Assembly: GCA_964648335.1 (NCBI GenBank)
Contig: CAZYLZ010000001.1
Location: forward strand, 93,449-157,448
Length of the DNA stretch: 64,000 bases
Direction of reading: 5' to 3'
From: an uncultured Candidatus Saccharibacteria bacterium
Lineage (GTDB): Bacteria > Patescibacteriota > Minisyncoccia > Phycocordibacterales > UBA2100
Each line of letters opens with the position of its first letter. Positions within the stretch are counted from its first letter, which is position 1. Below, piece by piece: positions 1 to 64,000 of the stretch. The position numbers and the translations under genes were made by a program. The notes beneath the pieces were generated by a model. The model did no database searches, had not been told where the DNA came from, and saw only the letters and a program-made list of their open reading frames with translations.

Positions 1-3000
1 GGTACTTCACGAGTGAACTCGAAGAAGTCGGTGCGTGGAGGGATCTCTCTGATGTCCGCGTAGTAGTCGAATACGACCGCGGAACCAACAACACCGCCCC
101 TGCCGAGATCTATCTCGACAGTGCCTGGGTGAGTGTCAGTTACAAAGATCGCGTCCAAGGACTTGTCCCGAAAGATGCGGAGGATGTATCGAGCGACGCG
201 CCGGCAAATGTCGCGTTCGAACTGACAGAACCGGAAGACAAGTCGAGCCAGATGCTCTCGCCGGACGGCAAGGACATCCTGTTCCCGTTCGTCGATTCGC
301 TTGACGATACCGGACTCGTGATCCGCGCCGACAAGGATACCTACGATGTTGGGGATGGCGTCGATTCGGTAGCCTACGTAAGTATCACGAACACAAAGAG
401 CGATACAGATTTGTTCGATCTGTATACGGCATTTGCCGAGAACGGTGGCAGTGTGAAGGAAATCGCGCAGTTCTTGCGCAACGTCCCAGAAGTCACCGAA
501 GTCCCGCTCTACGATGATGTAACCTACTTTTGCGAAGGCGGGTGGACGAAAGGATCAGGCGGGATCACCTACGACTGTGCGACCAGTTCCGACTCCAAGC
601 AGTGTTCATGGCTCAGCGAGACGCGAGAGAACTGCCAGGTAAACAACGTCGTCGTCTCGTCGGAGAAGACCACTGATTACAAGAACGCGTGGGTTCCTAT
701 CGAGCTAACTCGCGACGAAACGGCGACGAACAGGTTCTCCACAGGTGCCGGCGCTTTCAAGGCACAGACCGTGACGAAGAGCCTGGTCGAGATCCTCCCT
801 GGGCAAACGGTCTATTTCCGTGTGTCGCTCTCGGGTACCGATGACGGCAAGCACCCTTTCAAGCTCGTGGCGCAAGGCGTATCGGGCTACGGAGACCTCG
901 ACATGACTATGCTCAAGGCAGAATCTTCTCTTGAAGGTGCGCAGGCAACAGGGGTAGCTGCACTGCAGTCCCATGTAAACGAGCAACTTTCGGGACGTAA
1001 GACGTTTGACGGAGACGAGCTGCCCGAGTTCAAGTTCAAGTTCACGTCACAGCGAAATTTCTTCATGCGCTCGATACTCACCTTGGCCCGACGCAATACG
1101 TTCAAAGCAACGGCACAGGTGCGACACGAAAGTGGAGAGATCGAAGATGTCCCTGCAGAAATCCAGTATGGCAAAGATGGCGAATGGACATTGTCGCTCA
1201 CTGAGCATCCGCGCGCCTTCCGTCCGGGAAAGTATTCGATCGAGATTGCAATCAAGGAGGGGTCGCAGACCTACACCGATACGGCGGATTTCTACTGGGG
1301 CGTGCTCGCGATCAATACTGACAAGTCCGCATACCAACCTGGCGACCAGGTGAATCTCATGATGGCAGCACTCGACGATCGTGGTGACACCATCTGCGAT
1401 GCTGATCTTGTCCTGTCTGTGCTCGCGCCGGATGGAGCCTTGAGCGATATACCGGTGCAACGATCAGGGCTCTGTGCGAAGAATAACGTCGTCGACGTCG
1501 CCGACTACCTCGCGACGACGACCGTTGCCCAGACCGGCGTGTATGGAATCGATCTGGCCGAATACGATGCAGACGGCACCGTCGTTCATCGCACGACCGA
1601 TTCGTTTAAGGTAGAAGAGAAATCCCCGTTCGTGATCTCGCGCAAGGGCGCAACGCGTATCTATCCAGTCTCGAGCTATTCGATGGACATAAACGTCACG
1701 GTCGCGATGGACTTTGAAGGAGAGTTCATCGAATCTGTACCATCCGACTTCGAAGTGCTCGACCGTGATGGTGCCGAGATTCGCATGTACGGCTCGGCGA
1801 AGAATCTTGCGTGGCCTTTGAAACTCAAGGAAGGCGAGACGGCGCATTTCCGGTATATCTACGATGCACCTGACATTTCACCGTATCTGTATGCGGTGGG
1901 ACCTGCCGAGATCCGCGCTTCCGCGGGAATCCCGTTTTCCGAAGGAAAACAGTGGAAGCTCGCTTCCGATGCTACCGGCAATATGCTCTTGTACTGGGAT
2001 CAGCCGTACATCCCGACGGGCTGGACGTGCGTATCGTGTTTTGTGACCGATTCGTTTTACCAACGATTCGTCATGGGTTCGTCAACCGCAGGTACTAACG
2101 GCGGTGCTGCGACACATACGCCGACGGCAACCGGCGCTGTCATCGCATCGGCTGGATCGCAGGGGGTAGACACAAACAATCAGGCAACGCCGGTAGTAGC
2201 ACACACGCATACGTACACGCCGACCATTGCCGCTGCAAGCAACCTTCCGGTCTATCGCCAGCTCGCCATAATCCAATCGAATACAGTCGGCGAGCCAACT
2301 TCCATACCAGCGGGTGCGATCGCGATGTTTGACGCAGCTGTTCCAAGCGGGTGGACCCGTTACGCGGCACAGGACGGGGCGTTCGTCCGATCGGAAAGCA
2401 CCAGCACGGCAGGGGTCGCGGCCGGCTCAAATACACATACACACGCGATCAGCGGCAACACGGGCGCAGCTGCAACGACGGCCAACATACGTAACCCAGG
2501 AACCAGCGTTACAGTAGCAGCTGCCGCCCATACGCACTCCGTGAGCACAACCACGGTGAGTATCAGCAACACCCCTCCGTACGTCGAGACTATTTTTGGA
2601 AAGATCACAGCAACGTCGTCTCCGACGAACGCGATGATCGCCATGTGGAGCGGCGACCCTTCGGCAGGATGGACGACGGTCTCGAGTTCTTCGGAAACGT
2701 ATGCCAACAAGTTTCCACTCGCATCGACAACGTATGGTGCAACTGGCGGCGCAAGTACGCATACGCACACTAACATCACCGGGATCACATCGGGTGCGCC
2801 AAGCGCTACCATCGCGCGAGACTCTACTCCTGCGACGACGAACGTAGCGACGGCCGCACATACACACGCCGTGAACGTCACGTTCACGTCGGTCGATTCG
2901 AATCTTCCGCCGTATCGTACAGCGGTCTTCGCCAAGCGCGTGGGCGGTGCAGCGCCAAATGGTCCGACATTGCACGACGTCCTGTTCGATAGCGAAAAGA

Positions 3001-6000
3001 CCGGTACCTCTACACCAACCTTCACGTTCACTGCAAGCGATCCAGACGGCAGCGATACGCTCGTCTATCAGTTCCAGTGGGACGATGATTCCGATCTGAA
3101 TACGTCGCCTCTTGGTGACCGGACATCGGACGTCGAGACCGGCTGCTCGCCGAACTGCTTCTCAAACACCGTCACACCTTCCAATACCTCGCCCTTCAAC
3201 GAGGCCGAAAAGATACAATTCGCGATACAGACGCCGCTCGTTTCCGGCACTACGTACTATTGGCGCGTGCGTGCCAAAGAGAGCGGCGGCGGGGGTACCT
3301 GGGGATCGTGGGCGACGACGACGAGCTTCACCTATGTCGCCAATACTGCACCGTCGCAGTGGTATCAGACCGAAGATGGACAGTTCGATTCTGATACGAA
3401 ATCGAGTGTTGAAACATTCGGTTCCAATAGCGCTCGGCTCGCACTCAATGCGCCGACAGAGGCGCTTATCGCCTACGGCGAGGGTACCGTCCAGACGCCG
3501 CGATATCGCCTTTGGAACGGAACATCGTGGGGAAGTGAACTTTCGGCACAGAGCGTCGGCGGAACTATACGATGGGTGGTGACCAAGGCCGCTCCGACGC
3601 GCAACGAATATGTGCTTGCGACGCTCGATGACGTCAACGACATCAACGTGCAGGTGTATGACGGTGGTGCCGGTACTTGGGGTAACCTTTGGGAAGTAAC
3701 GACGGGTGCTTCGAACTCTCTCCGGAGAGGCGTCGATGTGGCATACGAGTCGCAATCGGGCGACGCCATTGCCGTCTATTGCGATGGCGACGCCGACCCG
3801 GCCTATTACGTCTGGAACGGCACATCATGGACGTTCGGGGGTACTATCGATATCACAAGTGCGAACAATTGCGAATATATTCAGCTTGCATCCGACCCTA
3901 TCTCCGATGAGATCATGCTCATCGAACGCGATACCGGCGCGGCATATGAGGCCCAAGTGTGGAACGGATCCTCGTGGGGGAACTCGAAGGTGATGGGATC
4001 GATGACGGACGTCATTCACGAAGGTATCGCGATACAGTACGAGGAGTCGGGAAATCAGGCGATGGTGCTCACATCCAACGGCAACACCTCGGGATTCCTG
4101 TGGAATACCTGGGACGGTTCGTCGTGGGGCGTGAACACGACCAAAGCACTCGGCGACGACTTCGAGTGGGGTCGGCTCCGTGCTGATGTCGGCAGCGACA
4201 AGCTGTCGCTCTGCTATATCGATAACGATTCCGATACCGGAGTTGTTGAGTGGGATGGTAACGCATGGGGTGCCTTTGCAGCCGCTACCAACGAACGCGA
4301 GACTGCAAGTAATGGCTTCGACGGACGCCCCGAAGACTGCGCCTACGAGACGACCGCGGGGCGTGATGGGTATCTCATGCTTTCGTATTCTGATACTACC
4401 AATGGCCGCTACCAATACTATGATGGCGCGAGCTGGACCGCAGAGGCGAGCCTCAGTACCGCGCAAGACTCCTGGACGGTGGGGAGTGTGCGCACGGGTG
4501 ACGGGATCATACTCTCGATGTTCCAGAACGACGCCGATGGACGCTATGACGTTTCGTCATGGAACGGTGCTTCGTGGTCGGCGCTCCAGACGGTCGAGAC
4601 GGTCCAATCGGTGACCGTCACACCGTTCTTGCAACCGATCGACATGGCGGCGAAGATATATCGCGCAGGATCGGGCTCGATCACGAGCGGTACCATCGAT
4701 TTTGACTCGGTGCCGGGGCGCTCGTCGTGGGGCGACGTCATCTGGCACACGACCGAACCGTCCGGAACCGACGTGAAGATGCAGGTGATGTACGAATCGG
4801 CCGGCACTTGTTCTACCTTAGTGCCTGACGGCACTTTGCCGGGAAACAGTACTGGATTCGATGTAAGCTCGAGTCCCTTGAATCTCTCGGGTCTCTCGAC
4901 CTCGACCTATAACCGCATCTGTCTCAAGTCGACCTTGAGCACCGGAAACCTATCGCAGCCGGCGCTCGATGACTGGACCGTAACCTGGGAGCGACAACCA
5001 TACCTGACCCAGACGCACTTCCGTTGGTACGTAAACGCGACAACCACCTATAACCCGAGCGATCCGTGGCCGGCAGGAACGACGACTGATGCCGTCGAAG
5101 ACGCATCGATCAGCGGGTTGTCGTCGCCGATACCCAACGACATCTTGCGCCTGCGTGTGGGGATATCTGCAGCAAACGTCGCGCTCGGTACAAGCGATCA
5201 GCTCTTCAGATTGCAGTATGCGCAAAGCTCGACGTGCTCGAGCGCGACGAGTTGGATGGATGTAGGCGCGATTGGATCGACGACGGCGAAATGGCGCGGT
5301 GTCGACAACACGTCACTTACAGACGGAACCACACTTACAACGCCTCTGTTGCTTACCGCAGACGTAGGAGAGTCGTACGAGGAAGAGAACGATACGGTGT
5401 TGAATCCGAACTCGATTTCCGTCGGGAATGAAGGTGAATGGGATTGGGTGCTACAGCACAACGCATCAAGCTCCGAGGCCTACTGTTTCCGCATGATTAC
5501 GTCGGGAGGCGAAGTGCTCGATCAGTACGACAACTACCCGACCCTGATCACTAATAATTCTCCTGCGGCACCTTTGCAGGACGTACCGTTCGATAACCAG
5601 GTGGCGTCCTCTACGACACCATGGTTCGACTTTGCAGCCGAGGACCCCGAGTCGGATGACATTACCTATCAGGTACAGATCGACGACGATTCCGCGTTCG
5701 GGTCTATTAACCTCGATCGCAACTCGCAATCGAACCTCAACGATTTCAATAACATAGTCACGCCAGCCGACAAGGACCCGTTCAACTCGGGCCAGATGAT
5801 ACGGTTCATCCCAGCCACTGCACTCACCGACGGCGTCACCTATTACTGGCGCGTGCGCGCGAAGGATCGAAATAAATCAAACGAATGGAGCGCGTGGTCA
5901 GACGTGCGCTCGCTGACTATCGATACTTCGATCATCATCACAACCTGGAAAGAGACAACGCTCTATCAGTTTGCTAACGACACACTCGAAGATTCCGAAG

Positions 6001-9000
6001 CAACCTCTACCAACGACGTCGTCATTACGCCGCCCTTGGTAAACGCTACGACGACGGGCACGCTCATCGACTACGACTGGAAGAATATGGGCAACGCTTG
6101 GGGCGAGCTTTCGTGGACCGACGACGAGAGTGTCGGCGACATCAAATACCATATCGAGTACTTTGACGGGACTTCATGGGCGCTCATCCCCGACTCGGAT
6201 CTCGCGGGCAACGCCTCTGGTTACGACACCTCACCGGTTTCACTCTTGGGCGTGAGTCCGACGGCGTACAACCAGATCCGCGTGAGAGCCGACATGACGA
6301 ACGTCGGCGGCACGCCGCGCTTGCAGGACTGGACCATCAAGTGGGGTATTGGAGTACCGCAACCGACGTTGACCGCGCCGTTCGATAACGAGAAGGTCTC
6401 GACCACGACGCCCTACTTCAAATTCTCGTCGACTGATCCGGAGAATAATGACCTTATCTATCAATTCTCATATTCGTCGAGCCCCTTGTTCACGTCGTCG
6501 ACCACGCGCTCGTCGGACATCGATACCGGTTTCGAGAATTTCGCATCCTCTTCCGATATATCGCCGTTTGCAAGCGGGAGTACCACAAAATACACCCTGC
6601 CATTCGCGAGTCCCTTGACGAACGGAAACACCTACTGGTGGCGTGCCCGTGCACGTGACCCGTCGGGAGGAAACGCGTGGTCGCCGTGGTCAGACGCATA
6701 TAGCCTCACCGTTGACACTGCCGTCATCGTTTCGACATGGTTCCAGAGCACGACCGAGCAGTTTGACACCGATACCTTGAACGACACTGAAGCAAACAGC
6801 GGTACGGCACGAATCGCTGCGACGAACCGAGAAGCGATGGTGGCGTATGCTGAGACGACGGTGCAGACACCTCGTTTCAAGTTTTGGAACGGTATCTCGT
6901 GGGGCTCTAAGCTCAGCGGTGTCTCGGTGGGTGACACGATCCGTTTCGTAGAAGCAGCAGCAGCACCGACTCGTGACGAGTATGCGATAGCGACTCAAGG
7001 AGCGACCGGCGGCGTGAACGTGCAGATCGTCAATGGAACTACCGATGCAGCTGGAAACAAGGTGAATATGGTTCCCGCTGTCACAGGACTCACGCAGCGC
7101 GGTGTGGATGTCACCTACGAAACGATCTCGGGCGACGCAATGGTAGTGTCGTGCAGCGGTACGCAAGCGGTGTACCGTACTTGGAACGGATCCGCGTGGA
7201 GTGCCACCTCGAGTATCACGCTTGCCATCGCAACAAACTGCCAGTGGGTCAAGCTCGCTGCAGACCCGATTTCGGACGAGATAATCTTGGTCGTGCGCGA
7301 CCAGACGACTGGGACGGTCGACTACGAAGCGCTAGTCTGGAATGGCTCATCGTGGGGTAACCCGCGATTCATCGGATCGCAGGTGACCGTGAACGACGAA
7401 GGTATCGCTGTCGAATACGAAGAATCGGGAGACCAAGCTGTCGTTGCAGTCTCGGACGGTGTCAACAACGACTTTGCATGGACCACATGGAACGGGAGTG
7501 CATGGTCGGCTACTTCGACGCGCGCGATCGGGAACGACTTTGCCGGAGGACGCATCAAGCGCGATACCGGATCTGACAACATGGTCATGTGCTACATCGA
7601 CATCGATAGCGATATCGGCATATCACGATGGGACGGCTCCACCTTTCTTGCATTCCAGGAGTTCGAGACCTTAGGCAACAGCTTGAACGGCCGTCCCCAG
7701 TCGTGCGAATTCGAGACGACGGCGGGTCGGGACGGATACATCATAGGACCATACACAAACACAACTATTGGTAACTATGTGGTCTGGGACGGCGCGTCAC
7801 TTACTGGACCGTTTGCTCTGTCGACCTTGCCGGACTCATGGGAAGTCAGATCGGTGAGAACTGATGATGGCAACATCCTTGTGGCCGCATACAACGACGC
7901 CGATACCGAATACGACTTCTCATATTGGAACGGGACGACATGGTCGGCACTGGAGGTCCTGGACGCCAACTCGATAACTACCGTCGTACCTGCAACGATA
8001 CCGATCGACATTGTCGCTCGTAAGTATCCCGAAGTGGTTTCTGGAAATGTGGCATCCACGCCGATCGTTTTCACGAGTGGTCTCGGTCCGAAGTGGGGAT
8101 CGATCTCGTACAGCAAATCGACACCCGGATTGAGTACCTTCAATCTGCAAGTCGAATACCTTACCTCGACCTCGTCGTGGGCGCTTATTCCTGATGCCGA
8201 CCTTTCGGGAAACTCTACCGGTACCACGACTTCGCCCGTCGATATCTCGAACCTCAATTACACGACGTACGGCACACTGCGACTCAAGGCTAACCTCGCC
8301 TGCGCCGGTGTGAACTGTCCTACCCTGAATGATTGGACCTTGGCGTGGTCGGAGGGTGTGCACGTGACCGGTACTGCCAAGCAGTTCGACCAGACGACAA
8401 ACGTCACGAGCGGCACTGCGCAGGTCGCGGTCAATGGCGCGATCCAAGCAGGGAAGACGGCGACGATCTCGGGAGGCACGTTCGATATACCGAACGTCAC
8501 GGCTTTCACTGGGGATATCATCACCGTATTCATTAACGGCGCCAACGATGCCAACGAGGCCGTCGCGATCACGAAGTATGACGGTGTCGGCGACATGACC
8601 GGCCTCAAGCTTTACGAACGGCATCTGACGCTCGGATCGGCCGATAACCCGACACTTACCAACACAGATATCGGTATCTTCGACAACACGGTTTCTGGCG
8701 ACGAAGATATCTTCTACGACGTAGATGCCGGAAACGACCTGAACCTCTGCTCCATAACCGGCTGCTTCAACTCTCGGCTCCTCGTGCAGTCGGGAACCAC
8801 ATACCGGCCGGACAGTTCTTCGAGTGGAAACGTGACGGCCCGCAACCTGCAGATCGACGGAACGCTCGTCGCCGACGGCAACTCGTTCTTCATTTCGGGC
8901 TCCTGGAAGAACAACTCGATATTCACGGCCAACACTTCGACGGTAGTCTTTACCGCGACGAGCACCTCGGAAACGGTTGATTCGATCTCGGCCGCGACGA

Positions 9001-12000
9001 GTACTTTCTACGCCGTCACCTTCGGGCAGACGTCGGGAACCGCTACCTGGACCTTGTCGAGCGACCTGCTCGCATCGAGCACCGTTTCGGTGAACTTTGG
9101 AACACTTGCGCAGAGTAACCGTGCGATCATGCTCTCGAGCAATCTCTCGTTCGGCGCAAGTGGTGCCTTTACGAAGGGGACTGGTACGACCACCTTCATG
9201 GGCTCTGGGTCGAACACCTGGACCGATAATACGGTCGCGAAGCAGGACTTAGGTGAAGTTATGATCGACGGGTCCGCAAAGACGATCGCGCTCGGCTCAG
9301 GCGTAAGGGCCACGAACATCACAATAGGATCCGACGATATTTTGACGGCTGGAACGAGCTTCTCAATAGACGTGGTCGGCAATTGGATAAACAACAATAT
9401 CTTTACGGCACAGACGGGAACGGTCAACTTCGTGTCGACCACGGCGGGACGGACGATCACGCAGGGCTCGTCGAACTTCTACAACCTCACATTTAACGGC
9501 GTCGCAGGAAACTGGGCGTTTACCGGCGCGAATCTTGGCGTCGACAACAACTTCACCATCTCGACCGGAACGGTGGCGATGCCGACCGGCACAACGACCG
9601 TTGCCGGCAGCTTCGATACCAACGGCGGCACATTCATGCACAACAACGGCGTAGTCCTCCTGACTGCTTCGGGAGCGAAAACGGTGCGTCCGGGTGCCTC
9701 GAGCTTCTACGATCTCACCTTTAACGGATCGGGATCGTGGACGTTCGTCGATGCCAACGCAACGACGTCGCGCAACACCTTCCTCCTTGCGGGTACACTG
9801 ACAGCGCCATCGGGAACTTTGGCTATCGGGGGGTCGTTTGCGAGAAATGGCGGTACCTTCACACACAACAGCGGCACGCTCAAATTTACGGCAGCAAGTT
9901 CAAAGACGATACGACTCAACGGTCAGAATGCCTCGAACATCACCTTCGATGGTGTCGGGGGCGCGTGGTCTTTCGTCGATACGTTCGCGACCACGACCGG
10001 ATCGGTCACAATACTGAACGGATATCCATCACTCGCTTCGAGCACGCTCGCCGTCGGCGGTTCTTTCGACTCTGCCGCCGGCACGTTTAATCACGCATCC
10101 GGTACGGTCCGCTTCTTCGCGACCGCTGCAGGCAAGACGATTGCGCCGGGTACCTCATCATTCGCGAACCTGGTGTTTGACAGTACAAGCGGCGGATGGA
10201 CCATTACCGGGAATGCAACTACGACGGCATCGACGACGATCACGAACGCATCGTCCTTGACTCTCTCGTCGGGCAGATCGCTCGAGGTGAAAGGAGGATT
10301 CACCAACGCGGTCGGCGGCGCCAATACCACCTGGACCGGGTCGACACTCTACCTCAATTCGGGTACGAGCTACTCTCTAAATACAAAAACGACCGGCGGA
10401 GACGTATATGGCACCCTCTTGGTGGGCACCAACACTAATATCCGTTCATGGAATTCGGATGCAGGCACGACGACGACGCTTACCGGCGCCTCGGTCTACT
10501 CGCAGGACAACAACGCAGTCGATGGTTCACTGTCGATCTATGGTACCTACGTACGTTCGAGCGGGACGGACTATTGGAGCTATGCGACGGATTTCGACGG
10601 AGTCGCGCTCGGAGGGTCGTCACGCCAGGTTACGGTACGTGTTGCGACAAGTTCCACGATGACCTTCTCGGGAGGTGCACTCAATATAGTGGGAGCTGCG
10701 GGAGCGACCACGACGGTCCGTACAAGCGGCTCTACAGGAACCTACGGCTTTGCAGTCTCTGGTGGAAGCTTGAATGCGAGTTTCTACCGCGTGCAAAACA
10801 CGGATGCAAGCGGTCTCTCCCTGTCGGGCACGCCGACAGTGACTTCGCTTGCCGATGGCGACTTCGAGCTCTCGACTAACAGCGGTTCTTTGATCACGGT
10901 GGCAAGCACTGTCATCGACGCTAATCCGCTCGCGGAATTCCAGAGAGTCCGATTCGCGACCACAACCGGAATCACGGCGGGCTTCAACGTGACCGAAACA
11001 GGAACGCCGTCGTCGTATTGGTGGTTCCGCAGCCACTACGGCAACTTTGCCGGGGAGAGCTACGACAATGATCCAGGAGGGGACCCTGGTCACATACACT
11101 GGGACGACTCGGGCTTCACGATATCGGTGGCAGGTACCGTCTATACGGACGAAGGCGTCACTCATGCGACGAATCCGCTGTGCGACGGATCGACACCAGT
11201 GGTGAAGCTTGTCGTAAGCGGTGCTGCAAGCTACACGGCAAGCTGTGCTTCTGGATCAGGGGCGTACTTGATGCCTGCGGTGCAGTTTAGCGGGGATGCG
11301 GTATTCACGGTATTTCTCGATACCAATGGCGGCACGCGTGCCGCGACCGTAACGCGGACTCCAAGCATCAATCTTACCGGCCTCGACCTCTATCAGAATG
11401 CCCTCGTCGTCCGACACGAAGGATCCTCTGCGCTTACCATTGCGAATCTTGCGCTCTACGATTCGAGCGACGACTCCGACATTGCCTACACTGCTACGAC
11501 AGGATCGCCGGACGCTCTGGTGCTCGAGCCCGACAATGAGCTCTATGTCCTCACCGGAAAGACCTTCGCACCGGGCGGCAATGTCACCTTGACGAGCGGC
11601 GGATCAGGAACGAACCGCGATGCGCGCCTCTTCGTCGCGACGAGCTCCGTGTATGCTGCATCCACGACCGAATCACATTCGATCGGCGGTAACCTGGTCG
11701 TCTCGGGAAGCTCGACGTTCACTACCGCCTCAACCACTTTCACATTTACCGCGACAACCACCGGAAAGTCGATCTATACCGCACAGCCGATTACGTTCCA
11801 TGATGCGACATTCAACGGGTCGGGCGCCAACTGGAACTTCGTAAGCGCGACGACATCGACCACGACCATATCGCACGCACTTACGATAACTGCTGGAACG
11901 ATCTCGGGTACGAGCGACATCAAGGTCTCGACGGGAGGCATCTCGGGCTCGGGCACCGTCGCCATGACCGGGGGCACGGTCCGGCTCGAAGGAACGGGCA

Positions 12001-15000
12001 GTTTCGGCAATGGAACAGCCTGGCAGTTCTTCAACCTGATAGCTGGCAACGGGTCCGGATCGGGCACGATAACTAAAAGCGGTGCCGGTACGACTACCAT
12101 AAGTAATGTACTCACCGTCGCGACAAACGAAGCGCTCCAAGCAGGATCATCGGACTGGGTACTTAGTAAGGGCGGGACGCCGTTCATAGTCAACGGTCTG
12201 TTCACCGTGCAGACCGCGCCGTTCTACTACACGGCGACCACCTCGACTTCGGTGAAGGCGACGACCTATGCGGCATTGACGCTTGCTCCTGCTGCCGCAG
12301 GCACGCCAACCTTCACACTCTTGGGCGGAACGCTCTCCGCCACCAACTTGACGATCGGCGGGGCCAATCCGGTGACAGTGACTGCCGACACGAACGATCC
12401 ATCGCTTTCGATCACCGGAGACGTTACTATCGGTTCGAGCTCTACACTCATCGCATCGAATGTCGGCGCCTTCGATGTCGGTGGCAGCTGGACGAACTCG
12501 GGTGTTTTCACGCACTCGAGCAACACGGTTCGCTTCAATGGAAGTGCGGTAGGCAAGACCATCACACCAGGATCGTCCTCGTTCTACAATCTGACCATCG
12601 ATGGTCCATCCGGAGGCTGGACGATAAACGGCAACGCGACTTCGACCAACAACACAACTCTCACCAACGCCACCAGCTTTACCGTTTCGCCGAATGTATC
12701 CTTGGCGGTCTTGGGTACGTTCACGAATTCCGTGGGAGGCTCGAGCACGACCTGGGCGACCTCGACGCTCTTCCTCAACTCGGGCACGAGCTACTCTCTG
12801 AATACTAAGACGGCCGCGACCGAGGTGTACGGCACACTAGTAGTAGGTGCCAATACCGATATCCGCATGTGGAACTCGTCGGCTGCAACGACCAGCGTCA
12901 ACGCGACCGGCTCTCTTTACTCGCAAGACCACGCTGCGGTCGACGGAAGCCTCTATATCTGGGGCGAGTACATACGTAGTTCGGGATCGGACTACTGGAG
13001 CTATGCCACCGACTTCGATGGAACATCGCTCGGCGGCTCATCGCGCCAGGTGAACGTGCGCGTGGCCACGAGCTCTTCGATATCGATGACGGCGGGCGTG
13101 CTCGACATCATCGGTGCCCCCACTGCTTCGACGACCATCCAAGTACAAAGCACAGGCAATTACTCGTTCGGTGTCTCAGGAGGCACCTTGAATGCGAGTT
13201 ACTACGTCTTGAGAGACACCGATGCTAATGGCCTCAACCTCACTGGTTCTCCCACTATCACCTCTTTGTCGCGCGGAGACTTCTTGCTCGGGGTCAATGG
13301 CGGCACGACGATGACAGTCGCCGGAAGCGTCATAACGACGAACCCGCTCAAGATTATGCTCGGAAACAAATTCGCGACCTCGACAGGAATCACCTCGGGA
13401 TCGAACGTGAAGGTGACTGGCACAACCGGATCGTTCTGGAAGTTCAACCTGCACTACGGCGCCCTCGGCGGAGAGTCGTATGACGACGATCCGGGAGGGA
13501 ATCCGGGCTATGTGCGCTGGGACGACAGTGACGGCAACATCGTCATCGCAGGTACCGTTTATTCAGACGAAGGGTCGACAGTAAGTACTGTATGCGACAA
13601 CTCGACGCAGGTAGTGCATCTCATGGTCGAGGCCGCAGGCAGCTATACCGGATCGTGCAATAGCTTGACAGGCGCCTACACGATTTCGAATGTGTCGTAT
13701 AACCCGGGTGACAACCTTACTGTGTACCTCGATACGAACGGCGGACGTCGCGGTGCCAATATCAGTACCGATCCGAGCGTTAGTATCTCAGGCATGGACA
13801 TCTATGAGAATCGCGTCATCGTCCGCCACGAAGATACTGCGCCGCTTACCATCGCTGACATGGCCATATTCGACCACGACAGCGACTCGGACATACCATT
13901 TAACGCGACCGATGCCGGATCGGACACACTGGTAGTCGAACCGGATACCAAACTCATCGTCTGGACGGGTAAGACATTCGCACCGGCAGGCGACATCACC
14001 CTGCAATCCGGCGGATCCGGAAATGTCTGGGACGGATCGCTCCAGCTATTCAATAACGCGGTCTTCTCTTCTTCGGGAACGCAGTCGCACACGATTGGCG
14101 GAAATCTGACGGTAGGTACTGGTGCAAGTCTCCAAGCGGCAAGTACGACCTTTACCTTTACTGCTACGACTACCGGCAAGACAATCACGCCGAACGGCTC
14201 GAGCTTCTACAACCTCGTGTTCAACGGCTCGGGTGGAAACTGGGCGTTCTCGAACTCGACCGCGACCACGTCGAACGACTTCACAATCACGACCGGTACC
14301 GTCACCTTGCCGACGGCGACCACAACCGTAGGCGGTTCGTTCCAGAACAACGGCGGAACCTTCATGCATAACAATGGCGCGGTCGTCATGAGCTCGACGG
14401 CCTCTGGAAAGACCGTCAAAGCAGGAACAAACAATCCGTTCTACACCCTTGCCTTCAATGGCGTCGGGGGCGCATGGACCATGACCGACACGAACGCGAC
14501 GTCTTCGAACAATTTCACGATAACCAACGGAAGCGTCACCGCGCCGACAGGGGTCCTGGCAGTGGGCGGCTCGTTCCAAAATGCTGGCACGTATACCAAC
14601 AGCAGCGGAACACTCAAGCTCACTGCCGTAGCGGTCGGTAAGATCCTGCAGACCGGATCGTCGAATCTCTACAACCTCGTCGTAAACGGATCGGGCGGTG
14701 CTTGGACATGGAGCGACACGAACGCGACGACAACGAACACCGTAACTATCTCAAGCGGTACACTCACACTTCCTGCGGGAACGCTCGCAGTCTTAGGTTC
14801 GTACGATTCGACCGGCGGGGCATTCACGCCAGGAACCGGAACGGTCCGATTTGCGGCGACCGCGACTGGAAAGACCGTCACGCCGAGCTCCTCTTCGTTC
14901 TACAACCTCGTATTCGACTCTGCGACCGGAGGATGGACCATCACGGGAAATGCGACCTCGACCAATAACACATCCATACTCAATGCATCCAACTTCACAC

Positions 15001-18000
15001 TCTCACCAGGCGTGTCGCTCGGAGTGTCCGGTGCCTTCACGAATTCGGTAGGCGGAGCGAATACCACATTCACGAACTCGACCCTCTACTTGAATTCGGC
15101 TTCGACCTATTCAATAAATACGAAAACGGCTCCAGCTGAGGTATACGGCACGCTATTAATAGGTGGGAACACCGACGTTCGCATGTGGAATTCGTCTGCT
15201 GCAACGACCAGCGTCAACTCGACCGGCTCTCTCTACTCGCAAGACCACGCTGCGGTCGACGGTAGTTTGGCAATCTATGGAGAGTATGTCCGGACGTCAG
15301 GTACCGAATACTGGACGTATGCTACCGACTTCGACGGCACCGCGCTTGGTGGTTCTTCTCGTGCTGTCACCGTAAACGTCGCTACCAGCTCTACCCTGGC
15401 CTTCTCGGGCGGAACCCTCAACATGACCGGAGCGGTTGGAGCGACGACGACGGTCCGCACGACCGGATCTACTGGTACCTACAGCTTTGCGGTTTCTGGC
15501 GGCACCATCGACGCTAGCTACTATAGAATCCAAAATACCGACACGAACGGCCTTTCTATCTCGGGATCTCCGGCAATCACCTCGCTCTCCAACGGCGATT
15601 ACGAGCTCTACACCAATGGAGGCACCATGATGACGATCGCCGCAGCGGCAATCGACGCAAATGCGAGCCTCTCCGTAAGTAATGTCCGTTTCGCCACCTC
15701 GACCGGAATCGCCAGCGGTTACAACGTGACGCGAACCGGCACGCCGATAAACGCATGGACATTTACCGGTCACTACGGAAACTACGCGGGCGAGAATTAT
15801 GACAACGACGGCGGAGATGCCTGTGGAAAAATCCGGTGGGACGACAGTACCTGTCTTCTCGTAAGCCAGGATCACTACCGCTGGCGAGCTGACGACGGCG
15901 GAGAAGGAGCTCCGAATTCGGACTGGTACGATCTTACGTTCTCCAAACGCCAGAAGATTGGCATCACCAACAACGTAGCGACCGCATACACGAACCTACC
16001 GGTCAAGCTCATCGTTAACTACGACGGCGATATGCAGAGCGATTTCGACGACCTGCGGTTCACCGATTCAAGCGGCACGACGACCTTGCGCTATTGGATC
16101 GAGTCATCGACTGCATCGGCGTCTTCAACTCTCTGGGTCAAGGTCCCGTCACTGCCGGCATCGGGCTCCGCTGTCGTGTATATGTACTACGGCAACAACT
16201 CGACGACTACCGCGTCGAGTGGCACGAATACGTTCAAGTTCTTCGACGACTTCGAAGACAACAACATCACTGAGTACTCAGGCAATACGACCATGTTCAC
16301 GACGAGCACGAGCTTCAATCATGACGGTACCTACGGACTCGATGCAGGATCAAACTTCGACCAGAGAACTACCGGCGGTATCTATCGGACGGGATCCTTG
16401 TCGGCACGCGGCGATACTGTGAGCTTCTATCAGTATGTCGACAACGCGATTCCCGACGAGCCATGTACACTCTTTGGTGTCCAAGGATCCGGGTCGAACT
16501 ATGCGGTTTGTCTCGATCAGGACCCATCTGACAAGGTGTCGATCTCGAAAAACGTCACATCGAACGACGAAGGTGGTACAGTGCTCGCTTCGACGACCCT
16601 GAGCTGGGCGACCGGCTGGTATCAGGTGAAGGTCGATTGGCTCACCACTAACGCGATAAACGTAAACGTCTATAACAGCTCTGGTGCGCTCTTCGCGACC
16701 GCCACGGCAAGCGACTCAACGTGGTCGAGCGGCGGTGTCGGCTTCAGCTATTGGTTCATGTACGGCGGATGGGACACGTATACCGTCAAGCAGTACGTCG
16801 CTACGGATCCGAGCTATAAGTTCGGCGTCGAACAGACGTATGGCGGCGCTACCTGGTATGCTGCGGAGGACACGGCGTACACCACCCGCAGCTACGGAAA
16901 TAACCTACGCCTTCGTTTCTCGATTCAGAACACCGCGAGCGCTGTCTTCGGTCGCCTCTTCCGACTGCAATACGCACCGAAAGCCTCGGCGCTTAACTGC
17001 GAATCGGTCCCGTATGTAAACTACAACGACGTACCTACGCACGCCGGCGGGTGTGGATCGTCCGCCGCGTGCATGGCATCGACCACCAATTATGCAAGCG
17101 GCGATGTGACCGCGGGTCTCCTTACGTATCCCGCATCAGCTACCTTCAATGCCGGGTCGGTGATTGAAGAGCCGTCAAACCAGACCGCAAGCTCCACGGT
17201 CTCGGCAGCAGGTGCTACCGAAGTTGAGTACAACTTCCAGATGACAGCAAATGCCACGGACAATACCTACTGCTTCAGGGCGTCCAATGGCGGCAGCGAC
17301 CTTGATAACTACACGCACGTCGCAGAACTCGACATGATCTACGTTCCGATCATCTCGAACCATAAGCTCAATAACGATGCGGATATCGCCCTCACCGAAG
17401 GAGCATCGACCACCATCGCGGTCACCGCGACCGTGACCGATCAGAACGGCTACGCCGACCTGAGTCTCGCTTCCTCGACTGTCTATCGTTCGGGCGTCGG
17501 ATCGATCTGCAGCGCCGACGCAAACTCGTGCTACCGTCTCGGTACATCATCCTGCTCGTATTCTGGCTGCTCTGGAGCTTCGTGCACGCTTACGTGCAAT
17601 GCGAACGTTCAGTACATCGCCGATCCAACCGACGTAGGCAGCTCCTATTCTGCAGAGAGCTGGCTCTCGGAATTGTGGATTACCGACCTCGAGGGCAATA
17701 CGGCGACTTCGTCATCGGTATCGGTCGATCTCCTGACCCTTTACGGCCTTACCGTGAATACGGCGAATATCGACTTCGGCTCTCTCTCGGTCGGATCGAC
17801 GACGGAGAATGTGAATGCGACGACGACTATCCAGAACACAGGTAACACGAACATCAACATCTCGGTCGCCGGAACCGATCTGGCCGGAACGCAGGGAACC
17901 ATCGCAGTGGGTGAGATCAAGTATGCGACTACGACGTTCGCGTACGGAAGCTGCGCGGTCTGCCAGTTCCTGACTGGCGGCGCAACACCGGTCGTCGTCG

Positions 18001-18128
18001 ATCTTCCGAAGCCGACGTCGACTTCGACGCCTATCACAGACGATCTGTACTGGGGTCTTAACATCCCGAACGGCACGAGCGCCGAGCTTCATAGCGGTAC
18101 TAATACGTTCTTAGCAACATCGCCATAA
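1..18128 (+). CDS. giant multidomain cell-surface adhesin-like protein (5' partial, at least 6000 aa): phage-tail-fibre-like HxH repeats, FN3-like modules, WNGxSW propeller-like modules, long beta-helix-like repeat array, DUF2341-like plus LamG-like module, and a C-terminal domain shared with CDS 23410..25293
   Basis: One uninterrupted frame from nt 3 (no in-frame stop upstream of the first GTG at 129) to the stop at 18126-18128. Motifs read from the translation: TYYWRVRAK(D/E) three times; paired HTHT/HTHA/HTHS motifs three times; (V/Y)WNG(S/T)SW about 12 times; repeated GTF(M/T/N)HN.G...KT units; DWYDLTFSKRQKI..LRFTDSSG..LRYWIE..LWVKVP..YMYYGNN (DUF2341-like) followed by a jelly-roll-like segment. 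Confidence 0.9.
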   Translation, partial: YFTSELEEVGAWRDLSDVRVVVEYDRGTNNTAPAEIYLDSAWVSVSYKDRVQGLVPKDAEDVSSDAPANVAFELTEPEDKSSQMLSPDGKDILFPFVDSLDDTGLVIRADKDTYDVGDGVDSVAYVSITNTKSDTDLFDLYTAFAENGGSVKEIAQFLRNVPEVTEVPLYDDVTYFCEGGWTKGSGGITYDCATSSDSKQCSWLSETRENCQVNNVVVSSEKTTDYKNAWVPIELTRDETATNRFSTGAGAFKAQTVTKSLVEILPGQTVYFRVSLSGTDDGKHPFKLVAQGVSGYGDLDMTMLKAESSLEGAQATGVAALQSHVNEQLSGRKTFDGDELPEFKFKFTSQRNFFMRSILTLARRNTFKATAQVRHESGEIEDVPAEIQYGKDGEWTLSLTEHPRAFRPGKYSIEIAIKEGSQTYTDTADFYWGVLAINTDKSAYQPGDQVNLMMAALDDRGDTICDADLVLSVLAPDGALSDIPVQRSGLCAKNNVVDVADYLATTTVAQTGVYGIDLAEYDADGTVVHRTTDSFKVEEKSPFVISRKGATRIYPVSSYSMDINVTVAMDFEGEFIESVPSDFEVLDRDGAEIRMYGSAKNLAWPLKLKEGETAHFRYIYDAPDISPYLYAVGPAEIRASAGIPFSEGKQWKLASDATGNMLLYWDQPYIPTGWTCVSCFVTDSFYQRFVMGSSTAGTNGGAATHTPTATGAVIASAGSQGVDTNNQATPVVAHTHTYTPTIAAASNLPVYRQLAIIQSNTVGEPTSIPAGAIAMFDAAVPSGWTRYAAQDGAFVRSESTSTAGVAAGSNTHTHAISGNTGAAATTANIRNPGTSVTVAAAAHTHSVSTTTVSISNTPPYVETIFGKITATSSPTNAMIAMWSGDPSAGWTTVSSSSETYANKFPLASTTYGATGGASTHTHTNITGITSGAPSATIARDSTPATTNVATAAHTHAVNVTFTSVDSNLPPYRTAVFAKRVGGAAPNGPTLHDVLFDSEKTGTSTPTFTFTASDPDGSDTLVYQFQWDDDSDLNTSPLGDRTSDVETGCSPNCFSNTVTPSNTSPFNEAEKIQFAIQTPLVSGTTYYWRVRAKESGGGGTWGSWATTTSFTYVANTAPSQWYQTEDGQFDSDTKSSVETFGSNSARLALNAPTEALIAYGEGTVQTPRYRLWNGTSWGSELSAQSVGGTIRWVVTKAAPTRNEYVLATLDDVNDINVQVYDGGAGTWGNLWEVTTGASNSLRRGVDVAYESQSGDAIAVYCDGDADPAYYVWNGTSWTFGGTIDITSANNCEYIQLASDPISDEIMLIERDTGAAYEAQVWNGSSWGNSKVMGSMTDVIHEGIAIQYEESGNQAMVLTSNGNTSGFLWNTWDGSSWGVNTTKALGDDFEWGRLRADVGSDKLSLCYIDNDSDTGVVEWDGNAWGAFAAATNERETASNGFDGRPEDCAYETTAGRDGYLMLSYSDTTNGRYQYYDGASWTAEASLSTAQDSWTVGSVRTGDGIILSMFQNDADGRYDVSSWNGASWSALQTVETVQSVTVTPFLQPIDMAAKIYRAGSGSITSGTIDFDSVPGRSSWGDVIWHTTEPSGTDVKMQVMYESAGTCSTLVPDGTLPGNSTGFDVSSSPLNLSGLSTSTYNRICLKSTLSTGNLSQPALDDWTVTWERQPYLTQTHFRWYVNATTTYNPSDPWPAGTTTDAVEDASISGLSSPIPNDILRLRVGISAANVALGTSDQLFRLQYAQSSTCSSATSWMDVGAIGSTTAKWRGVDNTSLTDGTTLTTPLLLTADVGESYEEENDTVLNPNSISVGNEGEWDWVLQHNASSSEAYCFRMITSGGEVLDQYDNYPTLITNNSPAAPLQDVPFDNQVASSTTPWFDFAAEDPESDDITYQVQIDDDSAFGSINLDRNSQSNLNDFNNIVTPADKDPFNSGQMIRFIPATALTDGVTYYWRVRAKDRNKSNEWSAWSDVRSLTIDTSIIITTWKETTLYQFANDTLEDSEATSTNDVVITPPLVNATTTGTLIDYDWKNMGNAWGELSWTDDESVGDIKYHIEYFDGTSWALIPDSDLAGNASGYDTSPVSLLGVSPTAYNQIRVRADMTNVGGTPRLQDWTIKWGIGVPQPTLTAPFDNEKVSTTTPYFKFSSTDPENNDLIYQFSYSSSPLFTSSTTRSSDIDTGFENFASSSDISPFASGSTTKYTLPFASPLTNGNTYWWRARARDPSGGNAWSPWSDAYSLTVDTAVIVSTWFQSTTEQFDTDTLNDTEANSGTARIAATNREAMVAYAETTVQTPRFKFWNGISWGSKLSGVSVGDTIRFVEAAAAPTRDEYAIATQGATGGVNVQIVNGTTDAAGNKVNMVPAVTGLTQRGVDVTYETISGDAMVVSCSGTQAVYRTWNGSAWSATSSITLAIATNCQWVKLAADPISDEIILVVRDQTTGTVDYEALVWNGSSWGNPRFIGSQVTVNDEGIAVEYEESGDQAVVAVSDGVNNDFAWTTWNGSAWSATSTRAIGNDFAGGRIKRDTGSDNMVMCYIDIDSDIGISRWDGSTFLAFQEFETLGNSLNGRPQSCEFETTAGRDGYIIGPYTNTTIGNYVVWDGASLTGPFALSTLPDSWEVRSVRTDDGNILVAAYNDADTEYDFSYWNGTTWSALEVLDANSITTVVPATIPIDIVARKYPEVVSGNVASTPIVFTSGLGPKWGSISYSKSTPGLSTFNLQVEYLTSTSSWALIPDADLSGNSTGTTTSPVDISNLNYTTYGTLRLKANLACAGVNCPTLNDWTLAWSEGVHVTGTAKQFDQTTNVTSGTAQVAVNGAIQAGKTATISGGTFDIPNVTAFTGDIITVFINGANDANEAVAITKYDGVGDMTGLKLYERHLTLGSADNPTLTNTDIGIFDNTVSGDEDIFYDVDAGNDLNLCSITGCFNSRLLVQSGTTYRPDSSSSGNVTARNLQIDGTLVADGNSFFISGSWKNNSIFTANTSTVVFTATSTSETVDSISAATSTFYAVTFGQTSGTATWTLSSDLLASSTVSVNFGTLAQSNRAIMLSSNLSFGASGAFTKGTGTTTFMGSGSNTWTDNTVAKQDLGEVMIDGSAKTIALGSGVRATNITIGSDDILTAGTSFSIDVVGNWINNNIFTAQTGTVNFVSTTAGRTITQGSSNFYNLTFNGVAGNWAFTGANLGVDNNFTISTGTVAMPTGTTTVAGSFDTNGGTFMHNNGVVLLTASGAKTVRPGASSFYDLTFNGSGSWTFVDANATTSRNTFLLAGTLTAPSGTLAIGGSFARNGGTFTHNSGTLKFTAASSKTIRLNGQNASNITFDGVGGAWSFVDTFATTTGSVTILNGYPSLASSTLAVGGSFDSAAGTFNHASGTVRFFATAAGKTIAPGTSSFANLVFDSTSGGWTITGNATTTASTTITNASSLTLSSGRSLEVKGGFTNAVGGANTTWTGSTLYLNSGTSYSLNTKTTGGDVYGTLLVGTNTNIRSWNSDAGTTTTLTGASVYSQDNNAVDGSLSIYGTYVRSSGTDYWSYATDFDGVALGGSSRQVTVRVATSSTMTFSGGALNIVGAAGATTTVRTSGSTGTYGFAVSGGSLNASFYRVQNTDASGLSLSGTPTVTSLADGDFELSTNSGSLITVASTVIDANPLAEFQRVRFATTTGITAGFNVTETGTPSSYWWFRSHYGNFAGESYDNDPGGDPGHIHWDDSGFTISVAGTVYTDEGVTHATNPLCDGSTPVVKLVVSGAASYTASCASGSGAYLMPAVQFSGDAVFTVFLDTNGGTRAATVTRTPSINLTGLDLYQNALVVRHEGSSALTIANLALYDSSDDSDIAYTATTGSPDALVLEPDNELYVLTGKTFAPGGNVTLTSGGSGTNRDARLFVATSSVYAASTTESHSIGGNLVVSGSSTFTTASTTFTFTATTTGKSIYTAQPITFHDATFNGSGANWNFVSATTSTTTISHALTITAGTISGTSDIKVSTGGISGSGTVAMTGGTVRLEGTGSFGNGTAWQFFNLIAGNGSGSGTITKSGAGTTTISNVLTVATNEALQAGSSDWVLSKGGTPFIVNGLFTVQTAPFYYTATTSTSVKATTYAALTLAPAAAGTPTFTLLGGTLSATNLTIGGANPVTVTADTNDPSLSITGDVTIGSSSTLIASNVGAFDVGGSWTNSGVFTHSSNTVRFNGSAVGKTITPGSSSFYNLTIDGPSGGWTINGNATSTNNTTLTNATSFTVSPNVSLAVLGTFTNSVGGSSTTWATSTLFLNSGTSYSLNTKTAATEVYGTLVVGANTDIRMWNSSAATTSVNATGSLYSQDHAAVDGSLYIWGEYIRSSGSDYWSYATDFDGTSLGGSSRQVNVRVATSSSISMTAGVLDIIGAPTASTTIQVQSTGNYSFGVSGGTLNASYYVLRDTDANGLNLTGSPTITSLSRGDFLLGVNGGTTMTVAGSVITTNPLKIMLGNKFATSTGITSGSNVKVTGTTGSFWKFNLHYGALGGESYDDDPGGNPGYVRWDDSDGNIVIAGTVYSDEGSTVSTVCDNSTQVVHLMVEAAGSYTGSCNSLTGAYTISNVSYNPGDNLTVYLDTNGGRRGANISTDPSVSISGMDIYENRVIVRHEDTAPLTIADMAIFDHDSDSDIPFNATDAGSDTLVVEPDTKLIVWTGKTFAPAGDITLQSGGSGNVWDGSLQLFNNAVFSSSGTQSHTIGGNLTVGTGASLQAASTTFTFTATTTGKTITPNGSSFYNLVFNGSGGNWAFSNSTATTSNDFTITTGTVTLPTATTTVGGSFQNNGGTFMHNNGAVVMSSTASGKTVKAGTNNPFYTLAFNGVGGAWTMTDTNATSSNNFTITNGSVTAPTGVLAVGGSFQNAGTYTNSSGTLKLTAVAVGKILQTGSSNLYNLVVNGSGGAWTWSDTNATTTNTVTISSGTLTLPAGTLAVLGSYDSTGGAFTPGTGTVRFAATATGKTVTPSSSSFYNLVFDSATGGWTITGNATSTNNTSILNASNFTLSPGVSLGVSGAFTNSVGGANTTFTNSTLYLNSASTYSINTKTAPAEVYGTLLIGGNTDVRMWNSSAATTSVNSTGSLYSQDHAAVDGSLAIYGEYVRTSGTEYWTYATDFDGTALGGSSRAVTVNVATSSTLAFSGGTLNMTGAVGATTTVRTTGSTGTYSFAVSGGTIDASYYRIQNTDTNGLSISGSPAITSLSNGDYELYTNGGTMMTIAAAAIDANASLSVSNVRFATSTGIASGYNVTRTGTPINAWTFTGHYGNYAGENYDNDGGDACGKIRWDDSTCLLVSQDHYRWRADDGGEGAPNSDWYDLTFSKRQKIGITNNVATAYTNLPVKLIVNYDGDMQSDFDDLRFTDSSGTTTLRYWIESSTASASSTLWVKVPSLPASGSAVVYMYYGNNSTTTASSGTNTFKFFDDFEDNNITEYSGNTTMFTTSTSFNHDGTYGLDAGSNFDQRTTGGIYRTGSLSARGDTVSFYQYVDNAIPDEPCTLFGVQGSGSNYAVCLDQDPSDKVSISKNVTSNDEGGTVLASTTLSWATGWYQVKVDWLTTNAINVNVYNSSGALFATATASDSTWSSGGVGFSYWFMYGGWDTYTVKQYVATDPSYKFGVEQTYGGATWYAAEDTAYTTRSYGNNLRLRFSIQNTASAVFGRLFRLQYAPKASALNCESVPYVNYNDVPTHAGGCGSSAACMASTTNYASGDVTAGLLTYPASATFNAGSVIEEPSNQTASSTVSAAGATEVEYNFQMTANATDNTYCFRASNGGSDLDNYTHVAELDMIYVPIISNHKLNNDADIALTEGASTTIAVTATVTDQNGYADLSLASSTVYRSGVGSICSADANSCYRLGTSSCSYSGCSGASCTLTCNANVQYIADPTDVGSSYSAESWLSELWITDLEGNTATSSSVSVDLLTLYGLTVNTANIDFGSLSVGSTTENVNATTTIQNTGNTNINISVAGTDLAGTQGTIAVGEIKYATTTFAYGSCAVCQFLTGGATPVVVDLPKPTSTSTPITDDLYWGLNIPNGTSAELHSGTNTFLATSP
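2080..2960 (+). repeat. three tandem modules of about 320 nt, each encoding paired H-T-H-(T/A/S) motifs and ending in NLP(V/P)Y, within the giant CDS
   Basis: Translation shows AATHTPT..AHTHTYTP..NLPVY / SNTHTHAIS..AHTHSVS..NTPPY / ASTHTHTNI..AHTHAVN..NLPPY. Confidence 0.7.
3470..4720 (+). repeat. first copy of a WNGxSW repeat module of about 1.2 kb (about 6 blades, propeller-like) within the giant CDS
   Basis: LWNGTSWG, VWNGTSW, VWNGSSWG, TWDGSSWG, EWDGNAWG, YYDGASW, SWNGASW spaced about 55-70 aa apart. Confidence 0.7.
6830..7990 (+). repeat. second copy of the WNGxSW repeat module within the giant CDS
   Basis: Collinear paralogue of 3470..4720: FWNGISWG, TWNGSAW, VWNGSSWG, TWNGSAW, RWDGSTF, VWDGASL, YWNGTTW; the intervening motifs are the same (VQTPR(Y/F)(R/K), PTR(N/D)EY, ETTAGRDGY). 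Confidence 0.7.
9470..15850 (+). repeat. array of short beta-helix-like units organised into a triplicated super-repeat of about 2.3-2.4 kb inside the giant CDS. Conserved cores lie at about 10290-11640, 12720-14040 and 15040-15850
   Basis: Equivalent nucleotide landmarks at 10293, 12720 and 15037 (GGFTN(A/S)VGG..T(W/F)T.STL(Y/F)LNS..TKT). Copies 2 and 3 share stretches of more than 90% nt identity (e.g. 12860-12960 vs 15180-15275). Confidence 0.8.
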
Positions 18129-18132
18129 CCAT

Positions 18133-18819
18133 ATGAACCAACAAACACAACCACAGTCACGTGTCTCATCAGTAGCACGACTCGTGACCATGCCTGCGAT
18201 CCTACTTCTCATTGCGGCTGCTGTGCTCGCGTACTTGTTTCTCCGTTCGAATACCGAGCTTTCGAACGTATATGCCGACTACGACCGATCGGGGAAGACA
18301 TATTCGGATGCGGCGTTTCTGGTCGGTTCTAACAGCAATCCGCTCCGTATCGAGCTCAATCAGGTGCTTGCCGAAGTTCTTGGCAAGGCCATGACTCCGG
18401 ACGAGCGGATGGAAAAAGTACGGCGCGGCAGGGAATTACTCGTCGAATCAGCACGACAGATTGATGCTATCGGAGACAGCGGTGACGTATCGTCGAGTTC
18501 AATCAAGCTTCTCGACTCGACGTCGCGCGGATTGGGGAACCTCTATGCTCGACCTGGAGCGGCGAAAGTGGTCGAACTCTCACGAACGAAGAGCAACATG
18601 ATTGCGGACATCCGCGGGCTCTCGTACAAGACCAACTACTACATCTCGCAGATCTTCGACCGTATCGAGCGGGATGGAGGAGCGCTGACTCAGGATCATA
18701 TTAAGGAGCTCAACGCGAGGATCCCCGAACTGGAGGCTGAATTTGACCGCCGAGCGAACCTGTACACTGATCTCGAGAGCATCAACTATAAGATACAGAA
18801 CGAGATGGCTGGCAGATGA
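18133..18819 (+). CDS. hypothetical membrane-anchored protein (one N-terminal TM helix, then a probable coiled-coil)
   Basis: ORF begins 5 nt after the giant gene stop; TM helix LVTMPAILLLIAAAVLAYLFL; no recognisable catalytic motif. Confidence 0.6.
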   Translation: MNQQTQPQSRVSSVARLVTMPAILLLIAAAVLAYLFLRSNTELSNVYADYDRSGKTYSDAAFLVGSNSNPLRIELNQVLAEVLGKAMTPDERMEKVRRGRELLVESARQIDAIGDSGDVSSSSIKLLDSTSRGLGNLYARPGAAKVVELSRTKSNMIADIRGLSYKTNYYISQIFDRIERDGGALTQDHIKELNARIPELEAEFDRRANLYTDLESINYKIQNEMAGR

Positions 18820-18870
18820 CCTCTATGAAGCGTGGATTGCAGGGCGGACGTTGTGGTAAACTTATCCGAT

Positions 18871-19218
18871 ATGGATGAACAGATACCGCCAGTACCACCG
18901 GTGCCGCGCCGAACGCGCCCAGGCCTTTTCTCCCGCATTTGGCACACCGCCGTGGTCGCCTTCGATAATCTCTTGGATTCTTCGGTCAGGAATGTGGCTA
19001 TCATGTGGCGTGAGTTCGACCTCTTCTTTGGTGCACTCGCGTTCTTCGTTGGACTCCTCGGTTTCGACGCCGGTAAGTTCTGCGACGGCAACACAGCCGA
19101 CTACCTCTCATGCACACGGCCTACCGCCTACTACTATTTCGATTCGATCGACATCGCACTCGTCGTCCTCGGTGCTTTCTTTATCATGTTGTGGACTCTG
19201 AAGCGCGCTCGGCGATAG
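18871..19218 (+). CDS. small hypothetical membrane protein (two predicted TM helices); an alternative GTG start lies at 18832
   Basis: ATG at 18871; hydrophobic helices FFGALAFFVGLLGF and IALVVLGAFFIMLWTL; start codon is ambiguous. Confidence 0.4.
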   Translation: MDEQIPPVPPVPRRTRPGLFSRIWHTAVVAFDNLLDSSVRNVAIMWREFDLFFGALAFFVGLLGFDAGKFCDGNTADYLSCTRPTAYYYFDSIDIALVVLGAFFIMLWTLKRARR

Positions 19219-19303
19219 ATTGTTTCTAGTACTGGATATCTGGGTAACGGGGGATGATACAATTCCACTATGTGTTTTAGTGTTTTAACACGCGGCTAAC
19301 CGT

Positions 19304-20743
19304 ATGAGCGTGCATTCCTTCCGATATCCGCTCTCTATATTCGCGTTCTCTATGGCGTTCGCCGCAGCGTTCCAGACTTCTGTCGCGCTCGCCGCCGAAA
19401 TCTCAGATGTGAAGATAACCGGCGTTGATGACGGATCGGCGACCATAAATTGGAACACCGATATTTCGACCGATGCGACCGTTAATTTCGGCATAGATCC
19501 GCGCGTGGGCATTGAGCGTGATCCACTCTTTGACAAGAAAGAGCATTCCATAGTGGTCGACAGGCTCGACCCCGCTACAACGTATTATTTTCGCGTCATT
19601 TCCACTGACGCGCAGGGTAATAAGAGTGCGACGGCAGGGTATCAGTTTACGACCAAGAGTAACGACAAGAAAACGGCAAAGAAGGCGGTGACCGAGATAG
19701 AAAAGATCAAGGATCCCGAGGCGCTCAAAGAAGTGATCGAAGAGGTGCAGAAGGTCGCGAGCGATGTCATCAGGCCACCGTCGATTCAGGGTGAGCCGAA
19801 GGTGATAGCCGCCAACGACCATGCGGACATTATTTGGACGACCGACCGCAACGCGAGCTCTATGGTGTATTTTGCCAAGGATGCGGAGTTTGATCCGGCT
19901 GCCGCGAACCCGTACCCGACAGCACAAGGCGACCCGAACGACTCGACCATGAAGCACACAATTACCCTCGTGGGGTTGAGCCCGTCAACCTTGTATCATT
20001 ACAAGGTTTCATCGGAAGACTCTGCGGGAATGACCGGAGAGTCCGAAGACAACACTTTTAAGACCAATGCGACCTTGCCGCAGATCATCAACCCGACCAT
20101 AAGCCGGATCCAAGAGACCGCGGCGACCGTGAGCTGGGCCACTGGCGGCGTACTTTCGAAGGGTGTGGTCGAGTATACGAACCTACGTTCCAAAGTCACC
20201 AAATCTGCAGGTAATCCGGTGTTTTTGACGAACCATAGCATTCAGTTATCGGGACTCGATTTTGGAACTCGCTATTCAGTAGTCATTACCTCGACCAACG
20301 AGGCGGGAAACGAAGTCGCGAGCAAGCCGCTGACGTTTCTCACCGTACGCGATATCGTCCCGCCGGCCATCGCTAAGGTCAACAACGAATCGACGCTCTT
20401 TCCGAGCGAAGACGTAAAGATACAGACGATCATTTCGTGGGAGACAGACGAGCCCTCCTTCTGTCAGGTTCATTACACGCAGGGACTCGTGCTTGCTGCG
20501 GGAGAGCAGGGCGACGTCTTGCCGCTCGAATCAAACCCGCTTACCTCGCATACACAGGTTATCGTCGGATTTGCTCCTGCAACCGTGTATAAGTTTTGGA
20601 TGCTCTGTCATGACGAAGCAGATAACGAGGCGCGATCCGAAGATTACGTGCTTATCACTCCGGTGAAAGAGAAGAGCATCATCGATATCATCCTCGAAAA
20701 CTTCCAAGGAACATTCGGCTGGCTCAAGAACATCAAAGGATAA
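19304..20743 (+). CDS. secreted protein with four FN3-like (purple-acid-phosphatase-N-terminal-like) domains
   Basis: Signal peptide ..AFAAAFQTSVALAA; four repeats each ending in an FN3 hallmark: ATTYYFRVISTDAQGN, TLYHYKVSSEDSAGM, TRYSVVITSTNEAGNE, TVYKFWMLCHDEADNE. Confidence 0.8.
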   Translation: MSVHSFRYPLSIFAFSMAFAAAFQTSVALAAEISDVKITGVDDGSATINWNTDISTDATVNFGIDPRVGIERDPLFDKKEHSIVVDRLDPATTYYFRVISTDAQGNKSATAGYQFTTKSNDKKTAKKAVTEIEKIKDPEALKEVIEEVQKVASDVIRPPSIQGEPKVIAANDHADIIWTTDRNASSMVYFAKDAEFDPAAANPYPTAQGDPNDSTMKHTITLVGLSPSTLYHYKVSSEDSAGMTGESEDNTFKTNATLPQIINPTISRIQETAATVSWATGGVLSKGVVEYTNLRSKVTKSAGNPVFLTNHSIQLSGLDFGTRYSVVITSTNEAGNEVASKPLTFLTVRDIVPPAIAKVNNESTLFPSEDVKIQTIISWETDEPSFCQVHYTQGLVLAAGEQGDVLPLESNPLTSHTQVIVGFAPATVYKFWMLCHDEADNEARSEDYVLITPVKEKSIIDIILENFQGTFGWLKNIKG

Positions 20744-20744
20744 T

Positions 20745-22091
20745 ATGGCAAAAACAGCAGTACAAGCGGCAGGGATGATCATCACTTACAACAAAGGTAA
20801 GGCGAATGAATTCAACGCGCTCAATAACGTCAATGCCGAGATTTATCCGCGCGAATACATCATCCTCTTCGGTCCGTCGGGTTGCGGCAAGTCGACCTTG
20901 CTCTATACGATGCTCGGGGGCATCCCACCCGAAAAGGGGCATATGTACGTGAAAGGCGAAGACATCTACGCCTACACTCCCGCCGAGATGAATGAATATC
21001 AGCAGTCGACCATCGGGATCGTGTACCAGCAGTTCAACCTCATCTCTTCGATATCGGTGCTCGATAATGTCGCTTTGCCGATGATTTTCCTCGGAAAGTC
21101 GGTCGCTGAGCGTAATGCGCGCGCGTCCGAGCTTTTGCGTCGTTTCGGCATCCCGGAACGTCTCGAGGACAAGCTTCCGACGAATATGTCCGGTGGACAG
21201 CAGCAGCGTGTGGCGGTTGCGCGCGCATTGGTGAACGATCCGGAAATCCTTCTCGCCGATGAGCCGGTCGGTAACCTCGACTCCATCTCTGCAGAGCACG
21301 TCATGGACTCGTTCAAGGAGATCAACGAGAAAGACCGCAAGACCGTGGTGCTTGTCACACACGACGCGAAGTACCTTCCGTACGCGCACCGGGTATTTTA
21401 TATGCGCGATGGAGCGCTCCGACGCATCGTCGTGAATCCAGAGAAGGATCAGATATTGCACATGAAGCCGGGCGAGACGATCGTGACCGAGATCGAGCTC
21501 TTGAACCGACTCTACCCATATGCCGAGCCGATCGAACTCAAGGTGAAGAGCCTGGTTAATTACGCGACGCAGACCATTGGATTCGCACAGCTCGAACGGT
21601 TGGAAAAGGGGATATTGCAGGTGCTCCGCGGCGCTTTCGATGAAGCTATGTTTAACGAATACCTCCAGAAGGGCATGCGCGAGGGCGGCGTCGGTATCGT
21701 GAGCGAAGAGAGTAGAGATATCACGAAAAAGGTGTTTGCTATCGTGAGACAGTCGAAAGACGTGCACCAGTATCGCGAAGAGGTAAAAAATGACACCATG
21801 TTCTTGCACCAGCGCAAGTTCATTGACCGGATCCTTACCTATATTCTCGAGGAGACAGGAACGGTTTCGACGCCGCAGCAGCTCAAGATCCTCCATGATG
21901 CGGTTGCCGACCGCGTCGGGGGCATCACCAACGGAAGCGAATTCGAAGAGATACTCGCGCTCCCGTTCGAGCTCGGTGGAGCCAATTACCCAGAACTTGT
22001 TGCACACCGCACTGCACGGTATCTCGAGAAGCTGATCGCGCAAGGTGGGTATATCATTCTTGCTAACGAGCTCCTCGGAGCGCACACCTAA
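20745..22091 (+). CDS. ABC transporter ATP-binding protein (MacB/LolD-like NBD) with a C-terminal extension of about 220 aa of unknown function
   Basis: Walker A GPSGCGKST, Q-loop, signature LSGGQQQRVAVARAL, Walker B ILLADEPVGNLD, H-loop VTHD. The start is 1 nt after the stop of the upstream FN3 gene. Confidence 0.95.
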   Translation: MAKTAVQAAGMIITYNKGKANEFNALNNVNAEIYPREYIILFGPSGCGKSTLLYTMLGGIPPEKGHMYVKGEDIYAYTPAEMNEYQQSTIGIVYQQFNLISSISVLDNVALPMIFLGKSVAERNARASELLRRFGIPERLEDKLPTNMSGGQQQRVAVARALVNDPEILLADEPVGNLDSISAEHVMDSFKEINEKDRKTVVLVTHDAKYLPYAHRVFYMRDGALRRIVVNPEKDQILHMKPGETIVTEIELLNRLYPYAEPIELKVKSLVNYATQTIGFAQLERLEKGILQVLRGAFDEAMFNEYLQKGMREGGVGIVSEESRDITKKVFAIVRQSKDVHQYREEVKNDTMFLHQRKFIDRILTYILEETGTVSTPQQLKILHDAVADRVGGITNGSEFEEILALPFELGGANYPELVAHRTARYLEKLIAQGGYIILANELLGAHT

Positions 22092-22095
22092 ACGT

Positions 22096-23304
22096 ATGAA
22101 AGCAAAAGACATCGCAATGCTCTCGACTCGTATGTTCAAGACGAACCCGTCTCGAACGTGGCTCACTATCCTCGGCATGGGTGTCGGAACCGGTGCTGTC
22201 GTGGCTCTTGTGGGTCTTGGCTTCGGACTTCAGAGCATCATTCTCGAGCGCATCGTCTTCGGTGAGACTCTCTTGAGCTTGAACGTGGCTAATCCGCCAT
22301 CATTGGTGGTGAAGCTCGACCAGAAGACTATCGATGACTTTGCTACAGACCCGTTGGTTAAAGATGTCTCGCCTATGGCGAGCTTCCCTACCTTGGTGAC
22401 CTACGAAGGCCTTACCGGTAATGCATTCTTGCAGGGTATGAAGCCCTCGTACTTCCTGTATACCGGAGGCAAGGCTGAGGCAGGAGAGCTCTTTTCCGAT
22501 GCGACCGCGATCGACGATCGCGATAATGTCATCATCTCGTCGGCCATGCTCAAGCTGTTCGGTGTCGAGAAGCCCGAACAGGCCCTCGGCAAGAAGATCA
22601 GCTTCCGAGTATTCGTCCCGATCGAAGGTACCGAAGAATCGACGGAGATAAACCTTACGAAACAATACACGATAAAAGGTGTGAGCGGCGACGTATCGTC
22701 CTTGGTGGCCATCATGACAATGGACGAGTTCCAGTCTCATTTCAAAATTCCTCACTACGAGCGTACCCAAGTGCGCGTCCTAAAGAGTGATAACCTTGCC
22801 GAGGTACAGAACGCAATCCTTGCGAAAGGATTTACCGTGACGGCTCTTTCGAAGACGGTCGAGCAGGCGAACAAGATCTTCCAGGGAATCCAGTTCGTCC
22901 TGGCTGTGTTCGGGGGTATCGCACTGACGGTTTCTGCAATCGGTATGTTCAACACGATGACGGTTACGCTCCTCGAACGCACTGCGGAAATCGGCGTCAT
23001 GCGAACTATCGGCGCATCCTCGACCGATATCGTGATTCTGTTCGTCGCCGAGTCGATCATCGTAGGGTTTTTGGGAGGGGTCGTAGGAATACTCATCGGG
23101 GTGGGGATAGGGTTCGGATTAAATGGAGTCGTCAGTGTTGCGGCAAGTAAATTCGGCGGAGAGTCGGTGCGCATCTTTGCATACCCGATGCCGTTTCTAG
23201 TGTTCATCGCGTCGTTCTCGGCTGCCGTCGGTTTCTTGACGGGACTGTTTCCAGCACGTCGTGCGGCGAAGATCAACCCGCTCGACGCTATCAGGTACAA
23301 ATAA
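22096..23304 (+). CDS. ABC transporter permease of the FtsX/MacB type (4 TM helices, large extracytoplasmic loop)
   Basis: First TM LTILGMGVGTGAVVALVGLG, extracellular domain of about 220 aa, then three C-terminal TM helices (FVLAVFGGIALTVSAIG, VAESIIVGFLGGVVGILIGVGIGF, FLVFIASFSAAVGFLTGLF). The start is chosen at ATG 22096, just after the NBD stop at 22091. Confidence 0.85.
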   Translation: MKAKDIAMLSTRMFKTNPSRTWLTILGMGVGTGAVVALVGLGFGLQSIILERIVFGETLLSLNVANPPSLVVKLDQKTIDDFATDPLVKDVSPMASFPTLVTYEGLTGNAFLQGMKPSYFLYTGGKAEAGELFSDATAIDDRDNVIISSAMLKLFGVEKPEQALGKKISFRVFVPIEGTEESTEINLTKQYTIKGVSGDVSSLVAIMTMDEFQSHFKIPHYERTQVRVLKSDNLAEVQNAILAKGFTVTALSKTVEQANKIFQGIQFVLAVFGGIALTVSAIGMFNTMTVTLLERTAEIGVMRTIGASSTDIVILFVAESIIVGFLGGVVGILIGVGIGFGLNGVVSVAASKFGGESVRIFAYPMPFLVFIASFSAAVGFLTGLFPARRAAKINPLDAIRYK

Positions 23305-23372
23305 TCGTGGTGTGGTCATATCCGGGAGCCATTTTGCTGGAAACTTATCCACCTTATCCACAATTTTAGACT

Positions 23373-23379
23373 GAGGAGG
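23373..23379 (+). promoter_or_regulatory. strong Shine-Dalgarno GAGGAGG serving a 6-codon mini-ORF (23388..23408, MLLFPY) whose stop lies 1 nt before the ATG of the 23410 gene
   Basis: GAGGAGG, 8-nt spacer, ATG at 23388; TAG at 23406-23408; main ATG at 23410. Confidence 0.45.
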
Positions 23380-23409
23380 TCCTAAAAATGCTACTATTTC
23401 CTTACTAGT

Positions 23410-25293
23410 ATGTCGAAAGCATCGCACGCGTTTTACCTTTGCAAAGACTATGTCAGACGCACGTTCGGGCTGCCCGATAATCCTACTGCGGGCAAGGTGA
23501 CGCTTTTTACAGTTGTAGGAGCGACTATCGCTGTTTTCATCGGGTCATTCGCCTTCTTTGACGTGAATGTCTCGACCGTTAGCGCCGACGACGTCACAAC
23601 TTCTGTCACGGTACTAAACACGCCGCCAGTCTGGACTGTCGATGCCGAGGAAAGCACTGAGTCTTCAACAACGACTCCAACAAACTCGGGTTCAGTACTG
23701 AGCTTCGTGGGAACCGCGACAGACTCGAACAACGATAACTACTTCCTGCTCATCTGTAAGACCTCAGGGACTCCGACGGCGTCTTCCAATGCTCCTCCGG
23801 CATGCAACGGCGGCATTTCAAATCAATGGGCGCGATCGGCGACGACCACCAGCGGTGCGCAAGCGACGGCGTCTACCTCGACTAAAGAGACCTTCCCCTT
23901 CAATGCCGAGGCAAACCATTGGTATGCATGGGTCTGCGATGCAAACGCGTCCTTGGCGCGCTGCAATGCGACATTCAAGCAGGGAAGCGGCGCTACGGCC
24001 TCGCCGTTTGTCATAAACCATCCCCCAACCTTCATCTCGGTAAGCAATAACGGACCGGTCTTGCCAGGCATCCCTATAACATGGACGACGGTGGCCTCGG
24101 ACACTGACGCTATCCGCGGCGCCGACACGCTCGCGCTATTCGTATGCAAGGCAGCAGACTTTACTGGCTCTGACTGCGGGGCTGGCGGTTCATGGGCCTC
24201 GACTACTTACTATGCGTTGAACAATCCCCAAGCCTCGACCACTATCGCGATTCCCACGCAAGACAAGCAGTATTCTGCGTTCGTGTACGTTATAGACTTT
24301 AAGGGCCGTACTGCGACCTCTTCGCAGCAGGGATTCAACTCGGCCTACTACGTATCGAACGCGACGCCAGCGGTGACGGCTGCGACGATCAGTCTCGTGG
24401 ATACCGATAACTCAGGTAACCTGACCCTGCTCACACCACACGCATCGACGACCGGATTCAAAGTCCAGTTCGAGGTGACCGACAACAATAGCTGCCTGAA
24501 CGCATCGAGTACGCGCGAGATCGGCACAACCACGATAAACGTCTATCGCTCGAGCGTGACGCAGGCTGCCTGCATGGTTTCTGGTGACTATAATTCCAAC
24601 AGTTGCTATACGGCTCAATCTTCGCTGTTTCCGATAAGCTGCACCCAAGATGTCGCATCGTGTAGCGGGGCATCGGACGTGAGCGCAACATGGACATGTA
24701 CCCACACCCTTTGGTATAACGCAGACCCGACTGACGCATCGACCCAATACACGGCAGATAACTGGCTCGCTTCAGTCCAGGCCTACGACAATAACTACGC
24801 AACAAGTACGCTTACGGAGTCGACGACCGGCAACGAGCTTTCGAGCTTCCTGGCGTTCGATGTCTCTTCGACCTCGATCAGCTTCGGGGCATTGGAGCCG
24901 GGTCAGCAGAATGACCCGCTCGCCACGACGACCGACCTTCTCGCATACGGCAACGTCGGACTGGACGAAGATCTCTACGGAGACACCATGTGTACCACCT
25001 GGACGACGGCAGACTCATGTGACATCGGCGGAGTTAATGCGGCAACGAAGATTCCGGTCAGTAATCAGAAGTTCGCGACATCCTCTGTCGCGTATGCGGC
25101 AGGAAACACCCTTACGGGCTCAACATCGCCGTCGCTCCTCCTCATAAATGTTCCTAAGACCATTGCTACGAGCTCACCACAGACCAGGAACACTTGGTGG
25201 GGTATCAACATCCCGAGTGCCATAACGTTGGCAGGTAACTATTCGGGTCAAAACACCATCACTGCGATAAAGAGCGATCCTGCCAACTGGTAG
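23410..25293 (+). CDS. Cys- and Thr/Ser-rich surface protein with an N-terminal TM or signal anchor; its C-terminal domain of about 250 aa is paralogous to the C-terminus of the giant protein
   Basis: TM VTLFTVVGATIAVFIGSFAFF. C-terminal ..CSGASDVSATWTCTHTLWYNADPTD..NTWWGINIPSAITLAGNYSG.. aligns with ..CSGASCTLTCNANVQYIADPTD..LYWGLNIPNGTSAELHSG.. at nt 17500-18125. Confidence 0.8.
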   Translation: MSKASHAFYLCKDYVRRTFGLPDNPTAGKVTLFTVVGATIAVFIGSFAFFDVNVSTVSADDVTTSVTVLNTPPVWTVDAEESTESSTTTPTNSGSVLSFVGTATDSNNDNYFLLICKTSGTPTASSNAPPACNGGISNQWARSATTTSGAQATASTSTKETFPFNAEANHWYAWVCDANASLARCNATFKQGSGATASPFVINHPPTFISVSNNGPVLPGIPITWTTVASDTDAIRGADTLALFVCKAADFTGSDCGAGGSWASTTYYALNNPQASTTIAIPTQDKQYSAFVYVIDFKGRTATSSQQGFNSAYYVSNATPAVTAATISLVDTDNSGNLTLLTPHASTTGFKVQFEVTDNNSCLNASSTREIGTTTINVYRSSVTQAACMVSGDYNSNSCYTAQSSLFPISCTQDVASCSGASDVSATWTCTHTLWYNADPTDASTQYTADNWLASVQAYDNNYATSTLTESTTGNELSSFLAFDVSSTSISFGALEPGQQNDPLATTTDLLAYGNVGLDEDLYGDTMCTTWTTADSCDIGGVNAATKIPVSNQKFATSSVAYAAGNTLTGSTSPSLLLINVPKTIATSSPQTRNTWWGINIPSAITLAGNYSGQNTITAIKSDPANW

Positions 25294-25477
25294 AGATGCT
25301 TTTGGAGCATGCATTGCGGTGAAAACGTTCGCAGTACATGCATTCTTTTACCTACAAACAGCCCACCGCCTTTCATTCATCGGGTGAGGTATCCCGACGG
25401 TACTCGGGCCATTGCGCAAGATACGCAGTGTTTGCGTGCTCAAACGGCAAAAAACGAGGGTCTCACGTGCTAGAATT

Positions 25478-26476
25478 ATGGTCATGAAGTCGGCCATGCA
25501 ACGGCTCGGTATTTTGCGTTACGCGCCTGTTTTGGCGATCGTTGCTGTCGTGGTGTCGCTATTCCCGGGACATGCGTACGCCGGTTTCGGTATCACACCT
25601 CCCTATGTCAATAATGATCGACTCACTCGCGGAACTCAGTATAAACAGGAGATAACGCTGGTGCGCTCAGACCCGAACGAGGACCTGAAGGCGATCATCA
25701 CTTTGAACATTCCGGGCGCCGAGAGCTGGATTTCGATTGACAAGGGTAAGGAATTCACGCTGCCGAAAGGAGAGAGACAAGTGCCGATCGTCGTGACGGT
25801 TACGGTTCCTAAGGATGCGGAGTACAAGCAATACAAAGGTGCCATCAGAATCAGAACCTCTGCTGCGGATAACGCACCAGCAGGTGGCGGAGTCTCTATC
25901 GCGCTGGGAGCGCAGATTGACGTCGATATGAAGGTCGTGGACAAGATCTATGATTTCGAAGTCAGGCGCATCCGCCTCGTCGATCTCGAAGAGGGCCATA
26001 CTCGCTTCGGACTGTTCTTCCCGGCGAAGATTAGGTTTTTCATGACCATCGAGAACACAGGTAACACCGAGTACGGTCCAACGAAGGTCAAGTTCGACAT
26101 CTTTGATGCTGAGCAGGAGACGCTGTTGGAATCGACCGAAAACACCAATAGGATCGAGCGGATAGCACCGTTCGGCATAAAGGAAATCGTGGCCGAGCTG
26201 CCTACTCGATTACCAGCCGGGCGCTACGCGGCGAAATACACCATTTTCAATGGCGAGAAGGTCGCGCAGCAAAACGTCGCGAATATTTCGATCGCGGTGT
26301 TCGGCGCAGTTCCAGGATACGAAGGTTACGGATTCGAAGGGCTCTCGATCGCCGACAAGCTCAAGGTATTGGTCGTGCTCGGAGTGCCATTCGCACTTCT
26401 CGTAGGTCTCATAATTGCGGTCATCATCCGTCGAAAGAATCGCCGACGCCCGCGAACGACGCATGCTTTCCGATAA
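25478..26476 (+). CDS. CscA-like surface protein (DUF916/DUF3324-like architecture: signal peptide, two beta-sandwich-like halves, C-terminal TM helix and basic tail); fourth paralog of the 46.7-52.0 kb family
   Basis: Signal peptide ..LFPGHAYA; TM VLVVLGVPFALLVGLIIAVII followed by RRKNRRRPR; core similar to CDS 46670, 48025 and 50866 (ITLNIPGAESWISIDKG..FTLPKGERQVPIVVTVTVP). Confidence 0.55.
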   Translation: MVMKSAMQRLGILRYAPVLAIVAVVVSLFPGHAYAGFGITPPYVNNDRLTRGTQYKQEITLVRSDPNEDLKAIITLNIPGAESWISIDKGKEFTLPKGERQVPIVVTVTVPKDAEYKQYKGAIRIRTSAADNAPAGGGVSIALGAQIDVDMKVVDKIYDFEVRRIRLVDLEEGHTRFGLFFPAKIRFFMTIENTGNTEYGPTKVKFDIFDAEQETLLESTENTNRIERIAPFGIKEIVAELPTRLPAGRYAAKYTIFNGEKVAQQNVANISIAVFGAVPGYEGYGFEGLSIADKLKVLVVLGVPFALLVGLIIAVIIRRKNRRRPRTTHAFR

Positions 26477-27647
26477 CCGTCATTTCCGCGAGCTCCTTCA
26501 CGAGACGCGCCTCAATGCGACACTTGTGCTGCTTGTCGGTCTTATGATCGCGGCTGCCGTGCTCATGTGGGGTGTGTCTCTGACACAGGCAAATGACGTT
26601 CCCACATCTGCCATCATCACAATCTGCGGCGATGGTCTCGTCGGTGTCGGAGAAGTCTGCGATGCCGGACGGCCGTTCAATATCGGGGGCTACGCTTCGT
26701 CAACGACTTTGCGTACGTGCGAACCGGGGTGCGAGACGTTCGGACCCTATTGCGGAGATCACACACTCCAGGTTCGCTTCGGGGAACAGTGCGATGACGG
26801 CAATAACACTTCGGGAGACCTTTGTGATGCGACCTGCGCGACAGAACCGCCACCGCCACCTACGGGTGGAGCCGGAGGCTCGCCGTCGGTCGGGAGTACG
26901 CCGTTCGTACCTGGGGCATCTCCCGGTTCCATCCCGTCGGAGCGGCAGACCAAGGTAGTGCTGCGGGGGAAGGCATACGCAAACAGTACCGTGAACATTC
27001 TCCTTGACGGCAAGGCGGTAGGTACGGTTACTGCAGACTCGAATGCAGATTTCCTGTTCACGACGACCGCGATAACTCCGGGGACTGCTACCTTCAGTTT
27101 CTGGTCGCGCGATGCTGCCGGGGTCGATTCAATAACCACATCAATGGTATTCGAAGTCGTGCAAAGCGCCGTCACCACACTCGCGAACATTTATCTGCCA
27201 CCGACTATCGCGGCGAGTAGCAAGCAGATCAAGCCCGGTGGGCTCGTTACTCTCTCGGGCTACACAGTGCCTTCGGCCAAGGTCTCCTCTCCGATAATCC
27301 CCGGCGACAAGAGTGCTCTCTCATCGACCGCCGATGGTAGCGGCAAGTGGGCGCTCCAGGTAGACACAGCATCGCTGTCCAACGGATTCCACAGCGTCAA
27401 ATCCATGTTTCAGCTCCCAGACGGCAGCAAGAGCGGGTACGGACGTTCGCTAAGTTTCTTCGTCGGTGAAGGGGAGCCTCCTGCGGGCAAATCACCTGAC
27501 TTGAACCTCGACGGCAAGGTCAACCTCATCGACTTCTCTATATTCCTGACCTCATGGGGGACCGACAACGATCGCAGTGACTTCAATAGCGACACCAAGG
27601 TGAATCTTGCCGACTTCAGTATCATGCTCTTCGCTTGGACCGGCTAA
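26463..27647 (+). CDS. secreted dockerin-tailed protein with a Myxococcus-type cysteine-rich repeat and Ig-like (Big-like) domains
   Basis: CGDG..GEVCDAG.. and CGDHTLQVRFGEQCDDGNNTSGDLCDATC (C-GDG-x-GE-CDDGN-x-GD-C-x-C pattern); poly-Pro/Gly linker; C-terminal DLNLDGKVNLIDFSIFLTSWG...FNSDTKVNLADFSIMLFAWTG, i.e. two dockerin-type calcium-binding loops. Confidence 0.7.
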   Translation: MLSDNRHFRELLHETRLNATLVLLVGLMIAAAVLMWGVSLTQANDVPTSAIITICGDGLVGVGEVCDAGRPFNIGGYASSTTLRTCEPGCETFGPYCGDHTLQVRFGEQCDDGNNTSGDLCDATCATEPPPPPTGGAGGSPSVGSTPFVPGASPGSIPSERQTKVVLRGKAYANSTVNILLDGKAVGTVTADSNADFLFTTTAITPGTATFSFWSRDAAGVDSITTSMVFEVVQSAVTTLANIYLPPTIAASSKQIKPGGLVTLSGYTVPSAKVSSPIIPGDKSALSSTADGSGKWALQVDTASLSNGFHSVKSMFQLPDGSKSGYGRSLSFFVGEGEPPAGKSPDLNLDGKVNLIDFSIFLTSWGTDNDRSDFNSDTKVNLADFSIMLFAWTG

Positions 27648-27670
27648 CAGGTCTGAGTACGCGGTATACT

Positions 27671-28618
27671 ATGCTTACGACTATGCGAAATGTATTCATC
27701 GTCTCTACTTTGTTGAGCACGCTCATGCCACTCTCTGTGAGCGCAGCCTCATTCGTGCTTGATCCAGTTGAGGGATCATACGGAACCGGCGATACGTTCA
27801 TCGTGGCAGTCCGCGTCGATGCAGGTGGCGAATGCCTCAACGCGGCACAGGTCACACTCGACTATCCGAAAGAGACGCTCCGGGCAGTCGACTTCAGTAA
27901 GGGCGACTCGATTTTCAGCCTGTGGATCGATGAACCGGTACTTGATGCCGATTCCGGTAAGGTCATTTTCGCTGGCGGGATACCAGGCGGCTATTGCGGA
28001 AGGATCACCGGCGACCCGGCCCCTACCGACATTCTCGGGAAGGTCGTATTTAGCGTGATCGGCACCAAAGCTAAAACGGTATCCATAGCGACGGGGCCTG
28101 AGTCGGAAGCGTATCTCAACGATGGACTCGGGACGAAGATCTTGCCGAAATCCGGCCAAGCAACATTCTCGATCGGCACCTCGCGGGTGCAGCCGTCGAG
28201 CGAGTGGACCGATTTGGTAGCCGAGGATAAAACTCCGCCGGACCCATTCATCATCCAGGTACAATCCGAAAAAGGAGTCCTCGGTGGGAAGCGCTTTGCC
28301 GTGTTCTCGACGATAGATAAACAGAGCGGGCTCGACCACTATGATATCTACGAAGACGGCGGCTGGAGCCGCATAGAGAGTCCGTATGTGCTGAAAGGGC
28401 CAGCATCTCAATCGCTCAGGATCCGGGCCGTGGATAAGGCGGGGAACGAGCGCATTGCTGAGTATGTGCCAAACGACGCCCTTTCGACCCCTATGACGGC
28501 CGATATTGCACCGAGCCTACTCTCGCTCATAGTCCTGTTCGTCATCTTTGGCATTCTCGCCATGACACATCTGTATATCGAGCGGAAGAAGGAAGAAGAG
28601 GCCGCGGCATCGCTATGA
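27671..28618 (+). CDS. cohesin-like domain protein anchored by a C-terminal TM helix (candidate anchoring scaffoldin)
   Basis: Signal peptide; SFVLDPVEGSYGTGDTFIVAVRVDAGGECLNAAQVTLDYPKETLRAVDFSKGD matches the cohesin N-terminal strand pattern; C-terminal TM LLSLIVLFVIFGILAMTHLYI followed by ERKKEEE. Confidence 0.6.
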   Translation: MLTTMRNVFIVSTLLSTLMPLSVSAASFVLDPVEGSYGTGDTFIVAVRVDAGGECLNAAQVTLDYPKETLRAVDFSKGDSIFSLWIDEPVLDADSGKVIFAGGIPGGYCGRITGDPAPTDILGKVVFSVIGTKAKTVSIATGPESEAYLNDGLGTKILPKSGQATFSIGTSRVQPSSEWTDLVAEDKTPPDPFIIQVQSEKGVLGGKRFAVFSTIDKQSGLDHYDIYEDGGWSRIESPYVLKGPASQSLRIRAVDKAGNERIAEYVPNDALSTPMTADIAPSLLSLIVLFVIFGILAMTHLYIERKKEEEAAASL

Positions 28619-29610
28619 GCAACGGCCGTCACTGGCTCGCCATATACCTGCTGCTTGCCTGCGTCGTTATGGGACCGACGCCTCTGTTTGCAGTCGGAGC
28701 ATCGCTCAAGATAGTCCCCGAGACTGTGCGCAGTGTGGTCGGAGAATCTGTCACATTCGATATTCTGGCGGACACTGGCGGACAGCCGTCGTTTGCCGCG
28801 GAGGCCGAGATTTCTTTCGATCCGAGTCAAGTATACGTCGAGAGCATTTCCACAGAGGGTTCCGTGCTCGGATCTTGGGCGACGAATCCGGAATTCTCGA
28901 ACGATCTCGGCGTGGTCAGATTCTCAGGACTTGCTCCTAACCGTTTTGATGGCGCTGCTCAAAAGTTGCTTTCCATAACGCTGGTACCTAAGACCGCCGG
29001 CAGCGGGGCGCTCCGCATCATTTCTGGGGCTCTTCTGGCGTCAGATGCCCGTGGGTCGAATATCCTCGCGGAGCTGATACCGGCCTCCTACGTTTCCGAG
29101 GCTGCTATCGCGCCGATAGCAGCGCGTCCAGTCGTGGCTGCGCCGATACCTGAGGCGCCAAGTACCTTAGGAGCCACTCCTTCGGTACTTGGCGCATCGA
29201 CAGTTGTAGCGCCCTCAATCTGGGACTACCCGGTGGCACCTATCTTAGGCGAGCGGCTTATCGTCAAAGGCACCGCGATGCCGGACAGTAAGGTCCTCGT
29301 CGTATACGTCCGCAACTTGGAGCCTGAGGTCATCGGCGAGACACGCGCCGCATCAGACGGTTCGTTTGTCTATGCTTCGGACGAGCGCATGCAAGAGGGC
29401 ACGTATCGCCTGTGGGCCGAGATAGAAAACGATACCGGAGAGAGAGGCGAGCATTCGATGGAAGTATCGTTTAGCATCATATCGAATCAGGTCGCCGCAA
29501 GCGCAATCGCGCTCGGAAATGTCGGAACGGGCGCAGGCCTAGTCATGGCGGGTCTTGTTTTTGTGGGACTTGTTGCTATCGCCGTCTTGCGACGCTCACG
29601 ATTCGTGTAG
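28615..29610 (+). CDS. second cohesin-like domain protein with an Ig-like domain and a C-terminal TM anchor
   Basis: ATGA start/stop overlap with the upstream gene; signal peptide; SLKIVPETVRSVVGESVTFDILADTGG..AEAEISFDPSQVYVESI..VVRFSG; Ig-like unit with ASDGSF; TM GAGLVMAGLVFVGLVAIAVL followed by RRSRFV. Confidence 0.6.
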   Translation: MSNGRHWLAIYLLLACVVMGPTPLFAVGASLKIVPETVRSVVGESVTFDILADTGGQPSFAAEAEISFDPSQVYVESISTEGSVLGSWATNPEFSNDLGVVRFSGLAPNRFDGAAQKLLSITLVPKTAGSGALRIISGALLASDARGSNILAELIPASYVSEAAIAPIAARPVVAAPIPEAPSTLGATPSVLGASTVVAPSIWDYPVAPILGERLIVKGTAMPDSKVLVVYVRNLEPEVIGETRAASDGSFVYASDERMQEGTYRLWAEIENDTGERGEHSMEVSFSIISNQVAASAIALGNVGTGAGLVMAGLVFVGLVAIAVLRRSRFV

Positions 29611-29618
29611 CGTCAGCG

Positions 29619-30386
29619 TTATTCTCGTTTCGTGAACAGGATAGAGAGATCCGAGAGGCCGAGCTTGCCGTTACCGTCGAGATCGTAGCGGATATCATAC
29701 GGTCCGAGCATCTTGAATGCGAGAATCGAAATGTCGACGAGGGTGACCTTGCCGTCGAGATTGAGATCGGGGTTCCCGGTTGTTGCTATTGCGCTACTGC
29801 CGCCGGCGGTCTCTTGTGGTCGCGTCTCGACCACAAGCGGCTCTTCGTCGTGTTCCATCGAGATGCCTGATCCGTCATTCGGATAGACGAGTACGTCGCT
29901 TAAGACTAATGCGCCACGGCCAGGGTTGATTGCCTTTATTTTGATAGTCAGAGCCGTCTCTTCGCCTTCAACTCCGCCGGGGCGGGTCGATCCGCCACTA
30001 AAGCGTACCGCATGCGCTTTCTCATCTATCTCAGTATCCTCGGTCCACAGATCGAGAAATGATTTTTCTTTACTGATTCCAATGACCTCAATGATATCTG
30101 AAGGGAAGAGTATTCGAGCGCCGAAGGCGTTGATAGGAACTTTCGCTGTGACGCGAAGGTCGACGTTCATCGTGTCGCCCACGAGGAGCTGACGCGGGCT
30201 TTCGGGTACAAAATAGACCCGCGCAGGGGCTTCGAGAGTGGACGACGCGCTCGAAGCCAAAAGCCCTATGATATCCGTCTGTGAAAGCGTTATTGTGAAA
30301 ACAGCCGCGAGAAGAAGAACGGAGATGATGCCGATGTGCCACTTTTGTCGGCCTGCCGGGTTGCTCGGCTTAGGAGCCTGTATCAT
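29619..30386 (-). CDS. cohesin-like plus dockerin protein (adaptor-scaffoldin-like) with an N-terminal signal anchor
   Basis: TM IGIISVLLLAAVFTITL; ARVYFVPESPRQLLVGDTMNVDLRVTAKV..AVRFSGG (cohesin-like); C-terminal DLNLDGKVTLVDISILAFK...DLDGNGKLGLSDLSILFTK (dockerin repeats). Confidence 0.6.
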   Translation of the reverse strand: MIQAPKPSNPAGRQKWHIGIISVLLLAAVFTITLSQTDIIGLLASSASSTLEAPARVYFVPESPRQLLVGDTMNVDLRVTAKVPINAFGARILFPSDIIEVIGISKEKSFLDLWTEDTEIDEKAHAVRFSGGSTRPGGVEGEETALTIKIKAINPGRGALVLSDVLVYPNDGSGISMEHDEEPLVVETRPQETAGGSSAIATTGNPDLNLDGKVTLVDISILAFKMLGPYDIRYDLDGNGKLGLSDLSILFTKRE

Positions 30387-30395
30387 TGGTCAATC

Positions 30396-31184
30396 TTACC
30401 ATCCAATGCTCTTGATCGGTGCTTCTATAAACAAGGGTGTCGCAGTGTTAGAGATCGTCGTAGTCGAATTGTATGTATCGTTAGAAAAATGTAAGAGGAT
30501 CGGCATCCCGTCCGTACTCGACCAGGCTTCGACGGATCCACCGGGGCCGATCCGGGAGATGAGTGCACGCAAGGTGCCGGCATCATGAGGTGGGGACTCG
30601 CCTGAGAGTTTGAATACAAAGTGATGGGTTGCCGTTGAGCTTGCGCTCGCGGGGAGGGCTTCTGAAGTGACCAAAGTGAGGAATCTTCCATTGTTTGAGA
30701 ACAAAAGCAGGTTATCCAAAAGAGGTCCTGGTATAGCTATATTCTTGAATGCGACCGGTATTGTATCTGCTGTAAAGTGACGCCATTCGTCGCTGCTCGG
30801 TATCGTATTTACGAGGACCGGACTTCGAGTATAGATGCGATTATACACATCCTTGCCAATGGCAATATTGCCGAGCGTAAAGTCGTGGGGGACAGGCGCC
30901 CCACTGTCTGGTAAGACGATCGTGGTCGTCGAAAAGGTAGAATAGCGCTCTGTTCTGCGGTCTACCAGGTATTGTCCTTTGACTTTCAAATGTCGGTCTG
31001 GAAAGACCATGTCTGTTTCTACATGCTGGCTGTACGAATCAATCTGAGTAATTTTGGCTAGAAACAAGGCTAAATCGGGATCTTCGTCCCTGGAGTGCGA
31101 TTGGTACCACATCAGTCCCCAGCCAAGAACCAGAACCAAGATGACGGCGACGAGAGCAATGGTTCGTTTACGCTTGGTGATCAT
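30396..31184 (-). CDS. hypothetical membrane-anchored protein (N-terminal TM), co-directional with and 9 nt upstream of the cohesin-dockerin gene
   Basis: TM IALVAVILVLVLGWGLMW; no recognisable domain. Confidence 0.6.
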   Translation of the reverse strand: MITKRKRTIALVAVILVLVLGWGLMWYQSHSRDEDPDLALFLAKITQIDSYSQHVETDMVFPDRHLKVKGQYLVDRRTERYSTFSTTTIVLPDSGAPVPHDFTLGNIAIGKDVYNRIYTRSPVLVNTIPSSDEWRHFTADTIPVAFKNIAIPGPLLDNLLLFSNNGRFLTLVTSEALPASASSTATHHFVFKLSGESPPHDAGTLRALISRIGPGGSVEAWSSTDGMPILLHFSNDTYNSTTTISNTATPLFIEAPIKSIGW

Positions 31185-31259
31185 GTAGGTCTGGTGGTCT
31201 TCGACATGGATTGGCGCGTTGGGTTTTGCTTACAATAAAGTATACACCGCTGTGTTTGT

Positions 31260-31292
31260 TGTCCACATCCAGTAAAAACCGTCCTGTGGACA
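31260..31292. promoter_or_regulatory. inverted repeat TGTCCACA-N17-TGTGGACA in the divergent promoter region, immediately upstream of a TATAAT-like hexamer (31298-31303)
   Basis: Perfect 8-bp arms read directly from the sequence; candidate operator. Confidence 0.4.
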
Positions 31293-31311
31293 GAATATAT
31301 AATAAATACAA

Positions 31312-31351
31312 CAAATCTCGGGGGTCGAGATTAAAAAAATGACAAATCTCG
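31312..31351. promoter_or_regulatory. palindrome AATCTCG-GGGGT-CGAGATT overlapping the ribosome-binding region of the HTH gene, plus a direct repeat of CAAATCTCG (31312-31320 and 31343-31351)
   Basis: 7-bp arms with a G-rich spacer; the second copy of the half-site lies in codons 2-4 of the HTH gene. Confidence 0.4.
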
Positions 31352-31755
31352 ACCATCAAGAAAAAGGCATGATCAAGGAAAATCCAAACCTCATAACGCT
31401 CAAAGAAGCGGCAGAAATGTCTGGCTATAGTTCGGACTACATTGGGCAACTGATTCGCAGTGGAAAGTTACCCGGGCAGCAGGTATTCGCCAATGTTGCA
31501 TGGATGACGACGCGCGAGGCAGTCCTCGAATACACACAGAAGGGACGGAGGTCTTCTGTCGGGTCCACGGGCAGCCTGTTCGAAAAGATGTTTTCGATTG
31601 AGCGATTGGTCGCGATCTTCGGGGTTTTCACCAAGGCGGTTATCGGTCTTATGGCGGTGTTCTTGCTTTTTCTGGGCTACGTACTGTCGGTCAGCATCGA
31701 TCACCACATCGAGAAGCAGTACCAGGAGAAACTAGAGCATGCACAGAGCATCTAA
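31339..31755 (+). CDS. small membrane-tethered DNA-binding protein with an excisionase/MerR-type HTH (HTH_17-like) and a C-terminal TM helix
   Basis: ITLKEAAEMSGYSSDYIGQLIRSGKLPGQQVFANVAWMTTREAVLEY fits the Xis-family HTH pattern; TM AVIGLMAVFLLFLGYVLSV; its 3' end overlaps the giant gene 2 start by 17 nt. Confidence 0.65.
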   Translation: MTNLDHQEKGMIKENPNLITLKEAAEMSGYSSDYIGQLIRSGKLPGQQVFANVAWMTTREAVLEYTQKGRRSSVGSTGSLFEKMFSIERLVAIFGVFTKAVIGLMAVFLLFLGYVLSVSIDHHIEKQYQEKLEHAQSI

Positions 31756-34700
31756 ACCCTCACGTGCGATTTTTCGCGCCCTCTTGCGGTGGCAGGATCT
31801 TTTTGCCGTACTCGCACTATCTTCGACGCTCCTCTCGCCGGTACTCGTCCTCCCGCTCCCGGCATACGCTGCAGTCGGAGTGCCACGCATCATCAACAAT
31901 CAGGGACGTCTCATGGATGCTAACGGTAGCCTCCTTGGCGGTGCGGGTACCGATTACTGTTTCAAATTCTCGCTGTTCGATGACGCTTCCGTGGGTTCCG
32001 GTTCGCAAGTCTGGCCGTCGGTCGCTCCGTCGATCATGACAGTTCCTGTGAAGCAAGGTATCTACTCGGTCGGTGTCGGAGACACGGATCAGGGTGGCGA
32101 CGTGCTCGACTACAATTTCCAGGACAACGACGCTGTGTACTTGAATGTCGAGGTTGCTGCAAAGGTTGGTGCTACGTGTGCTGTCGGCGATGGTGCTGAG
32201 ACATTCGAGAACCTCTCGCCACGTCAGCGTATTTTCGCATCCGGCTATGCCGTTAATGCCGCGACGGTCGGAGGCTTTACACCGGCGCAGCAGGCTACGG
32301 GAAATCAGATCCCGGTTTTGAGCGCCGGAAATCTCATCCTCGCTGCATCTAACCCGTTCATCAATGCGACCTCGACGAACGCACTTACCCTGCAGGGAGG
32401 TGGCAGCGTATCAGGAGACATTCGGTTTTTCAATGCCGGCAACAAGCTGACATCGGCTGGCAATCTCACACTCACAGGTTCGGTTACCGCATCGGGTCTT
32501 TCGAGCTTTACGAATCTGTTGATCGGCGGCCTCTCGACTACGACCATCCAGGGTACGACCTCCGGCACGTCGACCATCCAAGGATTCTTGAATGTACTTG
32601 GGACCAACTCGACGTCTACGTTCTCCGGATCTATCGCAACTCCGTTTCTTAACCTGACGGGAGCAGGTGCTACCTCGACTGCAGCGAGCGGCTTCGATAT
32701 CGCCGCAGGCTGTTTCTCGATTGGCGGCGTCTGTGTTGGCGGGGTCAACTCAATCACGGCCAATGCGGACAACACACTTGTCGTTGACCCGACAGGCGGT
32801 AATGCCATTGTCGGACTCAATCTTTCTAACGCAAATATCTGGACTGGTTTGCAGCAATTTGCAAACGCGTCGTCGAGCATCTTTTCTGCAGGAAAGGCAT
32901 TCTTCGGAGCGACGGCAACCACCACTATCGATTCGGCCGGCAACGTCGACGTCGCGGGTACACTTGATGTTTCTGGCAACACCACGCTCGCCAAGGCGAC
33001 GTCGACATCGTTTGCGATAACGTCGGTAACCAACACGCTGTTGAAGACGGATGCCAACGGTTCGGTCGTTCCTGCGGTTCCAGGATCCGACTATCTTGTC
33101 TCGGCGGTTACATCACTCGGTGCTGCCGGACAAGCACAGACCGGAGCGACGCAGACCTTTGCAACATCCACGACCGTGACAAACGGCTTGACCGCTGCTA
33201 TCACAATCACTTCAAGTGGGAATGTGCATACGTTCACGCCGTCGGTAACGGGTACTCTCTCGGCGCTCGGCGGAGGTACCGGAATCGCTAATCCTTCGGC
33301 TGGGGGAATCCTCATCGGCTCGTACGTGGGCGGTGCGTACCAGCAGATTGCGACGTCGTCCTTGGGTATCCGTACCACCGATGTCCAGGAGGGATCTAAC
33401 CTGTACTACCAGGACGCAAGAGTTAATTCGTTCATCGATGCATCGACGACGATTCCGAAGACATTTTCTGCGAACGTCTTCTCGGGCCTCACTACGCTCA
33501 ATGGAGGTCTTACGGTTGGTTCATTGAACGGTCCCTTGCAGGCAAACAACGGCGTCGTGTCAGCTACCTCATCCATTGGTGTGGCATACGGAGGTACGGG
33601 AGTCTCTACTGCGCCGGCGTACGGACAGCTGCTTGTTGGCAACGCAGCATCAGGATATTCGCTCGTTGCGACATCGACCCTCGCTATCGCACTCACTGAC
33701 ACGACTGGGACGCTTGCAGTGAATCGCGGCGGCACCGGCATCACTTCACCGACAGCAGGTGCTATCGTACTTGGTGATTACTCGGGTACCGGGTACATGC
33801 AGATCGCGACATCGTCCTTGGGTCTGCTCACCACGAACGTCGCCGAAGGCTCGAATCTGTATTATCAGAACGCCCGCGTGCTCACGTACCTCGACTCGTT
33901 CGACAAAGGTTATTTCTATTCGACGACCTCGGCTGATTTCTGGAAATCACAGAATGATTTCTATTCGACGACCTCCGCCGACTACTGGAAGTCCCAGAGT
34001 AACTTCTTCTCTACTTCGTCCGTTGACTTCTGGAAGTCGCAGACCAACTTCTACTCCACGACCTCGGCGGATTATTGGAAGTCACAGAACAGCTTCTTTT
34101 CGACGACCTCATCAGACTACTTCCTCTCGCAAAACCGGGGTAGCGCGTTCTCGACGACCTCGGCCACGTACTTTGCCGATGCGTCCTCGACTATTGCCAA
34201 GACCTACTCGAACAATACGTTCACCGGAGTGAACGTATTCAATGGCGATACGACGCTCACGAACGCAACGACTGCATCATTGGCTGTAACAGGCGTGACA
34301 TCTTCTCTTCTTAAGACGAACGCAGATGGTTCTGTCGTGCCAGCGGTTGCCGGTGTCGACTACGCGGCTGCAAATGCATCGACATTCGGCAAGACCTTCG
34401 AGATCGACGCATCAGGCTACCTCGCTCCGACCACCTCGGTCACCGTGCGCCTTCCATCGGGATTCGTGTCGCAGGCATCGTCGACGGTTGATGGAAATCT
34501 CACGGTGACGGGGAATCTCACGGCAGGGAATGCCACTGTAACTCATGCGACTTCGACTTCATTCTTTGCTTCCGTTGCATCTTCAACAAACGCCTTCTTT
34601 ACCCGATTCGTCACTGGTAACGCCACGGCCACTGGTGCATTCGCTGCAGCAAATCTCGCTGTGACGGGTTCTACCACGCTTCAGAATGTCACCGCACAGA

Positions 34701-37700
34701 ATGCGACGACCACTAACGCCACTTCGACGTCGTTCTTTGCGGGCGTCTTGGCAGCGACCTCCGGCACTATTGCCAACATCTTTGGCACCAACGCCACCAT
34801 CACCGCAGCAACTACGACAAACCTTTTCGCGACCACCGCATCGACGACTAATCTCTTCGCCTCGAACCTCACTTTCGCCGGGGGGCAGGGAACGACAAGT
34901 GCCCTTGCCATCACCGGCATCACAAATGGCCTCTTGGGCACCAATGCAAACGGATCAATCAGCGCGACGTCCTTCTCGGGGCCGCTCTCGTTCTTCGGCA
35001 ACACCCTCACCATCACCCAGGCTAATGGCGCTACGAGCGGCTTCCTCGCATCTTCCGACTGGAACGTGTTCAACGACAAGGTGTCATCTACTTCCTTGGA
35101 TACCTCGGCAAAACTTGCCGCGCTCATCACCGACGAGACAGGATCCGGCTCTCTTGTCTTCGGCACTGCACCATCAATCACTGACGGGCGCTTCGCTTCG
35201 ACCACCTTATCTGGAAATGTGCTCATCACCGGCAATGCGACAGGTACGAATGCAACCACCACCACCTTTTATTCCACAACTGCATCAAGTACGAATTTGT
35301 TCACCTCGAATCTCTCCATCGGAAACCTAAATGGCCTTCTCAAGTCGACGAATGGACTGGTTGCCACCGCTATTGCGGGTACCGACTACATATCGAGCGT
35401 CTTCAAGGATTGGAATGTTGTAAACGGCGTTCTCGTACCTACTACCACGATCGGCGTTATCGTATCTGCGTCTTCGACGTTCGCCGGGGGCATCACAACA
35501 AGCAATGCTACGGCGACAAACGCTACGACAACCTCTTTGTTCGCATCTATCGCGTCTTCAACGAGTGCTTTTGCAACTAAGCTCTTTATCGGAAACGGAA
35601 CTTCTACCGGCGTATTTGCATCGAACGGTCTCATTGTCTCGGGATCGACAACGCTCCAAGATTTTGCAGGAGCCAACGCTACAATGACGAATGCGACATC
35701 CTCGTCGTTTTTCTCTTCAATCCTTTATGCCTTCAACGGCAGAATTGGCGATCTCATAGCTTCTACCAGTGCGACGCTAGCATCTACCACCGCCTACGGA
35801 CGGTTTATTACTGGAACTGTGGTCGCGACTTCATCTACCGGCACGTCGACTTTCTCTGGAGCAGTTGGAGTGGGTACTACAAACCCTTCGTATAAGGTTT
35901 CGATAGTTGGGTCTACGACGGCTGCAACATCGGCTACCGGTACCGCAGTCCTCTCCGTCACGAACACCAACAACACCTTGAGCTCGGGAACGAACGTCTT
36001 GCGTCTCAACATCCGCACGCCGTTCGGGACGGCATGCACTTCGGGCACGACATGCCCCCGCTTCATCGAGTATGTCTCGGGTATGGCAAATGGATCAGAT
36101 ACCGGAGGAGCGGGTGTCGGAAGCTTACGCCTCTCTACTGCTGGCACCGGTATCACGCAAACATCGGGCGCCGCAGACTTCGCTGAGTACATGCAGCTCA
36201 ATTCGTCGGCCGATGTCGGAGACCTTGTTTCGCTCAACTCGAGCGGACAGTACCAGAAGGCGGTAGCTGGTCAGTCGCTCATCGGCGTTATCTCTGACAA
36301 TCCGGCATTCGTTGGCAATGCAAACCTCGAAGGTCAGCCAAACGCATACGTCGTTGGGTTTGCCGGCGTCATCCAGACCACCGTGAGCGCAGAGAACGGT
36401 TCTATTAACGCCGGAGACCTCATCGCTGCGACGACGACTCCAGGCTTGGGTGTAAAACTTACTAAGTCGGGATACGCGCTGGGCCAGGCGCTCGAGTCGT
36501 ACTCGGGCCCGGGTAACGGAACCATCAAGGTCCTCGTGATGCCGAAGTACGTCGATGCGGCGATCGTACTCGATAGCTACGGCGGAACGACTGGCGGGAC
36601 ATCGGGCTACTGGAGCCTTGCAACATCGACCGGGGAAGTGAGCCTCGCCTCGAGTACGTATTCGCTCCTAATCTCAGGAAAACTCTCTGCTGCCAACGCA
36701 TCCACCACGAACATCTCATCGACCTATGCGTCTTCGACCCGCGCATTCGTCGGTGCGCTCTCGGTCGGTAACTTGAATGGAGTCTTAAAGGCCACTGGCG
36801 GTCTCGTATCGACGGCGCTCGTCAATCTTACGAGCGAAGTGACGGGCACCTTGCCGGTGTTAAACGGAGGTACCAATATATCGACCCCGACTGCAGCAGG
36901 TGTACTGGTAGGCAACTACGCTGGAGACGGCTATATGCAGGTAGCGACATCGTCTTTGGGATTGACGACGACGAATATCACCGAAGGCACAAACCTCTAC
37001 TACCAGAACGCACGCGTGCTCTCGTACCTCAACACCCTCGACAAGGGCTACTTCTTTGCTAGTACCTCTGCCGATTATTGGAAGACTCAGAACAACTTCT
37101 TCTCGACTACGTCTGTCGATGCCTGGAAACTGGTCAATAACTTCTTCTCGACGACTTCGACCGACTACTGGAAAACCCAGAACAATTTCTTCTCTACGAC
37201 CTCGGCCATGTACTTTGCCGACGCATCATCGACTATCGCCAAGACCTACTCGAACAACACCTTCACCGGAGCGAATGTGTTCAATGGCGATACTACCTTG
37301 GGTAAGGCAACATCATCGTCATTCGCTGTCACCGGCATCAGCTCTGCGCTCGTCAAAGCCAATGCCAATGGTTCGTTCGTGCCGGCGATCCCGGGAGTTG
37401 ATTATGCTGCGGCGAACGCATCGACCTTCGGGCAGACATTCGAGATTGGAGCCGACGGGTTCCTGGCCCCGACGTCGTCCATTGTTGTTCGACTCCCGAA
37501 TGGATTCGTCTCGCAGGCATCGTCGACGGTCGATGGAAATCTCACTGTCACGGGATCGCTTGCTGCTGGAAACGCGACCATGACTAACGCGACGACAACG
37601 AGCCTTTTTGCATCCGTCGCATCTTCGACCAACGCCTTCTTCACCCGCCTCATCACTGGCAACGCCACCTCGACCGGCCAGTTCGCTGCAGCCAACCTCT

Positions 37701-40700
37701 CGGTAAGCGGCTCCACGACGCTCCAGAACGTTTCGGCAGTGAACGCAACCACGACGAATGCGACCACCACCGGCAGCGCCTACATCGCGAATCTCTCGCT
37801 CGGCTCGGCACTCACCGCTTCAAACGGCGGTACTGGCATCTCGGCTCCTGCAGCAGCTGGCATCCTCCTGGGCAACTACGCAGGCGGCGGCTACCAGCAG
37901 CTCGCAACATCCTCGCTCGGCCTCTCTACTACCGACATCACCGAAGGCACAAACCTCTACTACCAGAACGCCCGTGTCTTGACCTACCTCGACACGTTCA
38001 ACAAGGGCTACTTCTACTCAACAACGTCAACTGACTACTGGAAGACCCAAAACAATTTCTTCTCAACCACCTCGGCAGATGCCTGGAAGCTCGTGAGTAA
38101 CTTCTTCTCTACCACCTCCTCACAGTACTTCTTGTCGCAGAACCAGGGAGCCGCGTTCTCGACCACGTCGGCCATGTACTTTGCCGACGCATCATCGACT
38201 ATCGCCAAGACCTACTCGAACAACACCTTCACCGGAGCGAATGTGTTCAATGGCAACACGACCTTGGGCAAGGCGACCACCACATCCTTTGCCATCACCT
38301 CGGTGCCTGCCGCCATCCTCAAGACCGATGCAAACGGCTCCGTCATCCCGGCGATCGCCGGCGTCGACTACCTCACGGGCAGCCTCTACGGCAAGTCATT
38401 CGAGATCGACGCATCGGGCTACCTCGCACCGACCACCTCGGTCACGGTGCGTCTCCCGAGCGGCTTTGTCTCCCAAGCATCGTCGACGGTCGATGGAAAT
38501 CTCACCGTGACCGGTAACGTGACTGCCGCAAACGCCACTGTAACTAATGCGACCTCGACATCGTTGTTCGCCTCGATTGCTTCGTCGACGAGCGCTTTTG
38601 CCACGCGTTTGTTCGTCGGGAATGCGACGGCGACTGGGGTGTTTGCAGCCAACGGCCTCATCGTATCCGGCTCGACGACGTTGCAGAATTTTTCGGGTAA
38701 CAATGCGACCACTACGAACCTGTATGCCGTAACGGCATCTACGACAAATCTCTTCGTATCGAACGGCACTATCGTTCGCTCGACTACCACAAACGCGACA
38801 ACAACGACCAGTTTCGCAACTACTGCTTCGTCGACTAATCTTTTCGCTTCGAACTTCTCACTTGGCAACCTCACGGGAATACTCAAGGCAACTGCGGGTA
38901 CGGTGTCGACCGCGCTCGTGAATCTGGCGACCGATGTCACGGGCATCTTGCAGGTGGCAAACGGAGGCACCGGCTGGGCAGCGGTGCAGGCGGGATCGCT
39001 CTTGTATGGAAATGGATCGGGTAGCTTGGCTACTACGACACAGGGCAGCGCAGGCCAGATGCTCGCGTTCTTGAACGGCGTGCCGACGTGGGTCGCGACG
39101 ACCACGTTCTCGAACGGCCTTACCTATGCCAATGGAAATGTCACGCTCTCTTCGCAAGTCGCGCTCACTAACGCGTCTTCTACTGCGGTATCTGCCAATG
39201 ACTATCTTTCGGTTGGTCGAACAGCGACGACCACAATCCGTGGCGAAACGAACGCAACATCTACCTTTGCTGGTGGTATCCAGGCAACCGCACTCAACCT
39301 TACGGGTGCTGCGACATCTTCTGCCTCGGGTGGATTCAATCTCACAGCCGGGTGTTTTGCAGTGAACGGGACCTGTCTCGGAAACGCGCAACCAGGAACT
39401 AATGTTGTATTGACTGCGGTGCGCAATTACACGACAACGCAACAGTGGACGGTCCCGTCAAACCTCGTGTATGCAGTGGTCGAAGTGTGGGGTGGTGGTG
39501 GAGGAGGAGGAGACGGAGACGGTACCGGAGACGGTACCGGCGGCGGCGGCGCAGGCGGTTATGCATCAAAGACGTACACGGCGACCACGTTGGTCGGAAC
39601 TACTTCGATCCAGGCGCTTGTTGGTGCCGGCGGTGCAACGACAACGAGCGCGACCGGCAGTACTGGCGGTACCTCAAACTTCGGTGGATACGCCACCTCG
39701 ACTGGCGGTGCAGGCGGCGTCCGTGCAAATGGTGGCGAAGGCGCGGGAGGAGCCGGCGGGGTCGGCTCTGGAGGCGATATTAACCTGGCAGGAGAACCGG
39801 GTGGTCTGGGCGATACGACGATGGCAAACCAACAAGGTAACGGTGGTTCCGCGCCTCGCGGCGGTAACGGCGGCCTTGGAGGAAATCAGACCACGGGTAA
39901 TGGCGCAGTGGGTGGTACCTGCGGTGGCGGTGGCGGTGGCGCCGGTGGTGCGGCAGGAGGCGGCGGTACTGGTTGCATAGTCATCTATGAATACACGGCC
40001 ACTAACGTTGCACTCGGAAACGGCAGCGTAAATTCCGGATCGACCGGTCAGGTTGCTTACTATAACGCTGCTGGGCAGGCGGTCACGGGCTCGTCGATAC
40101 TATATATAGACAGTGTAAACGGTCGCGTGGGAGTCGGTTCGACCACTCCGGCCGCCGCCTTGGGTGTCTCGGGCGACGCATTCATAAACGGACGGGTGAC
40201 AGCGTCGCACCTGACTGCAACAGGTACCTTGTCGGTCACTGGGTCCACGACACTCCAAAACTTTACAGCGGGAAATTCGACCACATCTAATGCAACCTCG
40301 ACCAATACGTTTGCCACGACGGCATCGTCGACAAACCTTTTTACATCAAACTTTACCTTGGGTGGTCTTACCGGGATCCTCAAAGCAACTGCGGGTCTCG
40401 TCTCTGCATCTTTAGTAGACCTCACCACCGACATCACCGGCATCCTCCAGGTAGCAAACGGCGGAACCGGATGGGACAACCTTGTCGCCGGAACACTCCT
40501 TACCGGCAATGGCTCGGGCAAGGTGGCTACCACCACGATCGGATCCTCGCTCCAGATCTCGGGCTCGTCTCTTGGTCTCAATCTCTCGAATCCGAACATC
40601 TGGACCGGTCTCCAGACTTTCACCAACGCGTCGACCACCTTTGTCTCCGTCCTTACTAAGGCGTCGTTCGGATCGACCGCCACCACCACCATCGACTCGG

Positions 40701-43387
40701 CAGGTAACGTGGCGGTGGCGGGGAACTTGAACGTCGCCGGTATCACGCTTCTCGGACAGGCAACTACCACGAACCTTCTGGTAACCGCATCGACTACTTT
40801 GCAGAACTTCACTGGACAGAACTCGACCACGACCAACGCCACTTCGACGACGTTGTTCGCCAACACCGCATCGACCACAAATCTCTTTGCATCCAACGGC
40901 ACTATCACGCGATCGACCACCACGAATGCAACTACCACTTCCTTGTTTGCGAACACGGCGTCTACGACTGATCTCTATTCGTCCAACAGCATCATCACCC
41001 GTGCAACCACGACAAACGCGACTACCACATCGCTCTTCGCGACCGTGGCGTCCTCTACAAATTTATTTGCTTCTAACTTCTCGCTCGGTAATCTTTCGGG
41101 CATCCTCAAAGCGACCGCAGGCGCCGTATCGACGTCGTTGGCAGACCTCACCACCGACATCACCGGCATCCTCCAGGTAGCAAACGGCGGAACCGGATGG
41201 GACAACCTTGTCGCCGGAACACTCCTTACCGGCAATGGCTCGGGCAAGGTGGCTACCACCACGATCGGATCCTCGCTCCAGATCTCGGGCTCGTCTCTTG
41301 GTCTCAATCTCTCGAATCCGAACATCTGGACCGGTCTCCAGACTTTCACCAACGCGTCGACCACCTTTGTCTCCGTCCTTACTAAGGCGTCGTTCGGATC
41401 GACCGCCACCACCACCATCGACTCGGCAGGTAACGTGGCGGTGGCGGGGACACTCGCCGTAACTGGGAACACGACATTGGCTGCGGCAACGACCTCGAAT
41501 TTACTCGTAACCGGATCAACAACTCTCCAAAACTTTACTGCTCGAAACGCGACGACAACGCAGGCCACGACTACGACACTCTATATCTCTTCTGCGCTAC
41601 GAGGGGCAGGGCTCAGTGCCTGTGCAAATGCTACCGATAAGCTTTTGTGGGATACAGCGACAGCGCAGTTTAGCTGTGGAACAGACGCGGGTGCCGGTAC
41701 TGGAATCGCAAACTTGGGTGCTGCAGGACAATTGCAGAACGGCGCATCTCAGACGTTTGCGACCTCGACAGACACCAATATTGGTCTCACGATCACGTCG
41801 CTCGCTAACGTGCATACGTTCACCACCATCTGGAACGGCATATTATCGGTGGCGCGTGGCGGCACTGGTTGGGCCACTATTCAGGCTGGTACCTTGCTCA
41901 CCGGTAACGGAAGCGGCGCGGTGGCGACGACCACTATAGGATCGTCCCTCCAAATCTCGGGATCTACGCTTGCACTCAACCTCACTAATGCGAATGTCTG
42001 GACGGGATTGCAGACCTTTGCAAATGCATCAACAACTTTGTTCGAATCCGTGACGCAATTTGCGCAGACCATACAGTCGACTTCGACAAACGCGCTAGTC
42101 ATCAAATCAAATCTTAGTTCGACTGCCGGCCTTACCTTGGGCGGCACCACCACACCGCAGATACTCGGCATTGATACGCTGAATACCCGCGTCAAGATCG
42201 GTACCGGCGGTGCTACGCCCGTTTTGTTCGTGCTCGACACCAAGAATACGGCAGGAGATCCGACAGGAGTCGATGGTGCGCAGTATTACAACTCGAATAC
42301 GAGCGATTATCGCTGCTTTAGCGGAACGACCTGGAGGAGCTGCGGCGGCTTGGCAGCGAGCTCGACAGGAGACGTGCAGTTCAAGAACGTCGATGGATCG
42401 TTTACCGCGTCTTCGAACTTTAACTGGAGCATGGCCAACAACGGCCTCACTATCACTGCATCATCGTCATCGCAGACGACCGATCTCTTTACTATCGCGT
42501 CGAGTACCGGAGCGCCAATGTTCGCTGTCAGCAGCAAAGGTGTTCTAGAGTTGGCCACGACTACTGACCCGGCGGCGCCTGCTGCGGGACAGCTCAATAT
42601 ATATGCGAAAAATATTGCCGGACGCATCATGCCCAAATGGATCGGCCCAAGCGGAGTCGATACTCCATTTCAGGCGAACCTCGGATTCAATCGCGTTTCT
42701 ATGATGATGCCGGCAGGAGGCACAACTGCGACTACATTCGTCGGCGGATTAGGCTCTACCTTTACCAACGTTGTGACAACCGCAGCAAACCCAACGCCTA
42801 CCACCGCAAGCTTACTGACATCGACACGTCGCGCAACATTCAGCACAGGTACGACCCTCAATACCATAACCTCACACCGCCAGAGCACGTTGCAGGTTAC
42901 GCGCGGGAATTCTTCGAATATCGGCGGCTTCTTCTATACGATACGATTTGGCACTTCGGTAACTCCGGCAGGTAATCGCGTGTTCGTCGGTCTTTCGGAT
43001 TCGGTGGCAGCACCTGCCAACCTCGATCCTTTGGTCACCGGCACTGGAATAGGTCGTGTGGGCATGGCAATTAATGCCAACACAGGCAACTGGAGTTTTG
43101 TGCACAACGTGTCCGGTACTGCGCCGACAGTCTATAACCTTGGTGCTAGTTTTCCCGTTGATAACACCAGTCTCTATGAGCTTATTCTTTTCTCTAAACC
43201 AAATGACACTGTCATAAGTTATCGCGTGAAGAACCTTGCGACGGGTGCAGAGTTAGCCAGTACGACGCTTTCAACCAACATTCCGGCCAATACAACTTAT
43301 TTAGCACCACAGTTCTGGATGGTAAACGTAGCTGCTGCCATCGCCACCTTCGATTTCGGTGGCTGGTACCTCGAGAGCGACCAATAA
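31739..43387 (+). CDS. giant secreted repeat protein (3882 aa): signal peptide, many nested tandem modules, a glycine-rich low-complexity segment, and a C-terminal jelly-roll-like domain
   Basis: Uninterrupted ORF; signal peptide ..LPLPAYAAVGV. Repeated GA(I/V)(L/V)LG.Y.G.GY(M/Q)Q(I/L)ATSSLGL.TT(N/D)(V/I).EG(S/T)NLYYQNARV(L)(T/S)YLD four times; STTS(A/T)DYWK(S/T)QNNFF about 10 times; VANGGTGW..L.AG(T/S)LL(T/Y)GNGSG..ATTT four times. Confidence 0.9.
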   Translation: MHRASKPSRAIFRALLRWQDLFAVLALSSTLLSPVLVLPLPAYAAVGVPRIINNQGRLMDANGSLLGGAGTDYCFKFSLFDDASVGSGSQVWPSVAPSIMTVPVKQGIYSVGVGDTDQGGDVLDYNFQDNDAVYLNVEVAAKVGATCAVGDGAETFENLSPRQRIFASGYAVNAATVGGFTPAQQATGNQIPVLSAGNLILAASNPFINATSTNALTLQGGGSVSGDIRFFNAGNKLTSAGNLTLTGSVTASGLSSFTNLLIGGLSTTTIQGTTSGTSTIQGFLNVLGTNSTSTFSGSIATPFLNLTGAGATSTAASGFDIAAGCFSIGGVCVGGVNSITANADNTLVVDPTGGNAIVGLNLSNANIWTGLQQFANASSSIFSAGKAFFGATATTTIDSAGNVDVAGTLDVSGNTTLAKATSTSFAITSVTNTLLKTDANGSVVPAVPGSDYLVSAVTSLGAAGQAQTGATQTFATSTTVTNGLTAAITITSSGNVHTFTPSVTGTLSALGGGTGIANPSAGGILIGSYVGGAYQQIATSSLGIRTTDVQEGSNLYYQDARVNSFIDASTTIPKTFSANVFSGLTTLNGGLTVGSLNGPLQANNGVVSATSSIGVAYGGTGVSTAPAYGQLLVGNAASGYSLVATSTLAIALTDTTGTLAVNRGGTGITSPTAGAIVLGDYSGTGYMQIATSSLGLLTTNVAEGSNLYYQNARVLTYLDSFDKGYFYSTTSADFWKSQNDFYSTTSADYWKSQSNFFSTSSVDFWKSQTNFYSTTSADYWKSQNSFFSTTSSDYFLSQNRGSAFSTTSATYFADASSTIAKTYSNNTFTGVNVFNGDTTLTNATTASLAVTGVTSSLLKTNADGSVVPAVAGVDYAAANASTFGKTFEIDASGYLAPTTSVTVRLPSGFVSQASSTVDGNLTVTGNLTAGNATVTHATSTSFFASVASSTNAFFTRFVTGNATATGAFAAANLAVTGSTTLQNVTAQNATTTNATSTSFFAGVLAATSGTIANIFGTNATITAATTTNLFATTASTTNLFASNLTFAGGQGTTSALAITGITNGLLGTNANGSISATSFSGPLSFFGNTLTITQANGATSGFLASSDWNVFNDKVSSTSLDTSAKLAALITDETGSGSLVFGTAPSITDGRFASTTLSGNVLITGNATGTNATTTTFYSTTASSTNLFTSNLSIGNLNGLLKSTNGLVATAIAGTDYISSVFKDWNVVNGVLVPTTTIGVIVSASSTFAGGITTSNATATNATTTSLFASIASSTSAFATKLFIGNGTSTGVFASNGLIVSGSTTLQDFAGANATMTNATSSSFFSSILYAFNGRIGDLIASTSATLASTTAYGRFITGTVVATSSTGTSTFSGAVGVGTTNPSYKVSIVGSTTAATSATGTAVLSVTNTNNTLSSGTNVLRLNIRTPFGTACTSGTTCPRFIEYVSGMANGSDTGGAGVGSLRLSTAGTGITQTSGAADFAEYMQLNSSADVGDLVSLNSSGQYQKAVAGQSLIGVISDNPAFVGNANLEGQPNAYVVGFAGVIQTTVSAENGSINAGDLIAATTTPGLGVKLTKSGYALGQALESYSGPGNGTIKVLVMPKYVDAAIVLDSYGGTTGGTSGYWSLATSTGEVSLASSTYSLLISGKLSAANASTTNISSTYASSTRAFVGALSVGNLNGVLKATGGLVSTALVNLTSEVTGTLPVLNGGTNISTPTAAGVLVGNYAGDGYMQVATSSLGLTTTNITEGTNLYYQNARVLSYLNTLDKGYFFASTSADYWKTQNNFFSTTSVDAWKLVNNFFSTTSTDYWKTQNNFFSTTSAMYFADASSTIAKTYSNNTFTGANVFNGDTTLGKATSSSFAVTGISSALVKANANGSFVPAIPGVDYAAANASTFGQTFEIGADGFLAPTSSIVVRLPNGFVSQASSTVDGNLTVTGSLAAGNATMTNATTTSLFASVASSTNAFFTRLITGNATSTGQFAAANLSVSGSTTLQNVSAVNATTTNATTTGSAYIANLSLGSALTASNGGTGISAPAAAGILLGNYAGGGYQQLATSSLGLSTTDITEGTNLYYQNARVLTYLDTFNKGYFYSTTSTDYWKTQNNFFSTTSADAWKLVSNFFSTTSSQYFLSQNQGAAFSTTSAMYFADASSTIAKTYSNNTFTGANVFNGNTTLGKATTTSFAITSVPAAILKTDANGSVIPAIAGVDYLTGSLYGKSFEIDASGYLAPTTSVTVRLPSGFVSQASSTVDGNLTVTGNVTAANATVTNATSTSLFASIASSTSAFATRLFVGNATATGVFAANGLIVSGSTTLQNFSGNNATTTNLYAVTASTTNLFVSNGTIVRSTTTNATTTTSFATTASSTNLFASNFSLGNLTGILKATAGTVSTALVNLATDVTGILQVANGGTGWAAVQAGSLLYGNGSGSLATTTQGSAGQMLAFLNGVPTWVATTTFSNGLTYANGNVTLSSQVALTNASSTAVSANDYLSVGRTATTTIRGETNATSTFAGGIQATALNLTGAATSSASGGFNLTAGCFAVNGTCLGNAQPGTNVVLTAVRNYTTTQQWTVPSNLVYAVVEVWGGGGGGGDGDGTGDGTGGGGAGGYASKTYTATTLVGTTSIQALVGAGGATTTSATGSTGGTSNFGGYATSTGGAGGVRANGGEGAGGAGGVGSGGDINLAGEPGGLGDTTMANQQGNGGSAPRGGNGGLGGNQTTGNGAVGGTCGGGGGGAGGAAGGGGTGCIVIYEYTATNVALGNGSVNSGSTGQVAYYNAAGQAVTGSSILYIDSVNGRVGVGSTTPAAALGVSGDAFINGRVTASHLTATGTLSVTGSTTLQNFTAGNSTTSNATSTNTFATTASSTNLFTSNFTLGGLTGILKATAGLVSASLVDLTTDITGILQVANGGTGWDNLVAGTLLTGNGSGKVATTTIGSSLQISGSSLGLNLSNPNIWTGLQTFTNASTTFVSVLTKASFGSTATTTIDSAGNVAVAGNLNVAGITLLGQATTTNLLVTASTTLQNFTGQNSTTTNATSTTLFANTASTTNLFASNGTITRSTTTNATTTSLFANTASTTDLYSSNSIITRATTTNATTTSLFATVASSTNLFASNFSLGNLSGILKATAGAVSTSLADLTTDITGILQVANGGTGWDNLVAGTLLTGNGSGKVATTTIGSSLQISGSSLGLNLSNPNIWTGLQTFTNASTTFVSVLTKASFGSTATTTIDSAGNVAVAGTLAVTGNTTLAAATTSNLLVTGSTTLQNFTARNATTTQATTTTLYISSALRGAGLSACANATDKLLWDTATAQFSCGTDAGAGTGIANLGAAGQLQNGASQTFATSTDTNIGLTITSLANVHTFTTIWNGILSVARGGTGWATIQAGTLLTGNGSGAVATTTIGSSLQISGSTLALNLTNANVWTGLQTFANASTTLFESVTQFAQTIQSTSTNALVIKSNLSSTAGLTLGGTTTPQILGIDTLNTRVKIGTGGATPVLFVLDTKNTAGDPTGVDGAQYYNSNTSDYRCFSGTTWRSCGGLAASSTGDVQFKNVDGSFTASSNFNWSMANNGLTITASSSSQTTDLFTIASSTGAPMFAVSSKGVLELATTTDPAAPAAGQLNIYAKNIAGRIMPKWIGPSGVDTPFQANLGFNRVSMMMPAGGTTATTFVGGLGSTFTNVVTTAANPTPTTASLLTSTRRATFSTGTTLNTITSHRQSTLQVTRGNSSNIGGFFYTIRFGTSVTPAGNRVFVGLSDSVAAPANLDPLVTGTGIGRVGMAINANTGNWSFVHNVSGTAPTVYNLGASFPVDNTSLYELILFSKPNDTVISYRVKNLATGAELASTTLSTNIPANTTYLAPQFWMVNVAAAIATFDFGGWYLESDQ
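39485..39990 (+). repeat. glycine-rich low-complexity coding segment (GGGGGGDGDGTGDGTGGGGAGG ... GGGGGGAGGAAGGGGTGC) within giant gene 2
   Basis: ggtggtggtggaggaggaggagacggagacggtaccggagacggtaccggcggcggcggc and following; G-rich but with no G-X-Y periodicity. Confidence 0.8.
40417..40724 (+). repeat. copy 1 of a 308-nt perfectly identical direct repeat inside giant gene 2 (726-bp period)
   Basis: Base-for-base identical to 41143..41450 on manual comparison; flanks diverge. Confidence 0.9.
41143..41450 (+). repeat. copy 2 of the 308-nt perfectly identical direct repeat
   Basis: Identical to 40417..40724; encodes DLTTDITGILQVANGGTGWDNLVAGTLLTGNGSGKVATTTIGSSLQISGSSLGLNLSNPNIWTGLQTFTNASTTFVSVLTKASFGSTATTTIDSAGNVAVAG in both copies. 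Confidence 0.9.
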
Positions 43388-43420
43388 AAAATGGTATTCT
43401 TTAGCAATAATTCGCACCGT

Positions 43421-44398
43421 ATGAAAAAGTTTATCGCTCGCATAGTCACACTCTCGGTCATCCTATCAATGGGGTCGTTTCAGACGGCGTTCGCGCAAGC
43501 GGTGCCTGATGCTGTAGCCGCCGAGATTCCTGCGGCAGTACCAGTCGTACCGGTGCCTGTCGAACCGGCTCCAACGCCCCCGATCGAGACGCCACCGGCA
43601 GATCCTGCTGGCGATGTGCAAAGTGTTCCTATAGAGCCAGGCACTGTTGCTGAGGCAACCACCGAAACCGTCCAAGAGACGTTTAATGTCCAAGACGGTA
43701 CCTCGGGGGTAACGCTTGAGACTACGACCAACCCCGAGACTGCGACCTCGACGGAGTCTGACGCAACGATTGTGCCAATCGTTGATGCGACATCTACGGA
43801 GGCGACAACAACGCCGGTGGTAGTCGTCGAGGCGACCACCACCGAACCCTCAATACCAGTACCCGACGCCGTGTTGGATGTGGTGACGCCGGACATCCAG
43901 TCGGTGCCGGTTGTCGAGGAGACCGTTGCCGATCCAGTGCCGGTGCCCGAGCCTGTTCCCGAACCTATCGTCCTCGATACCGAAGAACTCACTCCTTCGC
44001 CCGACTTTGCCTTCGCTCTCACGGGCCGGCAGATCCCTACGAAGCGCAAAGTAGAGAACGCCGAAGGGAAAGTGATCCGCGAAGAAGCGGTGTCGGCGCC
44101 GCTTTCGTCGACGGTAGACAACGCAAACGGAGTCATGCATGTGTCTGGCTCGTGCAGCGATGCCTACTTCGTCGTACTCCTCTTCAAGAACCAGAACGAC
44201 TATGCAGACGACCCAAGCTCGTACATCGTAAATCGCGCATACCCGTGTGTCGCCGGCGCGTACTCGTACTCGATTTCCGAGTTGCCGTTCGGTCTCAAAG
44301 ACGGCACGTACTACCTGCTCATCGGCCAGCAAGGAGAGCGCGGTGCATGGACGCCTATCACCGGACTTACCGAGATATCCATTAACAATAATCAGTAA
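43421..44398 (+). CDS. secreted Pro/Thr/Val-rich low-complexity protein with a Cys-containing C-terminal globular part
   Basis: ATG at 43421 gives MKKFIARIVTLSVILSMGSFQTAFAQA (signal peptide); PVPVEPAPTPPIETPPADPAGD tracts; the longer ORF call starts at 43391. Confidence 0.65.
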   Translation: MKKFIARIVTLSVILSMGSFQTAFAQAVPDAVAAEIPAAVPVVPVPVEPAPTPPIETPPADPAGDVQSVPIEPGTVAEATTETVQETFNVQDGTSGVTLETTTNPETATSTESDATIVPIVDATSTEATTTPVVVVEATTTEPSIPVPDAVLDVVTPDIQSVPVVEETVADPVPVPEPVPEPIVLDTEELTPSPDFAFALTGRQIPTKRKVENAEGKVIREEAVSAPLSSTVDNANGVMHVSGSCSDAYFVVLLFKNQNDYADDPSSYIVNRAYPCVAGAYSYSISELPFGLKDGTYYLLIGQQGERGAWTPITGLTEISINNNQ

Positions 44399-44404
44399 CG
44401 CATC

Positions 44405-44821
44405 ATGATCGACTTTATTCTAGAAAACGGATTCAAGAGCCTGATCTTCTGGGTCGTGGGCGTGCTCGCGGGAGGAGTCTTTGTGCTCGCAACAGGCATC
44501 GACTTTGGATCGGCGTTTCCTACACCTCCCGCGAACAAGTTTCAGGCAGTCTTCCTCTCTAACAACCAGGTCTACTTCGGACGGCTCCAAGATCTCGATG
44601 CCAACTATGTGACCCTGTCCGATGTGTACTACCTTCGTACGGCCTCCGATCTCGAGAATCAGAAGGACTCGGGCACAGGCCTCAATCTTATAAAGCTCGG
44701 CGGAGAGCTCCACGGGCCAGAGGACACAATCTACATACCGAAGTCGAGCATCCTCTTCTGGGAGAACCTCAAGGATTCGTCCCGGGTAGTGCAGTCGATT
44801 ATAGGATCAAAGACCAATTAA
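44405..44821 (+). CDS. small hypothetical membrane protein (one N-terminal TM)
   Basis: TM LIFWVVGVLAGGVFVLATGI; no recognisable motif. Confidence 0.55.
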   Translation: MIDFILENGFKSLIFWVVGVLAGGVFVLATGIDFGSAFPTPPANKFQAVFLSNNQVYFGRLQDLDANYVTLSDVYYLRTASDLENQKDSGTGLNLIKLGGELHGPEDTIYIPKSSILFWENLKDSSRVVQSIIGSKTN

Positions 44822-44841
44822 GAATTTAGAAACACTACCGT

Positions 44842-45306
44842 ATGCAACGCGAATCAATGGTCATTCATCTCAAGAACTCACAGGACGAAGCGCCCGACCA
44901 CGGACGCATACTCGAGCGCCCTGCAGCACCGCAACCTCCGCGAAAGAAGCGCAAGCCGCCGTACCTGCTTGTCGCGCTCTCGCTCATAACGATTGTGGCC
45001 GTCATCGGTGGCATCTTCTGGTTTACTCGTCCGTCGGCCTTCAAGCAGGGAACCGCCGAGATAAGCGCGGCCGAGATCACTTCGCTCGTCGACAAGGTGG
45101 GTGAACTCATGCTCTTGCCGACCGAAGAGAAGCCTACTGTCGCAACCGTCTCAGACCTCAATCCTCTCAAGGACCAGCTATTCTTCAAGAATGCCCATGT
45201 CGGCGACATGGTGCTCATGTACCCTAAAGCTCGTCGCGCGATCCTCTACAGCCCCTCAGAAAATAAGATCATCGAGGTAGCGCCTATCACCCTCGACGCA
45301 CAGTAA
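44842..45306 (+). CDS. small hypothetical membrane protein (basic N-terminus, one TM)
   Basis: KKRKPPYLLVALSLITIVAVIGGIFWF. Confidence 0.55.
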   Translation: MQRESMVIHLKNSQDEAPDHGRILERPAAPQPPRKKRKPPYLLVALSLITIVAVIGGIFWFTRPSAFKQGTAEISAAEITSLVDKVGELMLLPTEEKPTVATVSDLNPLKDQLFFKNAHVGDMVLMYPKARRAILYSPSENKIIEVAPITLDAQ

Positions 45307-45311
45307 GATGC

Positions 45312-46640
45312 ATGCGTGCGACCTCCAACACACAGAAGGTTCTCAGCGTCTTTCTGATGCTCGTATGGGTTATGTCGCCCGTATCTGCCGTCTTTGCCGA
45401 CAGCTTTTCGAGTACTAATTTCAAGGCAAAGGATCCCGTAACGAACAATTTTGGCGGGTCAGCCTCGTCGACCAGCTTCTCGTCGGTCCAGAGCGGAGGG
45501 CAGTCGGTGACGGGCGAATCTACGAGCACGAGTTACGCCATAACGATGGGCTATGCCTATTTCGAGACTTTTACGCCGCGATCGGGTAACTGGCAGTGGT
45601 TTTCTGACGAGACGAACGAGACACCAACCGCCGCGCTTGCGTCAGAAAACGTCGCGCCGAGCGATATGGGCGAGCAGGACGTTACCAAGCTGCGCATCAC
45701 GGTGCACGAGATTGCCGATATCGGTTCGAGCGGACAAAAGTTCCGCCTCCAGTATTCGACATCGTCTGATTTTTCTTCGGGCGGAATCTTCGTGTCCGAG
45801 CAGACGGTCTGTAACGGCTCCTCACAATGGTGCTATGCAGACGGTGCCGGAGTCGACAACGCGATCGTCACTACCTCTGTCCTTACCGATCCTGATTCGT
45901 GCGTAGCGAGCGTCGGCGACGGTTGTGGCACGCATAACGAATACGGCACCTCGACATCGCTCTACACGCACAAGAAGAGCGCATCGAGCGAATACGAGTT
46001 TACGATCACCCAGTCCGGCGCTGCTATCAATACTGTGTATTTTTTTAGGCTTTTCGATGTCGCCGCGAGCTCATCGGTGGCGGCGTCATCGACGTATCCG
46101 AGTCTCTCGACGGGCGGATCGTCACTCACATTTACCGTCGACGGTCTCGATTCGGGAACGGTGACCGAGGGACAGACGACCGGTGTCACCACGACTCCGA
46201 CGTCGATCCCGTTCGGTACCTTGCCGTTCGGCTCGCCGACAGCTGCTGCGCAGCGGCTGACCGTAACGACGAACGCGAATCAGGGATACCAGGTCTATGC
46301 TCTTGCCGATCAGGGGCTCATCGATCAGACCGGAGCCGAGATTGCTCCGGTGACGGGTACCGATAGTACGCCCTTGGGATGGTCGACCGCGTGCGACACG
46401 AACGCCGCCGGGTGTTACGGCTATCATACGGGCGAAGACGTGCTCTCGGGCGGGTCGACGCGATTCTCCGCCGACGATACATTCGCGAGTTTCTCGAACA
46501 CACCGCAAGAGATCGGATTCAGCGCGGTGCCAGCGGTCTCGAAGCAGACCGATGTCGTGGTCCGTGTACTCGCACGTACGAGCCAAGATGCCGGCGCTTA
46601 TGCGAGCAGCATCATGTACATCATCGTTCCTGTCTTCTAG
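45312..46640 (+). CDS. secreted protein with a C-terminal WxL-like domain (candidate CscB/C-like surface protein)
   Basis: Signal peptide ..MSPVSAVFA; C-terminal module TSIPFGTLPFG..AAQRLTVTTNANQGYQVYAL..GAEI..PLGWSTA.. ends ..YASSIMYIIVPVF; paralogous to the C-terminus of CDS 49651. Confidence 0.5.
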   Translation: MRATSNTQKVLSVFLMLVWVMSPVSAVFADSFSSTNFKAKDPVTNNFGGSASSTSFSSVQSGGQSVTGESTSTSYAITMGYAYFETFTPRSGNWQWFSDETNETPTAALASENVAPSDMGEQDVTKLRITVHEIADIGSSGQKFRLQYSTSSDFSSGGIFVSEQTVCNGSSQWCYADGAGVDNAIVTTSVLTDPDSCVASVGDGCGTHNEYGTSTSLYTHKKSASSEYEFTITQSGAAINTVYFFRLFDVAASSSVAASSTYPSLSTGGSSLTFTVDGLDSGTVTEGQTTGVTTTPTSIPFGTLPFGSPTAAAQRLTVTTNANQGYQVYALADQGLIDQTGAEIAPVTGTDSTPLGWSTACDTNAAGCYGYHTGEDVLSGGSTRFSADDTFASFSNTPQEIGFSAVPAVSKQTDVVVRVLARTSQDAGAYASSIMYIIVPVF

Positions 46641-46669
46641 TGTGCATAAGTGCTTAACCGATTACCTGT

Positions 46670-48028
46670 ATGCCCCGTAAAATACAACCTATGTTCGCGC
46701 GACTCGTGGCCCCGTTCTTTTTGGCAGTGATGGTCTTCTCTCATGCACCGCTGCCGGCGTACGCCGCGACCGACATGACTGCCACACCGGCGGTCATGGA
46801 CGAGAAGGCTAAGGCGCGAGACATCCTTAAGAAGGAGATCACGATCAAGAACACGAGCAGCCGCAAGCTGACCGTGTATCCGATCGTCAAGGATGTCGTA
46901 TCAGAGACGGGGGCGACGGGATTCGTACAGGCACAAGATAGCACTGAGCGATCTGCATCGCTTGCCAACTGGATCGAGCTTTCCCGAGGCGTAATCGAGC
47001 TCGGTCCCGGCGAAGAGAAAGTCGTCCCCTTCGTGATCCGAGCCAACCTCAATGCGACGCCGGACATGTATCATGCGTATATAACCTTCGGTGAGGGCAA
47101 TACGCGCGAAGTCGCAGAAGCGAAGCCACCCCTGGCGACTGTCACGGTCAATCTCGAGCTTCAGGCCGACCTCAAAGAGCTTTTGCAGTTGAATAAGTTC
47201 ACGACCGAGAATGTTTATTTTGCCGGAGATGACGTACGTCTGAGCTACCAGTTCGAGAACATTGGTAATCAGACGCTCGCTCCTGCAGGAGAGATTGTCA
47301 TTTACGACCGCAAAGGGTCAGAAGTAGCGACCCTGGAGATAAATAAGGAAGGGAAGTCGGTGTCGCCCGCACAGATGACACAATTCGCGTCGGTCTGGAC
47401 TGCGGCTAAAGGGTATGGAAAGTTCAAGGCGCTTTTGAGTGTGCGCTACGGATCTGACGAGAAAGGGACGCTCCAAGACACAGTGTTCTTCTGGATAATA
47501 CCGTGGAAACAGATTCTTGCGGCGTTCATCATCGGCATCATTCTCATAACGATTTTCGTATTCTATTTCCACGGCAAGATATCGCTCCGCAGGCGTCCAG
47601 GCCTCGTCGAGGCAGCACCGCTTGCAGCTGCGGTGCCGCGGATGTCTGCCGACATAGCACGGCCTGTCTCTGCCGTTTCAGATGCTCCTGTCGACGCTCC
47701 ACGCGAGGGCCTCGTCAAACGAGGGGTCATGTCGGTACTCCGTGGTGTCTTGTGGCCGTTTACCTTTGTTATGTCCTTGTTTAAGCGAAAAGCGCGCAAT
47801 CCCGAAGCGGCACGCATTCAGACTGAAGATACGTCAGTCCGCGCCGAGATTCCTGCATCGGCAGAGCGCGGCGGCTCTCCTGCTGCTGGTGATGCCGCGC
47901 CGCGCCGCGCGTCCTTCGATGAAGCGAATCAGGGCACGGTGATCGATCTTAAGAAGATTCGCAGCATGGACCGCTCGAAAGACATCGAACCGACCGACGG
48001 ACACGTGATAAATCTAAAGCGGCGATGA
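46670..48028 (+). CDS. CscA-like (DUF916/DUF3324-like) surface protein with a C-terminal TM anchor and a cytoplasmic tail of about 150 aa
   Basis: Signal peptide ..HAPLPAYAA; WIELSRGVIELGPGEEKVVPFVIRANLNATPDMYHAYITF; TM ILAAFIIGIILITIFVFYF. Confidence 0.55.
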   Translation: MPRKIQPMFARLVAPFFLAVMVFSHAPLPAYAATDMTATPAVMDEKAKARDILKKEITIKNTSSRKLTVYPIVKDVVSETGATGFVQAQDSTERSASLANWIELSRGVIELGPGEEKVVPFVIRANLNATPDMYHAYITFGEGNTREVAEAKPPLATVTVNLELQADLKELLQLNKFTTENVYFAGDDVRLSYQFENIGNQTLAPAGEIVIYDRKGSEVATLEINKEGKSVSPAQMTQFASVWTAAKGYGKFKALLSVRYGSDEKGTLQDTVFFWIIPWKQILAAFIIGIILITIFVFYFHGKISLRRRPGLVEAAPLAAAVPRMSADIARPVSAVSDAPVDAPREGLVKRGVMSVLRGVLWPFTFVMSLFKRKARNPEAARIQTEDTSVRAEIPASAERGGSPAAGDAAPRRASFDEANQGTVIDLKKIRSMDRSKDIEPTDGHVINLKRR

Positions 48029-49422
48029 GCCCGAATACTATGACGAGAGTGCCCTCCAGACTAGTTGCAGTAGCACTTCTTTCCACACTGGTGTTTCTGT
48101 CGCCACATGGTGCGGGAGCACAGACCGAGACAGCTCTTTCGGTTTCGGTGACACCGCCACTATTCCAGTTGACGATCGGTCCTGGAGAGTTCTGGGCGAG
48201 TTCGATAAAGATAGTCAATAGCAATCCGTACGATGTCACCTACTACACGACACTGGCGGACTTCGAAGCCCGCGGCGAAGGGGGGCAATCGAAATTCATC
48301 CCGCTTCTCAATGAAGTAAACGATCCTACGAGACAGACATTTTCGCTCGCGAGCTGGCTTACCCTTTCGCCCGAGCCCGTCTTCGTGAAGGCTGGGCAGA
48401 GTGGCACGGTCCCGTTCTCGATTCGTATCCCTGAAAACGCTGAGCCGGGCGGACACTACGCAGCGATACTTGTCGGTACAGAGCCCCCGCCGGATACTGA
48501 GAAGGGCGCACAAGTGAAGGTCTCGAGCTTTGTCTCGTCACTCCTTTTCGTAAAGGTAAAAGGTGAGATTAACGAGAGTGGTCGGATCCGCGAGTTCAGA
48601 ACGGAGCAACAGCTCTATGATTCTCCGAAAGCCGATTTTATGCTGCGCTTCGAGAATACGGGCAACACCCACCTCAAACCGCAGGGAAATATCGTGATCT
48701 ACAACATGTGGGGCAAGCCGCGCGGCATGGTCGAGATTAACCAGAACAACAATTTCGGAAACGTTCTGCCCAAAAGCATCCGCAAGTTCGAGTTCTCATG
48801 GGACGGCGAGGCTAATCCTTTTGAAATCGGCCGCTATAGCGCTGTTGTGACGCTCGCTTTTGGCGAAGATAATAAGCAAAACATATCCGCCACGAACTAC
48901 TTCTGGGTCATTCCGGTCGTACCGGTGTCTATTGCGCTTGGTCTCGTAGTCATCTTCGTCATACTGATTCTCTTGTTCGTACGACGCTATATCCGCCGTG
49001 CGCTTGCTATCGAGCAGGCCATGAGCCTGCAACGAGGGCCGGTACGCGAGTCACGTCCGTCTCCACGCGTCATAGAAACGCTCATGGAACCGATCAGAGA
49101 GGGAATCATAGACCTTCGTAAGGTCGGTATTCGCGAGGAGCAGCGGCATCCGCGACCGGTTTCGGTGGCGCTACTTAAAAGTGCAAAGACCGACGTGCGA
49201 GTGCCTCGCTACGTCGAAGAAGCCCCCGAAGAGACCGAGACGATGACCCTCTTGGAATTCATAGTCGAATACAAGGCCTTCGTAGGATTCGTAGTCCTCT
49301 TGATGGTCGCATCACTCGTCGTCTGGGGCTATTTCCATCGCGTGCTTACGCCGAACCGCACCTACCAGATAACCGGAGTAGTCACTCACGATGAGGATCC
49401 AGATGTGGATTCACGCAAATGA
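48025..49422 (+). CDS. CscA-like (DUF916/DUF3324-like) surface protein with C-terminal TM anchor(s)
   Basis: ATGA overlap with the upstream gene; signal peptide ..PHGAGAQTE; SWLTLSPEPVFVKAGQSGTVPFSIRIPENAEPGGHYAAILVG; TM VSIALGLVVIFVILILLFV followed by RRYIRR. Confidence 0.55.
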   Translation: MSPNTMTRVPSRLVAVALLSTLVFLSPHGAGAQTETALSVSVTPPLFQLTIGPGEFWASSIKIVNSNPYDVTYYTTLADFEARGEGGQSKFIPLLNEVNDPTRQTFSLASWLTLSPEPVFVKAGQSGTVPFSIRIPENAEPGGHYAAILVGTEPPPDTEKGAQVKVSSFVSSLLFVKVKGEINESGRIREFRTEQQLYDSPKADFMLRFENTGNTHLKPQGNIVIYNMWGKPRGMVEINQNNNFGNVLPKSIRKFEFSWDGEANPFEIGRYSAVVTLAFGEDNKQNISATNYFWVIPVVPVSIALGLVVIFVILILLFVRRYIRRALAIEQAMSLQRGPVRESRPSPRVIETLMEPIREGIIDLRKVGIREEQRHPRPVSVALLKSAKTDVRVPRYVEEAPEETETMTLLEFIVEYKAFVGFVVLLMVASLVVWGYFHRVLTPNRTYQITGVVTHDEDPDVDSRK

Positions 49423-49650
49423 TGAATAGGGAGTGAAGTAGTGCGTATGTGTATAAAACCAAGGGAATCAAAGATAAAATACGCCGTTATCCACACCGGT
49501 CAGAGTGATTTTCACCATACTCTACTATACTTGTCTTGTAAGGAGTGATGTGCGTCCCTCCTCATTAGTGGCACTAGCGATTGATAGATACCAACATATT
49601 CCAACGTAGTCATTTAGAAGAAAGTTAATCAACGTTATTCACGACCACTT

Positions 49651-50793
49651 ATGAATCTTGCAATGAGCCGCACCTCTTTCCTCGCCGGAGTCCCAGCGAA
49701 GATCTCGGCACTTCTCGTCCTGACTACGCTCATGTGGGCAACGGGATTCCCTTCGCTCATTCCATTCGCACGAGCAGCCGCGATAACGTCTTTCAGTGAC
49801 ACCATCACGAACTCCGATTTGGGAGTTGCCACCGACCACTACTTCAGATTCACGACGACGGCGTCACTCGATGCCGACGACACCATAGAAATCGATTTCG
49901 ATCCAACCGGAGCGCTGTTCACGATAGCAGGACTCGTGGCTGCTGATTTTACGAACGAATCGGGTATCGATATCGTCGCAGCATGTGGCGGAGGTGGTAA
50001 TGAAGCTACTGTCTCGGCAACCGGCGACAAGATCACTCTTACCGTCTGTACGGGTGACGCTGTTACAGCCGGCGCCATAACGTTCAAGATCAATAACACG
50101 CGCATCACGAGCCCGGGAGTAGCATCGTCTTACGTCATCCGACTCGTCACGACGAACGACGGATCTGCTATTCGTGACCGAGGCGACACGCGCATCGCCA
50201 TCCTCGACAACGTCGTCGTTACCGCATCGGTGGACACCATCTTCACCTTCACGGTATCGAGCGTCGCAGAAAACCTGGCCGTCAACGGCGATGCAACCAA
50301 TACCGCGACCACGACCACCGCTACATCGATCCCATTCGGTACACTCTTGCCGGGAGTTCCTAAGGTAGCCGCACAAACTCTCTCGGTGGCGACAAACGCA
50401 CGCAACGGCTTTACTGTGACCGTCGTCGAAGATCAAAACCTTACATCGCAAACCGGTGCAGACATCGACCTCTTCATCGACGGTGCTACCACATCCGTGC
50501 CAGTGGCATGGCAGTCACCGGCCAGTACGCTCGATTCGGAAAATACATACGGTCACATCGGCGTCACTACCGAAGATGCGACACTGAGCGATGGAGACTC
50601 CTTCGGAGTCGCGCTCTATGCCGGTAATATCGATGCGCCACGCGAGGTCTTCTATCATACGGGTCCTGCCGATGGGACGACAGCCAACAAAGGACGGACA
50701 CGAGTTGCTTACAAAGTCGAGATCGGATCCTTGCAGGAAGCAGGTAACGACTACACCAACACCCTAACCTACGTTGCGACACCGATATTCTAG
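49651..50793 (+). CDS. secreted protein with a C-terminal WxL-like domain (candidate CscB/C-like)
   Basis: Signal peptide ..IPFARAAA; TSIPFGTLLPG..AAQTLSVATNARNGFTVTVV..GADI..VPVAWQSPAS.. ends ..YTNTLTYVATPIF (compare the WxL terminal motif Y.G.LTW.L..AP). Confidence 0.5.
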   Translation: MNLAMSRTSFLAGVPAKISALLVLTTLMWATGFPSLIPFARAAAITSFSDTITNSDLGVATDHYFRFTTTASLDADDTIEIDFDPTGALFTIAGLVAADFTNESGIDIVAACGGGGNEATVSATGDKITLTVCTGDAVTAGAITFKINNTRITSPGVASSYVIRLVTTNDGSAIRDRGDTRIAILDNVVVTASVDTIFTFTVSSVAENLAVNGDATNTATTTTATSIPFGTLLPGVPKVAAQTLSVATNARNGFTVTVVEDQNLTSQTGADIDLFIDGATTSVPVAWQSPASTLDSENTYGHIGVTTEDATLSDGDSFGVALYAGNIDAPREVFYHTGPADGTTANKGRTRVAYKVEIGSLQEAGNDYTNTLTYVATPIF

Positions 50794-50808
50794 TGGCCTA
50801 GTCAAGCA

Positions 50809-50837
50809 AAAGCCGTCCACTGGACGGCTTTTGTCTT
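50809..50837 (+). terminator. rho-independent terminator after the WxL-like gene
   Basis: aagccgtcca/tggacggctt perfect inverted repeat followed by TTGTCTT. Confidence 0.7.
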
Positions 50838-50865
50838 AATGCCGAGAGCCCCTAGGTATGCTAGT

Positions 50866-51972
50866 ATGAAGAGACATTTTATAGACAAAAGCACTATGCA
50901 ACATCGCTTCACTTCAGCCGTTTTTGGCGCACTGTTCTTGGCGAGCGGACTGTTCCTGATCCCATTGATTGCAAGTGCACAGGCTACTGAGGGCGTCCAG
51001 ATCAAGCCGGCAATAGTCGAGGATAAGGCGAAGCCCGGAGATACCTTTCAATTTACTCTCACGGTCACAAATATCGCACCCGTCGCTAAGACGTTCTACC
51101 TGAGCGCCCAAGACATCAAGAGTGTCGATGAGCAGGGGATACCGGTATTCTCGAGCGACGACCAGGTGACGCAATATTCGCTGAGTACCTGGATAGCACT
51201 GCCGCAATCTTCGATACAGCTCGCTGCTGGGGAAGCGAAGACTATTCCGTTTACGGTCCATGTGCCGGCGGGTGCCGGGCCCGGATCTCACTACGGCGGC
51301 GTGTTTCTTGATGCACGCCCTCCAAAAGAACAAGCAACCGGCGCTGCTGTGGGTATGAAAGTCGGATCGATCGTAAGTATCAGGATTGCCGGTGACATCG
51401 CGGAGGAAGCGCGACTGCGGGAATTCTCTACCGACAAACTTATTTATGGAGAGCCTACTGTTGCGTTCCATTCTAAGGTAGAAAACCTCGGAAACGTATT
51501 GGTTCGACCCCTCGGACTCATCGAAGTGACGAATATGTTCGGCAAAAAGATCGCAACGATGCGCGTTAACGACAGTGGCGCTTCGGTCTTTCCGACGCAG
51601 GAGCGGGTCTACACCAATGACTGGGCATACGAGGACTTCGCCTTCGGCCGTTATCAGGCGGTCGTGAGTCTGGTATACGGTGACGAGGCGCGCAAGACCA
51701 TATCGGGAACGACGTCATTCTGGGTGCTGCCATTCAAGCCAATTATGATAATCCTCGGTTCGGTCTTGGGTGTCGCACTCGTGTTGTTCTTCCTCATTCG
51801 TTCGTACATCATGCGTAAGCTTCGGCAGATGGGCGTGTCTCCTAAGAATCAGGCCGTAGGCTCGTACAATAAGGGGTATCAGCGGTCGGCGTCGCGGCTC
51901 CTCTTTACTATCGTCGGGATCGTATTCTTTACGGCACTCTTCATCTTCGTGCTCTTCCTCATGTTCGCTTAG
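50866..51972 (+). CDS. CscA-like (DUF916/DUF3324-like) surface protein with C-terminal TM anchor(s)
   Basis: Start taken at MKRHF (50866; the longer call is 50839); signal peptide ..LIPLIASAQA; TWIALPQSSIQLAAGEAKTIPFTVHVPAGAGPGSHYGGVFLD; TM IMIILGSVLGVALVLFFLI followed by RSYIMRK. Confidence 0.55.
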   Translation: MKRHFIDKSTMQHRFTSAVFGALFLASGLFLIPLIASAQATEGVQIKPAIVEDKAKPGDTFQFTLTVTNIAPVAKTFYLSAQDIKSVDEQGIPVFSSDDQVTQYSLSTWIALPQSSIQLAAGEAKTIPFTVHVPAGAGPGSHYGGVFLDARPPKEQATGAAVGMKVGSIVSIRIAGDIAEEARLREFSTDKLIYGEPTVAFHSKVENLGNVLVRPLGLIEVTNMFGKKIATMRVNDSGASVFPTQERVYTNDWAYEDFAFGRYQAVVSLVYGDEARKTISGTTSFWVLPFKPIMIILGSVLGVALVLFFLIRSYIMRKLRQMGVSPKNQAVGSYNKGYQRSASRLLFTIVGIVFFTALFIFVLFLMFA

Positions 51973-51990
51973 AGGTACATTGGCAACGGT

Positions 51991-52413
51991 ATGAACAGCG
52001 GTACTATCAGGTCGACAGTGAGCAAAGGCGCCCTGATAGTGGCCGTGACTTTGCTTGCGTACGCTCTTTATTCGACACCGCTCGACAGGTTAAGTTCGCT
52101 CGCCTTGGAGACTGTTGCAAGCGCGACAGTCTCGATGAGTGCTGGCGTCCCTCCTAATCCGTACAACACTGCGGCCGAGCAGCTGAGCGCGAAAGAGGCA
52201 GAGCTTGTCGCTCGCGAGAACCGACTCACGATGCGCGGGTCGATGCCATCGAACCCGGCTGGCCACGATACATTTGCGGTCTACAGCCTTCTGGTCAGTA
52301 TCGCCCTTTTTATACTCGTCGCGATCAACTTCTTTTTTGACTGGAAGAGGGGGAGACAAGGGGTCCCAGCGTCTGCACCGTATCTTTCGCTCGATTTGCG
52401 CCGACGACAGTAA
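51991..52413 (+). CDS. hypothetical membrane protein (two TM helices)
   Basis: LIVAVTLLAYALY and YSLLVSIALFILVAINFFF. Confidence 0.5.
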   Translation: MNSGTIRSTVSKGALIVAVTLLAYALYSTPLDRLSSLALETVASATVSMSAGVPPNPYNTAAEQLSAKEAELVARENRLTMRGSMPSNPAGHDTFAVYSLLVSIALFILVAINFFFDWKRGRQGVPASAPYLSLDLRRRQ

Positions 52414-52457
52414 TGCCAGAGCCAGCACGTACTATATAATTATGATCGACGACGCGT

Positions 52458-54182
52458 ATGCGTCCGGTAATCATGCATAAGTTCGCAGTACTCTTCTCGT
52501 TTCTTTTTTTTCTCATGCCTGCTGTCGTGCAAGGCGGTACCCTTACATTCGTTACCGATCTCATATCGACCTCGATGCCGTCGGCAACGACCACAACGCA
52601 CACCATTCGCTTCACTGCGACGCATGCGATACCGGCTTCTGGCACTATCGTCATCACTCCCCAGGCGGGCGGGTTCACTATTCCGGCGGATTTCGATGTA
52701 AACGATGTCGATTTCCTCGTAAACTCGACGGGCTCGTACGTGGACCGTACTATCGATACGGTCGCCGATGTCACCACCGACGGAGTCACTATCGTCTCGG
52801 GTACCTCCGGTTCTATCAATATAAAGCTCTCGTCTGGAGCCGGCATACAACAAGGTGACAGAATCATGATCCTTCTGGGTACCAACGCGGTCTCACAAGC
52901 ACAGGGAATCCATTCGATAACGAATCCGTCGACACCTGCATCCTACCGAATACGCATCGATACCCTCGATCAGAGCGATGCTCCGATGGACAGTGCGAGC
53001 GCCATGGTAGCGATTGTGCGCCAAGTCACGATCCTTATCCGTCCCGAGGCTGTCGCTCCGCTTCGCTTTGCAGGGCTTCCATCTGGATCTATCCCATCGC
53101 GCTCGAGTAGTATCGAGATATCTCTCCAGACAGATCAGCGCGCTACCTGCCGGTATTCGACCACGCCCAACACGATCTATTCCGCGATGACGGGAACGTT
53201 CAATGCCATGTCGGGTAACTTGTCTTTTTACAAAGTGATCACCGGACACCAAGACGGTACCTCGTACACATACTACGTCCGTTGCTTCAGTCTCCAAGGT
53301 GCAGAAAACACCGACGACTACGAGATTACATTTAACTTGCGACCGACCGAGACTATTCCGACACCGGGCGTGGAAGGCAGCACCGCTCCCATAGGATCGT
53401 CGGGACATGGCGGCGTGGGGCCGTTTCCTGACGGAAGCGATCTTTTGTATCGCTCGACCGTCACGGTATCGGGCTGGGCGCCGCCTCTGAGCACCGTTTA
53501 CGTACTTATGGATAGCAAGCAGATCAAAGAGACACAGGCGCAATCCGACGGAAGCTTTAGCGCTAAGGCCGACAGCCTCGAGCGCGGCACGTATACGTTT
53601 ACTGCATATGCGATGGACCCGCAGGGCAGGAAGACCGCGCCACATTCAGAAACGCTCGATGTCTCTGCAGCGACGAACAACTACATCTCAGATATCGTGC
53701 TCTCCCCGACGATCTCGCTCCTCGACGACACGATAAACCCTGGCGAGGACGCCCGTCTTGCGGGCGAGGCGGTACCGGGGAGTACCATCGAGATCATGCT
53801 CATCGCTAAGAGTAAATCGAACGAGATACCAGTGACCAAGACCTATGTCGCGAGCACGACACGCCCCTCGTCCGGGTCGTGGACCTTCACCATACCTGCG
53901 CTGGACACGCAGCGGGGGACCTATTTCATAAAGGCTCGCGCCACGCATGTGAATGACAGCGAAAGCGAATACAGCAAACCGATATCGCTCGGAGTCGGAG
54001 AGCAGGCAAGCGGAGATCTCTCGAACCGTTCTGACATCAATAAAGATGGCAAGGTCAATCTCGTCGACTTCTCGATACTGCTCTCGGCATGGGGAGAGAC
54101 CGAGGGGGACGCCGACATCAACGAAGATGGGCGGATAAACCTGGCCGACGTGAGTATCCTTCTCTTTAACTGGACGGGTTAG
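52458..54182 (+). CDS. secreted dockerin-tailed protein with Ig-like domains
   Basis: Signal peptide ..FLMPAVVQG; Ig-like unit with SDGSFSAKADSLERGTYTFTAYAMD; C-terminal DINKDGKVNLVDFSILLSAWGE..DINEDGRINLADVSILLFNWTG (dockerin repeats). Confidence 0.7.
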   Translation: MRPVIMHKFAVLFSFLFFLMPAVVQGGTLTFVTDLISTSMPSATTTTHTIRFTATHAIPASGTIVITPQAGGFTIPADFDVNDVDFLVNSTGSYVDRTIDTVADVTTDGVTIVSGTSGSINIKLSSGAGIQQGDRIMILLGTNAVSQAQGIHSITNPSTPASYRIRIDTLDQSDAPMDSASAMVAIVRQVTILIRPEAVAPLRFAGLPSGSIPSRSSSIEISLQTDQRATCRYSTTPNTIYSAMTGTFNAMSGNLSFYKVITGHQDGTSYTYYVRCFSLQGAENTDDYEITFNLRPTETIPTPGVEGSTAPIGSSGHGGVGPFPDGSDLLYRSTVTVSGWAPPLSTVYVLMDSKQIKETQAQSDGSFSAKADSLERGTYTFTAYAMDPQGRKTAPHSETLDVSAATNNYISDIVLSPTISLLDDTINPGEDARLAGEAVPGSTIEIMLIAKSKSNEIPVTKTYVASTTRPSSGSWTFTIPALDTQRGTYFIKARATHVNDSESEYSKPISLGVGEQASGDLSNRSDINKDGKVNLVDFSILLSAWGETEGDADINEDGRINLADVSILLFNWTG

Positions 54183-54200
54183 CCGTGTCATACTACCCAT

Positions 54201-54728
54201 ATGCCCAACCAGAAGATGTTGTATATCGGTGTCGCCGCCATGGCAGGTATCTTGGTAGTAGCGACGTGTGTCGTGCTTTTCGTAAACCGAAACAAGAAAC
54301 CGGTCGAGACCATCAAGAAGGAATATGCCCTGGTATTTCAGGATTACGCAGGCAACGACGTGCGCTTCGCCGACTTCAAGAAGAAACCCTTGGTGGTGTT
54401 CATGTGGGCCTCGTGGTGTCCGTACTGCTCGGACGAGATAGCGAACCTGGCCAAGCTCAAGAGTATCTTTGGCGAGGACGTGAATACGGTCGCGGTCAAT
54501 CGAGGAGAGCCTGGACCGGTAGCACAAGAATTCTCCAGAAAGATCGCAGGAACGGACGGTATAGTATTCTTGCTCGATCCGGAGGATGCTTTGTATAAGA
54601 GTATCGGCGGATACGCGATGCCCGAGACCATCTTCATCGATCCGGGAGGAGAAGTAGTCTACCATCAGCGGGGCCCGCTTCCTTTGAAAGAAGCCAGTCA
54701 GAAGCTCAATGAGCTCCTCGGTCGCTAA
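54201..54728 (+). CDS. membrane-anchored thiol-disulfide oxidoreductase of the TlpA/ResA type (thioredoxin fold, WCPYC)
   Basis: N-terminal TM; FMWASWCPYCSDEIANL with a CxxC active site. Confidence 0.85.
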   Translation: MPNQKMLYIGVAAMAGILVVATCVVLFVNRNKKPVETIKKEYALVFQDYAGNDVRFADFKKKPLVVFMWASWCPYCSDEIANLAKLKSIFGEDVNTVAVNRGEPGPVAQEFSRKIAGTDGIVFLLDPEDALYKSIGGYAMPETIFIDPGGEVVYHQRGPLPLKEASQKLNELLGR

Positions 54729-54781
54729 AACATTGTAAGCGGCGGCCAATTGAGTATAGTTACATTCTAACCCACCTATTT

Positions 54782-55669
54782 ATGGCAACCCTTTATACTC
54801 TCCAATCGACGAATGTCCGCAAGACGTGGGCTCTGATGAGCGCATTCCTGGCTATCGTGATCGCTGTCGGCTACGCGGTCAGTAGTTACTATGGCAATCC
54901 GGGTATCCTGTACATCGCGATTGCCCTTTCGCTTGGGACCAATATCTTTGCATACTGGAACTCGGACAAGGTAGCTATAGCGTCGGCAGGGGCCAAGGCA
55001 ACAACACGTGACGAGTATCCCGAACTCTATCGCATCGTCGAGAATCTCTCGATTACCGCAGGGCTGCCGATGCCGCGTGTCTATGTGATAGAGGATCCTG
55101 CGCCGAACGCGTTTGCTACGGGACGCGACAAAGAACACGCAGCCCTGGCTGTTACCACAGGACTCTTGGGAATGCTCACCAAGCCCGAGCTCGAAGGTGT
55201 TATAGCGCACGAGCTCGCGCACGTTGGGAACCGGGACATTCTGGTGATGACGGTAGCAGTGGTGCTCGTCGGGTTCATTGCTGCTTTGTCAGATGTCTTT
55301 ATGCGCATGTCGTTTTTTGGGGGTCGCGATAGCGACAACAAGAATCCGCTTGCATTGGTGGGGGTCATTGTCGCTGTTATCGTAGCTCCAATCGCAGCGC
55401 AACTTATGCAGCTCGCTATCTCGCGACGACGCGAATTCTTGGCTGATACTTCGGGTGCGCTTTTGACACGCTATCCGGACGGACTTGCCATGGCGCTCGC
55501 CAAGATCGGCTCGTACGGGGCACCTATGCAGCGAGCCAGTTCCGCGACGGCGCATCTCTTCATATCAAATCCTTTCGGGGCACATCCGGCCGGCCGATTT
55601 GTCGCGCGGCTCTTTTCCACGCACCCTCCGATTGAAGATCGCATAGCAGCGCTTCATGCGATGCGTTAG
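54782..55669 (+). CDS. htpX: HtpX-type M48 zinc metalloprotease
   Basis: Two N-terminal TM helices, HELAHVGNRD (HExxH), two further TM helices, C-terminal ..FSTHPPIEDRI. Confidence 0.85.
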   Translation: MATLYTLQSTNVRKTWALMSAFLAIVIAVGYAVSSYYGNPGILYIAIALSLGTNIFAYWNSDKVAIASAGAKATTRDEYPELYRIVENLSITAGLPMPRVYVIEDPAPNAFATGRDKEHAALAVTTGLLGMLTKPELEGVIAHELAHVGNRDILVMTVAVVLVGFIAALSDVFMRMSFFGGRDSDNKNPLALVGVIVAVIVAPIAAQLMQLAISRRREFLADTSGALLTRYPDGLAMALAKIGSYGAPMQRASSATAHLFISNPFGAHPAGRFVARLFSTHPPIEDRIAALHAMR

Positions 55670-55672
55670 ACC

Positions 55673-56428
55673 ATGCCTGCCTACGAGATTGTGGCACTTA
55701 CCCTCGCAGCGCTTTTGGCGCTATTTCTGGTGCTGCGACGCCCGTCAAACATGCGCGCATGGTCGCGCGACCAGGTATTGTTGCCAAGCGCCGACTTTGC
55801 CGAGGGAGAAACCGTACGTATCAAGAATGTCCGTAACATCGCGTATCGCACCGGAGAGGACTACGACCTGCGATATTACGATACAGCGTTCGTACTCGAC
55901 GACATCGAGTCGGTGAGTTTTATGGTTGCACCCTTCGGTCCGCCCGGCGCTGCGCACACGTTCTTGCTCTTCAACTTCAAGCACGATCGCGCAATCGCCC
56001 TTTCGATCGAGATACGCAAGAAGGCTCGGCAGCACTTTAGGCCAATTTTTGCGCTTTTGCCGCGGTATTACGAGATCATGTACGTCTGGGCAGACGAGCG
56101 CGACGTCGTGAATCTGCGCACGCACATATGGAAGTACAAGACCTACAAGATAAAGCTCCTTGTCTCGCACGAGTCACTCAAAAAGCTCTTTGTCGGAGCA
56201 CTGAGGCGCACCAACACGATGGCGAGCCAGCCCGAGTTTTACAATCTGTTCACAAACAACTGTACCAACAACCTTGTTAACCACATGCGTGAGGCAGGAG
56301 TAACTTTGCCACGCTTTAGCTGGCGCTATGTCTTTCCGGCAGCTATCGAGCGTGTCTTGGCTCGCAAAGGCCTCGTGCTCAAGAGCGAGACTTCGACCAC
56401 CCTCGAGGAACCTTTTGCGACTCGTTGA
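55673..56428 (+). CDS. DUF4105-like membrane-anchored protein
   Basis: N-terminal TM; the FYNLFTNNCTNN motif is recalled as typical of the DUF4105 family; not verified by search. Confidence 0.5.
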   Translation: MPAYEIVALTLAALLALFLVLRRPSNMRAWSRDQVLLPSADFAEGETVRIKNVRNIAYRTGEDYDLRYYDTAFVLDDIESVSFMVAPFGPPGAAHTFLLFNFKHDRAIALSIEIRKKARQHFRPIFALLPRYYEIMYVWADERDVVNLRTHIWKYKTYKIKLLVSHESLKKLFVGALRRTNTMASQPEFYNLFTNNCTNNLVNHMREAGVTLPRFSWRYVFPAAIERVLARKGLVLKSETSTTLEEPFATR

Positions 56429-56468
56429 CAATCAACTTAGACTATTGCATTGTTGGTCTCGGTTAGCA

Positions 56469-56474
56469 AAGGAG
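56469..56474 (+). promoter_or_regulatory. Shine-Dalgarno AAGGAG 6 nt upstream of the HD gene ATG
   Basis: aaggag tgacgc ATG. Confidence 0.6.
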
Positions 56475-56480
56475 TGACGC

Positions 56481-57155
56481 ATGACCGTACTCACCAAGAC
56501 GCGCGGAGGCATCCCTGCCTTAGTGCGCAATGACGAGCAACTCTATAGCGGAAACCTTGTCGAGTATTTTCGGGCGCTGTTTTACGACGCGAAGAATCTC
56601 GACCTTCCGTATCACAACTTCCGGCACATGCTGCATGTGACGTGGCTGTGCCACGAAGCCTGCCGGTTCTACCAGCACGAGCTGAGTATGAGAAAGCGCC
56701 GCGATCTTCTAATAGCTGCGCTCTTTCACGACTTTGATCACTCGGGCATGTCGGGGAACGATGCTCTCAACATCCGGCGTGCGATAGAAGGCTTTAGGGC
56801 GCATGTGCAGCCTGAAGACCGCCATAGGATGGCATATATCGTGCGTCTTATCGGTGCGACGGAGTATCCGCACACGGTGCCGTCGCACGAGCTCGATCTC
56901 TCGTCCTTGATCATCCGCGACGCAGACCTGAGCCAGTCTATGAGCGTGGCGTGGATCCAGCATGTCATCTTTGGCCTGGCCCGAGAGTGGGGCAAGAAGC
57001 CCATCGAGGTATTGCGCGGGCAAGAAGCCTTCATGTCGAAGCTCGAGTTCCATACCGAGTGGGCACAGAAGATGTTTCCGCCGGCCGAACTGAGAGCCAA
57101 GATCGAAGAGACCCGCGAGCTCTTGGAGCTCCTCGAAAAGCGCGAGAGACAGTAG
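56481..57155 (+). CDS. HD-domain metal-dependent phosphohydrolase
   Basis: H..H...HD signature: YHNFRHMLHV ... ALFHDFDHSG ... IIRDADL. Confidence 0.85.
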   Translation: MTVLTKTRGGIPALVRNDEQLYSGNLVEYFRALFYDAKNLDLPYHNFRHMLHVTWLCHEACRFYQHELSMRKRRDLLIAALFHDFDHSGMSGNDALNIRRAIEGFRAHVQPEDRHRMAYIVRLIGATEYPHTVPSHELDLSSLIIRDADLSQSMSVAWIQHVIFGLAREWGKKPIEVLRGQEAFMSKLEFHTEWAQKMFPPAELRAKIEETRELLELLEKRERQ

Positions 57156-57166
57156 CACGAACAATA

Positions 57167-57201
57167 CCCACCGAGGCCAAGCCTTGGTGGGTATTTTTTT
57201 T
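57167..57201 (+). terminator. rho-independent terminator after the HD gene
   Basis: cccaccgaggc-caa-gccttggtggg (11-bp stem with one G-U pair) followed by TATTTTTTTT. Confidence 0.8.
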
Positions 57202-57268
57202 GCCTTGCTGTTTTTGCCTAGATTGGGTACTCTCTCGGGGGACTCACAACGAATCTAACCATCTGTAC

Positions 57269-57273
57269 AGGAG
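57269..57273 (+). promoter_or_regulatory. Shine-Dalgarno AGGAG 6 nt upstream of the ATG at 57280
   Basis: caggag actcga ATG. Confidence 0.55.
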
Positions 57274-57279
57274 ACTCGA

Positions 57280-57849
57280 ATGGATACGCCCAGTAACGAC
57301 GAGCGTCAAAAGCGCGTGGCCGAAAGTGCTCGCAAGCAGCTTGCCGACGGCACGTGGCCAGAAGTACTAGCGGTATTTGGCTACCAAAACCCTAAAGCAC
57401 CGCTAACCAAGGACGAAGAGTTTGCCCGGCTGAAGGCTTGGTACGAACAGGCGGCGTGCCCCAACATGGCGCAGTTCGTCGATCTGCTCCGGTTTGCCGA
57501 AAAGGAGAACGGCACCGCGATGTCGTACAACTTTAGTATGCGCAAGCGGTTAGGTGCGCAGCGTGATCAAGACCCCGACTCTTTCAACTCGGTTCTTGCA
57601 GCGCTATGCCCCGACGTCTTGGTTGGGACGCGTCGGGGTGTAGACGGAGCCGCAATATGGCTCGCTACGTTCTCGCAGGTGGTACCGACTCTTGCGCCAG
57701 AGACGGTGCAGGTGATGGACAAGGTCTTTGGCGAGGCACTCGTTTTTTTGAGAGGCACGACCCAATCTGTAACGTTGGAAGAATTGTTGAAAGCCGGCCT
57801 AACTGGCGAAGGCAAGCTCTTTGACCCACCTGCTGTGTCTAAGCACTAA
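57280..57849 (+). CDS. hypothetical cytoplasmic protein
   Basis: ORF with good SD; no recognisable motif. Confidence 0.6.
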   Translation: MDTPSNDERQKRVAESARKQLADGTWPEVLAVFGYQNPKAPLTKDEEFARLKAWYEQAACPNMAQFVDLLRFAEKENGTAMSYNFSMRKRLGAQRDQDPDSFNSVLAALCPDVLVGTRRGVDGAAIWLATFSQVVPTLAPETVQVMDKVFGEALVFLRGTTQSVTLEELLKAGLTGEGKLFDPPAVSKH

Positions 57850-57855
57850 TGCAAC

Positions 57856-57888
57856 ACCGCCGATTCTGATGAATCGGCGGTATTTTTA
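57856..57888 (+). terminator. rho-independent terminator
   Basis: accgccgattc-tgat-gaatcggcggt perfect 11-bp stem followed by ATTTTTAAT. Confidence 0.8.
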
Positions 57889-58106
57889 ATCGTCGTAACC
57901 ACCACCTGGAGCCCCATCCGTATCTTTTCTCGGGCTTCGCCCTCTTCGCAGCGGCATTCTCGTGGTGCGGCTTTTATGCGATGATGGGGAAGAGTACATG
58001 CCCGGTGAGCTAATAGTTTAGTTCTAGCGAGTGAGGGTCGTTAAAACGGTACCTGAAACCATTACTCCCATGAAAGGGATAGTGACAATAAACCAAAAAG
58101 TATAAT

Positions 58107-60035
58107 TTAAAGAGGAGTATTTGTCTGAGCCGCCGGAGTGTGAGGGGCCATTTCCGCAATGAAACGAGTCGACTGCAAATACGCAGTTCCGCCTACTGTT
58201 TGAGATGGTGTAATTTGGCTGCCGTACGCCTCAACGGCGGGCATGGTACGCGCATGTGTGAGTGCCAAGTAGCCAACCCTACCAGCCGGCGGATCGGCTT
58301 TGACTCGAGTGATACCCACATAAAACAAGCGTCGGTCCTCTTCAAGCTTTGCTGCCTGTTCATCGTTGGTTAAATCGGGATTGGCCGTTGCAGGAAAGAG
58401 ACCCTCAACGCATCCGACGATGAACACAAACGGTGCGCTCAACCCCTTACTTTTATGCAAACTCATGATTCTCACTTCTGAGACAGCCGATGGCACCTCT
58501 GGATGGGTAATAGCTTCGTACAAGGCCTCATAAAGTTCTTGAGGCGTTTCCAGACTTTCTTTGGTTTGAGCGACCGCTTCACCGAGAAGCGCGGTCTGCG
58601 GGTTTTCGGGCAGCCATTGAGAAATGAATTGACCTAGGTCGGCCGCGGCCCGCAGAGAATCTATTTCTGTTTTAATTACATTGAACCGGGTCACGAGCGC
58701 TCCGGCATACGGAATGTTAAGAGTGCCTGTCGCCATGGCACTTAGAGCCTGCCATGGCGACGTGTGATTTGCCCTTACATGATTCATAAGCCGTCGATAC
58801 GCATTCGTCCTCCAGTCCGTCGCTCCGTAGCCAAGCAGCCAACGCAAAGCAATTCTATCCTCATTGTCCAATAGCAGCTTCAGGCTCGCGAAGCGTTCCT
58901 GTGCCGCGAGCGTGTCGAGGCTCGACTCAGCGTAATAAGACTTCGTAGGGATATTTAGACCTCTTAAATGATTGAAGATGGGCGTTGCAAACGCTTCACG
59001 TTGCGTGAGTACGATGATATCACTAGGTGCGACACCGCTCGCTACCAACGCCGATATTTTTTCGGCAACTGCCTCCGTTTCTTCTGTGGCGCTTCTATAT
59101 TGTCGTATCACAACTTCACCAGCGCCATTTTCTGCCCTCTCTGTCATGAGACGACCCGCAATTCGATCAGTATTGCGCGCAATGAGAGCATTCGCCATTC
59201 GCACGACAGTGGTCGGACATCTTCGACACTCTTCGATCGCATGGTCGTCCGCAGTATGTACAGTACTCCAATCACGAATACCTCCGGGATGCGCGTGCTT
59301 GAAGCTATAAATAGATTGATCGTCGTCGCCAATAACGCAGAGCGAGCCATTCTCGCCAAGAAAATGCAGAGCGTCCTGCTCGGCACGGTTCAGGTCTTGG
59401 TATTCATCCACCAGTAGGTGGCTAAATTCGTTTCTTTCCGGAGCGTCGGGATTATCTCGCAAGTACTGGTAAAGATGCGGTATTAACTCATCGACGAGCA
59501 TCGCTTTATGAAAACGAAGCCAGGTTACCAGGTCGTCCACAAACGACTGCTCGGCCGGAGAGCGAGTGTACCCGGGTTCTTGAGTTTGCAAACGCGCCCA
59601 CGCCGCAGCATACGCTTTTATGAGACGTTTGCGTTCGCGTTTATTGCCATGCGTAATACTTAAATCTGCCAACAGTGGCTCCATCTCGTATTTGTTGAGT
59701 GGTCTCGGTACGCGGCCCAACGCAGTGAGGACATGGTTACGCATGAGTATAGACATCGCCAGGCTATGGAGCGTCTTCGCTTTCAAGCGATCGGCACCAG
59801 CCACCCCTAGAGATAGAAGTTCACGCTGGATATCTTCAGCAGCAACTCGAGTGAAGGTTACGGCTAAAACACGTGCAGGATTGATACCCTCAACCTCAAG
59901 TATGCGCGCGACGCGACGCTTCATTGCGAAGGATTTGCCAGTACCGGGGCCAGCCAAGACTCGAATGCGCCTGTGAGTTGACCCTGCAATGCTATGCGCT
60001 GATGTTCCTGTGTTTAAGCCGTCGTCCCACGCCAT
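58107..60035 (-). CDS. UvrD/Rep-family superfamily 1 DNA helicase
   Basis: Motif I LAGPGTGKSF, motif II LLVDEYQDLN, motif III VIGDDDQSIY, motif V SLHKSKGL, motif VI YVGITR. Confidence 0.9.
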   Translation of the reverse strand: MAWDDGLNTGTSAHSIAGSTHRRIRVLAGPGTGKSFAMKRRVARILEVEGINPARVLAVTFTRVAAEDIQRELLSLGVAGADRLKAKTLHSLAMSILMRNHVLTALGRVPRPLNKYEMEPLLADLSITHGNKRERKRLIKAYAAAWARLQTQEPGYTRSPAEQSFVDDLVTWLRFHKAMLVDELIPHLYQYLRDNPDAPERNEFSHLLVDEYQDLNRAEQDALHFLGENGSLCVIGDDDQSIYSFKHAHPGGIRDWSTVHTADDHAIEECRRCPTTVVRMANALIARNTDRIAGRLMTERAENGAGEVVIRQYRSATEETEAVAEKISALVASGVAPSDIIVLTQREAFATPIFNHLRGLNIPTKSYYAESSLDTLAAQERFASLKLLLDNEDRIALRWLLGYGATDWRTNAYRRLMNHVRANHTSPWQALSAMATGTLNIPYAGALVTRFNVIKTEIDSLRAAADLGQFISQWLPENPQTALLGEAVAQTKESLETPQELYEALYEAITHPEVPSAVSEVRIMSLHKSKGLSAPFVFIVGCVEGLFPATANPDLTNDEQAAKLEEDRRLFYVGITRVKADPPAGRVGYLALTHARTMPAVEAYGSQITPSQTVGGTAYLQSTRFIAEMAPHTPAAQTNTPL

Positions 60036-60121
60036 AGTCTTTCACATTACTACTACTCAGCAGTATAGCCAACCTAGCCACATACAGCCTATCGTGAGGG
60101 GGGTAGACCCGTGCACACTCC

Positions 60122-61009
60122 TTACCCCGGTTTTGTACGTAGCTGACTAGTCACGTCGTCAGTTCTGTCACTACCAATCAGTGGTAACCCCCTCAGTGAA
60201 TCGAAGTTCTTTTGTAGTCGCGGCTCGCTTAACTTATGCCATTTCATTAAGAGCCAGCCCCGCCACAAGTAGATTTTGCTACGGATGGGATCGTTGAACG
60301 AGTGGTGTTCTAGGGAAAGGTCGAAATAAGTCTCTACGACATATGCGTACGCCACTTCGCGCCGAAACAGCCCAATGGCTTGATGCAGAGATTTGAGACA
60401 GTCTTTCCTAACCTTCCGTAAATGCGTGCGAGACTTCTTGGTCATAATGAATAGGTCATCCATACCGAGCCATCGAGAAAGCCGGAGGTTGCCGCTGCGG
60501 GCACGCCATGGACGACCCGGCACAAAGTAATGCAGCTTTAACTGTAAATAATACTGACCGTAGATTTCGCCCGCTGTGCGGTGGCAGTAGGCCACAGCGC
60601 CCACGTACGGTTTCTTGTTGATGAGCTTGTAACCCATATCAATGATGGCCTGTGTATTGCGCCATGTTGTCTGGAGCTTTGTATCAAGTTCCTTGTGCCG
60701 CTTCATCTCTGTCTCAAGACCAAATTCAAACCAGTCGATAGCCATCGTTATGTTCTTCATTTCCCCGATGTGCATCCCGGCTTCCGCAATCTCCGCCTTA
60801 GCTCGCATGAGACAAAACTGCGCAGCCATCTCAGGTCGGCCTGCTTTATCCGCAATAACTGCTCCGACTTCTGTCGCATGTCGAATCTCTGCTCCGTGAC
60901 GCAGCGAGTTAAGTCCAGAAATAAGTTCGTTCATGGCGTTAACCTTCTCATCCGGTGACATGCCGGAATCAGTGATGCTTTTTACGGTGTTTTTGAAGTT
61001 ATCGTCCAT
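60122..61009 (-). CDS. hypothetical protein; the longest ORF extends to 61075 and would overlap the upstream gene by 77 nt, so an internal start (MDDNFKN at 61009) is more likely
   Basis: ORF between the DUF4238-like gene and the helicase on the same strand; no recognisable motif. Confidence 0.5.
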   Translation of the reverse strand: MDDNFKNTVKSITDSGMSPDEKVNAMNELISGLNSLRHGAEIRHATEVGAVIADKAGRPEMAAQFCLMRAKAEIAEAGMHIGEMKNITMAIDWFEFGLETEMKRHKELDTKLQTTWRNTQAIIDMGYKLINKKPYVGAVAYCHRTAGEIYGQYYLQLKLHYFVPGRPWRARSGNLRLSRWLGMDDLFIMTKKSRTHLRKVRKDCLKSLHQAIGLFRREVAYAYVVETYFDLSLEHHSFNDPIRSKIYLWRGWLLMKWHKLSEPRLQKNFDSLRGLPLIGSDRTDDVTSQLRTKPG

Positions 61010-61964
61010 ACATTTTTCGATATCGCCACCAGTCGCGGAGCTTATACGCAAAAATCCGGGTCTCGTTTTTGACAATTTTCCATAGGAAAAGTGGGTCGAG
61101 GGGCACTCGACTAAACCATATCCATTTTTTCTCCGGATGCGGCGAAATGAACTCTTTGGTTGCGTGAGAACGCGTCATGCGATTGAGCATGCTCTCGACA
61201 TTGCCATTGCTCACGTATGAGTACCCGCGAAAGTTGGCCCACGTAAACATAACGGTAATTTCCGGACTAAGAGCGAGTGTCAACTGCACATTTTGCTGCC
61301 CAAAGCCAGGGCCGTAGAACCTCTGCCACTGCAGATCGGGGTTGAAAAAAACGCACGGGTCATCGGAGGTAATGAACCAATGTTTGTTTGGGTCTTTAAT
61401 GCACAGGAACGCTACGCTCATCTGCATTAGGATGTTGGCGATATACGGAATACTATCCACCATTTGGATTTTGTGCGCGTCTTTTTTGTATTCGATCCAT
61501 TGACGCACCTGCGGTGAGTCGTCGACGCCGCGCGTGCGCGCCATCTGTGTGCCGTGGTCGATGAGTTGCTGGATGAAGTTCTCCTGATTTTGCTTAAATC
61601 GCGGAGTGCGCACCATCTGCGCCGCAACGAACGCACAGAGATAGGCATGCTCCATTTCAGTAAGCGGCTTTTTTTGCTTGATCTTGTGTCTAAAGACGTA
61701 CGCATATTTTGATTCGATAGTGGAGAGGCTTCGCTCGATAGTGAAGTCTTTCTCTCCATTGAACTCGAACGTGTAGAGATGCGTTTCGGTAAAAATGTTT
61801 TTAGGTGCTCGCTTGTGAGAGTTTTTGCCGTCCTTATCGAATACCCACAAGTACGGCTCTTGGCCAGCCGGGGTACTAGGGTCGGTGAATTCCGACAAGT
61901 AGCAACGCGGCACAAAGTGCTGATCGCGCGGGCCTTTATTTTTCTTTTTGTTCTTCCTAGCCAC
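60999..61964 (-). CDS. DUF4238-like protein
   Basis: N-terminal QHFVPRCYLSEF matches the HxVPxxYLxxF opening motif recalled for DUF4238; not verified by search. Confidence 0.5.
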   Translation of the reverse strand: MARKNKKKNKGPRDQHFVPRCYLSEFTDPSTPAGQEPYLWVFDKDGKNSHKRAPKNIFTETHLYTFEFNGEKDFTIERSLSTIESKYAYVFRHKIKQKKPLTEMEHAYLCAFVAAQMVRTPRFKQNQENFIQQLIDHGTQMARTRGVDDSPQVRQWIEYKKDAHKIQMVDSIPYIANILMQMSVAFLCIKDPNKHWFITSDDPCVFFNPDLQWQRFYGPGFGQQNVQLTLALSPEITVMFTWANFRGYSYVSNGNVESMLNRMTRSHATKEFISPHPEKKWIWFSRVPLDPLFLWKIVKNETRIFAYKLRDWWRYRKMYGR

Positions 61965-62262
61965 GAGGTGATTATAGTGCTCGAGAGGCTATTAATTCAA
62001 CATCAGGCCACTACAGCGCTCTAAGAGGTATGCTTTCGCACACCTCCGGTGCTCTTTTTTTGGCGGTGCATTCGGGTTAAGTGCCCGTGCCTACCAATCA
62101 TTGTAAGGGTTTTTGAGGAACTTTAACACTAGCGGATTTGAGGCATGTGGGTCGGTCTCAATAGACACGATAGACACTATAAAAAGGATTGAGAAAGTGT
62201 CTTGTGTGACCGTGGAGGTATTTACACCTTTGACCACCTAGATACTTTTCTATATATGCAGA

Positions 62263-62643
62263 TTAAAAAGGAATATCTCTCTCCTCTTCGTCACTCACCT
62301 CAACCTCGACATCAGTAAGCTCTTCATTTTTAACATCGGCAGAGTATTTTACAATCGCGTCTTTATATAAACTATCAACTTCGGTTTTGAATTGACTTTT
62401 ATCACTCAAAAATTGAGTGAATTTTGAATGTATGTTCTCGTAAATTACTTGATGAGCCTTATTGCCCACAAGACTTTCGTCGTAAGCGTCCAACTCAAAA
62501 TCTTCTGTTTCTGCCGCATTTAATAACGCGAGTAGACCATCTTTGTTGATTTTATCTATCTCTTGGTACGTATTTCCGTCCCAGTAAAAACCCTTATTGT
62601 TTTCAATCTTTAAGTATTTCATATCATTTCTTAAAACTTTCAT
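62263..62643 (-). CDS. small acidic hypothetical protein, 20-nt overlap with the upstream ATPase gene; low-GC
   Basis: 126 aa, C-terminal VEVEVSDEEERDIPF; about 40% GC against about 60% elsewhere in the window. Confidence 0.55.
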   Translation of the reverse strand: MKVLRNDMKYLKIENNKGFYWDGNTYQEIDKINKDGLLALLNAAETEDFELDAYDESLVGNKAHQVIYENIHSKFTQFLSDKSQFKTEVDSLYKDAIVKYSADVKNEELTDVEVEVSDEEERDIPF

Positions 62644-64000
62644 ATAGACCCTTTCTGGTTTTGTAGGCCTCTTGACCGGCCTCCAATGTATCCAATAGAG
62701 TATCGTAACTACCTATCGATTCACTACCGTCTGCTGTTTTGAATTCTTTATCTCCTGGCGACCCAGAAAAAACTCTGTATTCGTCTTTTCCATTAATAAT
62801 TTGTCTTTGCGTGTATAACACATAATCAGGCTCCATAAGCATACCTACCGTATTGTTATGCGTTACAACAATGACTGGCATTTCTTTTGAAATGTCCTTT
62901 ATTTCCTTATTGACGTTTTTCTTTAGAAATAAGTTGTCAAAAGAAGATTCTGGCTCATCTACTAACAACATGTCGTATTGACGCGCATCCTGCAAAACTC
63001 TAAGTAAATTAAATTCAGCCATCTCTCCACCAGATACCTTTTTATCGTACTCGTTCAATACCTGATAAGTAACTTTACAAAAGTATCTATACAATTCACT
63101 TTTCTCAAGACCTTCCATATTTTTTAACTCTTCAAGGAAAAGAATGGGAGAGGCATACTTACTGAATGCAGCGGTAAAAGACACCTGCTTCCCAGATTCA
63201 TCGTGCAGACCTTGTGCCCCTGTGTATGGACTAGCAACTGCTCGGATTTTGAATTTGCCAAATACTTCTGTCTCTCTAATCTCAGATTCCTGTTTTATCG
63301 CATTCGCAATAGCATTAAATCTTCTCGTGCGCTCTCGCTCTAACTTTACTTGGTAAAAATCTATATCGCCATCATCAATTTTGGGACTGGAAGTCTTGTT
63401 CTCAAGTTGTTTTCTTGTTTCACTGACCAACTCATTTATCCACTCTTTCTTTAGGCGTACCTCCAATATTTGTTTATATTGTTTTGTTAGATCATCAAAT
63501 AGATTTTGTAGCTCCTCAGATGTAACATATTTATTGACTGTGTTTTTGTATGTGACACTTTTTAATATCAACCAGACCGCCTTGAGTAAGCGTTCTAATT
63601 CTTTCTCTTGATTGTGCCTGATCTGGTATTTGGTTTCTTTAAATAGAACTGCTCTAGAAAATTCATCTTGGAGTTTCTCGCTTGATGCATAATCTAACAA
63701 TGTCTCAATATATTTTCCTAATTTGTGACTAGTTGCTCTTCGATCTATTTCGATTATATCGTCCACGACGCTACGAAACTCTTTTAGATACTCTTCTCGG
63801 ACTGCACTTTTGTCCTTCTCCACACGCTTATTGAATTTCTTCTCGTCGTCTCTTATCAAATCAAACTGCTCAATATATTTAATAGATTTTTCCTCGGTAT
63901 CAAAAATATCCCTCAATTTATTCAAAAGATACGTTTTACCAGAAGACCTGCCACCAACAATAATGTTCAGGCCACTTGATAATACTTGACCATTATTGAA
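62624..64000 (-). CDS. ABC-like AAA_21/OLD-family-type ATPase (5' partial; the N-terminus continues beyond the window end)
   Basis: Manual translation of the reverse complement of 64000..63926 is in frame and open: FNNGQVLSSGLNIIVGGRSSGKTYLLNKLR, i.e. Walker A GGRSSGKT at 63932-63955. Downstream: signature-like SGGEMAEF, Walker B MLLVDEPESSFD (about 62950-62980) and VIVVTHN; the TTG at 63925 in the ORF track is internal. Confidence 0.8.
   Translation of the reverse strand, partial: FNNGQVLSSGLNIIVGGRSSGKTYLLNKLRDIFDTEEKSIKYIEQFDLIRDDEKKFNKRVEKDKSAVREEYLKEFRSVVDDIIEIDRRATSHKLGKYIETLLDYASSEKLQDEFSRAVLFKETKYQIRHNQEKELERLLKAVWLILKSVTYKNTVNKYVTSEELQNLFDDLTKQYKQILEVRLKKEWINELVSETRKQLENKTSSPKIDDGDIDFYQVKLERERTRRFNAIANAIKQESEIRETEVFGKFKIRAVASPYTGAQGLHDESGKQVSFTAAFSKYASPILFLEELKNMEGLEKSELYRYFCKVTYQVLNEYDKKVSGGEMAEFNLLRVLQDARQYDMLLVDEPESSFDNLFLKKNVNKEIKDISKEMPVIVVTHNNTVGMLMEPDYVLYTQRQIINGKDEYRVFSGSPGDKEFKTADGSESIGSYDTLLDTLEAGQEAYKTRKGLYESFKK

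Follow-up and report, generated by a model that had tools for sequence, protein, structure and literature searches.

The first 18 kb of the 64,000-nucleotide stretch of DNA analyzed here (the window) raise the question of whether a single frame of this length is a genuine gene and, if so, what its product does. The initial annotation had read the locus as one giant mosaic surface protein of the sort found in uncultivated bacteria with small genomes and had not recognized its particular combination of modules. This description is upheld: the protein is all-beta, and the lineage labels of its homologues point to CPR/Paceibacteria. We compared the translated frame with related loci, protein family and structure databases, viral contigs and structure models of individual modules, and we weighed the resulting picture against other possible roles for the protein.

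An intact gene of a conserved family

Translation of the window gave 6,041 codons without an internal stop, in frame from nt 3 and ending in a stop codon at 18126-18128 (residue i corresponds to nt 3+3(i-1)). Residue 313 of the homologue P0001 (59% identity) aligns with residue 1 of the window protein, indicating that ~312 N-terminal codons lie outside the window and that the full-length product has ~6,350 residues. Because the frame runs past the start of the window, the list of open reading frames shows a start at GTG 129. Within the gene, DNA repeats did not exceed 69 nt in length or 75% in identity, and none was near-identical. An independent Logan assembly matched the window at 100% identity across nt 15693-22158, including the 3' end of the gene. 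The frame is open up to the locus end in almost all 82 related loci, for more than 4,000 aa in many, and at least ten full-length homologues of 5,600-7,456 aa (25-60% identity) are single ORFs whose modules, all the way from anchor to C-terminus, are in nearly identical order. The single ORF of at least 6,000 aa in the initial annotation therefore stands. An artefact (assembly chimera, collapsed repeats or read-through pseudogene) could draw on the L002, L083 and L084 assemblies, where ORF calling splits the homologous region into several pieces, but is effectively refuted by the stop-free frame, the open frames of the relatives, the lack of near-identical DNA repeats, the identical Logan assembly and the single-ORF homologues. 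The giant gene is real, intact and non-chimeric.

About 50 of the 82 related loci keep the module set with its order nearly unchanged: TM anchor, M2, HxH where present, FN3, WNGxSW, small domain, FRW, beta-helix, DUF2341-jelly roll and C-terminal domains. Homologues of the C-terminal part are named Minisyncoccia, Paceibacterota or Kaiserbacteria. Judged by sequence comparison, the window gene belongs to a conserved family of giant extracellular fibre proteins (5,600-7,500 aa) found in many Paceibacteria. The combination of modules is no one-off: it recurs in nearly the same order across these bacteria, and the gene cluster around it is conserved as well. A second giant ORF in the window (31739-43387) has no similarity to the giant fibre protein. 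Features of the gene and its downstream neighbours are collected in Table 1; the module coordinates of the initial annotation were right to ~100 nt.

Table 1. Position and basis of assignment of features in the window.
Feature	Position (nt)	Strand	Basis or remark
Giant ORF	3..18128	+	6,041 codons and stop; 5' end beyond window edge
Conserved Cys-bearing N-proximal extracellular region (aa 1-337)	3..1013	+	In homologues, follows TM helix and acidic/Pro/Thr-rich linker
M2, family-defining module with MG2-like Ig domain (aa 338-660)	1014..1982	+	Pfam, loci count
Three tandem HxH repeats, phage tail fibre/tail collar-like	1980..2942	+	Profile and homologue comparisons
FN3/Ig-like module 1 (TYYWRVRAK)	2952..3371	+	Ig_Rha78A_N 20.6 bits; 46% identical to copy 2
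WNGxSW repeat module 1, putative beta-propeller	3450..4682	+	~8 blades of ~49 aa, repeat pattern
Small beta domain (aa 1561-1712)	4683..5138	+	Further copies at nt 6030-6386 and 8028-8390
FRW...LRLR...FRLQYA domain (aa 1713-1852)	5139..5558	+	Similar motif set again near C-terminus
FN3/Ig-like module 2 (TYYWRVRAK)	5559..6008	+	Pfam Ig_Rha78A_N
FN3/Ig-like module 3 (TYYWRVRAK)	6363..6800	+	Pfam Ig_Rha78A_N
WNGxSW repeat module 2	6822..8048	+	~8 blades of ~49 aa, repeat pattern
Stalk (aa 2830-5290)	8490..15872	+	Beta-helix units with inserted beta-sandwich domains
DUF2341 beta-sandwich, preceded by HYRWRADDGG strand	15915..16277	+	Pfam; model
ConA/LamG-type jelly roll (lectin or CBM-like)	16293..16802	+	Bounds from DSSP string of model
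Second FRLQYA-type beta domain	16812..17345	+	Model, motif comparison
Two C-terminal all-beta, probably Ig-like domains	17349..18125	+	Fold from DSSP string alone
228-aa single-TM protein	18133..18819	+	Start 5 nt past giant stop
Secreted FN3/Pur_ac_phosph_N protein	19304..20743	+	Conserved downstream neighbour
ABC ATPase and MacB_PCD/FtsX permease	20745..23304	+	Conserved downstream neighbours
627-aa protein, 354-aa protein, Big_6/DUF4215/dockerin protein	23410..27647	+	Conserved run

Probable N-terminal anchor and family-defining module

Homologue N-termini, in P0001, P0002, P0004 and P0007 as well as in the full-length set, open with a few cytoplasmic residues, then cross the membrane in a single TM helix that leads into a low-complexity linker. 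Within the window, the protein itself has no TM segment (maximum 19-aa hydropathy 1.29), no LPXTG motif and no C-terminal hydrophobic segment, and from the homologues we infer that it carries an N-terminal membrane anchor of the same kind. The M2 module is marked by the motifs FYWGVLAxN and DAPDISPY. Its match to Pfam MG2 (E 4e-7, 30.8 bits) lies under the cut-off of 32.8, and its match to alpha-2-macroglobulin in the PDB is weak (E 0.11). M2 relatives were found at 347 loci among genome contigs, essentially all labelled as Patescibacteria MAGs.

A module homologous to phage tail proteins

The N-terminal region as a whole had been called phage-fibre-like. This description holds for one 320-aa module and not beyond it: to judge from the homologues, the protein really begins with a membrane anchor, and the HxH module alone is phage-like, being present in 17 of the 82 related loci. 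Three HxH repeats, initially placed at 2080-2960, were found at aa 660-763, 764-869 and 870-980; they carry the motifs I.MW..P.GW, GG.THTH, AHTH.V and N.PPY, of which the HxH motifs are conserved in 17 related loci.

Direct searches with the window protein gave no match to Pfam Collar (PF07484) at E <= 0.1 and, over ten overlapping pieces, no PHROG match at E <= 0.01 and no NCBIfam match; phmmer with the HxH module against the PDB returned spurious TAL-effector repeat matches only. A profile of the module matched the Pa223 tail fibre 9nxk in the PDB (E 1.3e-3) with the GW, HxH and PP[YF] motifs aligned. Two proteins serve as intermediates: P0143, which hhalign relates to the module at 97.5% probability and which itself scores above the Collar cut-off (27.6 vs 24), and P0122, which matches the module at E 1e-44 and sits within a phage tail-gene cluster. 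A scan of IMG/VR with a 13-sequence HxH alignment found relatives encoded on 80 contigs, and these viral copies match phrog_5795, phrog_8469 and phrog_1800 (PHROG "tail protein" and "tail collar fiber"). Through these intermediates and profiles, the HxH module is homologous to phage tail proteins, in keeping with the phage relation first suggested for the N-terminal region.

Like phage tail fibre and tail-collar proteins, the module has the I.MW..P.GW motif, HxH in beta-strands and N.PPY...F, and on the phage side homologous three-repeat proteins of ~430-560 aa are encoded in phage tail modules. Unlike them, it is internal to a cellular 6,000-aa protein and falls under all Pfam and PHROG thresholds. 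The structure model (pLDDT 87.5, pTM 0.83) shows a strand pattern that is alike in every repeat. T4 gp12 and gp37, which have HxH tips, are homotrimers, and in tips of this type the histidines hold a metal ion on the three-fold axis. The matched phage fibre tips 9nxk and 6ov6 were deposited with three chains, whereas here three repeats lie in a single chain.

Repeat modules and beta-helical stalk

Pfam annotation across the window protein, in ten overlapping pieces, placed DUF2341 and Ig_Rha78A_N above cut-off. Ig_Rha78A_N (PF25788) scored 38.8 bits against a gathering cut-off of 27.4 in the piece holding FN3 copies 2 and 3, which, with the identity of copy 1 to copy 2, upholds the assignment of the TYYWRVRAK modules as FN3-like. 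The repeat count and length of the WNGxSW modules are compatible with an eight-bladed propeller. Searches of the PDB, run with one module sequence, with a profile of its blades and with a profile of the whole module, gave no credible match, nor was there a Pfam match to the module or an informative one to ten stand-alone relatives. Beta-propeller lectins of the RSL/AAL/PLL-like kind (RSL and AAL being fucose lectins) may resemble these modules, a resemblance that we do not claim.

The stalk is built of units of 75-77 aa in three diverged super-repeats. Its modelled portion adopts a right-handed parallel beta-helix and matches beta-helix proteins, the best and longest matches being to the non-enzymatic adhesin passengers Pet, VacA, EtpA and HMW1. 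The beta-helix predicted from the letters was thus seen in the part modelled, and the stretch is ~7.4 kb long, not 6.4 kb. Beta-helices and ConA-like folds are also found in glycoside hydrolases, lyases and phage depolymerases.

C-terminal domains, the putative tip

DUF2341 (PF10102) was matched at aa 5347-5422 with 91.8 bits against a cut-off of 23.4 (E 3.8e-26), and in the structure model of the C-terminal 1,200 aa (pLDDT 89.8) it is followed by a domain with the jelly-roll fold of ConA-like/LamG domains, the same succession that had been read from the sequence. The window protein gave no match to Pfam Laminin_G_3 and no sequence-level lectin family match, and phmmer with the C-terminal 752 aa found no match in the PDB; the predicted lectin identity of the jelly roll is a fold-level assignment. 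The Cys-bearing C-terminal domain of the initial annotation corresponds to a six-Cys cluster (aa 5836-5865) in the first of the two C-terminal all-beta domains.

Proposed function

With moderate confidence, we favor a reading of the giant protein as an N-terminally anchored fibre or adhesin with a lectin tip, serving in attachment to a partner organism. The protein would be exported by Sec and kept tethered by its N-terminal helix, so that the C-terminus would be the distal end. From the membrane outward, Ig/MG2-like domains would be followed by the triple HxH module, which would stem from phage tail fibres and whose single chain probably mimics a fibre trimer with a predicted His-bound metal, then by two units of FN3 plus WNGxSW repeats and the beta-helical stalk, with DUF2341, the ConA-like lectin and Ig-like domains forming the tip. 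If each helix turn adds 4.8 A and ~20 globular domains are assumed, the fibre would have a length of the order of 100 nm. The putative lectin tip, and probably also the WNGxSW and HxH modules, would attach to glycans or to proteins on the surface of the host or partner, and such binding would hold the ultra-small cell against it.

Gene neighbourhood

Since the window starts inside the giant gene, its upstream neighbours are known from relatives alone: in 44-47 of the 82 loci the giant gene is preceded by genes for HSP20 and a cohesin protein, the cohesin gene directly before the giant one. Downstream, the FN3, ABC ATPase and MacB/FtsX genes are found in the window, L083 and L084. HSP20, the cohesin protein, the FN3 protein, the MacB-type ABC transporter and the dockerin proteins likely assist in making the fibre or work together with it. 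A prophage or tailocin origin of the locus was also considered and rejected: the genes on its flanks are cellular and recur as neighbours in CPR MAGs, and neither capsid nor terminase families were matched around the giant gene.

The giant gene lies within a ~50-kb island that encodes almost exclusively secreted or anchored proteins, with dockerin proteins nearby. This setting, the cohesin protein next to the giant gene in relatives and the conservation across many Paceibacteria would also suit a structural part of the envelope that is not a host-specific adhesin, either an S-layer-associated fibre or a cohesin-dockerin surface scaffold. However, Pfam matched neither cohesin nor dockerin in the giant protein and no dockerin-like Ca-binding motif was found in it, these modules occurring in neighbour genes only. 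Its predicted lectin tip, its phage receptor-binding-like module and the presence of HxH in only 17 of the 82 related loci are better suited to recognizing a ligand than to forming a uniform lattice. We therefore regard a structural role as rather unlikely.

Comparison with known giant and beta-helical proteins

For Omnitrophota, the West-Roberts et al. 2023 preprint describes giant proteins, including ones larger than the ~40,000-aa Titin, that have SecA-like domains and an antiparallel beta-helix. Like the present protein, they are beta-rich, of great length and at the surface of ultra-small bacteria that depend on a host, and some types are dockerin-associated; they differ in phylum and in their far larger size range, and no sequence relationship was found. 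By analogy with the role proposed for them, in which the cell digests the host envelope, the giant fibre could be a machine for degrading polysaccharide or cell wall, its beta-helix acting as a depolymerase or lyase (phage tailspike- or pectate lyase-like) and its ConA-like domain as a carbohydrate-binding module. This is unlikely given that no glycoside hydrolase, lyase or peptidase was matched in Pfam, NCBIfam or PHROGs over the ten overlapping pieces and that the beta-helix aligns best, and over the longest stretches, with non-enzymatic passengers. Among known lectin folds the nearest are CBM66 and ConA-like/LamG domains (legume lectins, ERGIC-53 and the S. epidermidis Aap lectin domain); unlike these, the jelly roll of the giant fibre is fused to DUF2341 and has no sequence-level family match.

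The fibrillar beta-helical adhesins compared were the Pet, VacA p55, EtpA, HMW1 and FHA passengers and the Lactobacillus reuteri SRRP. The giant fibre differs from them in lacking a beta-barrel, a TPS domain and LPXTG, with an N-terminal TM helix as its anchor in homologues. As the source organism probably has no outer membrane, an N-terminal anchor would reverse the polarity relative to these adhesins and put the tip at the C-terminus. Giant size, a beta-helix like that of two-partner-secretion and autotransporter passengers and the comparison of giant Patescibacteria proteins with FhaB (PMC11809585) could instead point to an FhaB/CdiA- or autotransporter-like contact-dependent exoprotein, which is released and delivers a toxic or effector domain. 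Such a role is very unlikely: Pfam gave no Haemagg_act, autotransporter or toxin domain, no TpsB/Omp85-type partner gene lies nearby in the window, the homologues begin with a TM anchor, and the C-terminus consists of lectin and all-beta, probably Ig-like, beta-sandwich domains.

The closest comparison for the favored adhesin reading comes from Patescibacteria themselves, whose giant DUF2341-bearing proteins and lectins have been proposed as adhesion mediators (PMC11809585, PMC12911398); DUF2341 proteins have also been proposed as pilus-tip adhesins (PMC4858521). Dutkiewicz et al. 2024 described giant (>4,000 aa) Patescibacteria proteins with DUF2341 and/or FhaB domains, found no full-length homologues of them and suggested rapid domain shuffling (PMC11809585). 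The present family shares with these proteins the phylum, size class, DUF2341 and the proposed role in adhesion or host interaction. In contrast to them, it keeps its gene cluster and, nearly unchanged, its module order across many species and has no FhaB domain. As giant lectin-bearing surface proteins in CPR attachment are already in the literature, the family refines this picture and overturns nothing; the giant fibre, which probably grips a partner organism, would be an uncharacterized representative of a protein type previously described from CPR bacteria.

Implications for host attachment

Type IV pili are the sole attachment factor named in the cited literature on these bacteria. For host recognition and grip, a question that concerns thousands of uncultivated Paceibacteria/CPR lineages, the giant fibre offers a concrete, conserved single-gene candidate with defined parts: a predicted lectin tip, a phage receptor-binding-like module, WNGxSW repeat modules and a conserved set of neighbours. 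Its modules are small enough for expression and for glycan-array or host-cell assays, and variation among species, such as the presence or absence of HxH, could be set against host range. From an evolutionary viewpoint, it is moderately interesting that a putative cellular adhesin is linked to phage tail proteins.

A bolder and more doubtful possibility, which we put forward tentatively, is that Paceibacteria built a phage tail-fibre receptor-binding module, as a single-chain three-repeat mimic of the trimer and its metal sites, into an anchored 6,000-aa fibre that, with its lectin tip and a dedicated cluster (HSP20, cohesin protein, MacB-type ABC transporter and dockerin proteins), forms a lineage-wide apparatus for host capture. 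If so, the fibre would set the host range of these episymbionts, and its phage relatives would point to gene exchange and possibly to shared receptors.

Integrity of the giant open reading frame

Translation of the plus strand from nt 3 of the window gave 6,041 uninterrupted codons before a stop codon at 18126-18128, bearing out the single giant ORF of at least 6000 aa proposed in the initial annotation. An ORF lister returned 129..18128 only because the open frame extends beyond the window edge. P0001 (NCBI GCA_021733405.1, 59% identity), the nearest relative in the database, aligns its residue 313 to window residue 1, indicating that ~312 N-terminal residues lie outside the window and that the full protein is ~6,350 aa long. 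The product is rich in T (13.9%), S (11.4%), G (10.1%) and A (9.4%), and self-comparison showed discrete modules and diverged internal duplications rather than the low-complexity sequence that would have counted against the initial annotation.

At three related loci (L002 10001-30365, L083 1-12952 and L084 1-12994), 3 to >10 abutting ORFs take the place of a single homologous giant gene, which speaks for the 18-kb ORF being an artefact; these splits may come from sequencing or frameshift errors or from pseudogenisation, or may be true multi-gene versions. Against an artefact, the only family of direct DNA repeats within the giant gene measures 69 nt and its copies share no more than 75% identity, making repeat collapse unlikely. 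Window 15693-22158 is matched at 100% identity by an independent Logan assembly (SRR35242010), and the downstream part also occurs in three other runs at 99.5-100% identity. The homologous frame stays open to the locus end in nearly all of 82 related loci, reaching >4,000 aa in many. At least ten single-ORF homologues of 5,600-7,456 aa in the representative library (including P0185, P0187, P0190, P0191, P0201, P0216, P0217, P0220, P0221 and P0296) carry all of the giant-protein modules with little change in their order, and what they share extends from the N-terminal region as far as the C-terminal domains. Taken together, this evidence led us to reject an artefact, the chance of which we regard as negligible.

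Module architecture

Module coordinates in the initial annotation proved right within ~100 nt, and Pfam searches recovered both its DUF2341-like segment and the second and third of its FN3-like modules. The beta-helix-like stalk it described is also present, but at a length nearer 7.4 kb than the 6.4 kb claimed. Structure prediction confirmed at the fold level the beta-helix and the LamG-like jelly roll that had been read after DUF2341; the fold-search output came without matched query residues, and domains were placed via the DSSP string and aligned lengths. The last two all-beta domains are probably Ig-like, and the first of them holds a cluster of six Cys. The family-defining module M2 additionally gave a weak profile match to bacterial alpha-2-macroglobulin (E 0.11).

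Features of the giant protein (aa, counted from the window edge with residue 1 at nt 3) and of the downstream genes (window nt)
Feature	Position	Strand	Remarks
Cys-bearing conserved region	aa 1-337		
Family-defining module M2	aa 338-660		MG2-like Ig domain, Pfam E 4e-7, slightly below cut-off
Three HxH repeats	aa 660-980		
FN3/Ig-like modules	aa 984-1123, 1853-2002, 2121-2266		Ig_Rha78A_N 38.8 bits vs cut-off 27.4 for the second and third
WNGxSW modules (two)	aa 1150-1560, 2274-2682		~8 units of ~49 aa each
Small beta domain			three copies, by self-comparison
FRW...FRLQYA domain	aa 1713-1852		
Stalk	aa 2830-5290		75-77-aa units; three diverged super-repeats, 40-74% identity
DUF2341	after stalk		E 3.8e-26
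Jelly roll, second FRLQYA-type domain, two all-beta domains	after DUF2341, in this order		
ABC ATPase and MacB_PCD/FtsX permease	20745-23304	+	also beside giant gene in L083, L084, L168
Dockerin_1-bearing Big_6/Big_13 protein, first	26415-27647	+	20.6 bits
Second giant ORF	31739-43387	+	3,882 aa
Dockerin_1-bearing Big_6/Big_13 protein, second	52458-54182	+	31.9 bits
DUF4238 protein	60999-61964	-	
SMC_N-like ATPase	62624-63925	-	

A total of 1,542 representative proteins contain the WNGxSW module, 333 of them matching at E <= 1e-30, and some of the 1,542 are stand-alone proteins with a length of 440-560 aa. Two large proteins, P0192 (6,719 aa) and P0193 (7,926 aa), have 21-22 matched WNGxSW stretches and none of the giant protein's other modules. 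The stand-alone protein P0227 (550 aa), whose match to a prepilin N-methylation motif is weak (17.1 bits vs cut-off 21.2), hints at a pilus-associated version.

Relationship of the HxH module to phage tail proteins

Sequence comparisons link the HxH module to phages. When the window protein itself was searched directly, Pfam Collar, PHROGs and NCBIfam gave no match. A profile of 30 single repeats matched the tail fibre of Pseudomonas phage Pa223 (9nxk, three chains, E 1.3e-3) in an alignment taking in the I.MW..P.GW, HxH and PP[YF]...F motifs, and next a tail-collar-like C24 protein. Database searches with the module retrieved stand-alone proteins of ~500-570 aa spanning all three repeats. Among the relatives, P0122 (563 aa, E 1e-44, 38% identity) itself matches phrog_5795 "tail protein" and is encoded in the tail-gene cluster of a 37-kb phage-like contig (L085, Logan ERR3772645_9189), adjoining a tail-fibre gene (phrog_9942, E 9e-24), a virion structural protein and HNH endonucleases, while P0143 scored above the Pfam Collar cut-off and aligned to the repeat profile with an hhalign probability of 97.5%.

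Scanning IMG/VR identified 80 viral contigs that encode relatives of the module, many spanning all three repeats, with a median ORF of 432 aa and ~10 HxH motifs. Ten viral ORFs matched phrog_5795 (E down to 5e-74), phrog_8469 "tail fiber protein" or phrog_1800 "tail collar fiber protein". An AlphaFold prediction for the module is confident (pLDDT 87.5, pTM 0.83) and has the same strand pattern across repeats, with HxH motifs in or beside strands and only three variable loops uncertain. Of the phage-fibre-like N-terminal region initially annotated, the likeness holds for aa 660-980; the N-termini of homologues carry a TM helix.

HxH and DUF2341 also are combined in small cellular proteins of ~380-570 aa (P0126, P0134-P0136 and P0138). 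The gene for P0135 neighbours the housekeeping genes cysS, recR and dnaX, showing that this pairing exists outside the giant protein as well.

Distribution of the family

A search with the alignment of aa 338-660, run on a single genome for each GTDB species, yielded 347 loci with this module. Nearly all of the 80 loci listed from this set have Patescibacteria-type labels, namely Kaiserbacteria, Adlerbacteria, Lloydbacteria, Paceibacterota, Parcubacteria and a generic "Saccharibacteria" on third-party MAGs. The exceptions among these 80 are five Gammaproteobacteria, one Woesearchaeota and a few unclassified, labels that we suspect to be wrong. The order M2, (HxH), FN3, WNGxSW, small domain, FRW and beta-helix is nearly the same in ~50 of the 82 related loci, and 17 of the 82 have the HxH module. 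The C-terminal 752 aa have ~80 near-full-length homologues (42-61% identity), named as Minisyncoccia, Paceibacterota or Kaiserbacteria "DUF2341 domain-containing protein". Two separate M2-bearing genes (L066 and L069) lie within ~21 kb on contig CAZGKM010000003.1, indicating paralogues of the giant family in some genomes.

Topology and gene neighbourhood

Homologue N-termini combine a short basic segment and a single TM helix with the conserved HIFPT..GW motif and an acidic, Pro- and Thr-rich linker. Within the window the protein lacks both further hydrophobic segments and an LPXTG motif, and Pfam and dockerin motif searches detected neither a barrel nor a TPS, cohesin or dockerin module.

In relatives, the giant gene follows, in order, (signal peptidase S26), HSP20 and a cohesin-domain protein (44-47 of 82 loci), the last directly upstream in 47 of 82 (e.g. 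L001 6041-7522, L002 8336-9511). The downstream run shared by the window, L083 and L084 begins with an FN3/Pur_ac_phosph_N protein, the ABC ATPase and the MacB_PCD/FtsX permease, followed by a ~620-aa protein, a ~330-aa protein and a Big_6/DUF4215/dockerin protein. The MacB-type transporter may be functionally linked to the giant protein, for example through export or mechanotransmission. The dockerin proteins in the window and the cohesin protein upstream in relatives suggest a cohesin-dockerin surface assembly in Paceibacteria.

Nearly every ORF in window 18133-54182 (~36 kb) has an N-terminal signal or TM/anchor, several also have a C-terminal TM segment, and most lack a Pfam match; this region looks like a surface-protein island. 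The second giant ORF, which has no similarity to the first giant protein, is 16.8% Thr, carries a signal or anchor at its N-terminus, and gave borderline matches to the Peptidase_G2 IMC autoproteolytic domain mid-protein (25.3 bits vs cut-off 25) and to Gly_rich_2. At the window end (60001-64000), where G+C drops from ~0.55 to 0.37 and the minus-strand genes include the DUF4238 protein and SMC_N-like ATPase, the DNA may be foreign or defence-related.

Proposed function

The giant protein is intact, conserved, all-beta and N-terminally anchorable; its parts include a tip with a lectin fold, a beta-helix as in adhesins and a module of the phage receptor-binding-protein type. We propose that it would be exported by Sec and retained by its N-terminal helix as an extended fibre with a length of the order of 100 nm, whose tip and internal modules would bind glycans or proteins on partner-cell surfaces. 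Products of adjacent genes (chaperone, ABC transporter and cohesin-dockerin proteins) could assist the fibre. Our confidence is high for a surface fibre and moderate for adhesion, and a surface fibre that functions in adhesion is, overall, the probable reading. A structural envelope scaffold seems unlikely, a depolymerase or cell-wall-degrading machine quite unlikely, and a released FhaB/CdiA-like exoprotein improbable.

The giant protein lacks the features that define autotransporters, two-partner-secretion exoproteins, LPXTG adhesins and cellulosomal components, and it resembles beta-helical fibrillar adhesins only in its probable way of working. Literature searches returned no description of the giant family, its conserved architecture, its gene cluster or a phage origin for its HxH repeats. 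Proteins >4,000 aa have been noted in Patescibacteria, many of them containing DUF2341 or FhaB domains, and have been proposed to be adhesins (PMC11809585), lectin-type proteins have been proposed to mediate their attachment (PMC12911398), and archaeal DUF2341 proteins are proposed pilus-tip adhesins (PMC4858521). The feature is real, and the giant protein belongs among the giant putative adhesins of CPR bacteria.

Follow-up and report, generated by a model that had tools for sequence, protein, structure and literature searches.

Two surface proteins of an uncultured, ultrasmall Parcubacteria bacterium flank the genes of an ABC transporter in a 64-kb window (the whole stretch of DNA analysed, 64,000 nucleotides), and the question is whether this transporter is dedicated to them or whether another neighbour is their constant partner. 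The Parcubacteria, an abundant and uncultured group, are thought to live in attachment to other cells, and to our knowledge their attachment machinery is almost unknown. A sequence-only reading of the window had proposed that the two proteins have paralogous C-terminal ends and that the FN3-ABC-FtsX genes between them could form a module that handles, anchors or processes proteins bearing the shared domain, here called Cdom.

Two surface proteins share a C-terminal domain

The first protein is encoded by a giant open reading frame on the + strand (1..18128, >6,000 aa), which displays a DUF2341 domain at about 16041..16268 (PF10102, E 5.9e-26) and Cdom at its C terminus. No in-frame stop occurs back to base 3 of the window, so the open reading frame is truncated by the window start. 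The second is a 627-aa surface protein (23410..25293, + strand), in whose translation an N-terminal hydrophobic signal or anchor segment and Ig-like repeats precede Cdom; it has at least 439 homologues, the majority of the 120 listed having 550-640 aa. As proposed, the C-terminal ends are paralogous: the last 499 aa of the giant and the 627-aa protein give a single BLASTP alignment with 32% identity over 282 columns (E 3e-22). Exactly two copies of Cdom, ~260-310 aa in length, were found in the window by tblastn with both copies, at 17343..18128 and 24355..25293 (both + strand).

The Cys cluster and the ADPTD and WG(L/I)NIP motifs that had been described are present in both proteins. They read CSGASCTLTC...YIADPTD...YWGLNIP in the giant and CSGASDVSATWTC...YNADPTD...WWGINIP in the 627-aa protein. 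Neither protein terminates at WG(L/I)NIP as had been claimed, ~22-27 further residues standing C-terminal of it in both. When 21 family members were aligned, C73, C84, C96, C115, D124, T126 and W137 proved invariant, while C47, C103, W282 and P287 are kept in at least 90% of the members; the six conserved cysteines are all located in the first part of the domain.

Cdom is a large family with a generic predicted fold

Cdom is a large unannotated domain family that marks the biggest surface proteins of Parcubacteria, with 1,746 clusters (50% identity) at E ≤ 1e-3 and 701 at E ≤ 1e-30. Among the best 150 matches it stands almost always at the C-terminal end of the protein, behind very diverse regions of 300 to >6,000 aa, and its invariant Cys, ADPT and WG.x.P positions are still kept at 28-30% identity. 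No meaningful Pfam or NCBIfam match was obtained with either copy or with 21 family members at E ≤ 10, and a PDB sequence-profile search with Cdom returned 0 matches.

The AlphaFold2 model of the second copy is all-beta and complete, with no strand missing (pLDDT 89, pTM 0.80). Its best Foldseek matches in PDB and BFVD were integrin calf domains, FimH, Fabs, RbmA and FN3 proteins (TM-score ≤ 0.32), and the predicted beta-sandwich, matching many unrelated Ig-like structures, is of the generic Ig-like/FN3-like kind. A common Ig-like fold was an outcome that the sequence-only reading had set against its own model, and the Foldseek matches are only of this generic type. A candidate homology between Cdom and the C-terminal domain of a 380-aa protein of the window was rejected; the hhalign comparison was non-significant, and a visual likeness of the last strand is no evidence.

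A MacB-type ABC module lies between the two Cdom genes

The secreted FN3 protein, the ABC ATPase and the FtsX-type permease that had been placed between the two Cdom genes were recovered there with matching Pfam domains, together with two additional small open reading frames. One encodes a 228-aa protein (18133..18819, + strand), with one N-terminal hydrophobic segment in its translation and no Pfam family found; the other is 128 aa long (18832..19218, + strand). Both are kept only in close relatives, at 31-47% tblastn identity in most of loci L001-L031 for the former and at 38-54% for the latter. The FN3 protein (19304..20743, + strand, 479 aa) displays a signal-peptide-like N terminus and four FN3-like repeats (Pur_ac_phosph_N 3.1e-26, fn3 2.3e-17), with a helical linker after the first repeat. 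The ATPase (20745..22091, + strand; ABC_tran 8.7e-33) is of the LolD/FtsE/MacB type, its best NCBIfam models being LolD (6e-53), FtsE (3e-51) and DarD, all far below equivalog cut-offs. It ends in a 218-aa all-helical extension that was seen only in this context, and the single homologue with usable context is also linked to a Cdom locus. The AlphaFold2 model of the extension (pLDDT 71) had no fold match at E<0.8 and gave no functional clue.

The permease (22045..23304, + strand) combines a MacB_PCD domain at residues 38-259 (PF12704, 1.7e-18) with an FtsX domain at residues 288-412 (PF02687, 2.3e-15); this build, a four-TM FtsX domain with the large extracytoplasmic MacB_PCD between TM1 and TM2, and the cognate LolD/FtsE/MacB-type ATPase encoded beside it, are those of MacB/type VII systems. 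An FtsEX cell-division complex, expected to show an FtsX equivalog score with a coiled-coil hydrolase activator beside it, was not recovered: the FtsX models scored 27-37 bits against cut-offs of 225-255, and the locus has no PcsB/EnvC-like gene. The three genes are tightly packed, with 1 nt between the FN3 stop and the ABC start; homologues of the permease align from residue 17-18 of the open reading frame, so that the gene probably begins at the ATG at 22096, 4 nt past the ABC stop codon. A promoter/terminator scan gave matches no more numerous than in shuffled sequence and did not settle the operon boundaries.

A WxLIP-like gene follows the small Cdom gene

Downstream of the 627-aa gene, a 354-aa open reading frame (25412..26476, + strand), probably starting near 25478-25496, encodes a protein in which a signal peptide is followed by a ~270-aa ectodomain, a C-terminal transmembrane helix and a basic tail. 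Its family aligns with three paralogues in the window (hhalign probability 97.7%, E 1.4e-12). One of these paralogues matches PF06030 (WxLIP_PGBD; E 8e-6, 26.3 bits against a cut-off of 27.3) and four of 19 members of the 354-aa family match PF11797 (WxLIP_HBD; best E 2.4e-4), every WxLIP family match falling below the Pfam curated cut-offs. The profile matches suggest that the 354-aa protein is a distant relative of WxL-interacting proteins and a candidate membrane anchor. The fold of WxLIP_PGBD (formerly DUF916) in the wider sense is Ig-like and common. No transporter accompanies a second WxLIP-type locus of the window.

Further downstream follow a 410-aa protein with DUF4215, Big_6 and dockerin-like domains (26415..27647, + strand), a 327-aa protein with a predicted signal peptide and C-terminal transmembrane helix (27635..28618, + strand) and a weakly cohesin-like 331-aa protein, also with a C-terminal transmembrane helix (28615..29610, + strand; Cohesin E 0.011, Big_13 0.005), for whose orthologues Cohesin is listed among the precomputed Pfam domains. 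On the opposite strand lie a 255-aa protein with a weak dockerin match (29619..30386, - strand; Dockerin_1 E 0.011) and a membrane-anchored 262-aa protein (30396..31184, - strand; 29-39% tblastn identity in close relatives). The 327-aa protein cross-matches its cohesin-like neighbours (331-aa and 255-aa; tblastn); the 255-aa protein, conserved in the locus, likewise cross-matches the cohesin-like neighbours.

The WxLIP-like gene, not the transporter, is the constant neighbour of Cdom

Genome contigs were scanned with a single protein for loci of relatives, and the linkage counts refer to 33 informative, distinct loci, all from one bacterial class. The large and the small Cdom genes are both present in 23 loci. 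FtsX/ABC genes stand directly upstream of the smaller Cdom gene in 27 of the 33 (82%), and records under the labels Adlerbacteria, Azambacteria, Kaiserbacteria and Spechtbacterales are among these transporter-linked loci, in which Cdom goes down to ~42-47% identity. The linkage between Cdom and the transporter is genuine, because it holds in these 27 loci across several Parcubacteria lineages. An insertion of the ABC module in a single clade was considered and dropped, since loci of Azambacteria, Kaiserbacteria and Spechtbacterales also carry the module.

The expected co-occurrence of Cdom with the ABC/FtsX pair is nevertheless incomplete. Six lineages keep one or more Cdom genes with no transporter nearby (L003-6, L007, L008, L020, L028 and L037), an absence that applies to a 10-kb flank, a copy elsewhere in those genomes being possible. 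In five transporter-less lineages two Cdom genes are directly adjacent, and in L028 FtsX is reduced to its last 80 codons, which stand between two intact Cdom genes. The 354-aa-type gene, in contrast, lies directly downstream of the small Cdom gene in all 33 loci with flank, and still follows it at 26-30% identity in L003 and L037. Of the loci whose flank is long enough, nearly all have the 410-aa gene downstream of that for the WxLIP-like protein; L003-6 and L037 lack it. The constant neighbour of Cdom proteins is the gene for the WxLIP-like membrane protein and not the transporter.

A putative surface complex and its alternatives

We consider the chances about even that the region forms the central part of a cell-surface locus that is conserved in Parcubacteria and follows the logic of the WxL clusters of Firmicutes. 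The large and the small protein would expose different outward-facing domains and have in common Cdom, which would serve as a docking module. After Sec export, it would keep both proteins at the cell surface via the WxLIP-like anchor, the wall or both, while the downstream cohesin/dockerin-like proteins may supply further non-covalent links. More tentatively, the FN3 protein and the MacB-type ABC pair would be a frequent accessory of the locus, and ATP-driven movements of the outer domain of the permease would probably aid assembly, release or remodelling of the complex. From its distribution, we read the ABC module as frequent but dispensable for the existence of Cdom proteins. Within a single bacterial class genes may keep their order even when their products do not interact physically, which limits the anchor model, and the 82% ABC linkage over distant lineages could equally make the transporter the functional partner of Cdom.

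This last possibility leads to a different reading, which we regard as rather unlikely: the FN3 protein and the MacB-type ABC/FtsX pair would be a dedicated mechanotransmission machine, with Cdom as the client that is extracted, loaded or processed at the membrane. It would act much like LolCDE extracting lipoproteins or FtsEX driving an extracytoplasmic partner. In most loci and in several lineages the module directly precedes the small Cdom gene, its genes are 1 nt and ~4 nt apart, the permease has a MacB periplasmic core domain and the ATPase extension is peculiar to this context; all of this favours dedication. Yet the six lineages, among them L028 with its FtsX remnant and L020 at 58% identity, keep Cdom and WxLIP-like genes without the module, the second WxLIP-type locus of the window also goes without a transporter, and none of the known partner features of FtsEX, MacB or Lol was recognised in Cdom. 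Of the dedicated module first proposed for Cdom proteins, the frequent linkage is retained; the transporter-less lineages, the generic fold and the 354-aa gene as constant neighbour count against it. Bolder still, and in our view improbable, would be an undescribed Parcubacteria surface-display machine, in which the 4xFN3 protein and the MacB-type pair load Cdom proteins (including the >6,000-aa adhesins) onto the WxLIP-like anchor, or release them from it, by ATP-driven mechanotransmission; if true, it would give host-dependent ultrasmall bacteria a switchable attachment apparatus.

Cdom might also be a mere Ig-like structural stalk arisen by tandem duplication, with no specific partner, the gene order then reflecting shared ancestry and the co-expression of unrelated envelope genes. 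The generic Ig/FN3-like matches and the single bacterial class that supplies all loci would suit such a stalk, but its nearly constant C-terminal position behind very different N-terminal regions, the persistence of its invariant residues in distant members and the survival of the trio of Cdom pair and WxLIP-like gene through rearrangements that remove other genes make us doubt it. We give hardly any credence to a pilus-like fibre with Cdom proteins as subunits and tip adhesin, joined by strand exchange between Ig-like domains: the Cdom model needs no donated strand, being complete, and the locus has no usher, chaperone, sortase or LPXTG motif, with a sortase ~9 kb off in L003 only. FimH and the CFA/I tip adhesin do appear among the Foldseek matches, at TM-scores of ~0.27, and the large and small pairing recalls tip and shaft.

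The analysis defines the Cdom family, its constant membrane partner and a frequently associated ABC module. The locus supplies tangible candidates for studies of host attachment and for defining a new Pfam-type domain, and the lineages with and without the transporter are a natural experiment on the contribution of the ABC module.

Comparison with known systems

In S-layer and associated proteins, one anchoring module (SLH, CWB2) is reused on differing outward-facing parts. Cdom is likewise one module shared by proteins that differ in what they expose; a sequence relationship to SLH or CWB2 was not found, and these two bind wall polymers whereas the suspected ligand of Cdom is a protein partner.

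Type VII ABC systems act on extracytoplasmic partners via mechanotransmission (PMC5985334, PMC7668044). As in MacB, LolCDE and FtsEX, the permease described here has MacB_PCD and FtsX domains, and the ATPase is closest to LolD, FtsE and MacB. The module differs in lacking a MacA-type adaptor or EnvC/PcsB-type partner, the 4xFN3 protein occupying that position, and in the helical extension of its ATPase, and its NCBIfam scores all lie far below equivalog cut-offs.

The closest parallel is with the WxL surface-protein clusters of gut Firmicutes. Each comprises a small WxL protein alongside a large one whose WxL domain is C-terminal, plus a WxLIP, 337-365 aa long, in which a signal peptide and two Ig-like domains are combined with a transmembrane helix (PMC10599100, PMC9772566). 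They are recognised by two or more neighbouring proteins whose C-terminal WxL domain bears a pair of Trp-x-Leu motifs, by a full-length WxLIP (DUF916 PGBD, DUF3324 HBD and transmembrane helix) within four genes, and by a shared domain that binds peptidoglycan and WxLIP (PMC10599100). An adjacent Cdom pair and a 354-aa gene of fitting size with sub-threshold WxLIP matches are present here, but none of the 21 family members matched the Pfam WxL models at E ≤ 10, and Cdom, with its six conserved cysteines, is about twice as long as the WxL domain and has a single W-G-(L/I) motif in place of the dual W-x-L motif. Here the host belongs to the Parcubacteria and not to the Firmicutes, and its locus adds the FN3-ABC-FtsX genes and cohesin/dockerin-like genes and has no LPXTG protein. 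Among the best literature matches, none joins WxL with Patescibacteria/CPR and nothing concerns this locus; the analysis ties a Parcubacteria locus to WxL/WxLIP, until now studied only in Firmicutes. Like the WxL (Csc) clusters of Enterococcus, Lactobacillus and Listeria, it encodes a large and a smaller secreted protein with a common C-terminal domain, the large one having adhesin-like domains in both, next to a gene whose ~310-355-aa product combines a signal peptide and an ectodomain with a C-terminal transmembrane helix; the family of this product here has weak, repeated sequence links to WxLIP_PGBD and WxLIP_HBD.

A C-terminal domain shared by two surface proteins

The giant surface-protein ORF, which enters the window from before base 1 and ends at 18128, and the 627-aa protein encoded at 23410..25293 are paralogous at their C termini. 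BLASTP of the last 499 residues of the giant against the 627-aa protein gives a single alignment of 282 columns with 32% identity (E 3e-22), and tblastn finds these two copies of the domain in the window and no more. This confirms the paralogy claimed by the sequence-only reading, and the motifs it described are present in both proteins; the claim that the proteins end at WG(L/I)NIP has to be corrected, as about 22-27 more residues follow the motif. The FN3, ABC and FtsX genes placed between the two are indeed found there, among five ORFs that include two small extra ones (18133..18819 and 18832..19218), and they encode a protein with a signal peptide and four FN3-like repeats (19304..20743), the ABC ATPase (20745..22091) and a MacB_PCD+FtsX permease (ORF from 22045, start probably at 22096). 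A 481-aa antisense ORF spanning the whole ABC ATPase gene (20733..22178, minus strand) most likely arose by chance. A second giant ORF (31739..43387) encodes a 3,882-aa protein that combines a signal peptide with long repeats rich in Thr/Ser and a Gly-rich block; it matches no Pfam family and does not carry the shared domain.

Scans of 21 members with a threshold as lax as E<=10 gave no Pfam or NCBIfam match to the shared domain, and a sequence search of the PDB returned zero matches. Searched by profile against 1.84 billion representative proteins, the family comprised 1,746 clusters at E<=1e-3, with 701 at E<=1e-30; among the 150 best hits the match nearly always reaches the C terminus of the protein, and the proteins carrying it range from about 300 to more than 2,000 aa. 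Named records of the family are of the Parcubacteria type (Adlerbacteria, Azambacteria, Kaiserbacteria, Spechtbacterales, Paceibacterota). The alignment displays four invariant cysteines (C73, C84, C96, C115), two more kept in at least 90% (C47, C103), an ADPT motif, one invariant Trp, a GN motif and a W..P motif. The AlphaFold2 model, built with the family alignment as input, is all-beta (pLDDT 89, pTM 0.80), and Foldseek against PDB and viral models retrieved only generic Ig/FN3-like multi-domain proteins with TM <= 0.32 (integrin calf domains, FimH, Fabs, RbmA, phage FN3 proteins). We therefore place the domain in a sequence family of its own, unannotated and built on a common fold.

The transporter is a frequent neighbour of the shared domain

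By domain definition the transporter is a MacB-type (type VII) ABC system, scoring far under every equivalog cut-off, FtsX included. Type VII systems work on partners outside the cytoplasm (PMC5985334, PMC7668044), which makes likening this transporter to FtsEX/MacB mechanotransmission legitimate as an analogy. The ATPase carries an all-helical 218-aa C-terminal extension (21435..22088), conserved in the relatives examined, whose model (pLDDT 71) has no structural match in the PDB.

All window proteins were mapped by tblastn onto 37 loci (34 distinct) collected from metagenomes and GTDB species genomes. FtsX/ABC genes lie immediately upstream of the small domain gene in 27 of the 33 informative loci; this linkage persists down to identities of 42-47% for the domain and 34-42% for the ATPase extension (L026, L029, L032-L036), and of 27 homologues of the extension the sole one with usable context is also linked. 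The proposed association is thus real and old, yet some lineages lack it. The large and small domain genes stand side by side, with the transporter absent, in L003-6, L007, L008 and L037; L020 (58% identity) has glycosylation genes in the place of the transporter; and L028 retains, between two intact domain genes, no more of FtsX than its last 80 codons (8780..9019, 57.5% identity). This remnant is what is left of an FN3-ABC-FtsX module that was deleted, making L028 a natural deletion that spared the domain proteins. We read the module as a frequent accessory that probably helps to build, release or remodel a complex; that it is a dedicated handler of proteins bearing the domain, a role kept in consideration because the transporter-less genomes are seen with a 10 kb flank only, we regard as unlikely.

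In L020, a close relative, sugar-nucleotide, glycosyltransferase and Wzy_C/TPR O-antigen-ligase-like genes precede the small domain gene (1..8974), a hint that these Thr/Ser-rich proteins may be glycosylated. L036, on a 1.08-Mb contig, has an rve-type transposase and an asparaginase gene inserted between the giant and FN3 genes (2897..4956) and is otherwise intact.

A WxLIP-like protein is the constant partner

In each of the 33 loci that include downstream flank, a homologue of the 354-aa gene (25412..26476) comes after the small domain gene, also where identity is down to 26-30%. The gene encodes a protein with a signal peptide ahead of an ectodomain of some 270 aa, followed by a C-terminal membrane helix and a basic tail; its mature N-terminus, GFGITPPYV (25496..25530), is nearly invariant among orthologues and is a candidate contact strand. 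Profile-profile comparison joins the family to three window paralogues (46670..48028, 48025..49422 and 50839..51972) with 97.7% probability (E 1.4e-12, 233 columns). The last of these matches PF06030, the peptidoglycan-binding domain of WxL-interacting proteins (WxLIPs), at E 8e-6, one bit below the curated cut-off, and 4 of 19 members of the 354-aa family weakly touch PF11797, the WxLIP host-binding domain.

These three WxLIP-like, TM-anchored paralogues belong to a second surface locus of the same logic (45312..54182), where they are interleaved with genes for a 442-aa (45312..46640) and a 380-aa protein (49651..50793) having in common a different C-terminal domain of about 150 aa (35% identity, E 7e-17). 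A Big_6/dockerin protein comes after these genes, and the locus has no ABC transporter. At the window's end (62001..64000) G+C drops from about 0.55 to 0.37, and this segment, including a 433-aa ORF with no Pfam match (62624..63925, minus strand), may be foreign DNA.

A docking model and its relation to WxL clusters

We propose, at roughly even odds, that following Sec export of the giant and the 627-aa protein the shared domain would dock both to the WxLIP-like membrane anchor, the wall, or both, and that downstream cohesin/dockerin-like proteins would extend the assembly. Of this picture, the paralogy, the placement at the C terminus, the synteny and the family relationships of the partner are demonstrated, and the docking is an inference from them. 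Among the top search results, no work joined WxL with Patescibacteria or CPR, and nothing concerned this locus. The finding comprises an unannotated, very large domain family, the constant partner of that family and a conserved locus that counts some 12 genes, in bacteria of obscure attachment biology.

The definition of a WxL cluster in Firmicutes has three components. One WxL protein is small, a second protein is large and bears a WxL domain at its C terminus, and the third component is a single WxLIP measuring 337-365 aa, built from a signal peptide, two Ig-like domains and a TM helix; the WxLIP is proposed to keep WxL domains at the wall (PMC10599100, PMC9772566). Our locus follows this three-part plan, and its WxLIP-type gene is distantly related. 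The shared domain, however, is no WxL domain by the sequence test. It is about twice as long, contains six conserved cysteines and has no dual motif. Since the domain is not WxL by sequence, we do not assign the locus to that class and describe it, by analogy, as working like a WxL cluster.

Follow-up and report, generated by a model that had tools for sequence, protein, structure and literature searches.

A probable cell-envelope complex of non-cellulosomal cohesins and dockerins encoded in a conserved gene cluster of Parcubacteria

Three adjacent genes, here called B, C and D, lie in the 64,000-nucleotide stretch of DNA analysed in this study (the window) and encode proteins with cohesin modules (Table 1). 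The initial annotation had recognized these modules, and the assignment is upheld by profiles, by orthologues and by a nine-stranded beta-sandwich (jelly-roll) fold of about 140 residues that superposes on solved cohesins. Run against the PDB, the B-family profile retrieved only cohesins of cellulosomal anchoring and adaptor scaffoldins (5g5d, 2bm3, 3kcp, 2b59 and 5m0y). With Pfam Cohesin (PF00963, gathering score 24.1 bits), C of the window scored 16.4 bits (E 0.011), under the gathering score, and B and D gave no match; the same model matches 18 of 48 B family members at E<=0.1 (best 2.7e-6) and 17 of 29 C family members at E<=0.01 (best 1.9e-9), and precomputed PF00963 matches are recorded for C orthologues. 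Of the three proteins to which a GDT motif was once ascribed, D (GDTMNVDLRV) and B (GDTFIVAVRV) contain it, whereas C reads GESVTFDILA.

Table 1. Positions of the genes and modules in the window
Feature	Position	Strand	Description and evidence
fn3 protein	19304..20743	+	fn3 / purple-acid-phosphatase-N-like secreted protein, 479 aa; Pfam Pur_ac_phosph_N 3.1e-26, fn3 2.3e-17
ABC ATPase	20745..22091	+	LolD/FtsE/MacB type, 448 aa; ABC_tran 8.7e-33, 114.3 bits
Permease	22045..23304	+	MacB/FtsX type; MacB_PCD 1.7e-18 (68.1 bits), FtsX 2.3e-15 (57.1 bits)
P627	23410..25293	+	Cys-rich, extracytoplasmic, one N-terminal hydrophobic helix
P354	25412..26476	+	Signal peptide, two beta-sandwich-like domains, C-terminal TM helix, basic tail; hydropathy
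A	26463..27647	+	N-terminal hydrophobic segment, TIGR02232/DUF4215 Cys-rich repeats (~26745..26849), two Ig-like (Big_6/Big_13) domains, C-terminal dockerin
Dockerin of A	27498..27644	+	A/E subtype, end ...FAWTG; loops DLNLDGKVNLID and DFNSDTKVNLAD
B	27671..28618	+	Signal peptide, cohesin (~27743..28180), OmpL47-like beta domain, C-terminal TM helix, short charged tail
C	28615..29610	+	Signal peptide, cohesin (~28699..29094), Big_13-like Ig domain, C-terminal TM helix
D	29619..30386	-	Single N-terminal hydrophobic helix, cohesin (~29817..30227), linker, second-subtype dockerin (~29628..29774)
P262	30396..31184	-	N-terminally anchored; adjoins D on its upstream side
P354 paralogue	46670..48028		P354-family HMM 1.7e-10
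P354 paralogue	48025..49422		P354-family HMM 3.9e-12
390-aa family orthologue	49651..50793	+	~390-aa family; phmmer 3.1e-68 to L034:8656-9828
P377	50839..51972	+	P354 paralogue preceding E; P354-family HMM 3e-53
E	52458..54182	+	Signal peptide, N-domain common with the 390-aa family, two Big_13-like Ig domains, C-terminal dockerin
Dockerin of E	~54030..54179	+	End ...FNWTG

The start codon of C overlaps the stop codon of B (ATGA), and hydropathy places C-terminal transmembrane (TM) helices at residues 279-297 of B and from ~298-316 onwards in C, in agreement with the coupling and anchoring first described for this pair. Signal-like segments were found by hydropathy at both N-termini, and the predicted topology is that of type-I membrane proteins with the N-terminal cohesin outside the cell. 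The OmpL47-like domain of B corresponds to an NF047446 match at residues 212-260. In the structure model of D the N-terminal helix has a pLDDT of 56-87 and may be either a cleaved signal or an anchor.

A regular-expression search found exactly six calcium-loop motifs, all of them C-terminal: A, D and E carry two apiece, and no other site has any. The duplicated dockerin loops reported earlier stand, as does the adaptor-scaffoldin-like pairing of cohesin and dockerin in D. Each dockerin consists of two tandem segments of ~22 residues, in which an EF-hand-like loop (D-x-N/D-x-D/N-G-x-x-x-x-x-D) is followed by a helix (residues 216-225 and 244-253 in the model of D). Across 28 aligned dockerins, aspartate is invariant at loop positions 1 and 12 of both repeats and at position 5 of the first, with position 5 of the second variable. 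A and E share a distinct and very conserved subtype with the C-terminus ...DFSI(M/L)LFNWTG-COOH; the dockerin of D is of a different subtype, and the D-family profile also picks up the A and E tails (~2e-11). Pfam Dockerin_1 (PF00404, gathering score 22.9 bits) gives 31.9 bits for E, above the cut-off, and 20.7 and 16.3 bits for A and D, both under it; PF00404 is also present on 15 of 37 D orthologues, on a fragment identical to the E tail and on most close relatives of the A/E tail. The HMM searches suggested with the initial annotation thus succeeded for Dockerin_1 in E and for TIGR02232, but fell short for Dockerin_1 in A and D and for Cohesin in all three proteins, and we therefore assigned families through folds, profiles and orthologues. 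On this evidence, the predicted modules are bona fide, non-cellulosomal cohesins and dockerins carried by predicted extracytoplasmic proteins.

A and E are secreted proteins, and the rest of their sequence is Ig-rich and of a structural kind. The Myxococcus-type Cys-rich repeat noted in A is present in two stretches (TIGR02232 43.7 bits, cut-off 20.8; DUF4215 28.6 bits, cut-off 27), and Big_13 scores 31.7 bits in E. The common Ig-like unit proposed for the dockerin-bearing proteins exists as a Big_13/Big_6 domain, but its literal DGSF signature occurs in E and C and not in A.

These genes belong to a larger, deeply conserved cluster that escaped the initial annotation and that also encodes a MacB-type ABC transporter and members of three uncharacterised families. 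About nine genes (the fn3 protein, the ABC ATPase, the MacB/FtsX permease, P627, P354, A, B, C and D) are syntenic and conserved at 30-50% identity over many candidate lineages, in 83 independent loci of Adler-, Kaiser-, Nealson-, Nomura-, Falkow- and Taylorbacteria, Spechtbacterales and others, and more than 1,800 B homologues are detectable. A second cohesin gene lies directly 3' of B in 67 of 73 loci and an A/E dockerin gene upstream of B in 61 of 71; P627 is present in 45 of 57 and P354 in 52 of 63. D is found in 37 of 62 loci, being absent or further away in ~40%. The ABC and MacB genes occur within 10 kb upstream of B in 32 of the 46 loci with enough flank, and the fn3 gene, the first of the cluster, precedes the ABC gene in 28 related loci. 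The cohesin is kept in every orthologue of B (96/96), C (73/73) and D (43/43), and the dockerin in 72 of 73 A and 42 of 43 D orthologues. P262, which is not homologous to the gene at the same position in Nomurabacteria, is conserved only in the window's own clade.

The transporter combines an FtsX-type permease with a MacB periplasmic core and a separate LolD/FtsE-like ATPase, as in MacB-type (type VII) ABC transporters. The best NCBIfam matches of the ATPase (LolD, DarD and FtsE) cover residues 10-226 only; its C-terminal extension of ~210 aa matched no family, and its orthologues are likewise 440-448 aa long. Since the nearest NCBIfam models (LolD, FtsE and MacB) fall far under their equivalog cut-offs, the subfamily is left unspecified. 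E, which had been described as distant, does lie in a second sub-cluster in the window, but in other lineages the genes of this sub-cluster sit inside the main cluster. For example, the highly conserved, free-standing 390-aa family, for which Pfam and the PDB gave no informative match, has its gene between those of A and B in other Parcubacteria.

What do the dockerins carry? The initial annotation had proposed a modular surface-display system, and a flexible cellulosome-like platform would use a shared dockerin to display varied non-cellulolytic cargo, enzymes included. Three cohesins together with an adaptor-like cohesin-dockerin protein do resemble anchoring and adaptor scaffoldins, and our inspection covered 64 kb of this genome; further dockerin proteins could lie elsewhere. 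However, an exhaustive search of 1.84 billion representatives with the A/E-type dockerin profile yielded, among the best matches, 71 proteins with a W(T/S)G end and a length of 250 aa or more. Of these Ig-rich, structural proteins, 25 are A-like and 46 E-like, and none has an enzymatic or other body. Likewise, 116 of 117 dockerin ORFs in 86 related loci (~1.4 Mb) belong to the A, D or E families. B, C and D each carry a single cohesin with no tandem array, and no GH, CE, PL or CBM domain was detected in any ORF scanned in the 64-kb window, consistent with the earlier remark that glycoside hydrolases are missing nearby. The multi-cohesin scaffoldin, dockerin-bearing CAZymes and CBM that define a cellulosome are absent from the window. 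The confinement of the dockerin, in the loci and best matches surveyed, almost wholly to the A, D and E families argues for a complex of fixed subunits, and makes a flexible platform very improbable.

We consider, with a probability of about 70%, that the core of this lineage-wide conserved cluster encodes a non-cellulosomal cohesin-dockerin cell-envelope complex of Parcubacteria (Patescibacteria/CPR), for which we found no description in Patescibacteria in the literature. The Ca2+-loaded dockerins of A and E would plug into the membrane-held cohesins, so that A and E are kept on the cell surface; D would serve as a bridge, docking onto another cohesin through its own different dockerin and offering a further cohesin. 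The product would be a small, non-covalent surface structure of fixed composition. Judging from gene content, B or C is the most likely partner of the A dockerin, because lineages without D retain A, B and C; a mirror-tree analysis for assigning cohesin-dockerin pairs was dominated by phylogeny and gave no pairs.

Alternatively, the cohesin and dockerin folds may be present without mutual pairing, the cohesins acting as stalk or spacer modules of membrane proteins and the EF-hand pairs binding Ca2+ or an external ligand, for example a glycan or host surface. Identity to characterised cohesins is just 7-22%, the family-specific invariant residues of B (C55, C109 and GGIPGGYCG) are atypical of cellulosomal cohesins, and dockerin-like repeats are found in many settings without cohesins (27,419 representatives at E<=1e-3). 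Yet the partner genes are strictly adjacent, both domains are kept across deep lineages, and D retains both modules in nearly all orthologues. Furthermore, the dockerin is the best-conserved part of A (mean p-distance 0.31 vs 0.56 for the rest of the protein), as expected for a constrained interface. Independent, non-pairing modules thus seem rather unlikely.

Besides this complex, the same envelope apparatus probably includes the MacB-type ABC transporter, P627, P354 and the 390-aa family, with structural envelope functions, sheath or S-layer anchoring and host attachment as candidate roles. A tentative extension is a previously undescribed apparatus common to Parcubacteria in which cohesin-dockerin bonds to TM-anchored cohesins would take the place of SLH, LPXTG and lipid anchors and hold an outer protein layer or a structure for attachment, made of the 390-aa family, proteins with the P627 domain and the neighbouring giant adhesins, on cells without conventional wall anchoring, with the MacB-type ABC transporter as assembly motor. 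As a narrower version of the main reading, which we regard as possible but doubtful, the whole cluster might build and anchor the S-layer, the sheath or a structure for host attachment in Parcubacteria: the outer structure would consist of the 390-aa family, of proteins with the P627 C-terminal domain (giants included) or of both, E and A would link it to the membrane cohesins, and the MacB-type ABC transporter would power assembly. Several observations are consistent with this version. The N-terminal domain of the 390-aa family recurs in E; the C-terminal half of P627 (a domain of ~330 aa) recurs at the C-terminus of the giant neighbouring surface protein of at least 5999 aa (ORF 129..18128; family HMM 1.4e-42); and giant genes flank the cluster in the window's clade. 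However, these links consist of synteny and shared domains only, and recognisable homologues are lacking for P354, for the 390-aa family and for P627, which matched nothing in Pfam or the PDB.

A large part of bacterial diversity belongs to Parcubacteria and other CPR, which live attached to other cells. To our knowledge, their envelope and attachment molecules are essentially unknown except for type IV pili. If true, the apparatus reading would give molecular parts to the S-layer or sheath that cryo-EM shows on these ultra-small episymbionts, and since the cluster is built on a well-understood and tractable plug-and-socket interaction, it offers a concrete experimental handle. The uses of cohesin-dockerin pairing would be extended from enzyme recruitment to a structural complex of the envelope, fixed in composition, with single cohesins on TM anchors and dockerins of two subtypes.

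How does the predicted complex compare with known systems? Like the cellulosome scaffoldins of C. thermocellum (SdbA, OlpA/C) and Acetivibrio cellulolyticus (ScaB, ScaC), it has surface-anchored cohesins to receive a dockerin, and D, like adaptor scaffoldins, pairs a cohesin with a dockerin of different specificity; unlike them, it uses a TM helix instead of SLH or sortase anchoring and one cohesin per protein, and lacks CBMs, enzymes and a multi-cohesin scaffoldin. The WxL/Csc loci of Gram-positive bacteria (DUF916/WxLIP) also cluster secreted or TM-anchored beta-sandwich proteins for non-covalent surface assembly, whereas WxL domains and LPXTG proteins are absent here and the likeness is a marginal one in a single domain (P354, through its paralogue P377; WxLIP_PGBD 26.3 bits, cut-off 27.3). 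Non-cellulosomal cohesin-dockerin pairs are known from the glycoside-hydrolase toxins of Clostridium perfringens (cohesins of GH33 NanJ and GH84 NagJ; PDB 2vo8, 2w1n and 2o4e), with a sequence identity of 11-16%; there the modules belong to secreted enzymes, whereas in the present case non-enzymatic proteins with TM anchors carry them and the predicted dockerin partners are Ig-rich and structural. A survey by Peer et al. (2009) reportedly covered cohesin- and dockerin-like modules outside cellulosomes in all three domains of life. The cohesin of Archaeoglobus fulgidus (PDB 2xdh) is a close known case; there and in the surveyed cases the genes are scattered, whereas here they form a fixed operon-like unit with ABC/MacB genes that is conserved across a bacterial radiation.

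Neither direct scans nor single-sequence searches were decisive for the cohesin-like modules of the neighbouring proteins B and C, which are membrane-anchored, and D, which combines a cohesin with a dockerin. In a direct scan with Pfam Cohesin, C scored 16.4 bits (cut-off 24.1) and B and D gave no match. Single-sequence phmmer searches of the three proteins against PDB sequences returned chance matches only, so profiles and folds were required. BLASTP connected B with D (3e-7) and C with D (6e-5) but was not significant for B against C, whose kinship is visible solely via D and via profiles: hhalign of the B and D families gave a probability of 98.9 (E 2.9e-17), and the C-family HMM matched B (4e-36) and D (2e-17) but none of the other six-frame ORFs of the window, which number 487 in all. 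For B, 1,823 homologues are detectable, and NCBI already labels some of them "cohesin domain-containing protein". Pfam Cohesin matched 18 of 48 aligned B members (best 2.7e-6) and 17 of 29 C members (best 1.9e-9), and a PDB search with the B-family profile retrieved cohesins only, at weak E-values (0.021-0.35). Together with structure prediction, which covered B and D, these results establish the cohesin fold of B and D; for C it is established through homology. The initial annotation had assigned a GDT motif to every cohesin; it is absent from C. In the B family alignment, C55, C109, W85 and the motif GG(I)PGGYCG are invariant, family-specific and atypical of cellulosomal cohesins, and C55 and C109 may form a disulfide.

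Dockerins close D and the two Ig-rich proteins A and E. The loop pattern occurs exactly six times in the window, paired at the C-termini of these three proteins. E passes the Pfam Dockerin_1 cut-off of 22.9 bits (31.9), whereas A (20.7) and D (16.3) fall below it; the D-family profile matches the A and E tails at about 2e-11, PF00404 is present on the overwhelming share of close relatives, and the predicted structure of D contains both expected dockerin helices. When 28 dockerins of the window and of related loci are aligned, Asp is invariant at loop positions 1 and 12 of both repeats and at position 5 of the first, while position 5 of the second repeat is variable. The same alignment separates two subtypes, the A/E tails, which end in ...DFSI(M/L)LFNWTG-COOH, and the D tails, which differ.

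Hydropathy bore out signal peptides and C-terminal TM helices in B and C, and gave D a single N-terminal hydrophobic helix and nothing further. The B stop overlaps the C start as ATGA. For B, the family alignment consensus favours the longer start, since the 297-aa version of the gene callers (MPLSV...) omits the signal peptide. The TIGR02232 repeat described in A was recovered, together with a DUF4215 match, and the Ig-like unit said to be common to the cargo proteins is indeed shared and is found in C too; its DGSF signature is literal in E and C and missing from A. No tRNA genes were found in the window, and promoter and terminator scans of it gave no informative enrichment over shuffles.

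Features of the window, with coordinates, strand and length or basis
Feature	Coordinates	Strand	Remark
Giant ORF	129..18128	+	at least 5999 aa, open at the left edge of the window
ABC ATPase	20745..22091	+	448 aa
P627	23410..25293	+	family unassigned
P354	25412..26476	+	family unassigned
A	26463..27647	+	394 aa
B	27671..28618	+	315 aa
C	28615..29610	+	331 aa
D	29619..30386	-	255 aa
P262	30396..31184	-	adjoins D
Small HTH_17 protein	31339..31755	+	
Repetitive surface protein	31739..43387	+	3882 aa
Second sub-cluster	45312..52413	+	surface proteins without assigned family
P354 paralogue	46670..48028	+	profile search
P354 paralogue	48025..49422	+	profile search
390-aa family member	49651..50793	+	orthologue (3e-68)
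P354 paralogue	50839..51972	+	profile search
E	52458..54182	+	574 aa, 22 kb downstream of the A-D region
Unmatched ORF	62624..63925	-	433 aa

The genes A to D belong to a tightly co-conserved cluster. The same gene order surrounds three distant B homologues, and scanning one genome per GTDB species yielded 80 loci from Adler-, Kaiser-, Nealson-, Nomura-, Falkow- and Taylorbacteria, Spechtbacterales and other Patescibacteria. The recurrent order is fn3 protein, ABC ATPase, MacB/FtsX permease, P627, P354, A, B, C and D. Among loci with enough flank, a second cohesin gene lies immediately 3' of B in 67 of 73 and a dockerin gene of the A/E type 5' of B in 61 of 71; P354 is present in 52/63, P627 in 45/57, ABC plus MacB in 32/46 and D in 37/62. 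The modules themselves are kept almost without exception: the cohesin in all B (96/96) and C (73/73) family members, the dockerin in 72/73 of the A family, and in the D family the dockerin in 42/43 and the cohesin in 43/43. The C protein of most lineages is longer, at about 580 aa. It has an additional middle domain, a homologue of B's second domain, and, as in a Parcubacteria locus used for comparison (L034, 11031..12806), its TM helix is followed by some 100 aa of coiled-coil-like cytoplasmic tail, which would connect the surface complex with the cytoplasm. The 331-aa C of the window is without this tail. D lies on the + strand in the lineages with the longer C. P262 showed no homology to the Nomurabacteria gene at the equivalent position. 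In the ABC ATPase, nucleotide-binding-domain models match residues ~10-240 only; the remaining C-terminal extension of ~210 aa is conserved (orthologues 440-448 aa) and has no family match.

E, which the initial annotation called distant, is not unrelated cargo. The Nomurabacteria-type clade has a conserved protein of ~390 aa between A and B (8656..9828 in L034), whose window orthologue lies in the second sub-cluster and whose N-terminal domain is common to E. Together with the three P354 paralogues nearby, this marks the region at ~45-54 kb as a split-off part of the same system. The 390-aa family has a mean column identity of 54%, and its conservation spans an N-terminal hydrophobic region (LQA.AA.VGLA.LLWS.G.P...AEAANVT) and the C-terminus (...LTYVATPVF); that a signal region is conserved in sequence points to a dedicated route of processing or retention. 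A 442-aa protein of the sub-cluster shares its C-terminal domain with this family (1.4e-12), and a 140-aa two-TM protein precedes E. Searches of Pfam, NCBIfam and PDB profiles gave no informative family for P627, P354, the 390-aa family, P262, P228, P335 or the 442-aa protein. By hhalign, the P354 family matched the C family weakly (probability 78.7%, confined to the generic Ig-plus-TM region), and the 390-aa family matched neither P354 nor P627.

What do the dockerins carry? A word-indexed search with the dockerin alignment returned short fragments only, and an exhaustive hmmsearch of the A/E dockerin profile against 1.84 billion representatives was used instead, yielding 27,419 proteins at E<=1e-3. 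Among the best 150 representatives listed, 143 were classified, dockerin fragments being left out, and 103 of these 143 have the W(T/S)G C-terminal end. All 71 such proteins of at least 250 aa among those best-listed representatives fell into two groups, 46 being E-like with a median of 575 aa and 25 A-like with a median of 366 aa, and no other protein bodies occurred among them. Across 86 loci, 116 of 117 dockerin ORFs belong to the A, D or E family. The dockerin is thus limited to fixed partners, and the A/E subtype marks two structural protein families rather than an enzyme set. In line with the initial annotation, there are no glycoside hydrolases nearby, and no CAZyme domain was found in any scanned ORF, the two giants included.

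In the arrangement we propose, the A and E dockerins would tether their proteins to the membrane-anchored cohesins, and D would act as a bridge through its own distinct dockerin. The partner of the A dockerin is most likely B or C, since lineages without D still keep A, B and C. Mean p-distance is 0.31 for the A dockerin vs 0.56 for the A body; conservation so far beyond that of the body fits a constrained interface. A mirror-tree comparison aimed at binding pairs, in which distance matrices of dockerins and cohesins were correlated across 26 loci, gave raw correlations of 0.63-0.95, which are phylogeny-dominated, and partial correlations among the dockerin and cohesin modules of at most 0.33. 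The cluster may plausibly serve envelope architecture or host attachment; the adjoining giant surface proteins, the domains shared between E and the 390-aa family and between P627 and the giant ORF, and a cryo-EM observation on Nealsonbacteria, in which the cluster occurs, point that way.

By analogy, the system resembles the anchoring and adaptor layer of the cellulosome, as well as the cohesin-dockerin pairs that A. fulgidus and the toxins of C. perfringens have outside any cellulosome. With a single cohesin in each protein, and neither enzymes nor a CBM, it is no cellulosome itself. Unlike all three, it is anchored by a TM helix, its partners are fixed structural proteins, and it sits in a syntenic cluster that spans the radiation and includes a MacB-type ABC transporter. 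The window proteins are called "hypothetical protein" wherever sources name them, and literature searches on cohesins and dockerins of CPR bacteria, under the names Patescibacteria and Parcubacteria as well, turned up no account of the system; type IV pili and occasional S-layers are the sole structures named in a 2026 review of the phylum. The system is of interest chiefly to CPR biology.

The flanking ORFs include two giants. The left one has MG2, Ig-like and DUF2341 matches, and its last ~290 residues are shared with the C-terminal ~330 aa of P627 (1.4e-42); P627-domain proteins of 800-1700 aa lie upstream of the cluster in three comparison loci (L016, L047, L077). The other is a Thr/Ser/Ala-rich repetitive surface protein that contains a poly-Gly segment; in L004 the orthologue matches Gly_rich_2. 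Its start is overlapped over 17 nt by a small protein that begins with a DNA-binding HTH_17 domain and ends with a TM helix, and the pair is kept in the window's clade. At 62001..64000, where the 433-aa ORF has no Pfam match, G+C falls from ~0.55 to 0.374 and GC and AT skews are strongly negative; this segment may be foreign or mobile DNA.

What the first reader, a model, noticed from the sequence alone, without database searches (positions are those of the whole stretch)
40417..41450. Perfect 308-nt direct duplication (726-bp period) inside giant gene 2
Manual comparison shows that 40417..40724 and 41143..41450 are base-for-base identical, while the flanks differ. Older, diverged copies of the same module exist at about 32760-32960 and about 41880-42050. 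This is therefore either a very recent in-frame duplication (repeat-number variation of a surface fibre) or an assembly artefact.
Basis: seen in the sequence. Interest (0 to 1): 0.6.

Follow-up and report, generated by a model that had tools for sequence, protein, structure and literature searches.

The report
Gene-conversion tract in giant adhesin gene
Two neighbouring, anciently diverged repeat modules inside a 3,882-residue secreted, probably fibre-like surface protein of a Saccharibacteria-type (CPR) bacterium share a perfectly identical 308-bp patch, most simply a recent copy-over (gene conversion) from one module to the other; this is an ordinary way for repetitive surface-protein genes to evolve.

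Summary
Window 40417-40724 and 41143-41450 are base-for-base identical: 308 nt, period 726 nt (242 codons), in frame in ORF 31739-43387. It is by far the longest exact repeat in the window.

The reading "very recent duplication" is not supported. Only 308 of the 726 nt are identical. The flanks at the same register are homologous, but their synonymous sites are saturated (pS 0.87 and 0.70, against 0 of 85 synonymous sites in the core). The two ~190-aa modules are therefore old paralogs, and the core is a recent gene-conversion tract between them.

A false expansion in assembly is unlikely.
- Three independent assemblies break exactly at the repeat exit 41450|41451: two JGI contigs start 55 nt inside the repeat and one Logan contig starts 30 nt inside.
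- The unique 418-nt segment between the copies can only lie between two cores.

One JGI contig (L023) joins the left flank of copy 1, one core and the right flank of copy 2 in an open frame. This is either a real one-unit allele or a collapsed repeat. Reads are needed to decide, and to show whether the identity is truly perfect.

The gene belongs to an unannotated Saccharibacteria family with a conserved N-terminal domain, a variable number of modules and a lectin-fold C-terminus. Interest is low to moderate.

The parts
31739..43387 (+). Giant gene 2: 3882-aa secreted, Ser/Thr/Asn-rich modular protein and putative fibre-like adhesin. Identical to NCBI MAG protein P0054, which sits on a 168,164-nt contig.
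   Evidence: ORF list and translation. P0054 equals the window protein. No Pfam, PHROGs or NCBIfam family matches. The N-terminus reads as a Sec signal peptide: basic n-region, hydrophobic core, AYA|A site (read from the sequence; inference).
40283..40860 (+). Repeat module A (about 190 aa), containing core copy 1.
   Evidence: Register-726 comparison. Repeat family D6. Self-blastn 40321-40851 vs 41047-41577, 85.7%.
40417..40724 (+). Core copy 1: the 308-nt exact tract (aa 2893-2996).
   Evidence: 308/308 identity with 41143-41450. 0 of 85 synonymous sites differ.
40725..41142 (+). Unique inter-copy segment 'M', 418 nt. It consists of the right flank of A, a 90-nt x2 diverged tandem repeat (40853-41028) and the left flank of B.
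   Evidence: Tandem repeat finder. No exact repeat of 20 nt or more elsewhere in the window involves this segment. The reading frame stays open.
41009..41586 (+). Repeat module B (about 190 aa), containing core copy 2.
41143..41450 (+). Core copy 2: the 308-nt exact tract (aa 3135-3238). Three independent assemblies break at its 3' end.
   Evidence: L001 and L003 start at 41396, 55 nt inside the repeat. Logan contig L025 starts at 41421, 30 nt inside, and is 100% identical over 5183 nt.
41783..42154 (+). Terminal module C, an older paralog of A and B (57% aa identity). It is conserved next to the C-terminal domain in relatives L017 and L005.
   Evidence: blastp. Ortholog sequences. Nucleotide similarity 70%.
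38849..39322 (+).
   Evidence: blastp. Self-blastn 38732-39039 vs 40955-41262, 68%.
32573..33010 (+). Oldest recognisable paralogous module (40% aa identity).
   Evidence: blastp. Nucleotide similarity 71% over 32813-32958.
37202..37288 (+). Second exact tract: 87 nt identical to 38168-38254 (period 966), inside ~900-nt units that are otherwise ~70% identical. Probably a second, shorter conversion tract.
   Evidence: Exact-repeat list. Difference map. Repeat families D1, D2 and D4.
42686..43384 (+). C-terminal all-beta domain with a ConA/legume-lectin-like jelly-roll fold. It is conserved in at least 235 Saccharibacteria-type proteins.
   Evidence: Homologs. AlphaFold2 mean pLDDT 76, rising to 80-93 over residues 170-400 of the query. 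Foldseek against PDB: top hits are legume lectins, E 5e-7, TM(target) 0.5-0.59.

Best explanation
The 308-bp identity is the footprint of a recent intragenic gene conversion, that is, non-reciprocal homologous recombination. Two tandem modules, A (~40283-40860) and B (~41009-41586), arose by an ancient duplication. They diverged until their synonymous sites were saturated. More recently, 308 bp (~102 codons) of one module was overwritten with the other module's sequence, in register and in frame. Which module was the donor cannot be told.

The gene encodes a secreted giant protein of a Patescibacteria (CPR) organism, most likely a Saccharibacterium. The protein has three parts: a conserved N-terminal domain, about 3,200 aa of lineage-specific Ser/Thr/Asn-rich modules that probably form a stalk or fibre, and a conserved lectin-fold C-terminal domain that probably binds a glycan on the host bacterium.

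A consequence is inferred but not shown. The 308-bp perfect homology is now a substrate for unequal crossover. Such a crossover would remove or add one 242-aa unit in frame and so change stalk length. The product expected from a deletion is left flank of A, one core, right flank of B. JGI contig L023 shows exactly this.

Shown: the identity, the old flanks, the abrupt boundaries, the in-frame register, the independent assembly breaks and the family architecture.

Inferred: the recombination mechanism, the fibre and adhesin function, and length variation.
For: (1) 308/308 identity with abrupt ends.

(2) The flanks at the same register are homologous but old: pS 0.87 and 0.70, dN 0.23 and 0.31, against 0 differences at 85 synonymous and 221 non-synonymous sites in the core. 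Amino-acid conservation therefore cannot explain the identity.

(3) The permutation test gave 0 of 200,000.

(4) The module is collinear with single modules in relatives across both tract boundaries (L017 module 1). The tract is therefore part of the module and not an inserted element.

(5) A second exact tract of 87 nt lies in another pair of ~70%-identical units in the same gene. The syntenic 3707-aa ortholog in an unrelated MAG (L004) has its own exact internal repeats of 218, 173, 155 and 113 nt. Patchy homogenisation therefore recurs in the long members of this family.

(6) The repeat is seen independently of the window's assembly. JGI contigs L001 (sample 3300045330) and L003 (sample 3300045372) both start at 41396, 55 nt inside the repeat end. 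Logan contig L025 (SRR35242010, 100% identical over 5183 nt) starts at 41421, 30 nt inside. These offsets are what de Bruijn graphs with k=55 and k=31 give at a repeat exit (my knowledge of assemblers).

(7) L023 is an open 722-codon frame with exactly one unit.

(8) Family context. The N- and C-terminal domains are conserved, while length runs from ~380-690 aa (typical) through 912, 1132 and 3707 to 3882 aa. The C-terminus has a lectin-like fold. Saccharibacteria need multiple adhesins and glycan-binding envelope proteins for epibiotic growth (PMC10633639).
Against: No reads were available. The perfect identity therefore rests on one MAG consensus. An assembler that merges bubbles could have turned two copies of, say, 98% identity into 100%. 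A second core haplotype with 7 SNPs does exist in the population (L023).

The donor and the direction of conversion cannot be determined.

The one-unit contig L023 could be a repeat collapse. Its tail is chimeric, and contigs L002 and L024 from the same project are also chimeric.

The fibre reading is indirect. AlphaFold2 gave no confident fold for the module (pLDDT 57), and no Pfam, PHROGs or NCBIfam family matches.
Confidence: 0.72

Rival explanations
1. Assembly artefact. Either the genome has only one unit and the assembler traversed a spurious loop, or it stitched together alleles of two strains. A milder version: two real but slightly different copies were merged into one consensus that was then used twice.
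For: The sequence is a MAG from a strain-mixed population. SNP sets are shared in mosaic combinations among contigs of several samples. A second core haplotype with 7 SNPs exists. One contig (L023) shows a single unit. No other assembly in the searched collections spans the region: the core 24-mer and a left-flank 24-mer were both absent from metagenome contigs.
Against: Segment M (40725-41142) is unique, in frame and homologous to module flanks. It is bounded by the core on both sides, so any genome that contains M must carry core-M-core. The alternative resolution of the graph leaves M as an orphan 726-nt circle.

Three independent assemblies with two different k values break exactly at 41450|41451. 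Both continuations after the core therefore exist in the reads of those samples.

An assembler cannot create identity from sequence that is ~61% identical. Even the mild version leaves a near-identical tract with abrupt ends, which still means conversion.
Confidence: 0.12
2. One reading: a very recent tandem duplication of a 726-bp unit added a repeat to the fibre.
For: The period is an exact multiple of 3, and the two copies lie in tandem in the same gene.
Against: Only 308 of the 726 nt are identical. The other 418 nt of the period do not match at that register beyond ~235 nt of old homology with saturated synonymous divergence. There is no duplication junction. Both tract ends fall at homologous positions inside pre-existing modules.
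Confidence: 0.03
3. Strain polymorphism rather than paralogy. The population contains one-unit and two-unit alleles produced by unequal crossover in the core, and the window shows only the two-unit allele. This is compatible with the best explanation and extends it. Taken as a rival claim, it says the biologically relevant state is length variation, not a fixed two-unit gene.
For: L023 is an open frame with left flank of A, one core and right flank of B, with no gap or frameshift. A paired-end-aware assembler should not join the left flank of A to the right flank of B through a 308-nt repeat unless such molecules exist (inference from my knowledge of assemblers). Related species carry 1 (L005), 2 (L017) or many modules.
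Against: L023 has a chimeric tail, and contigs from the same project are chimeric at short repeats. L023 shows 0 SNPs in its first 1162 nt and then 19 SNPs, with the switch inside the core. That also fits a path that jumped between copies or strains inside the repeat.
Confidence: 0.35
4. The identity is maintained by selection on the nucleotide sequence itself, for example an embedded RNA, a regulatory element or a mobile insert present twice.
For: None positive. It was considered because identity also holds at synonymous sites.
Against: There is no Rfam family in 39000-43000. The tract is collinear coding sequence of the module in relatives, which differ freely at the DNA level. The L023 haplotype carries 7 substitutions in the core, mostly synonymous, so the nucleotide sequence is not constrained.
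Confidence: 0.01

Closest known systems
Concerted evolution and gene conversion among tandem repeats of bacterial surface proteins, for example the alpha C / Rib family of group B Streptococcus and the repeat regions of staphylococcal SasG/Aap and Bap-type adhesins (my knowledge, not tested here)
   Same: In-frame repeat units inside a secreted surface protein. Stretches of nucleotide-identical sequence between units. Recombination between identical units changes unit number and protein length.
   Different: Those proteins carry many near-identical whole units. Here only two of at least five old, strongly diverged modules share one 308-bp patch. The protein family, the fold and the organism (CPR/Saccharibacteria) are unrelated.
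Cassette-based antigenic variation by gene conversion, as in Neisseria pilE/pilS, Mycoplasma genitalium MgPa/MgPar and Anaplasma msp2 (my knowledge)
   Same: Non-reciprocal copying of a segment between diverged homologous sequences, with abrupt tract ends, in a surface-exposed protein.
   Different: Those systems use silent donor cassettes outside the expressed gene and produce diversity. Here donor and recipient are both inside one expressed ORF, and the result is homogenisation. No extra copies were found outside the gene in the 64 kb.
Phage tail fibres and tailspikes with intramolecular chaperone domains (Peptidase_S74, PF13884; phi29 gp12 autochaperone)
   Same: Homologs of the repeated module occur in CPR proteins that end in PF13884 (P0011 and P0039). 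A central segment of the protein (aa 1480-1554) weakly matches the phi29 preneck appendage C-terminal domain 3gqh (E 0.007). The composition and the module's lack of a monomer fold fit a fibrous oligomer.
   Different: No PF13884 and no PHROGs family is detected in this protein. The gene sits in a cellular context and is conserved in synteny among Saccharibacteria MAGs. Trimerisation is untested.
Saccharibacteria envelope adhesins and glycan-binding proteins required for epibiotic growth (Wang et al., Cell 2023, PMC10633639)
   Same: Same phylum-level group. Secreted envelope proteins with lectin-like, dockerin and FN3 domains. The window also encodes FN3 and dockerin/Big proteins next to the giant genes, and gene 2 ends in a lectin-fold domain.
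   Different: No sequence relationship to the proteins named in that paper was tested. Function here is inferred only from architecture.

Membership tests
Gene-conversion tract between paralogous repeats | An identical or near-identical tract embedded in homologous flanks that are much more diverged, in the same register | tested here: met
   308/308 identity against 61% identity in 270 flanking aligned positions at period 726.
Gene-conversion tract between paralogous repeats | Homogenisation includes synonymous sites, so protein-level selection does not explain it | tested here: met
   Core: 0 of 84.7 synonymous sites differ. Flanks: pS 0.87 and 0.70.
Gene-conversion tract between paralogous repeats | Abrupt tract boundaries and statistical excess of the longest identical run (GENECONV-type test) | tested here: met
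   Identity drops to 64% in the 36 nt left of the core and to 44% in the 16 nt to its right. 0 of 200,000 permutations reach a run of 308.
Gene-conversion tract between paralogous repeats | Both copies physically present in one molecule | not testable with these tools
   No reads were available. Indirect support: three assemblies break at 41450|41451, and the inter-copy segment is unique.
Recent tandem duplication (repeat-number gain) | The whole duplicated period is identical or near-identical, with a novel junction | tested here: not met
   Only 308 of the 726 nt are identical. The remainder is old homology or unrelated sequence.
Assembly artefact (expanded or collapsed repeat) | Read coverage and spanning reads inconsistent with two copies | not testable with these tools
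   There is no read access. Indirect evidence points both ways: breaks at the repeat exit in three assemblies against the one-unit contig L023.
Phage-tail-fibre-like protein with intramolecular chaperone (Peptidase_S74, PF13884) | Detectable PF13884 domain or a PHROGs tail-fibre family | tested here: not met
   Pfam, PHROGs and NCBIfam gave no such hit on the 3882-aa protein. There is only a weak PDB sequence hit to the phi29 gp12 C-terminal domain, E 0.007. PF13884 is present in the module homologs P0011 and P0039.
Concanavalin-A-like lectin/glucanase fold (C-terminal domain) | Jelly-roll beta-sandwich superposable on legume lectins | tested here: met
   AlphaFold2 pLDDT 80-93 over the last ~230 residues. 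Foldseek against PDB: E 5e-7, probability 1.00, TM(target) 0.5-0.59, but rmsd about 6-7 Å and 10% identity.
Concanavalin-A-like lectin/glucanase fold (C-terminal domain) | Carbohydrate-binding or metal-binding residues conserved | not tested
   No residue-level comparison was made. Sugar binding is an inference.
Cassette-type antigenic variation locus | Silent donor cassettes outside the expressed gene | tested here: not met
   All exact and near-exact repeats of the module lie inside ORF 31739-43387. Only 64 kb could be examined.

The most novel reading that the evidence does not exclude
The tract is one visible event of an ongoing shuffling process in the giant host-attachment proteins of epibiotic Saccharibacteria. 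Patchy gene conversion creates long perfect homologies between old modules. Unequal crossover at those patches then produces coexisting alleles with different numbers of 242-aa units (one unit in L023, two in the window). Stalk length and exposed sequence of a lectin-tipped fibre would then vary within a natural population, in the manner of size or antigenic variation, perhaps in response to host-surface diversity or host defence.
Probability: 0.2. Interest if true: 0.45.

Novelty: new member of a known kind. Interest (0 to 1): 0.22.

Why it matters
The mechanism is textbook: gene conversion and possible unit-number change in a repetitive surface-protein gene. The finding therefore changes little by itself.

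Its modest value has three parts.

1. It corrects the annotation-level reading. The tract is not a new repeat and is probably not an artefact.

2. It flags a practical hazard. Every short-read assembly found breaks or collapses here, so this gene will be fragmented or shortened in most MAGs.

3. It draws attention to a large, unannotated Saccharibacteria protein family. Members share a conserved N-terminal domain and a lectin-fold C-terminus, with at least 235 homologs and no Pfam family. Their length ranges from ~380 to ~3,900 aa through gain and loss of modules. That makes the family a reasonable candidate for host-attachment adhesins in these epibionts, and the window's population data hint at within-population length polymorphism.

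Tried and rejected
- A whole-protein homolog search timed out.
- An exact look-up of the 3882-aa protein found nothing on record, although the identical protein P0054 is in the collection.
- Two exact-pattern scans of metagenome contigs, one with a core 24-mer and one with a left-flank 24-mer, found nothing. No further contigs across the left boundary or the core could be obtained.
- Pfam, PHROGs and NCBIfam gave nothing usable on the protein. The single sub-threshold AtaL hit was ignored.
- AlphaFold2 on one module with 33 aligned sequences gave pLDDT 57 and almost no secondary structure. No fold search was run on it.
- The Rfam scan of 39-43 kb was empty.
- I tested whether the population SNP patches, including the 7-SNP core variant, were copied from paralogous modules in the window. 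They were not.
- L002 was checked as a possible structural variant at 40261. Both of its sides are unrelated sequence with no protein homology, so it is a chimeric contig.
- Two literature searches for giant surface proteins in Saccharibacteria or Patescibacteria returned nothing relevant.
- An inserted mobile element, and selection on the nucleotide sequence, were both considered and rejected (see rival explanations).
Full report
**1. Observation**

Window 40417-40724 and 41143-41450 are identical at all 308 positions. The match cannot be extended by a single base on either side. The period is 726 nt, which is 242 codons.

Both copies lie in frame in the 3882-codon ORF 31739..43387 on the + strand. 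They cover aa 2893-2996 and 3135-3238.

This is the longest exact direct repeat in the 64 kb. The next longest are 87, 35 and 29 nt.

One lies at aa 279-424 (40% aa identity; nt similarity 71% at 32813-32958). The other lies at aa 3349-3472 (57%; nt similarity 70% at 41858-42039). A further copy at aa 2371-2528 (nt 38849-39322, 50%) was missed.

**2. What the flanks say**

At the same 726-nt register, similarity does not stop at the core. It continues for about 135 nt on each side at much lower identity.

A codon-by-codon comparison shows that the flanking amino acids are largely conserved while the codons differ. Nei-Gojobori counts:

| Region | pS | dN | Differences |
|---|---|---|---|
| Left flank | 0.87 | 0.23 | many |
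| Right flank | 0.70 | 0.31 | many |
| Core | 0 | 0 | 0 at 85 synonymous and 221 non-synonymous sites |

All 105 differences among the 578 aligned positions lie outside the core. None of 200,000 random placements of those differences leaves a run of 308.

The two ~190-aa modules, A at ~40283-40860 and B at ~41009-41586, are therefore ancient paralogs. The core was homogenised recently.

A fresh tandem duplication of a 726-nt unit would have made the whole period identical. It is not identical. The 418 nt between the cores (40725-41142) is not a recent copy of anything. It contains the right flank of A, a diverged 90-nt x2 repeat and the left flank of B.

The pattern has four features: an identical tract, abrupt ends, an unchanged register, and old homologous flanks. 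Together these are the classical signature of gene conversion.

**3. Is it an inserted element or a constrained nucleotide element?**

It is neither.
- Single modules in relatives are collinear with A and B across both tract boundaries. An example is module 1 of the 1132-aa protein in L017.
- Rfam finds nothing in the region.
- A population variant of the core carries 7 substitutions, mostly synonymous.

**4. Is it an assembly artefact?**

The window protein is identical to P0054, from an NCBI MAG contig of 168,164 nt. I could not see reads, but other assemblies of the same population are informative.

*Contig breaks.*
- JGI contig L001 (sample 3300045330, 7926 nt, 99.84% identical) starts at window 41396, exactly 55 nt inside the 3' end of copy 2.
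- JGI contig L003 (sample 3300045372, 2245 nt, 99.56% identical) starts at the same position.
- Logan contig L025 (SRR35242010, 5183 nt, 100% identical) starts at 41421, exactly 30 nt inside.
- A de Bruijn-graph contig that leaves a repeat begins k or k-1 bases before the repeat's end. The values 55 and 31 are standard k for SPAdes and Logan respectively (my knowledge).
- Three assemblies with two different k values therefore place a branch exactly at 41450|41451. The last bases of the core are followed by two different continuations in the reads of those samples.
- Nearby strain SNPs (41407, 41464) cannot explain the starts at 41396 and 41421.

*Graph logic.*
- Segment M is unique at k of 20 or more in the window.
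- M is bounded by the core on both sides.
- The only linear placement of M is core-M-core.
- The alternative resolution gives a one-unit gene plus an orphan 726-nt circle.

*What remains open.*
- The 100% identity could be inflated by bubble merging.
- One-unit alleles may coexist with two-unit alleles.

**5. The one-unit contig**

L023 (JGI sample 3300045332) matches window 39317-40724 and then continues directly with 41451-42208. It has no gap and keeps an open 722-codon frame. Its order is left flank of A, one core, right flank of B. This is the product expected from unequal crossover between the two cores.

Its SNP pattern is uneven. There are none in the first 1162 nt, followed by 19 in the next ~1000 nt. 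Seven lie in the core at 40479-40681 and twelve in the right flank of B.

The right-flank SNPs recur in mosaic combinations in L001, L003 and L022. They are synonymous population variants and were not copied from paralogs.

L023's tail is unrelated sequence. L002 and L024 from the same project are also chimeric. I therefore cannot decide between a real one-unit allele and a collapsed repeat.

**6. Recurrence**

The same gene has an 87-nt exact tract (37202-37288 = 38168-38254) inside ~900-nt units that are otherwise ~70% identical.

The syntenic 3707-aa ortholog in an unrelated Saccharibacteria MAG (L004) has exact internal repeats of 218, 173, 155 and 113 nt. They belong to a ~250-nt cassette present four times with unrelated flanks.

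Patchy homogenisation is therefore a general property of the long members of this family.

**7. What the gene is**

*Database matches.* No Pfam, PHROGs or NCBIfam family matches.

*N-terminus.* It reads as a Sec signal peptide (inference).

*Homologs of the module.* They occur in proteins of Paceibacterota, Kaiserbacteria, Gottesmanbacteria and other CPR bacteria. Two of them end in the tail-fibre intramolecular chaperone domain PF13884.

*Central segment.* aa 1480-1554 weakly matches the phi29 gp12 appendage C-terminal domain (E 0.007).

*Module structure.* AlphaFold2 gives no monomer fold for the module (pLDDT 57). That is compatible with a fibrous oligomer but does not prove one.

*C-terminal domain.*
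- The C-terminal ~280 aa are conserved in at least 235 proteins, mostly from Saccharimonas or Saccharimonadales.
- They fold confidently as an all-beta domain.
- The best PDB matches are legume lectins with the ConA-like jelly roll: E 5e-7, TM 0.5-0.59.

*Family architecture.*
- Typical family members are ~380-690 aa and share the same N-terminal domain, for example P0059.
- Relatives have 912 aa (L005, one module), 1132 aa (L017, two modules) and 3707 aa (L004).
- The window gene is thus an expanded member: conserved ends, with ~3,200 aa of lineage-specific modules in between.

*Neighbourhood.*
- The window encodes another giant protein of 5999 aa, FN3 and dockerin/Big proteins, and a MacB-type ABC transporter.
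- Saccharibacteria are epibionts. They need several adhesins and glycan-binding envelope proteins to grow on their hosts (PMC10633639).
- A lectin-tipped surface fibre or adhesin is the most reasonable reading. It remains an inference.

**8. Mechanism, with degrees of support**

Shown:
- two old tandem modules;
- a 308-bp tract with no differences and abrupt ends, in frame;
- an independent graph branch at its 3' end in three assemblies;
- a one-unit contig.

Inferred:
- RecA-type non-reciprocal recombination copied one module's core over the other;
- the resulting perfect homology can mediate unequal crossover that removes or adds 242 aa;
- this changes the length of a host-binding stalk.

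**9. Novelty and score**

Gene conversion and unit-number change in repetitive surface-protein genes are well known. This is a new instance in an uncharacterised CPR protein family.

I score interest at 0.22. The most novel reading not excluded is active length or sequence variation of a Saccharibacteria attachment fibre within natural populations. I give it a probability of about 0.2 and an interest of 0.45 if true.

Noticed in passing
window 37202-37288 and 38168-38254: A second exact direct repeat of 87 nt (period 966) lies inside ~900-nt repeat units that are otherwise ~70% identical. It encodes 'STTSAMYFADASSTIAKTYSNNTFTGANVFNG' and is probably another, shorter conversion tract.
   Followed up: partly
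L023 (JGI 3300045332) 1-2166 = window 39317-40724 + 41451-42208: This contig carries exactly one unit (left flank of A, one core, right flank of B) in an open frame. It has 0 SNPs in the first 1162 nt and then 19 SNPs. The tail 2167-2599 is unrelated sequence.
   Followed up: yes
L022 (JGI 3300045333), starts at window 41432: The contig start lies 19 nt inside the repeat end. This does not fit the k=55 or k=31 logic that explains L001, L003 and L025, and it is unexplained.
   Followed up: no
window 41464-42415 compared with L001, L003, L022 and L023: Population SNPs occur in tight clusters: 41464/41509/41521, six within 41662-41728, and 41917, 42037/42062, 42298 and 42410/42415. They are shared in mosaic combinations among samples, which suggests recombining strains. 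The first two clusters are entirely synonymous.
   Followed up: partly
L002 (JGI 3300045377) and L024 (JGI 3300045378): These contigs are chimeric. L002 matches the window only at 39496-40261, with unrelated sequence on both sides. L024 has a 14-difference cluster at its first 60 nt (window 38416-38476). Assemblies of this gene are unreliable around short repeats.
   Followed up: partly
window 129-18128 (+): Giant gene 1 encodes 5999 aa with MG2, Ig_Rha78A_N and DUF2341 domains. It has internal repeats of 64-71% identity (for example 10030-11071 vs 14767-15808) and no long exact tract (longest 29 nt).
   Followed up: partly
window 36176-36400 (aa 1480-1554 of gene 2): There is a weak sequence match (E 0.007) to the C-terminal autochaperone domain of the phi29 preneck appendage protein gp12 (PDB 3gqh). 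The surrounding ~450 aa are 60% identical to the L004 ortholog, so this is a conserved central domain and a possible autoproteolytic or chaperone module.
   Followed up: no
window 33914-34121, 37079-37204 and 38012-38129: Arrays of a 45-nt (15-aa) tandem repeat 'F(F/Y)STTSADYWK(S/T)QNN'. The same motif occurs in the CPR protein P0016 and in the L004 ortholog.
   Followed up: no
window ~39500-39990 (aa ~2590-2750 of gene 2): A glycine-rich segment (GGGGGGGDGDGTGDGTGGGGAGG...GGGGGGAGGAAGGGGTG) bounded by 'VVEVWGGG' and 'GCIVIYEY'. JGI contigs become chimeric at its start (L002, L024).
   Followed up: no
L004 4223-4487, 5054-5321, 7236-7490 and 2157-2411: The 3707-aa ortholog in a different Saccharibacteria MAG carries a ~250-nt cassette four times at 91-100% identity (exact runs of 218, 173 and 155 nt). 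The flanks are unrelated, so this is a dispersed rather than an in-register pattern.
   Followed up: partly
window 45312-49422 and 49651-51972: Downstream of gene 2 lie three tandem ORFs of ~440-465 aa and two of ~380 aa, none with a Pfam family apart from one weak WxLIP_PGBD hit. ORF sets of the same sizes follow the orthologs in L004 and L017 (conserved synteny).
   Followed up: no
window 62001-64000: GC content drops to 0.37, against ~0.55 in the rest of the window. The drop lies next to a DUF4238 gene (60999-61964) and an unannotated 433-aa ORF (62624-63925). This may be foreign DNA or an island boundary.
   Followed up: no
window 40060-40956 (-) and 40975-41568 (-): Long antisense ORFs (298 and 197 aa) overlap the repeat region. 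In L023 the JGI gene caller annotated the antisense ORF instead of the true + strand frame, so this gene is prone to mis-annotation.
   Followed up: no
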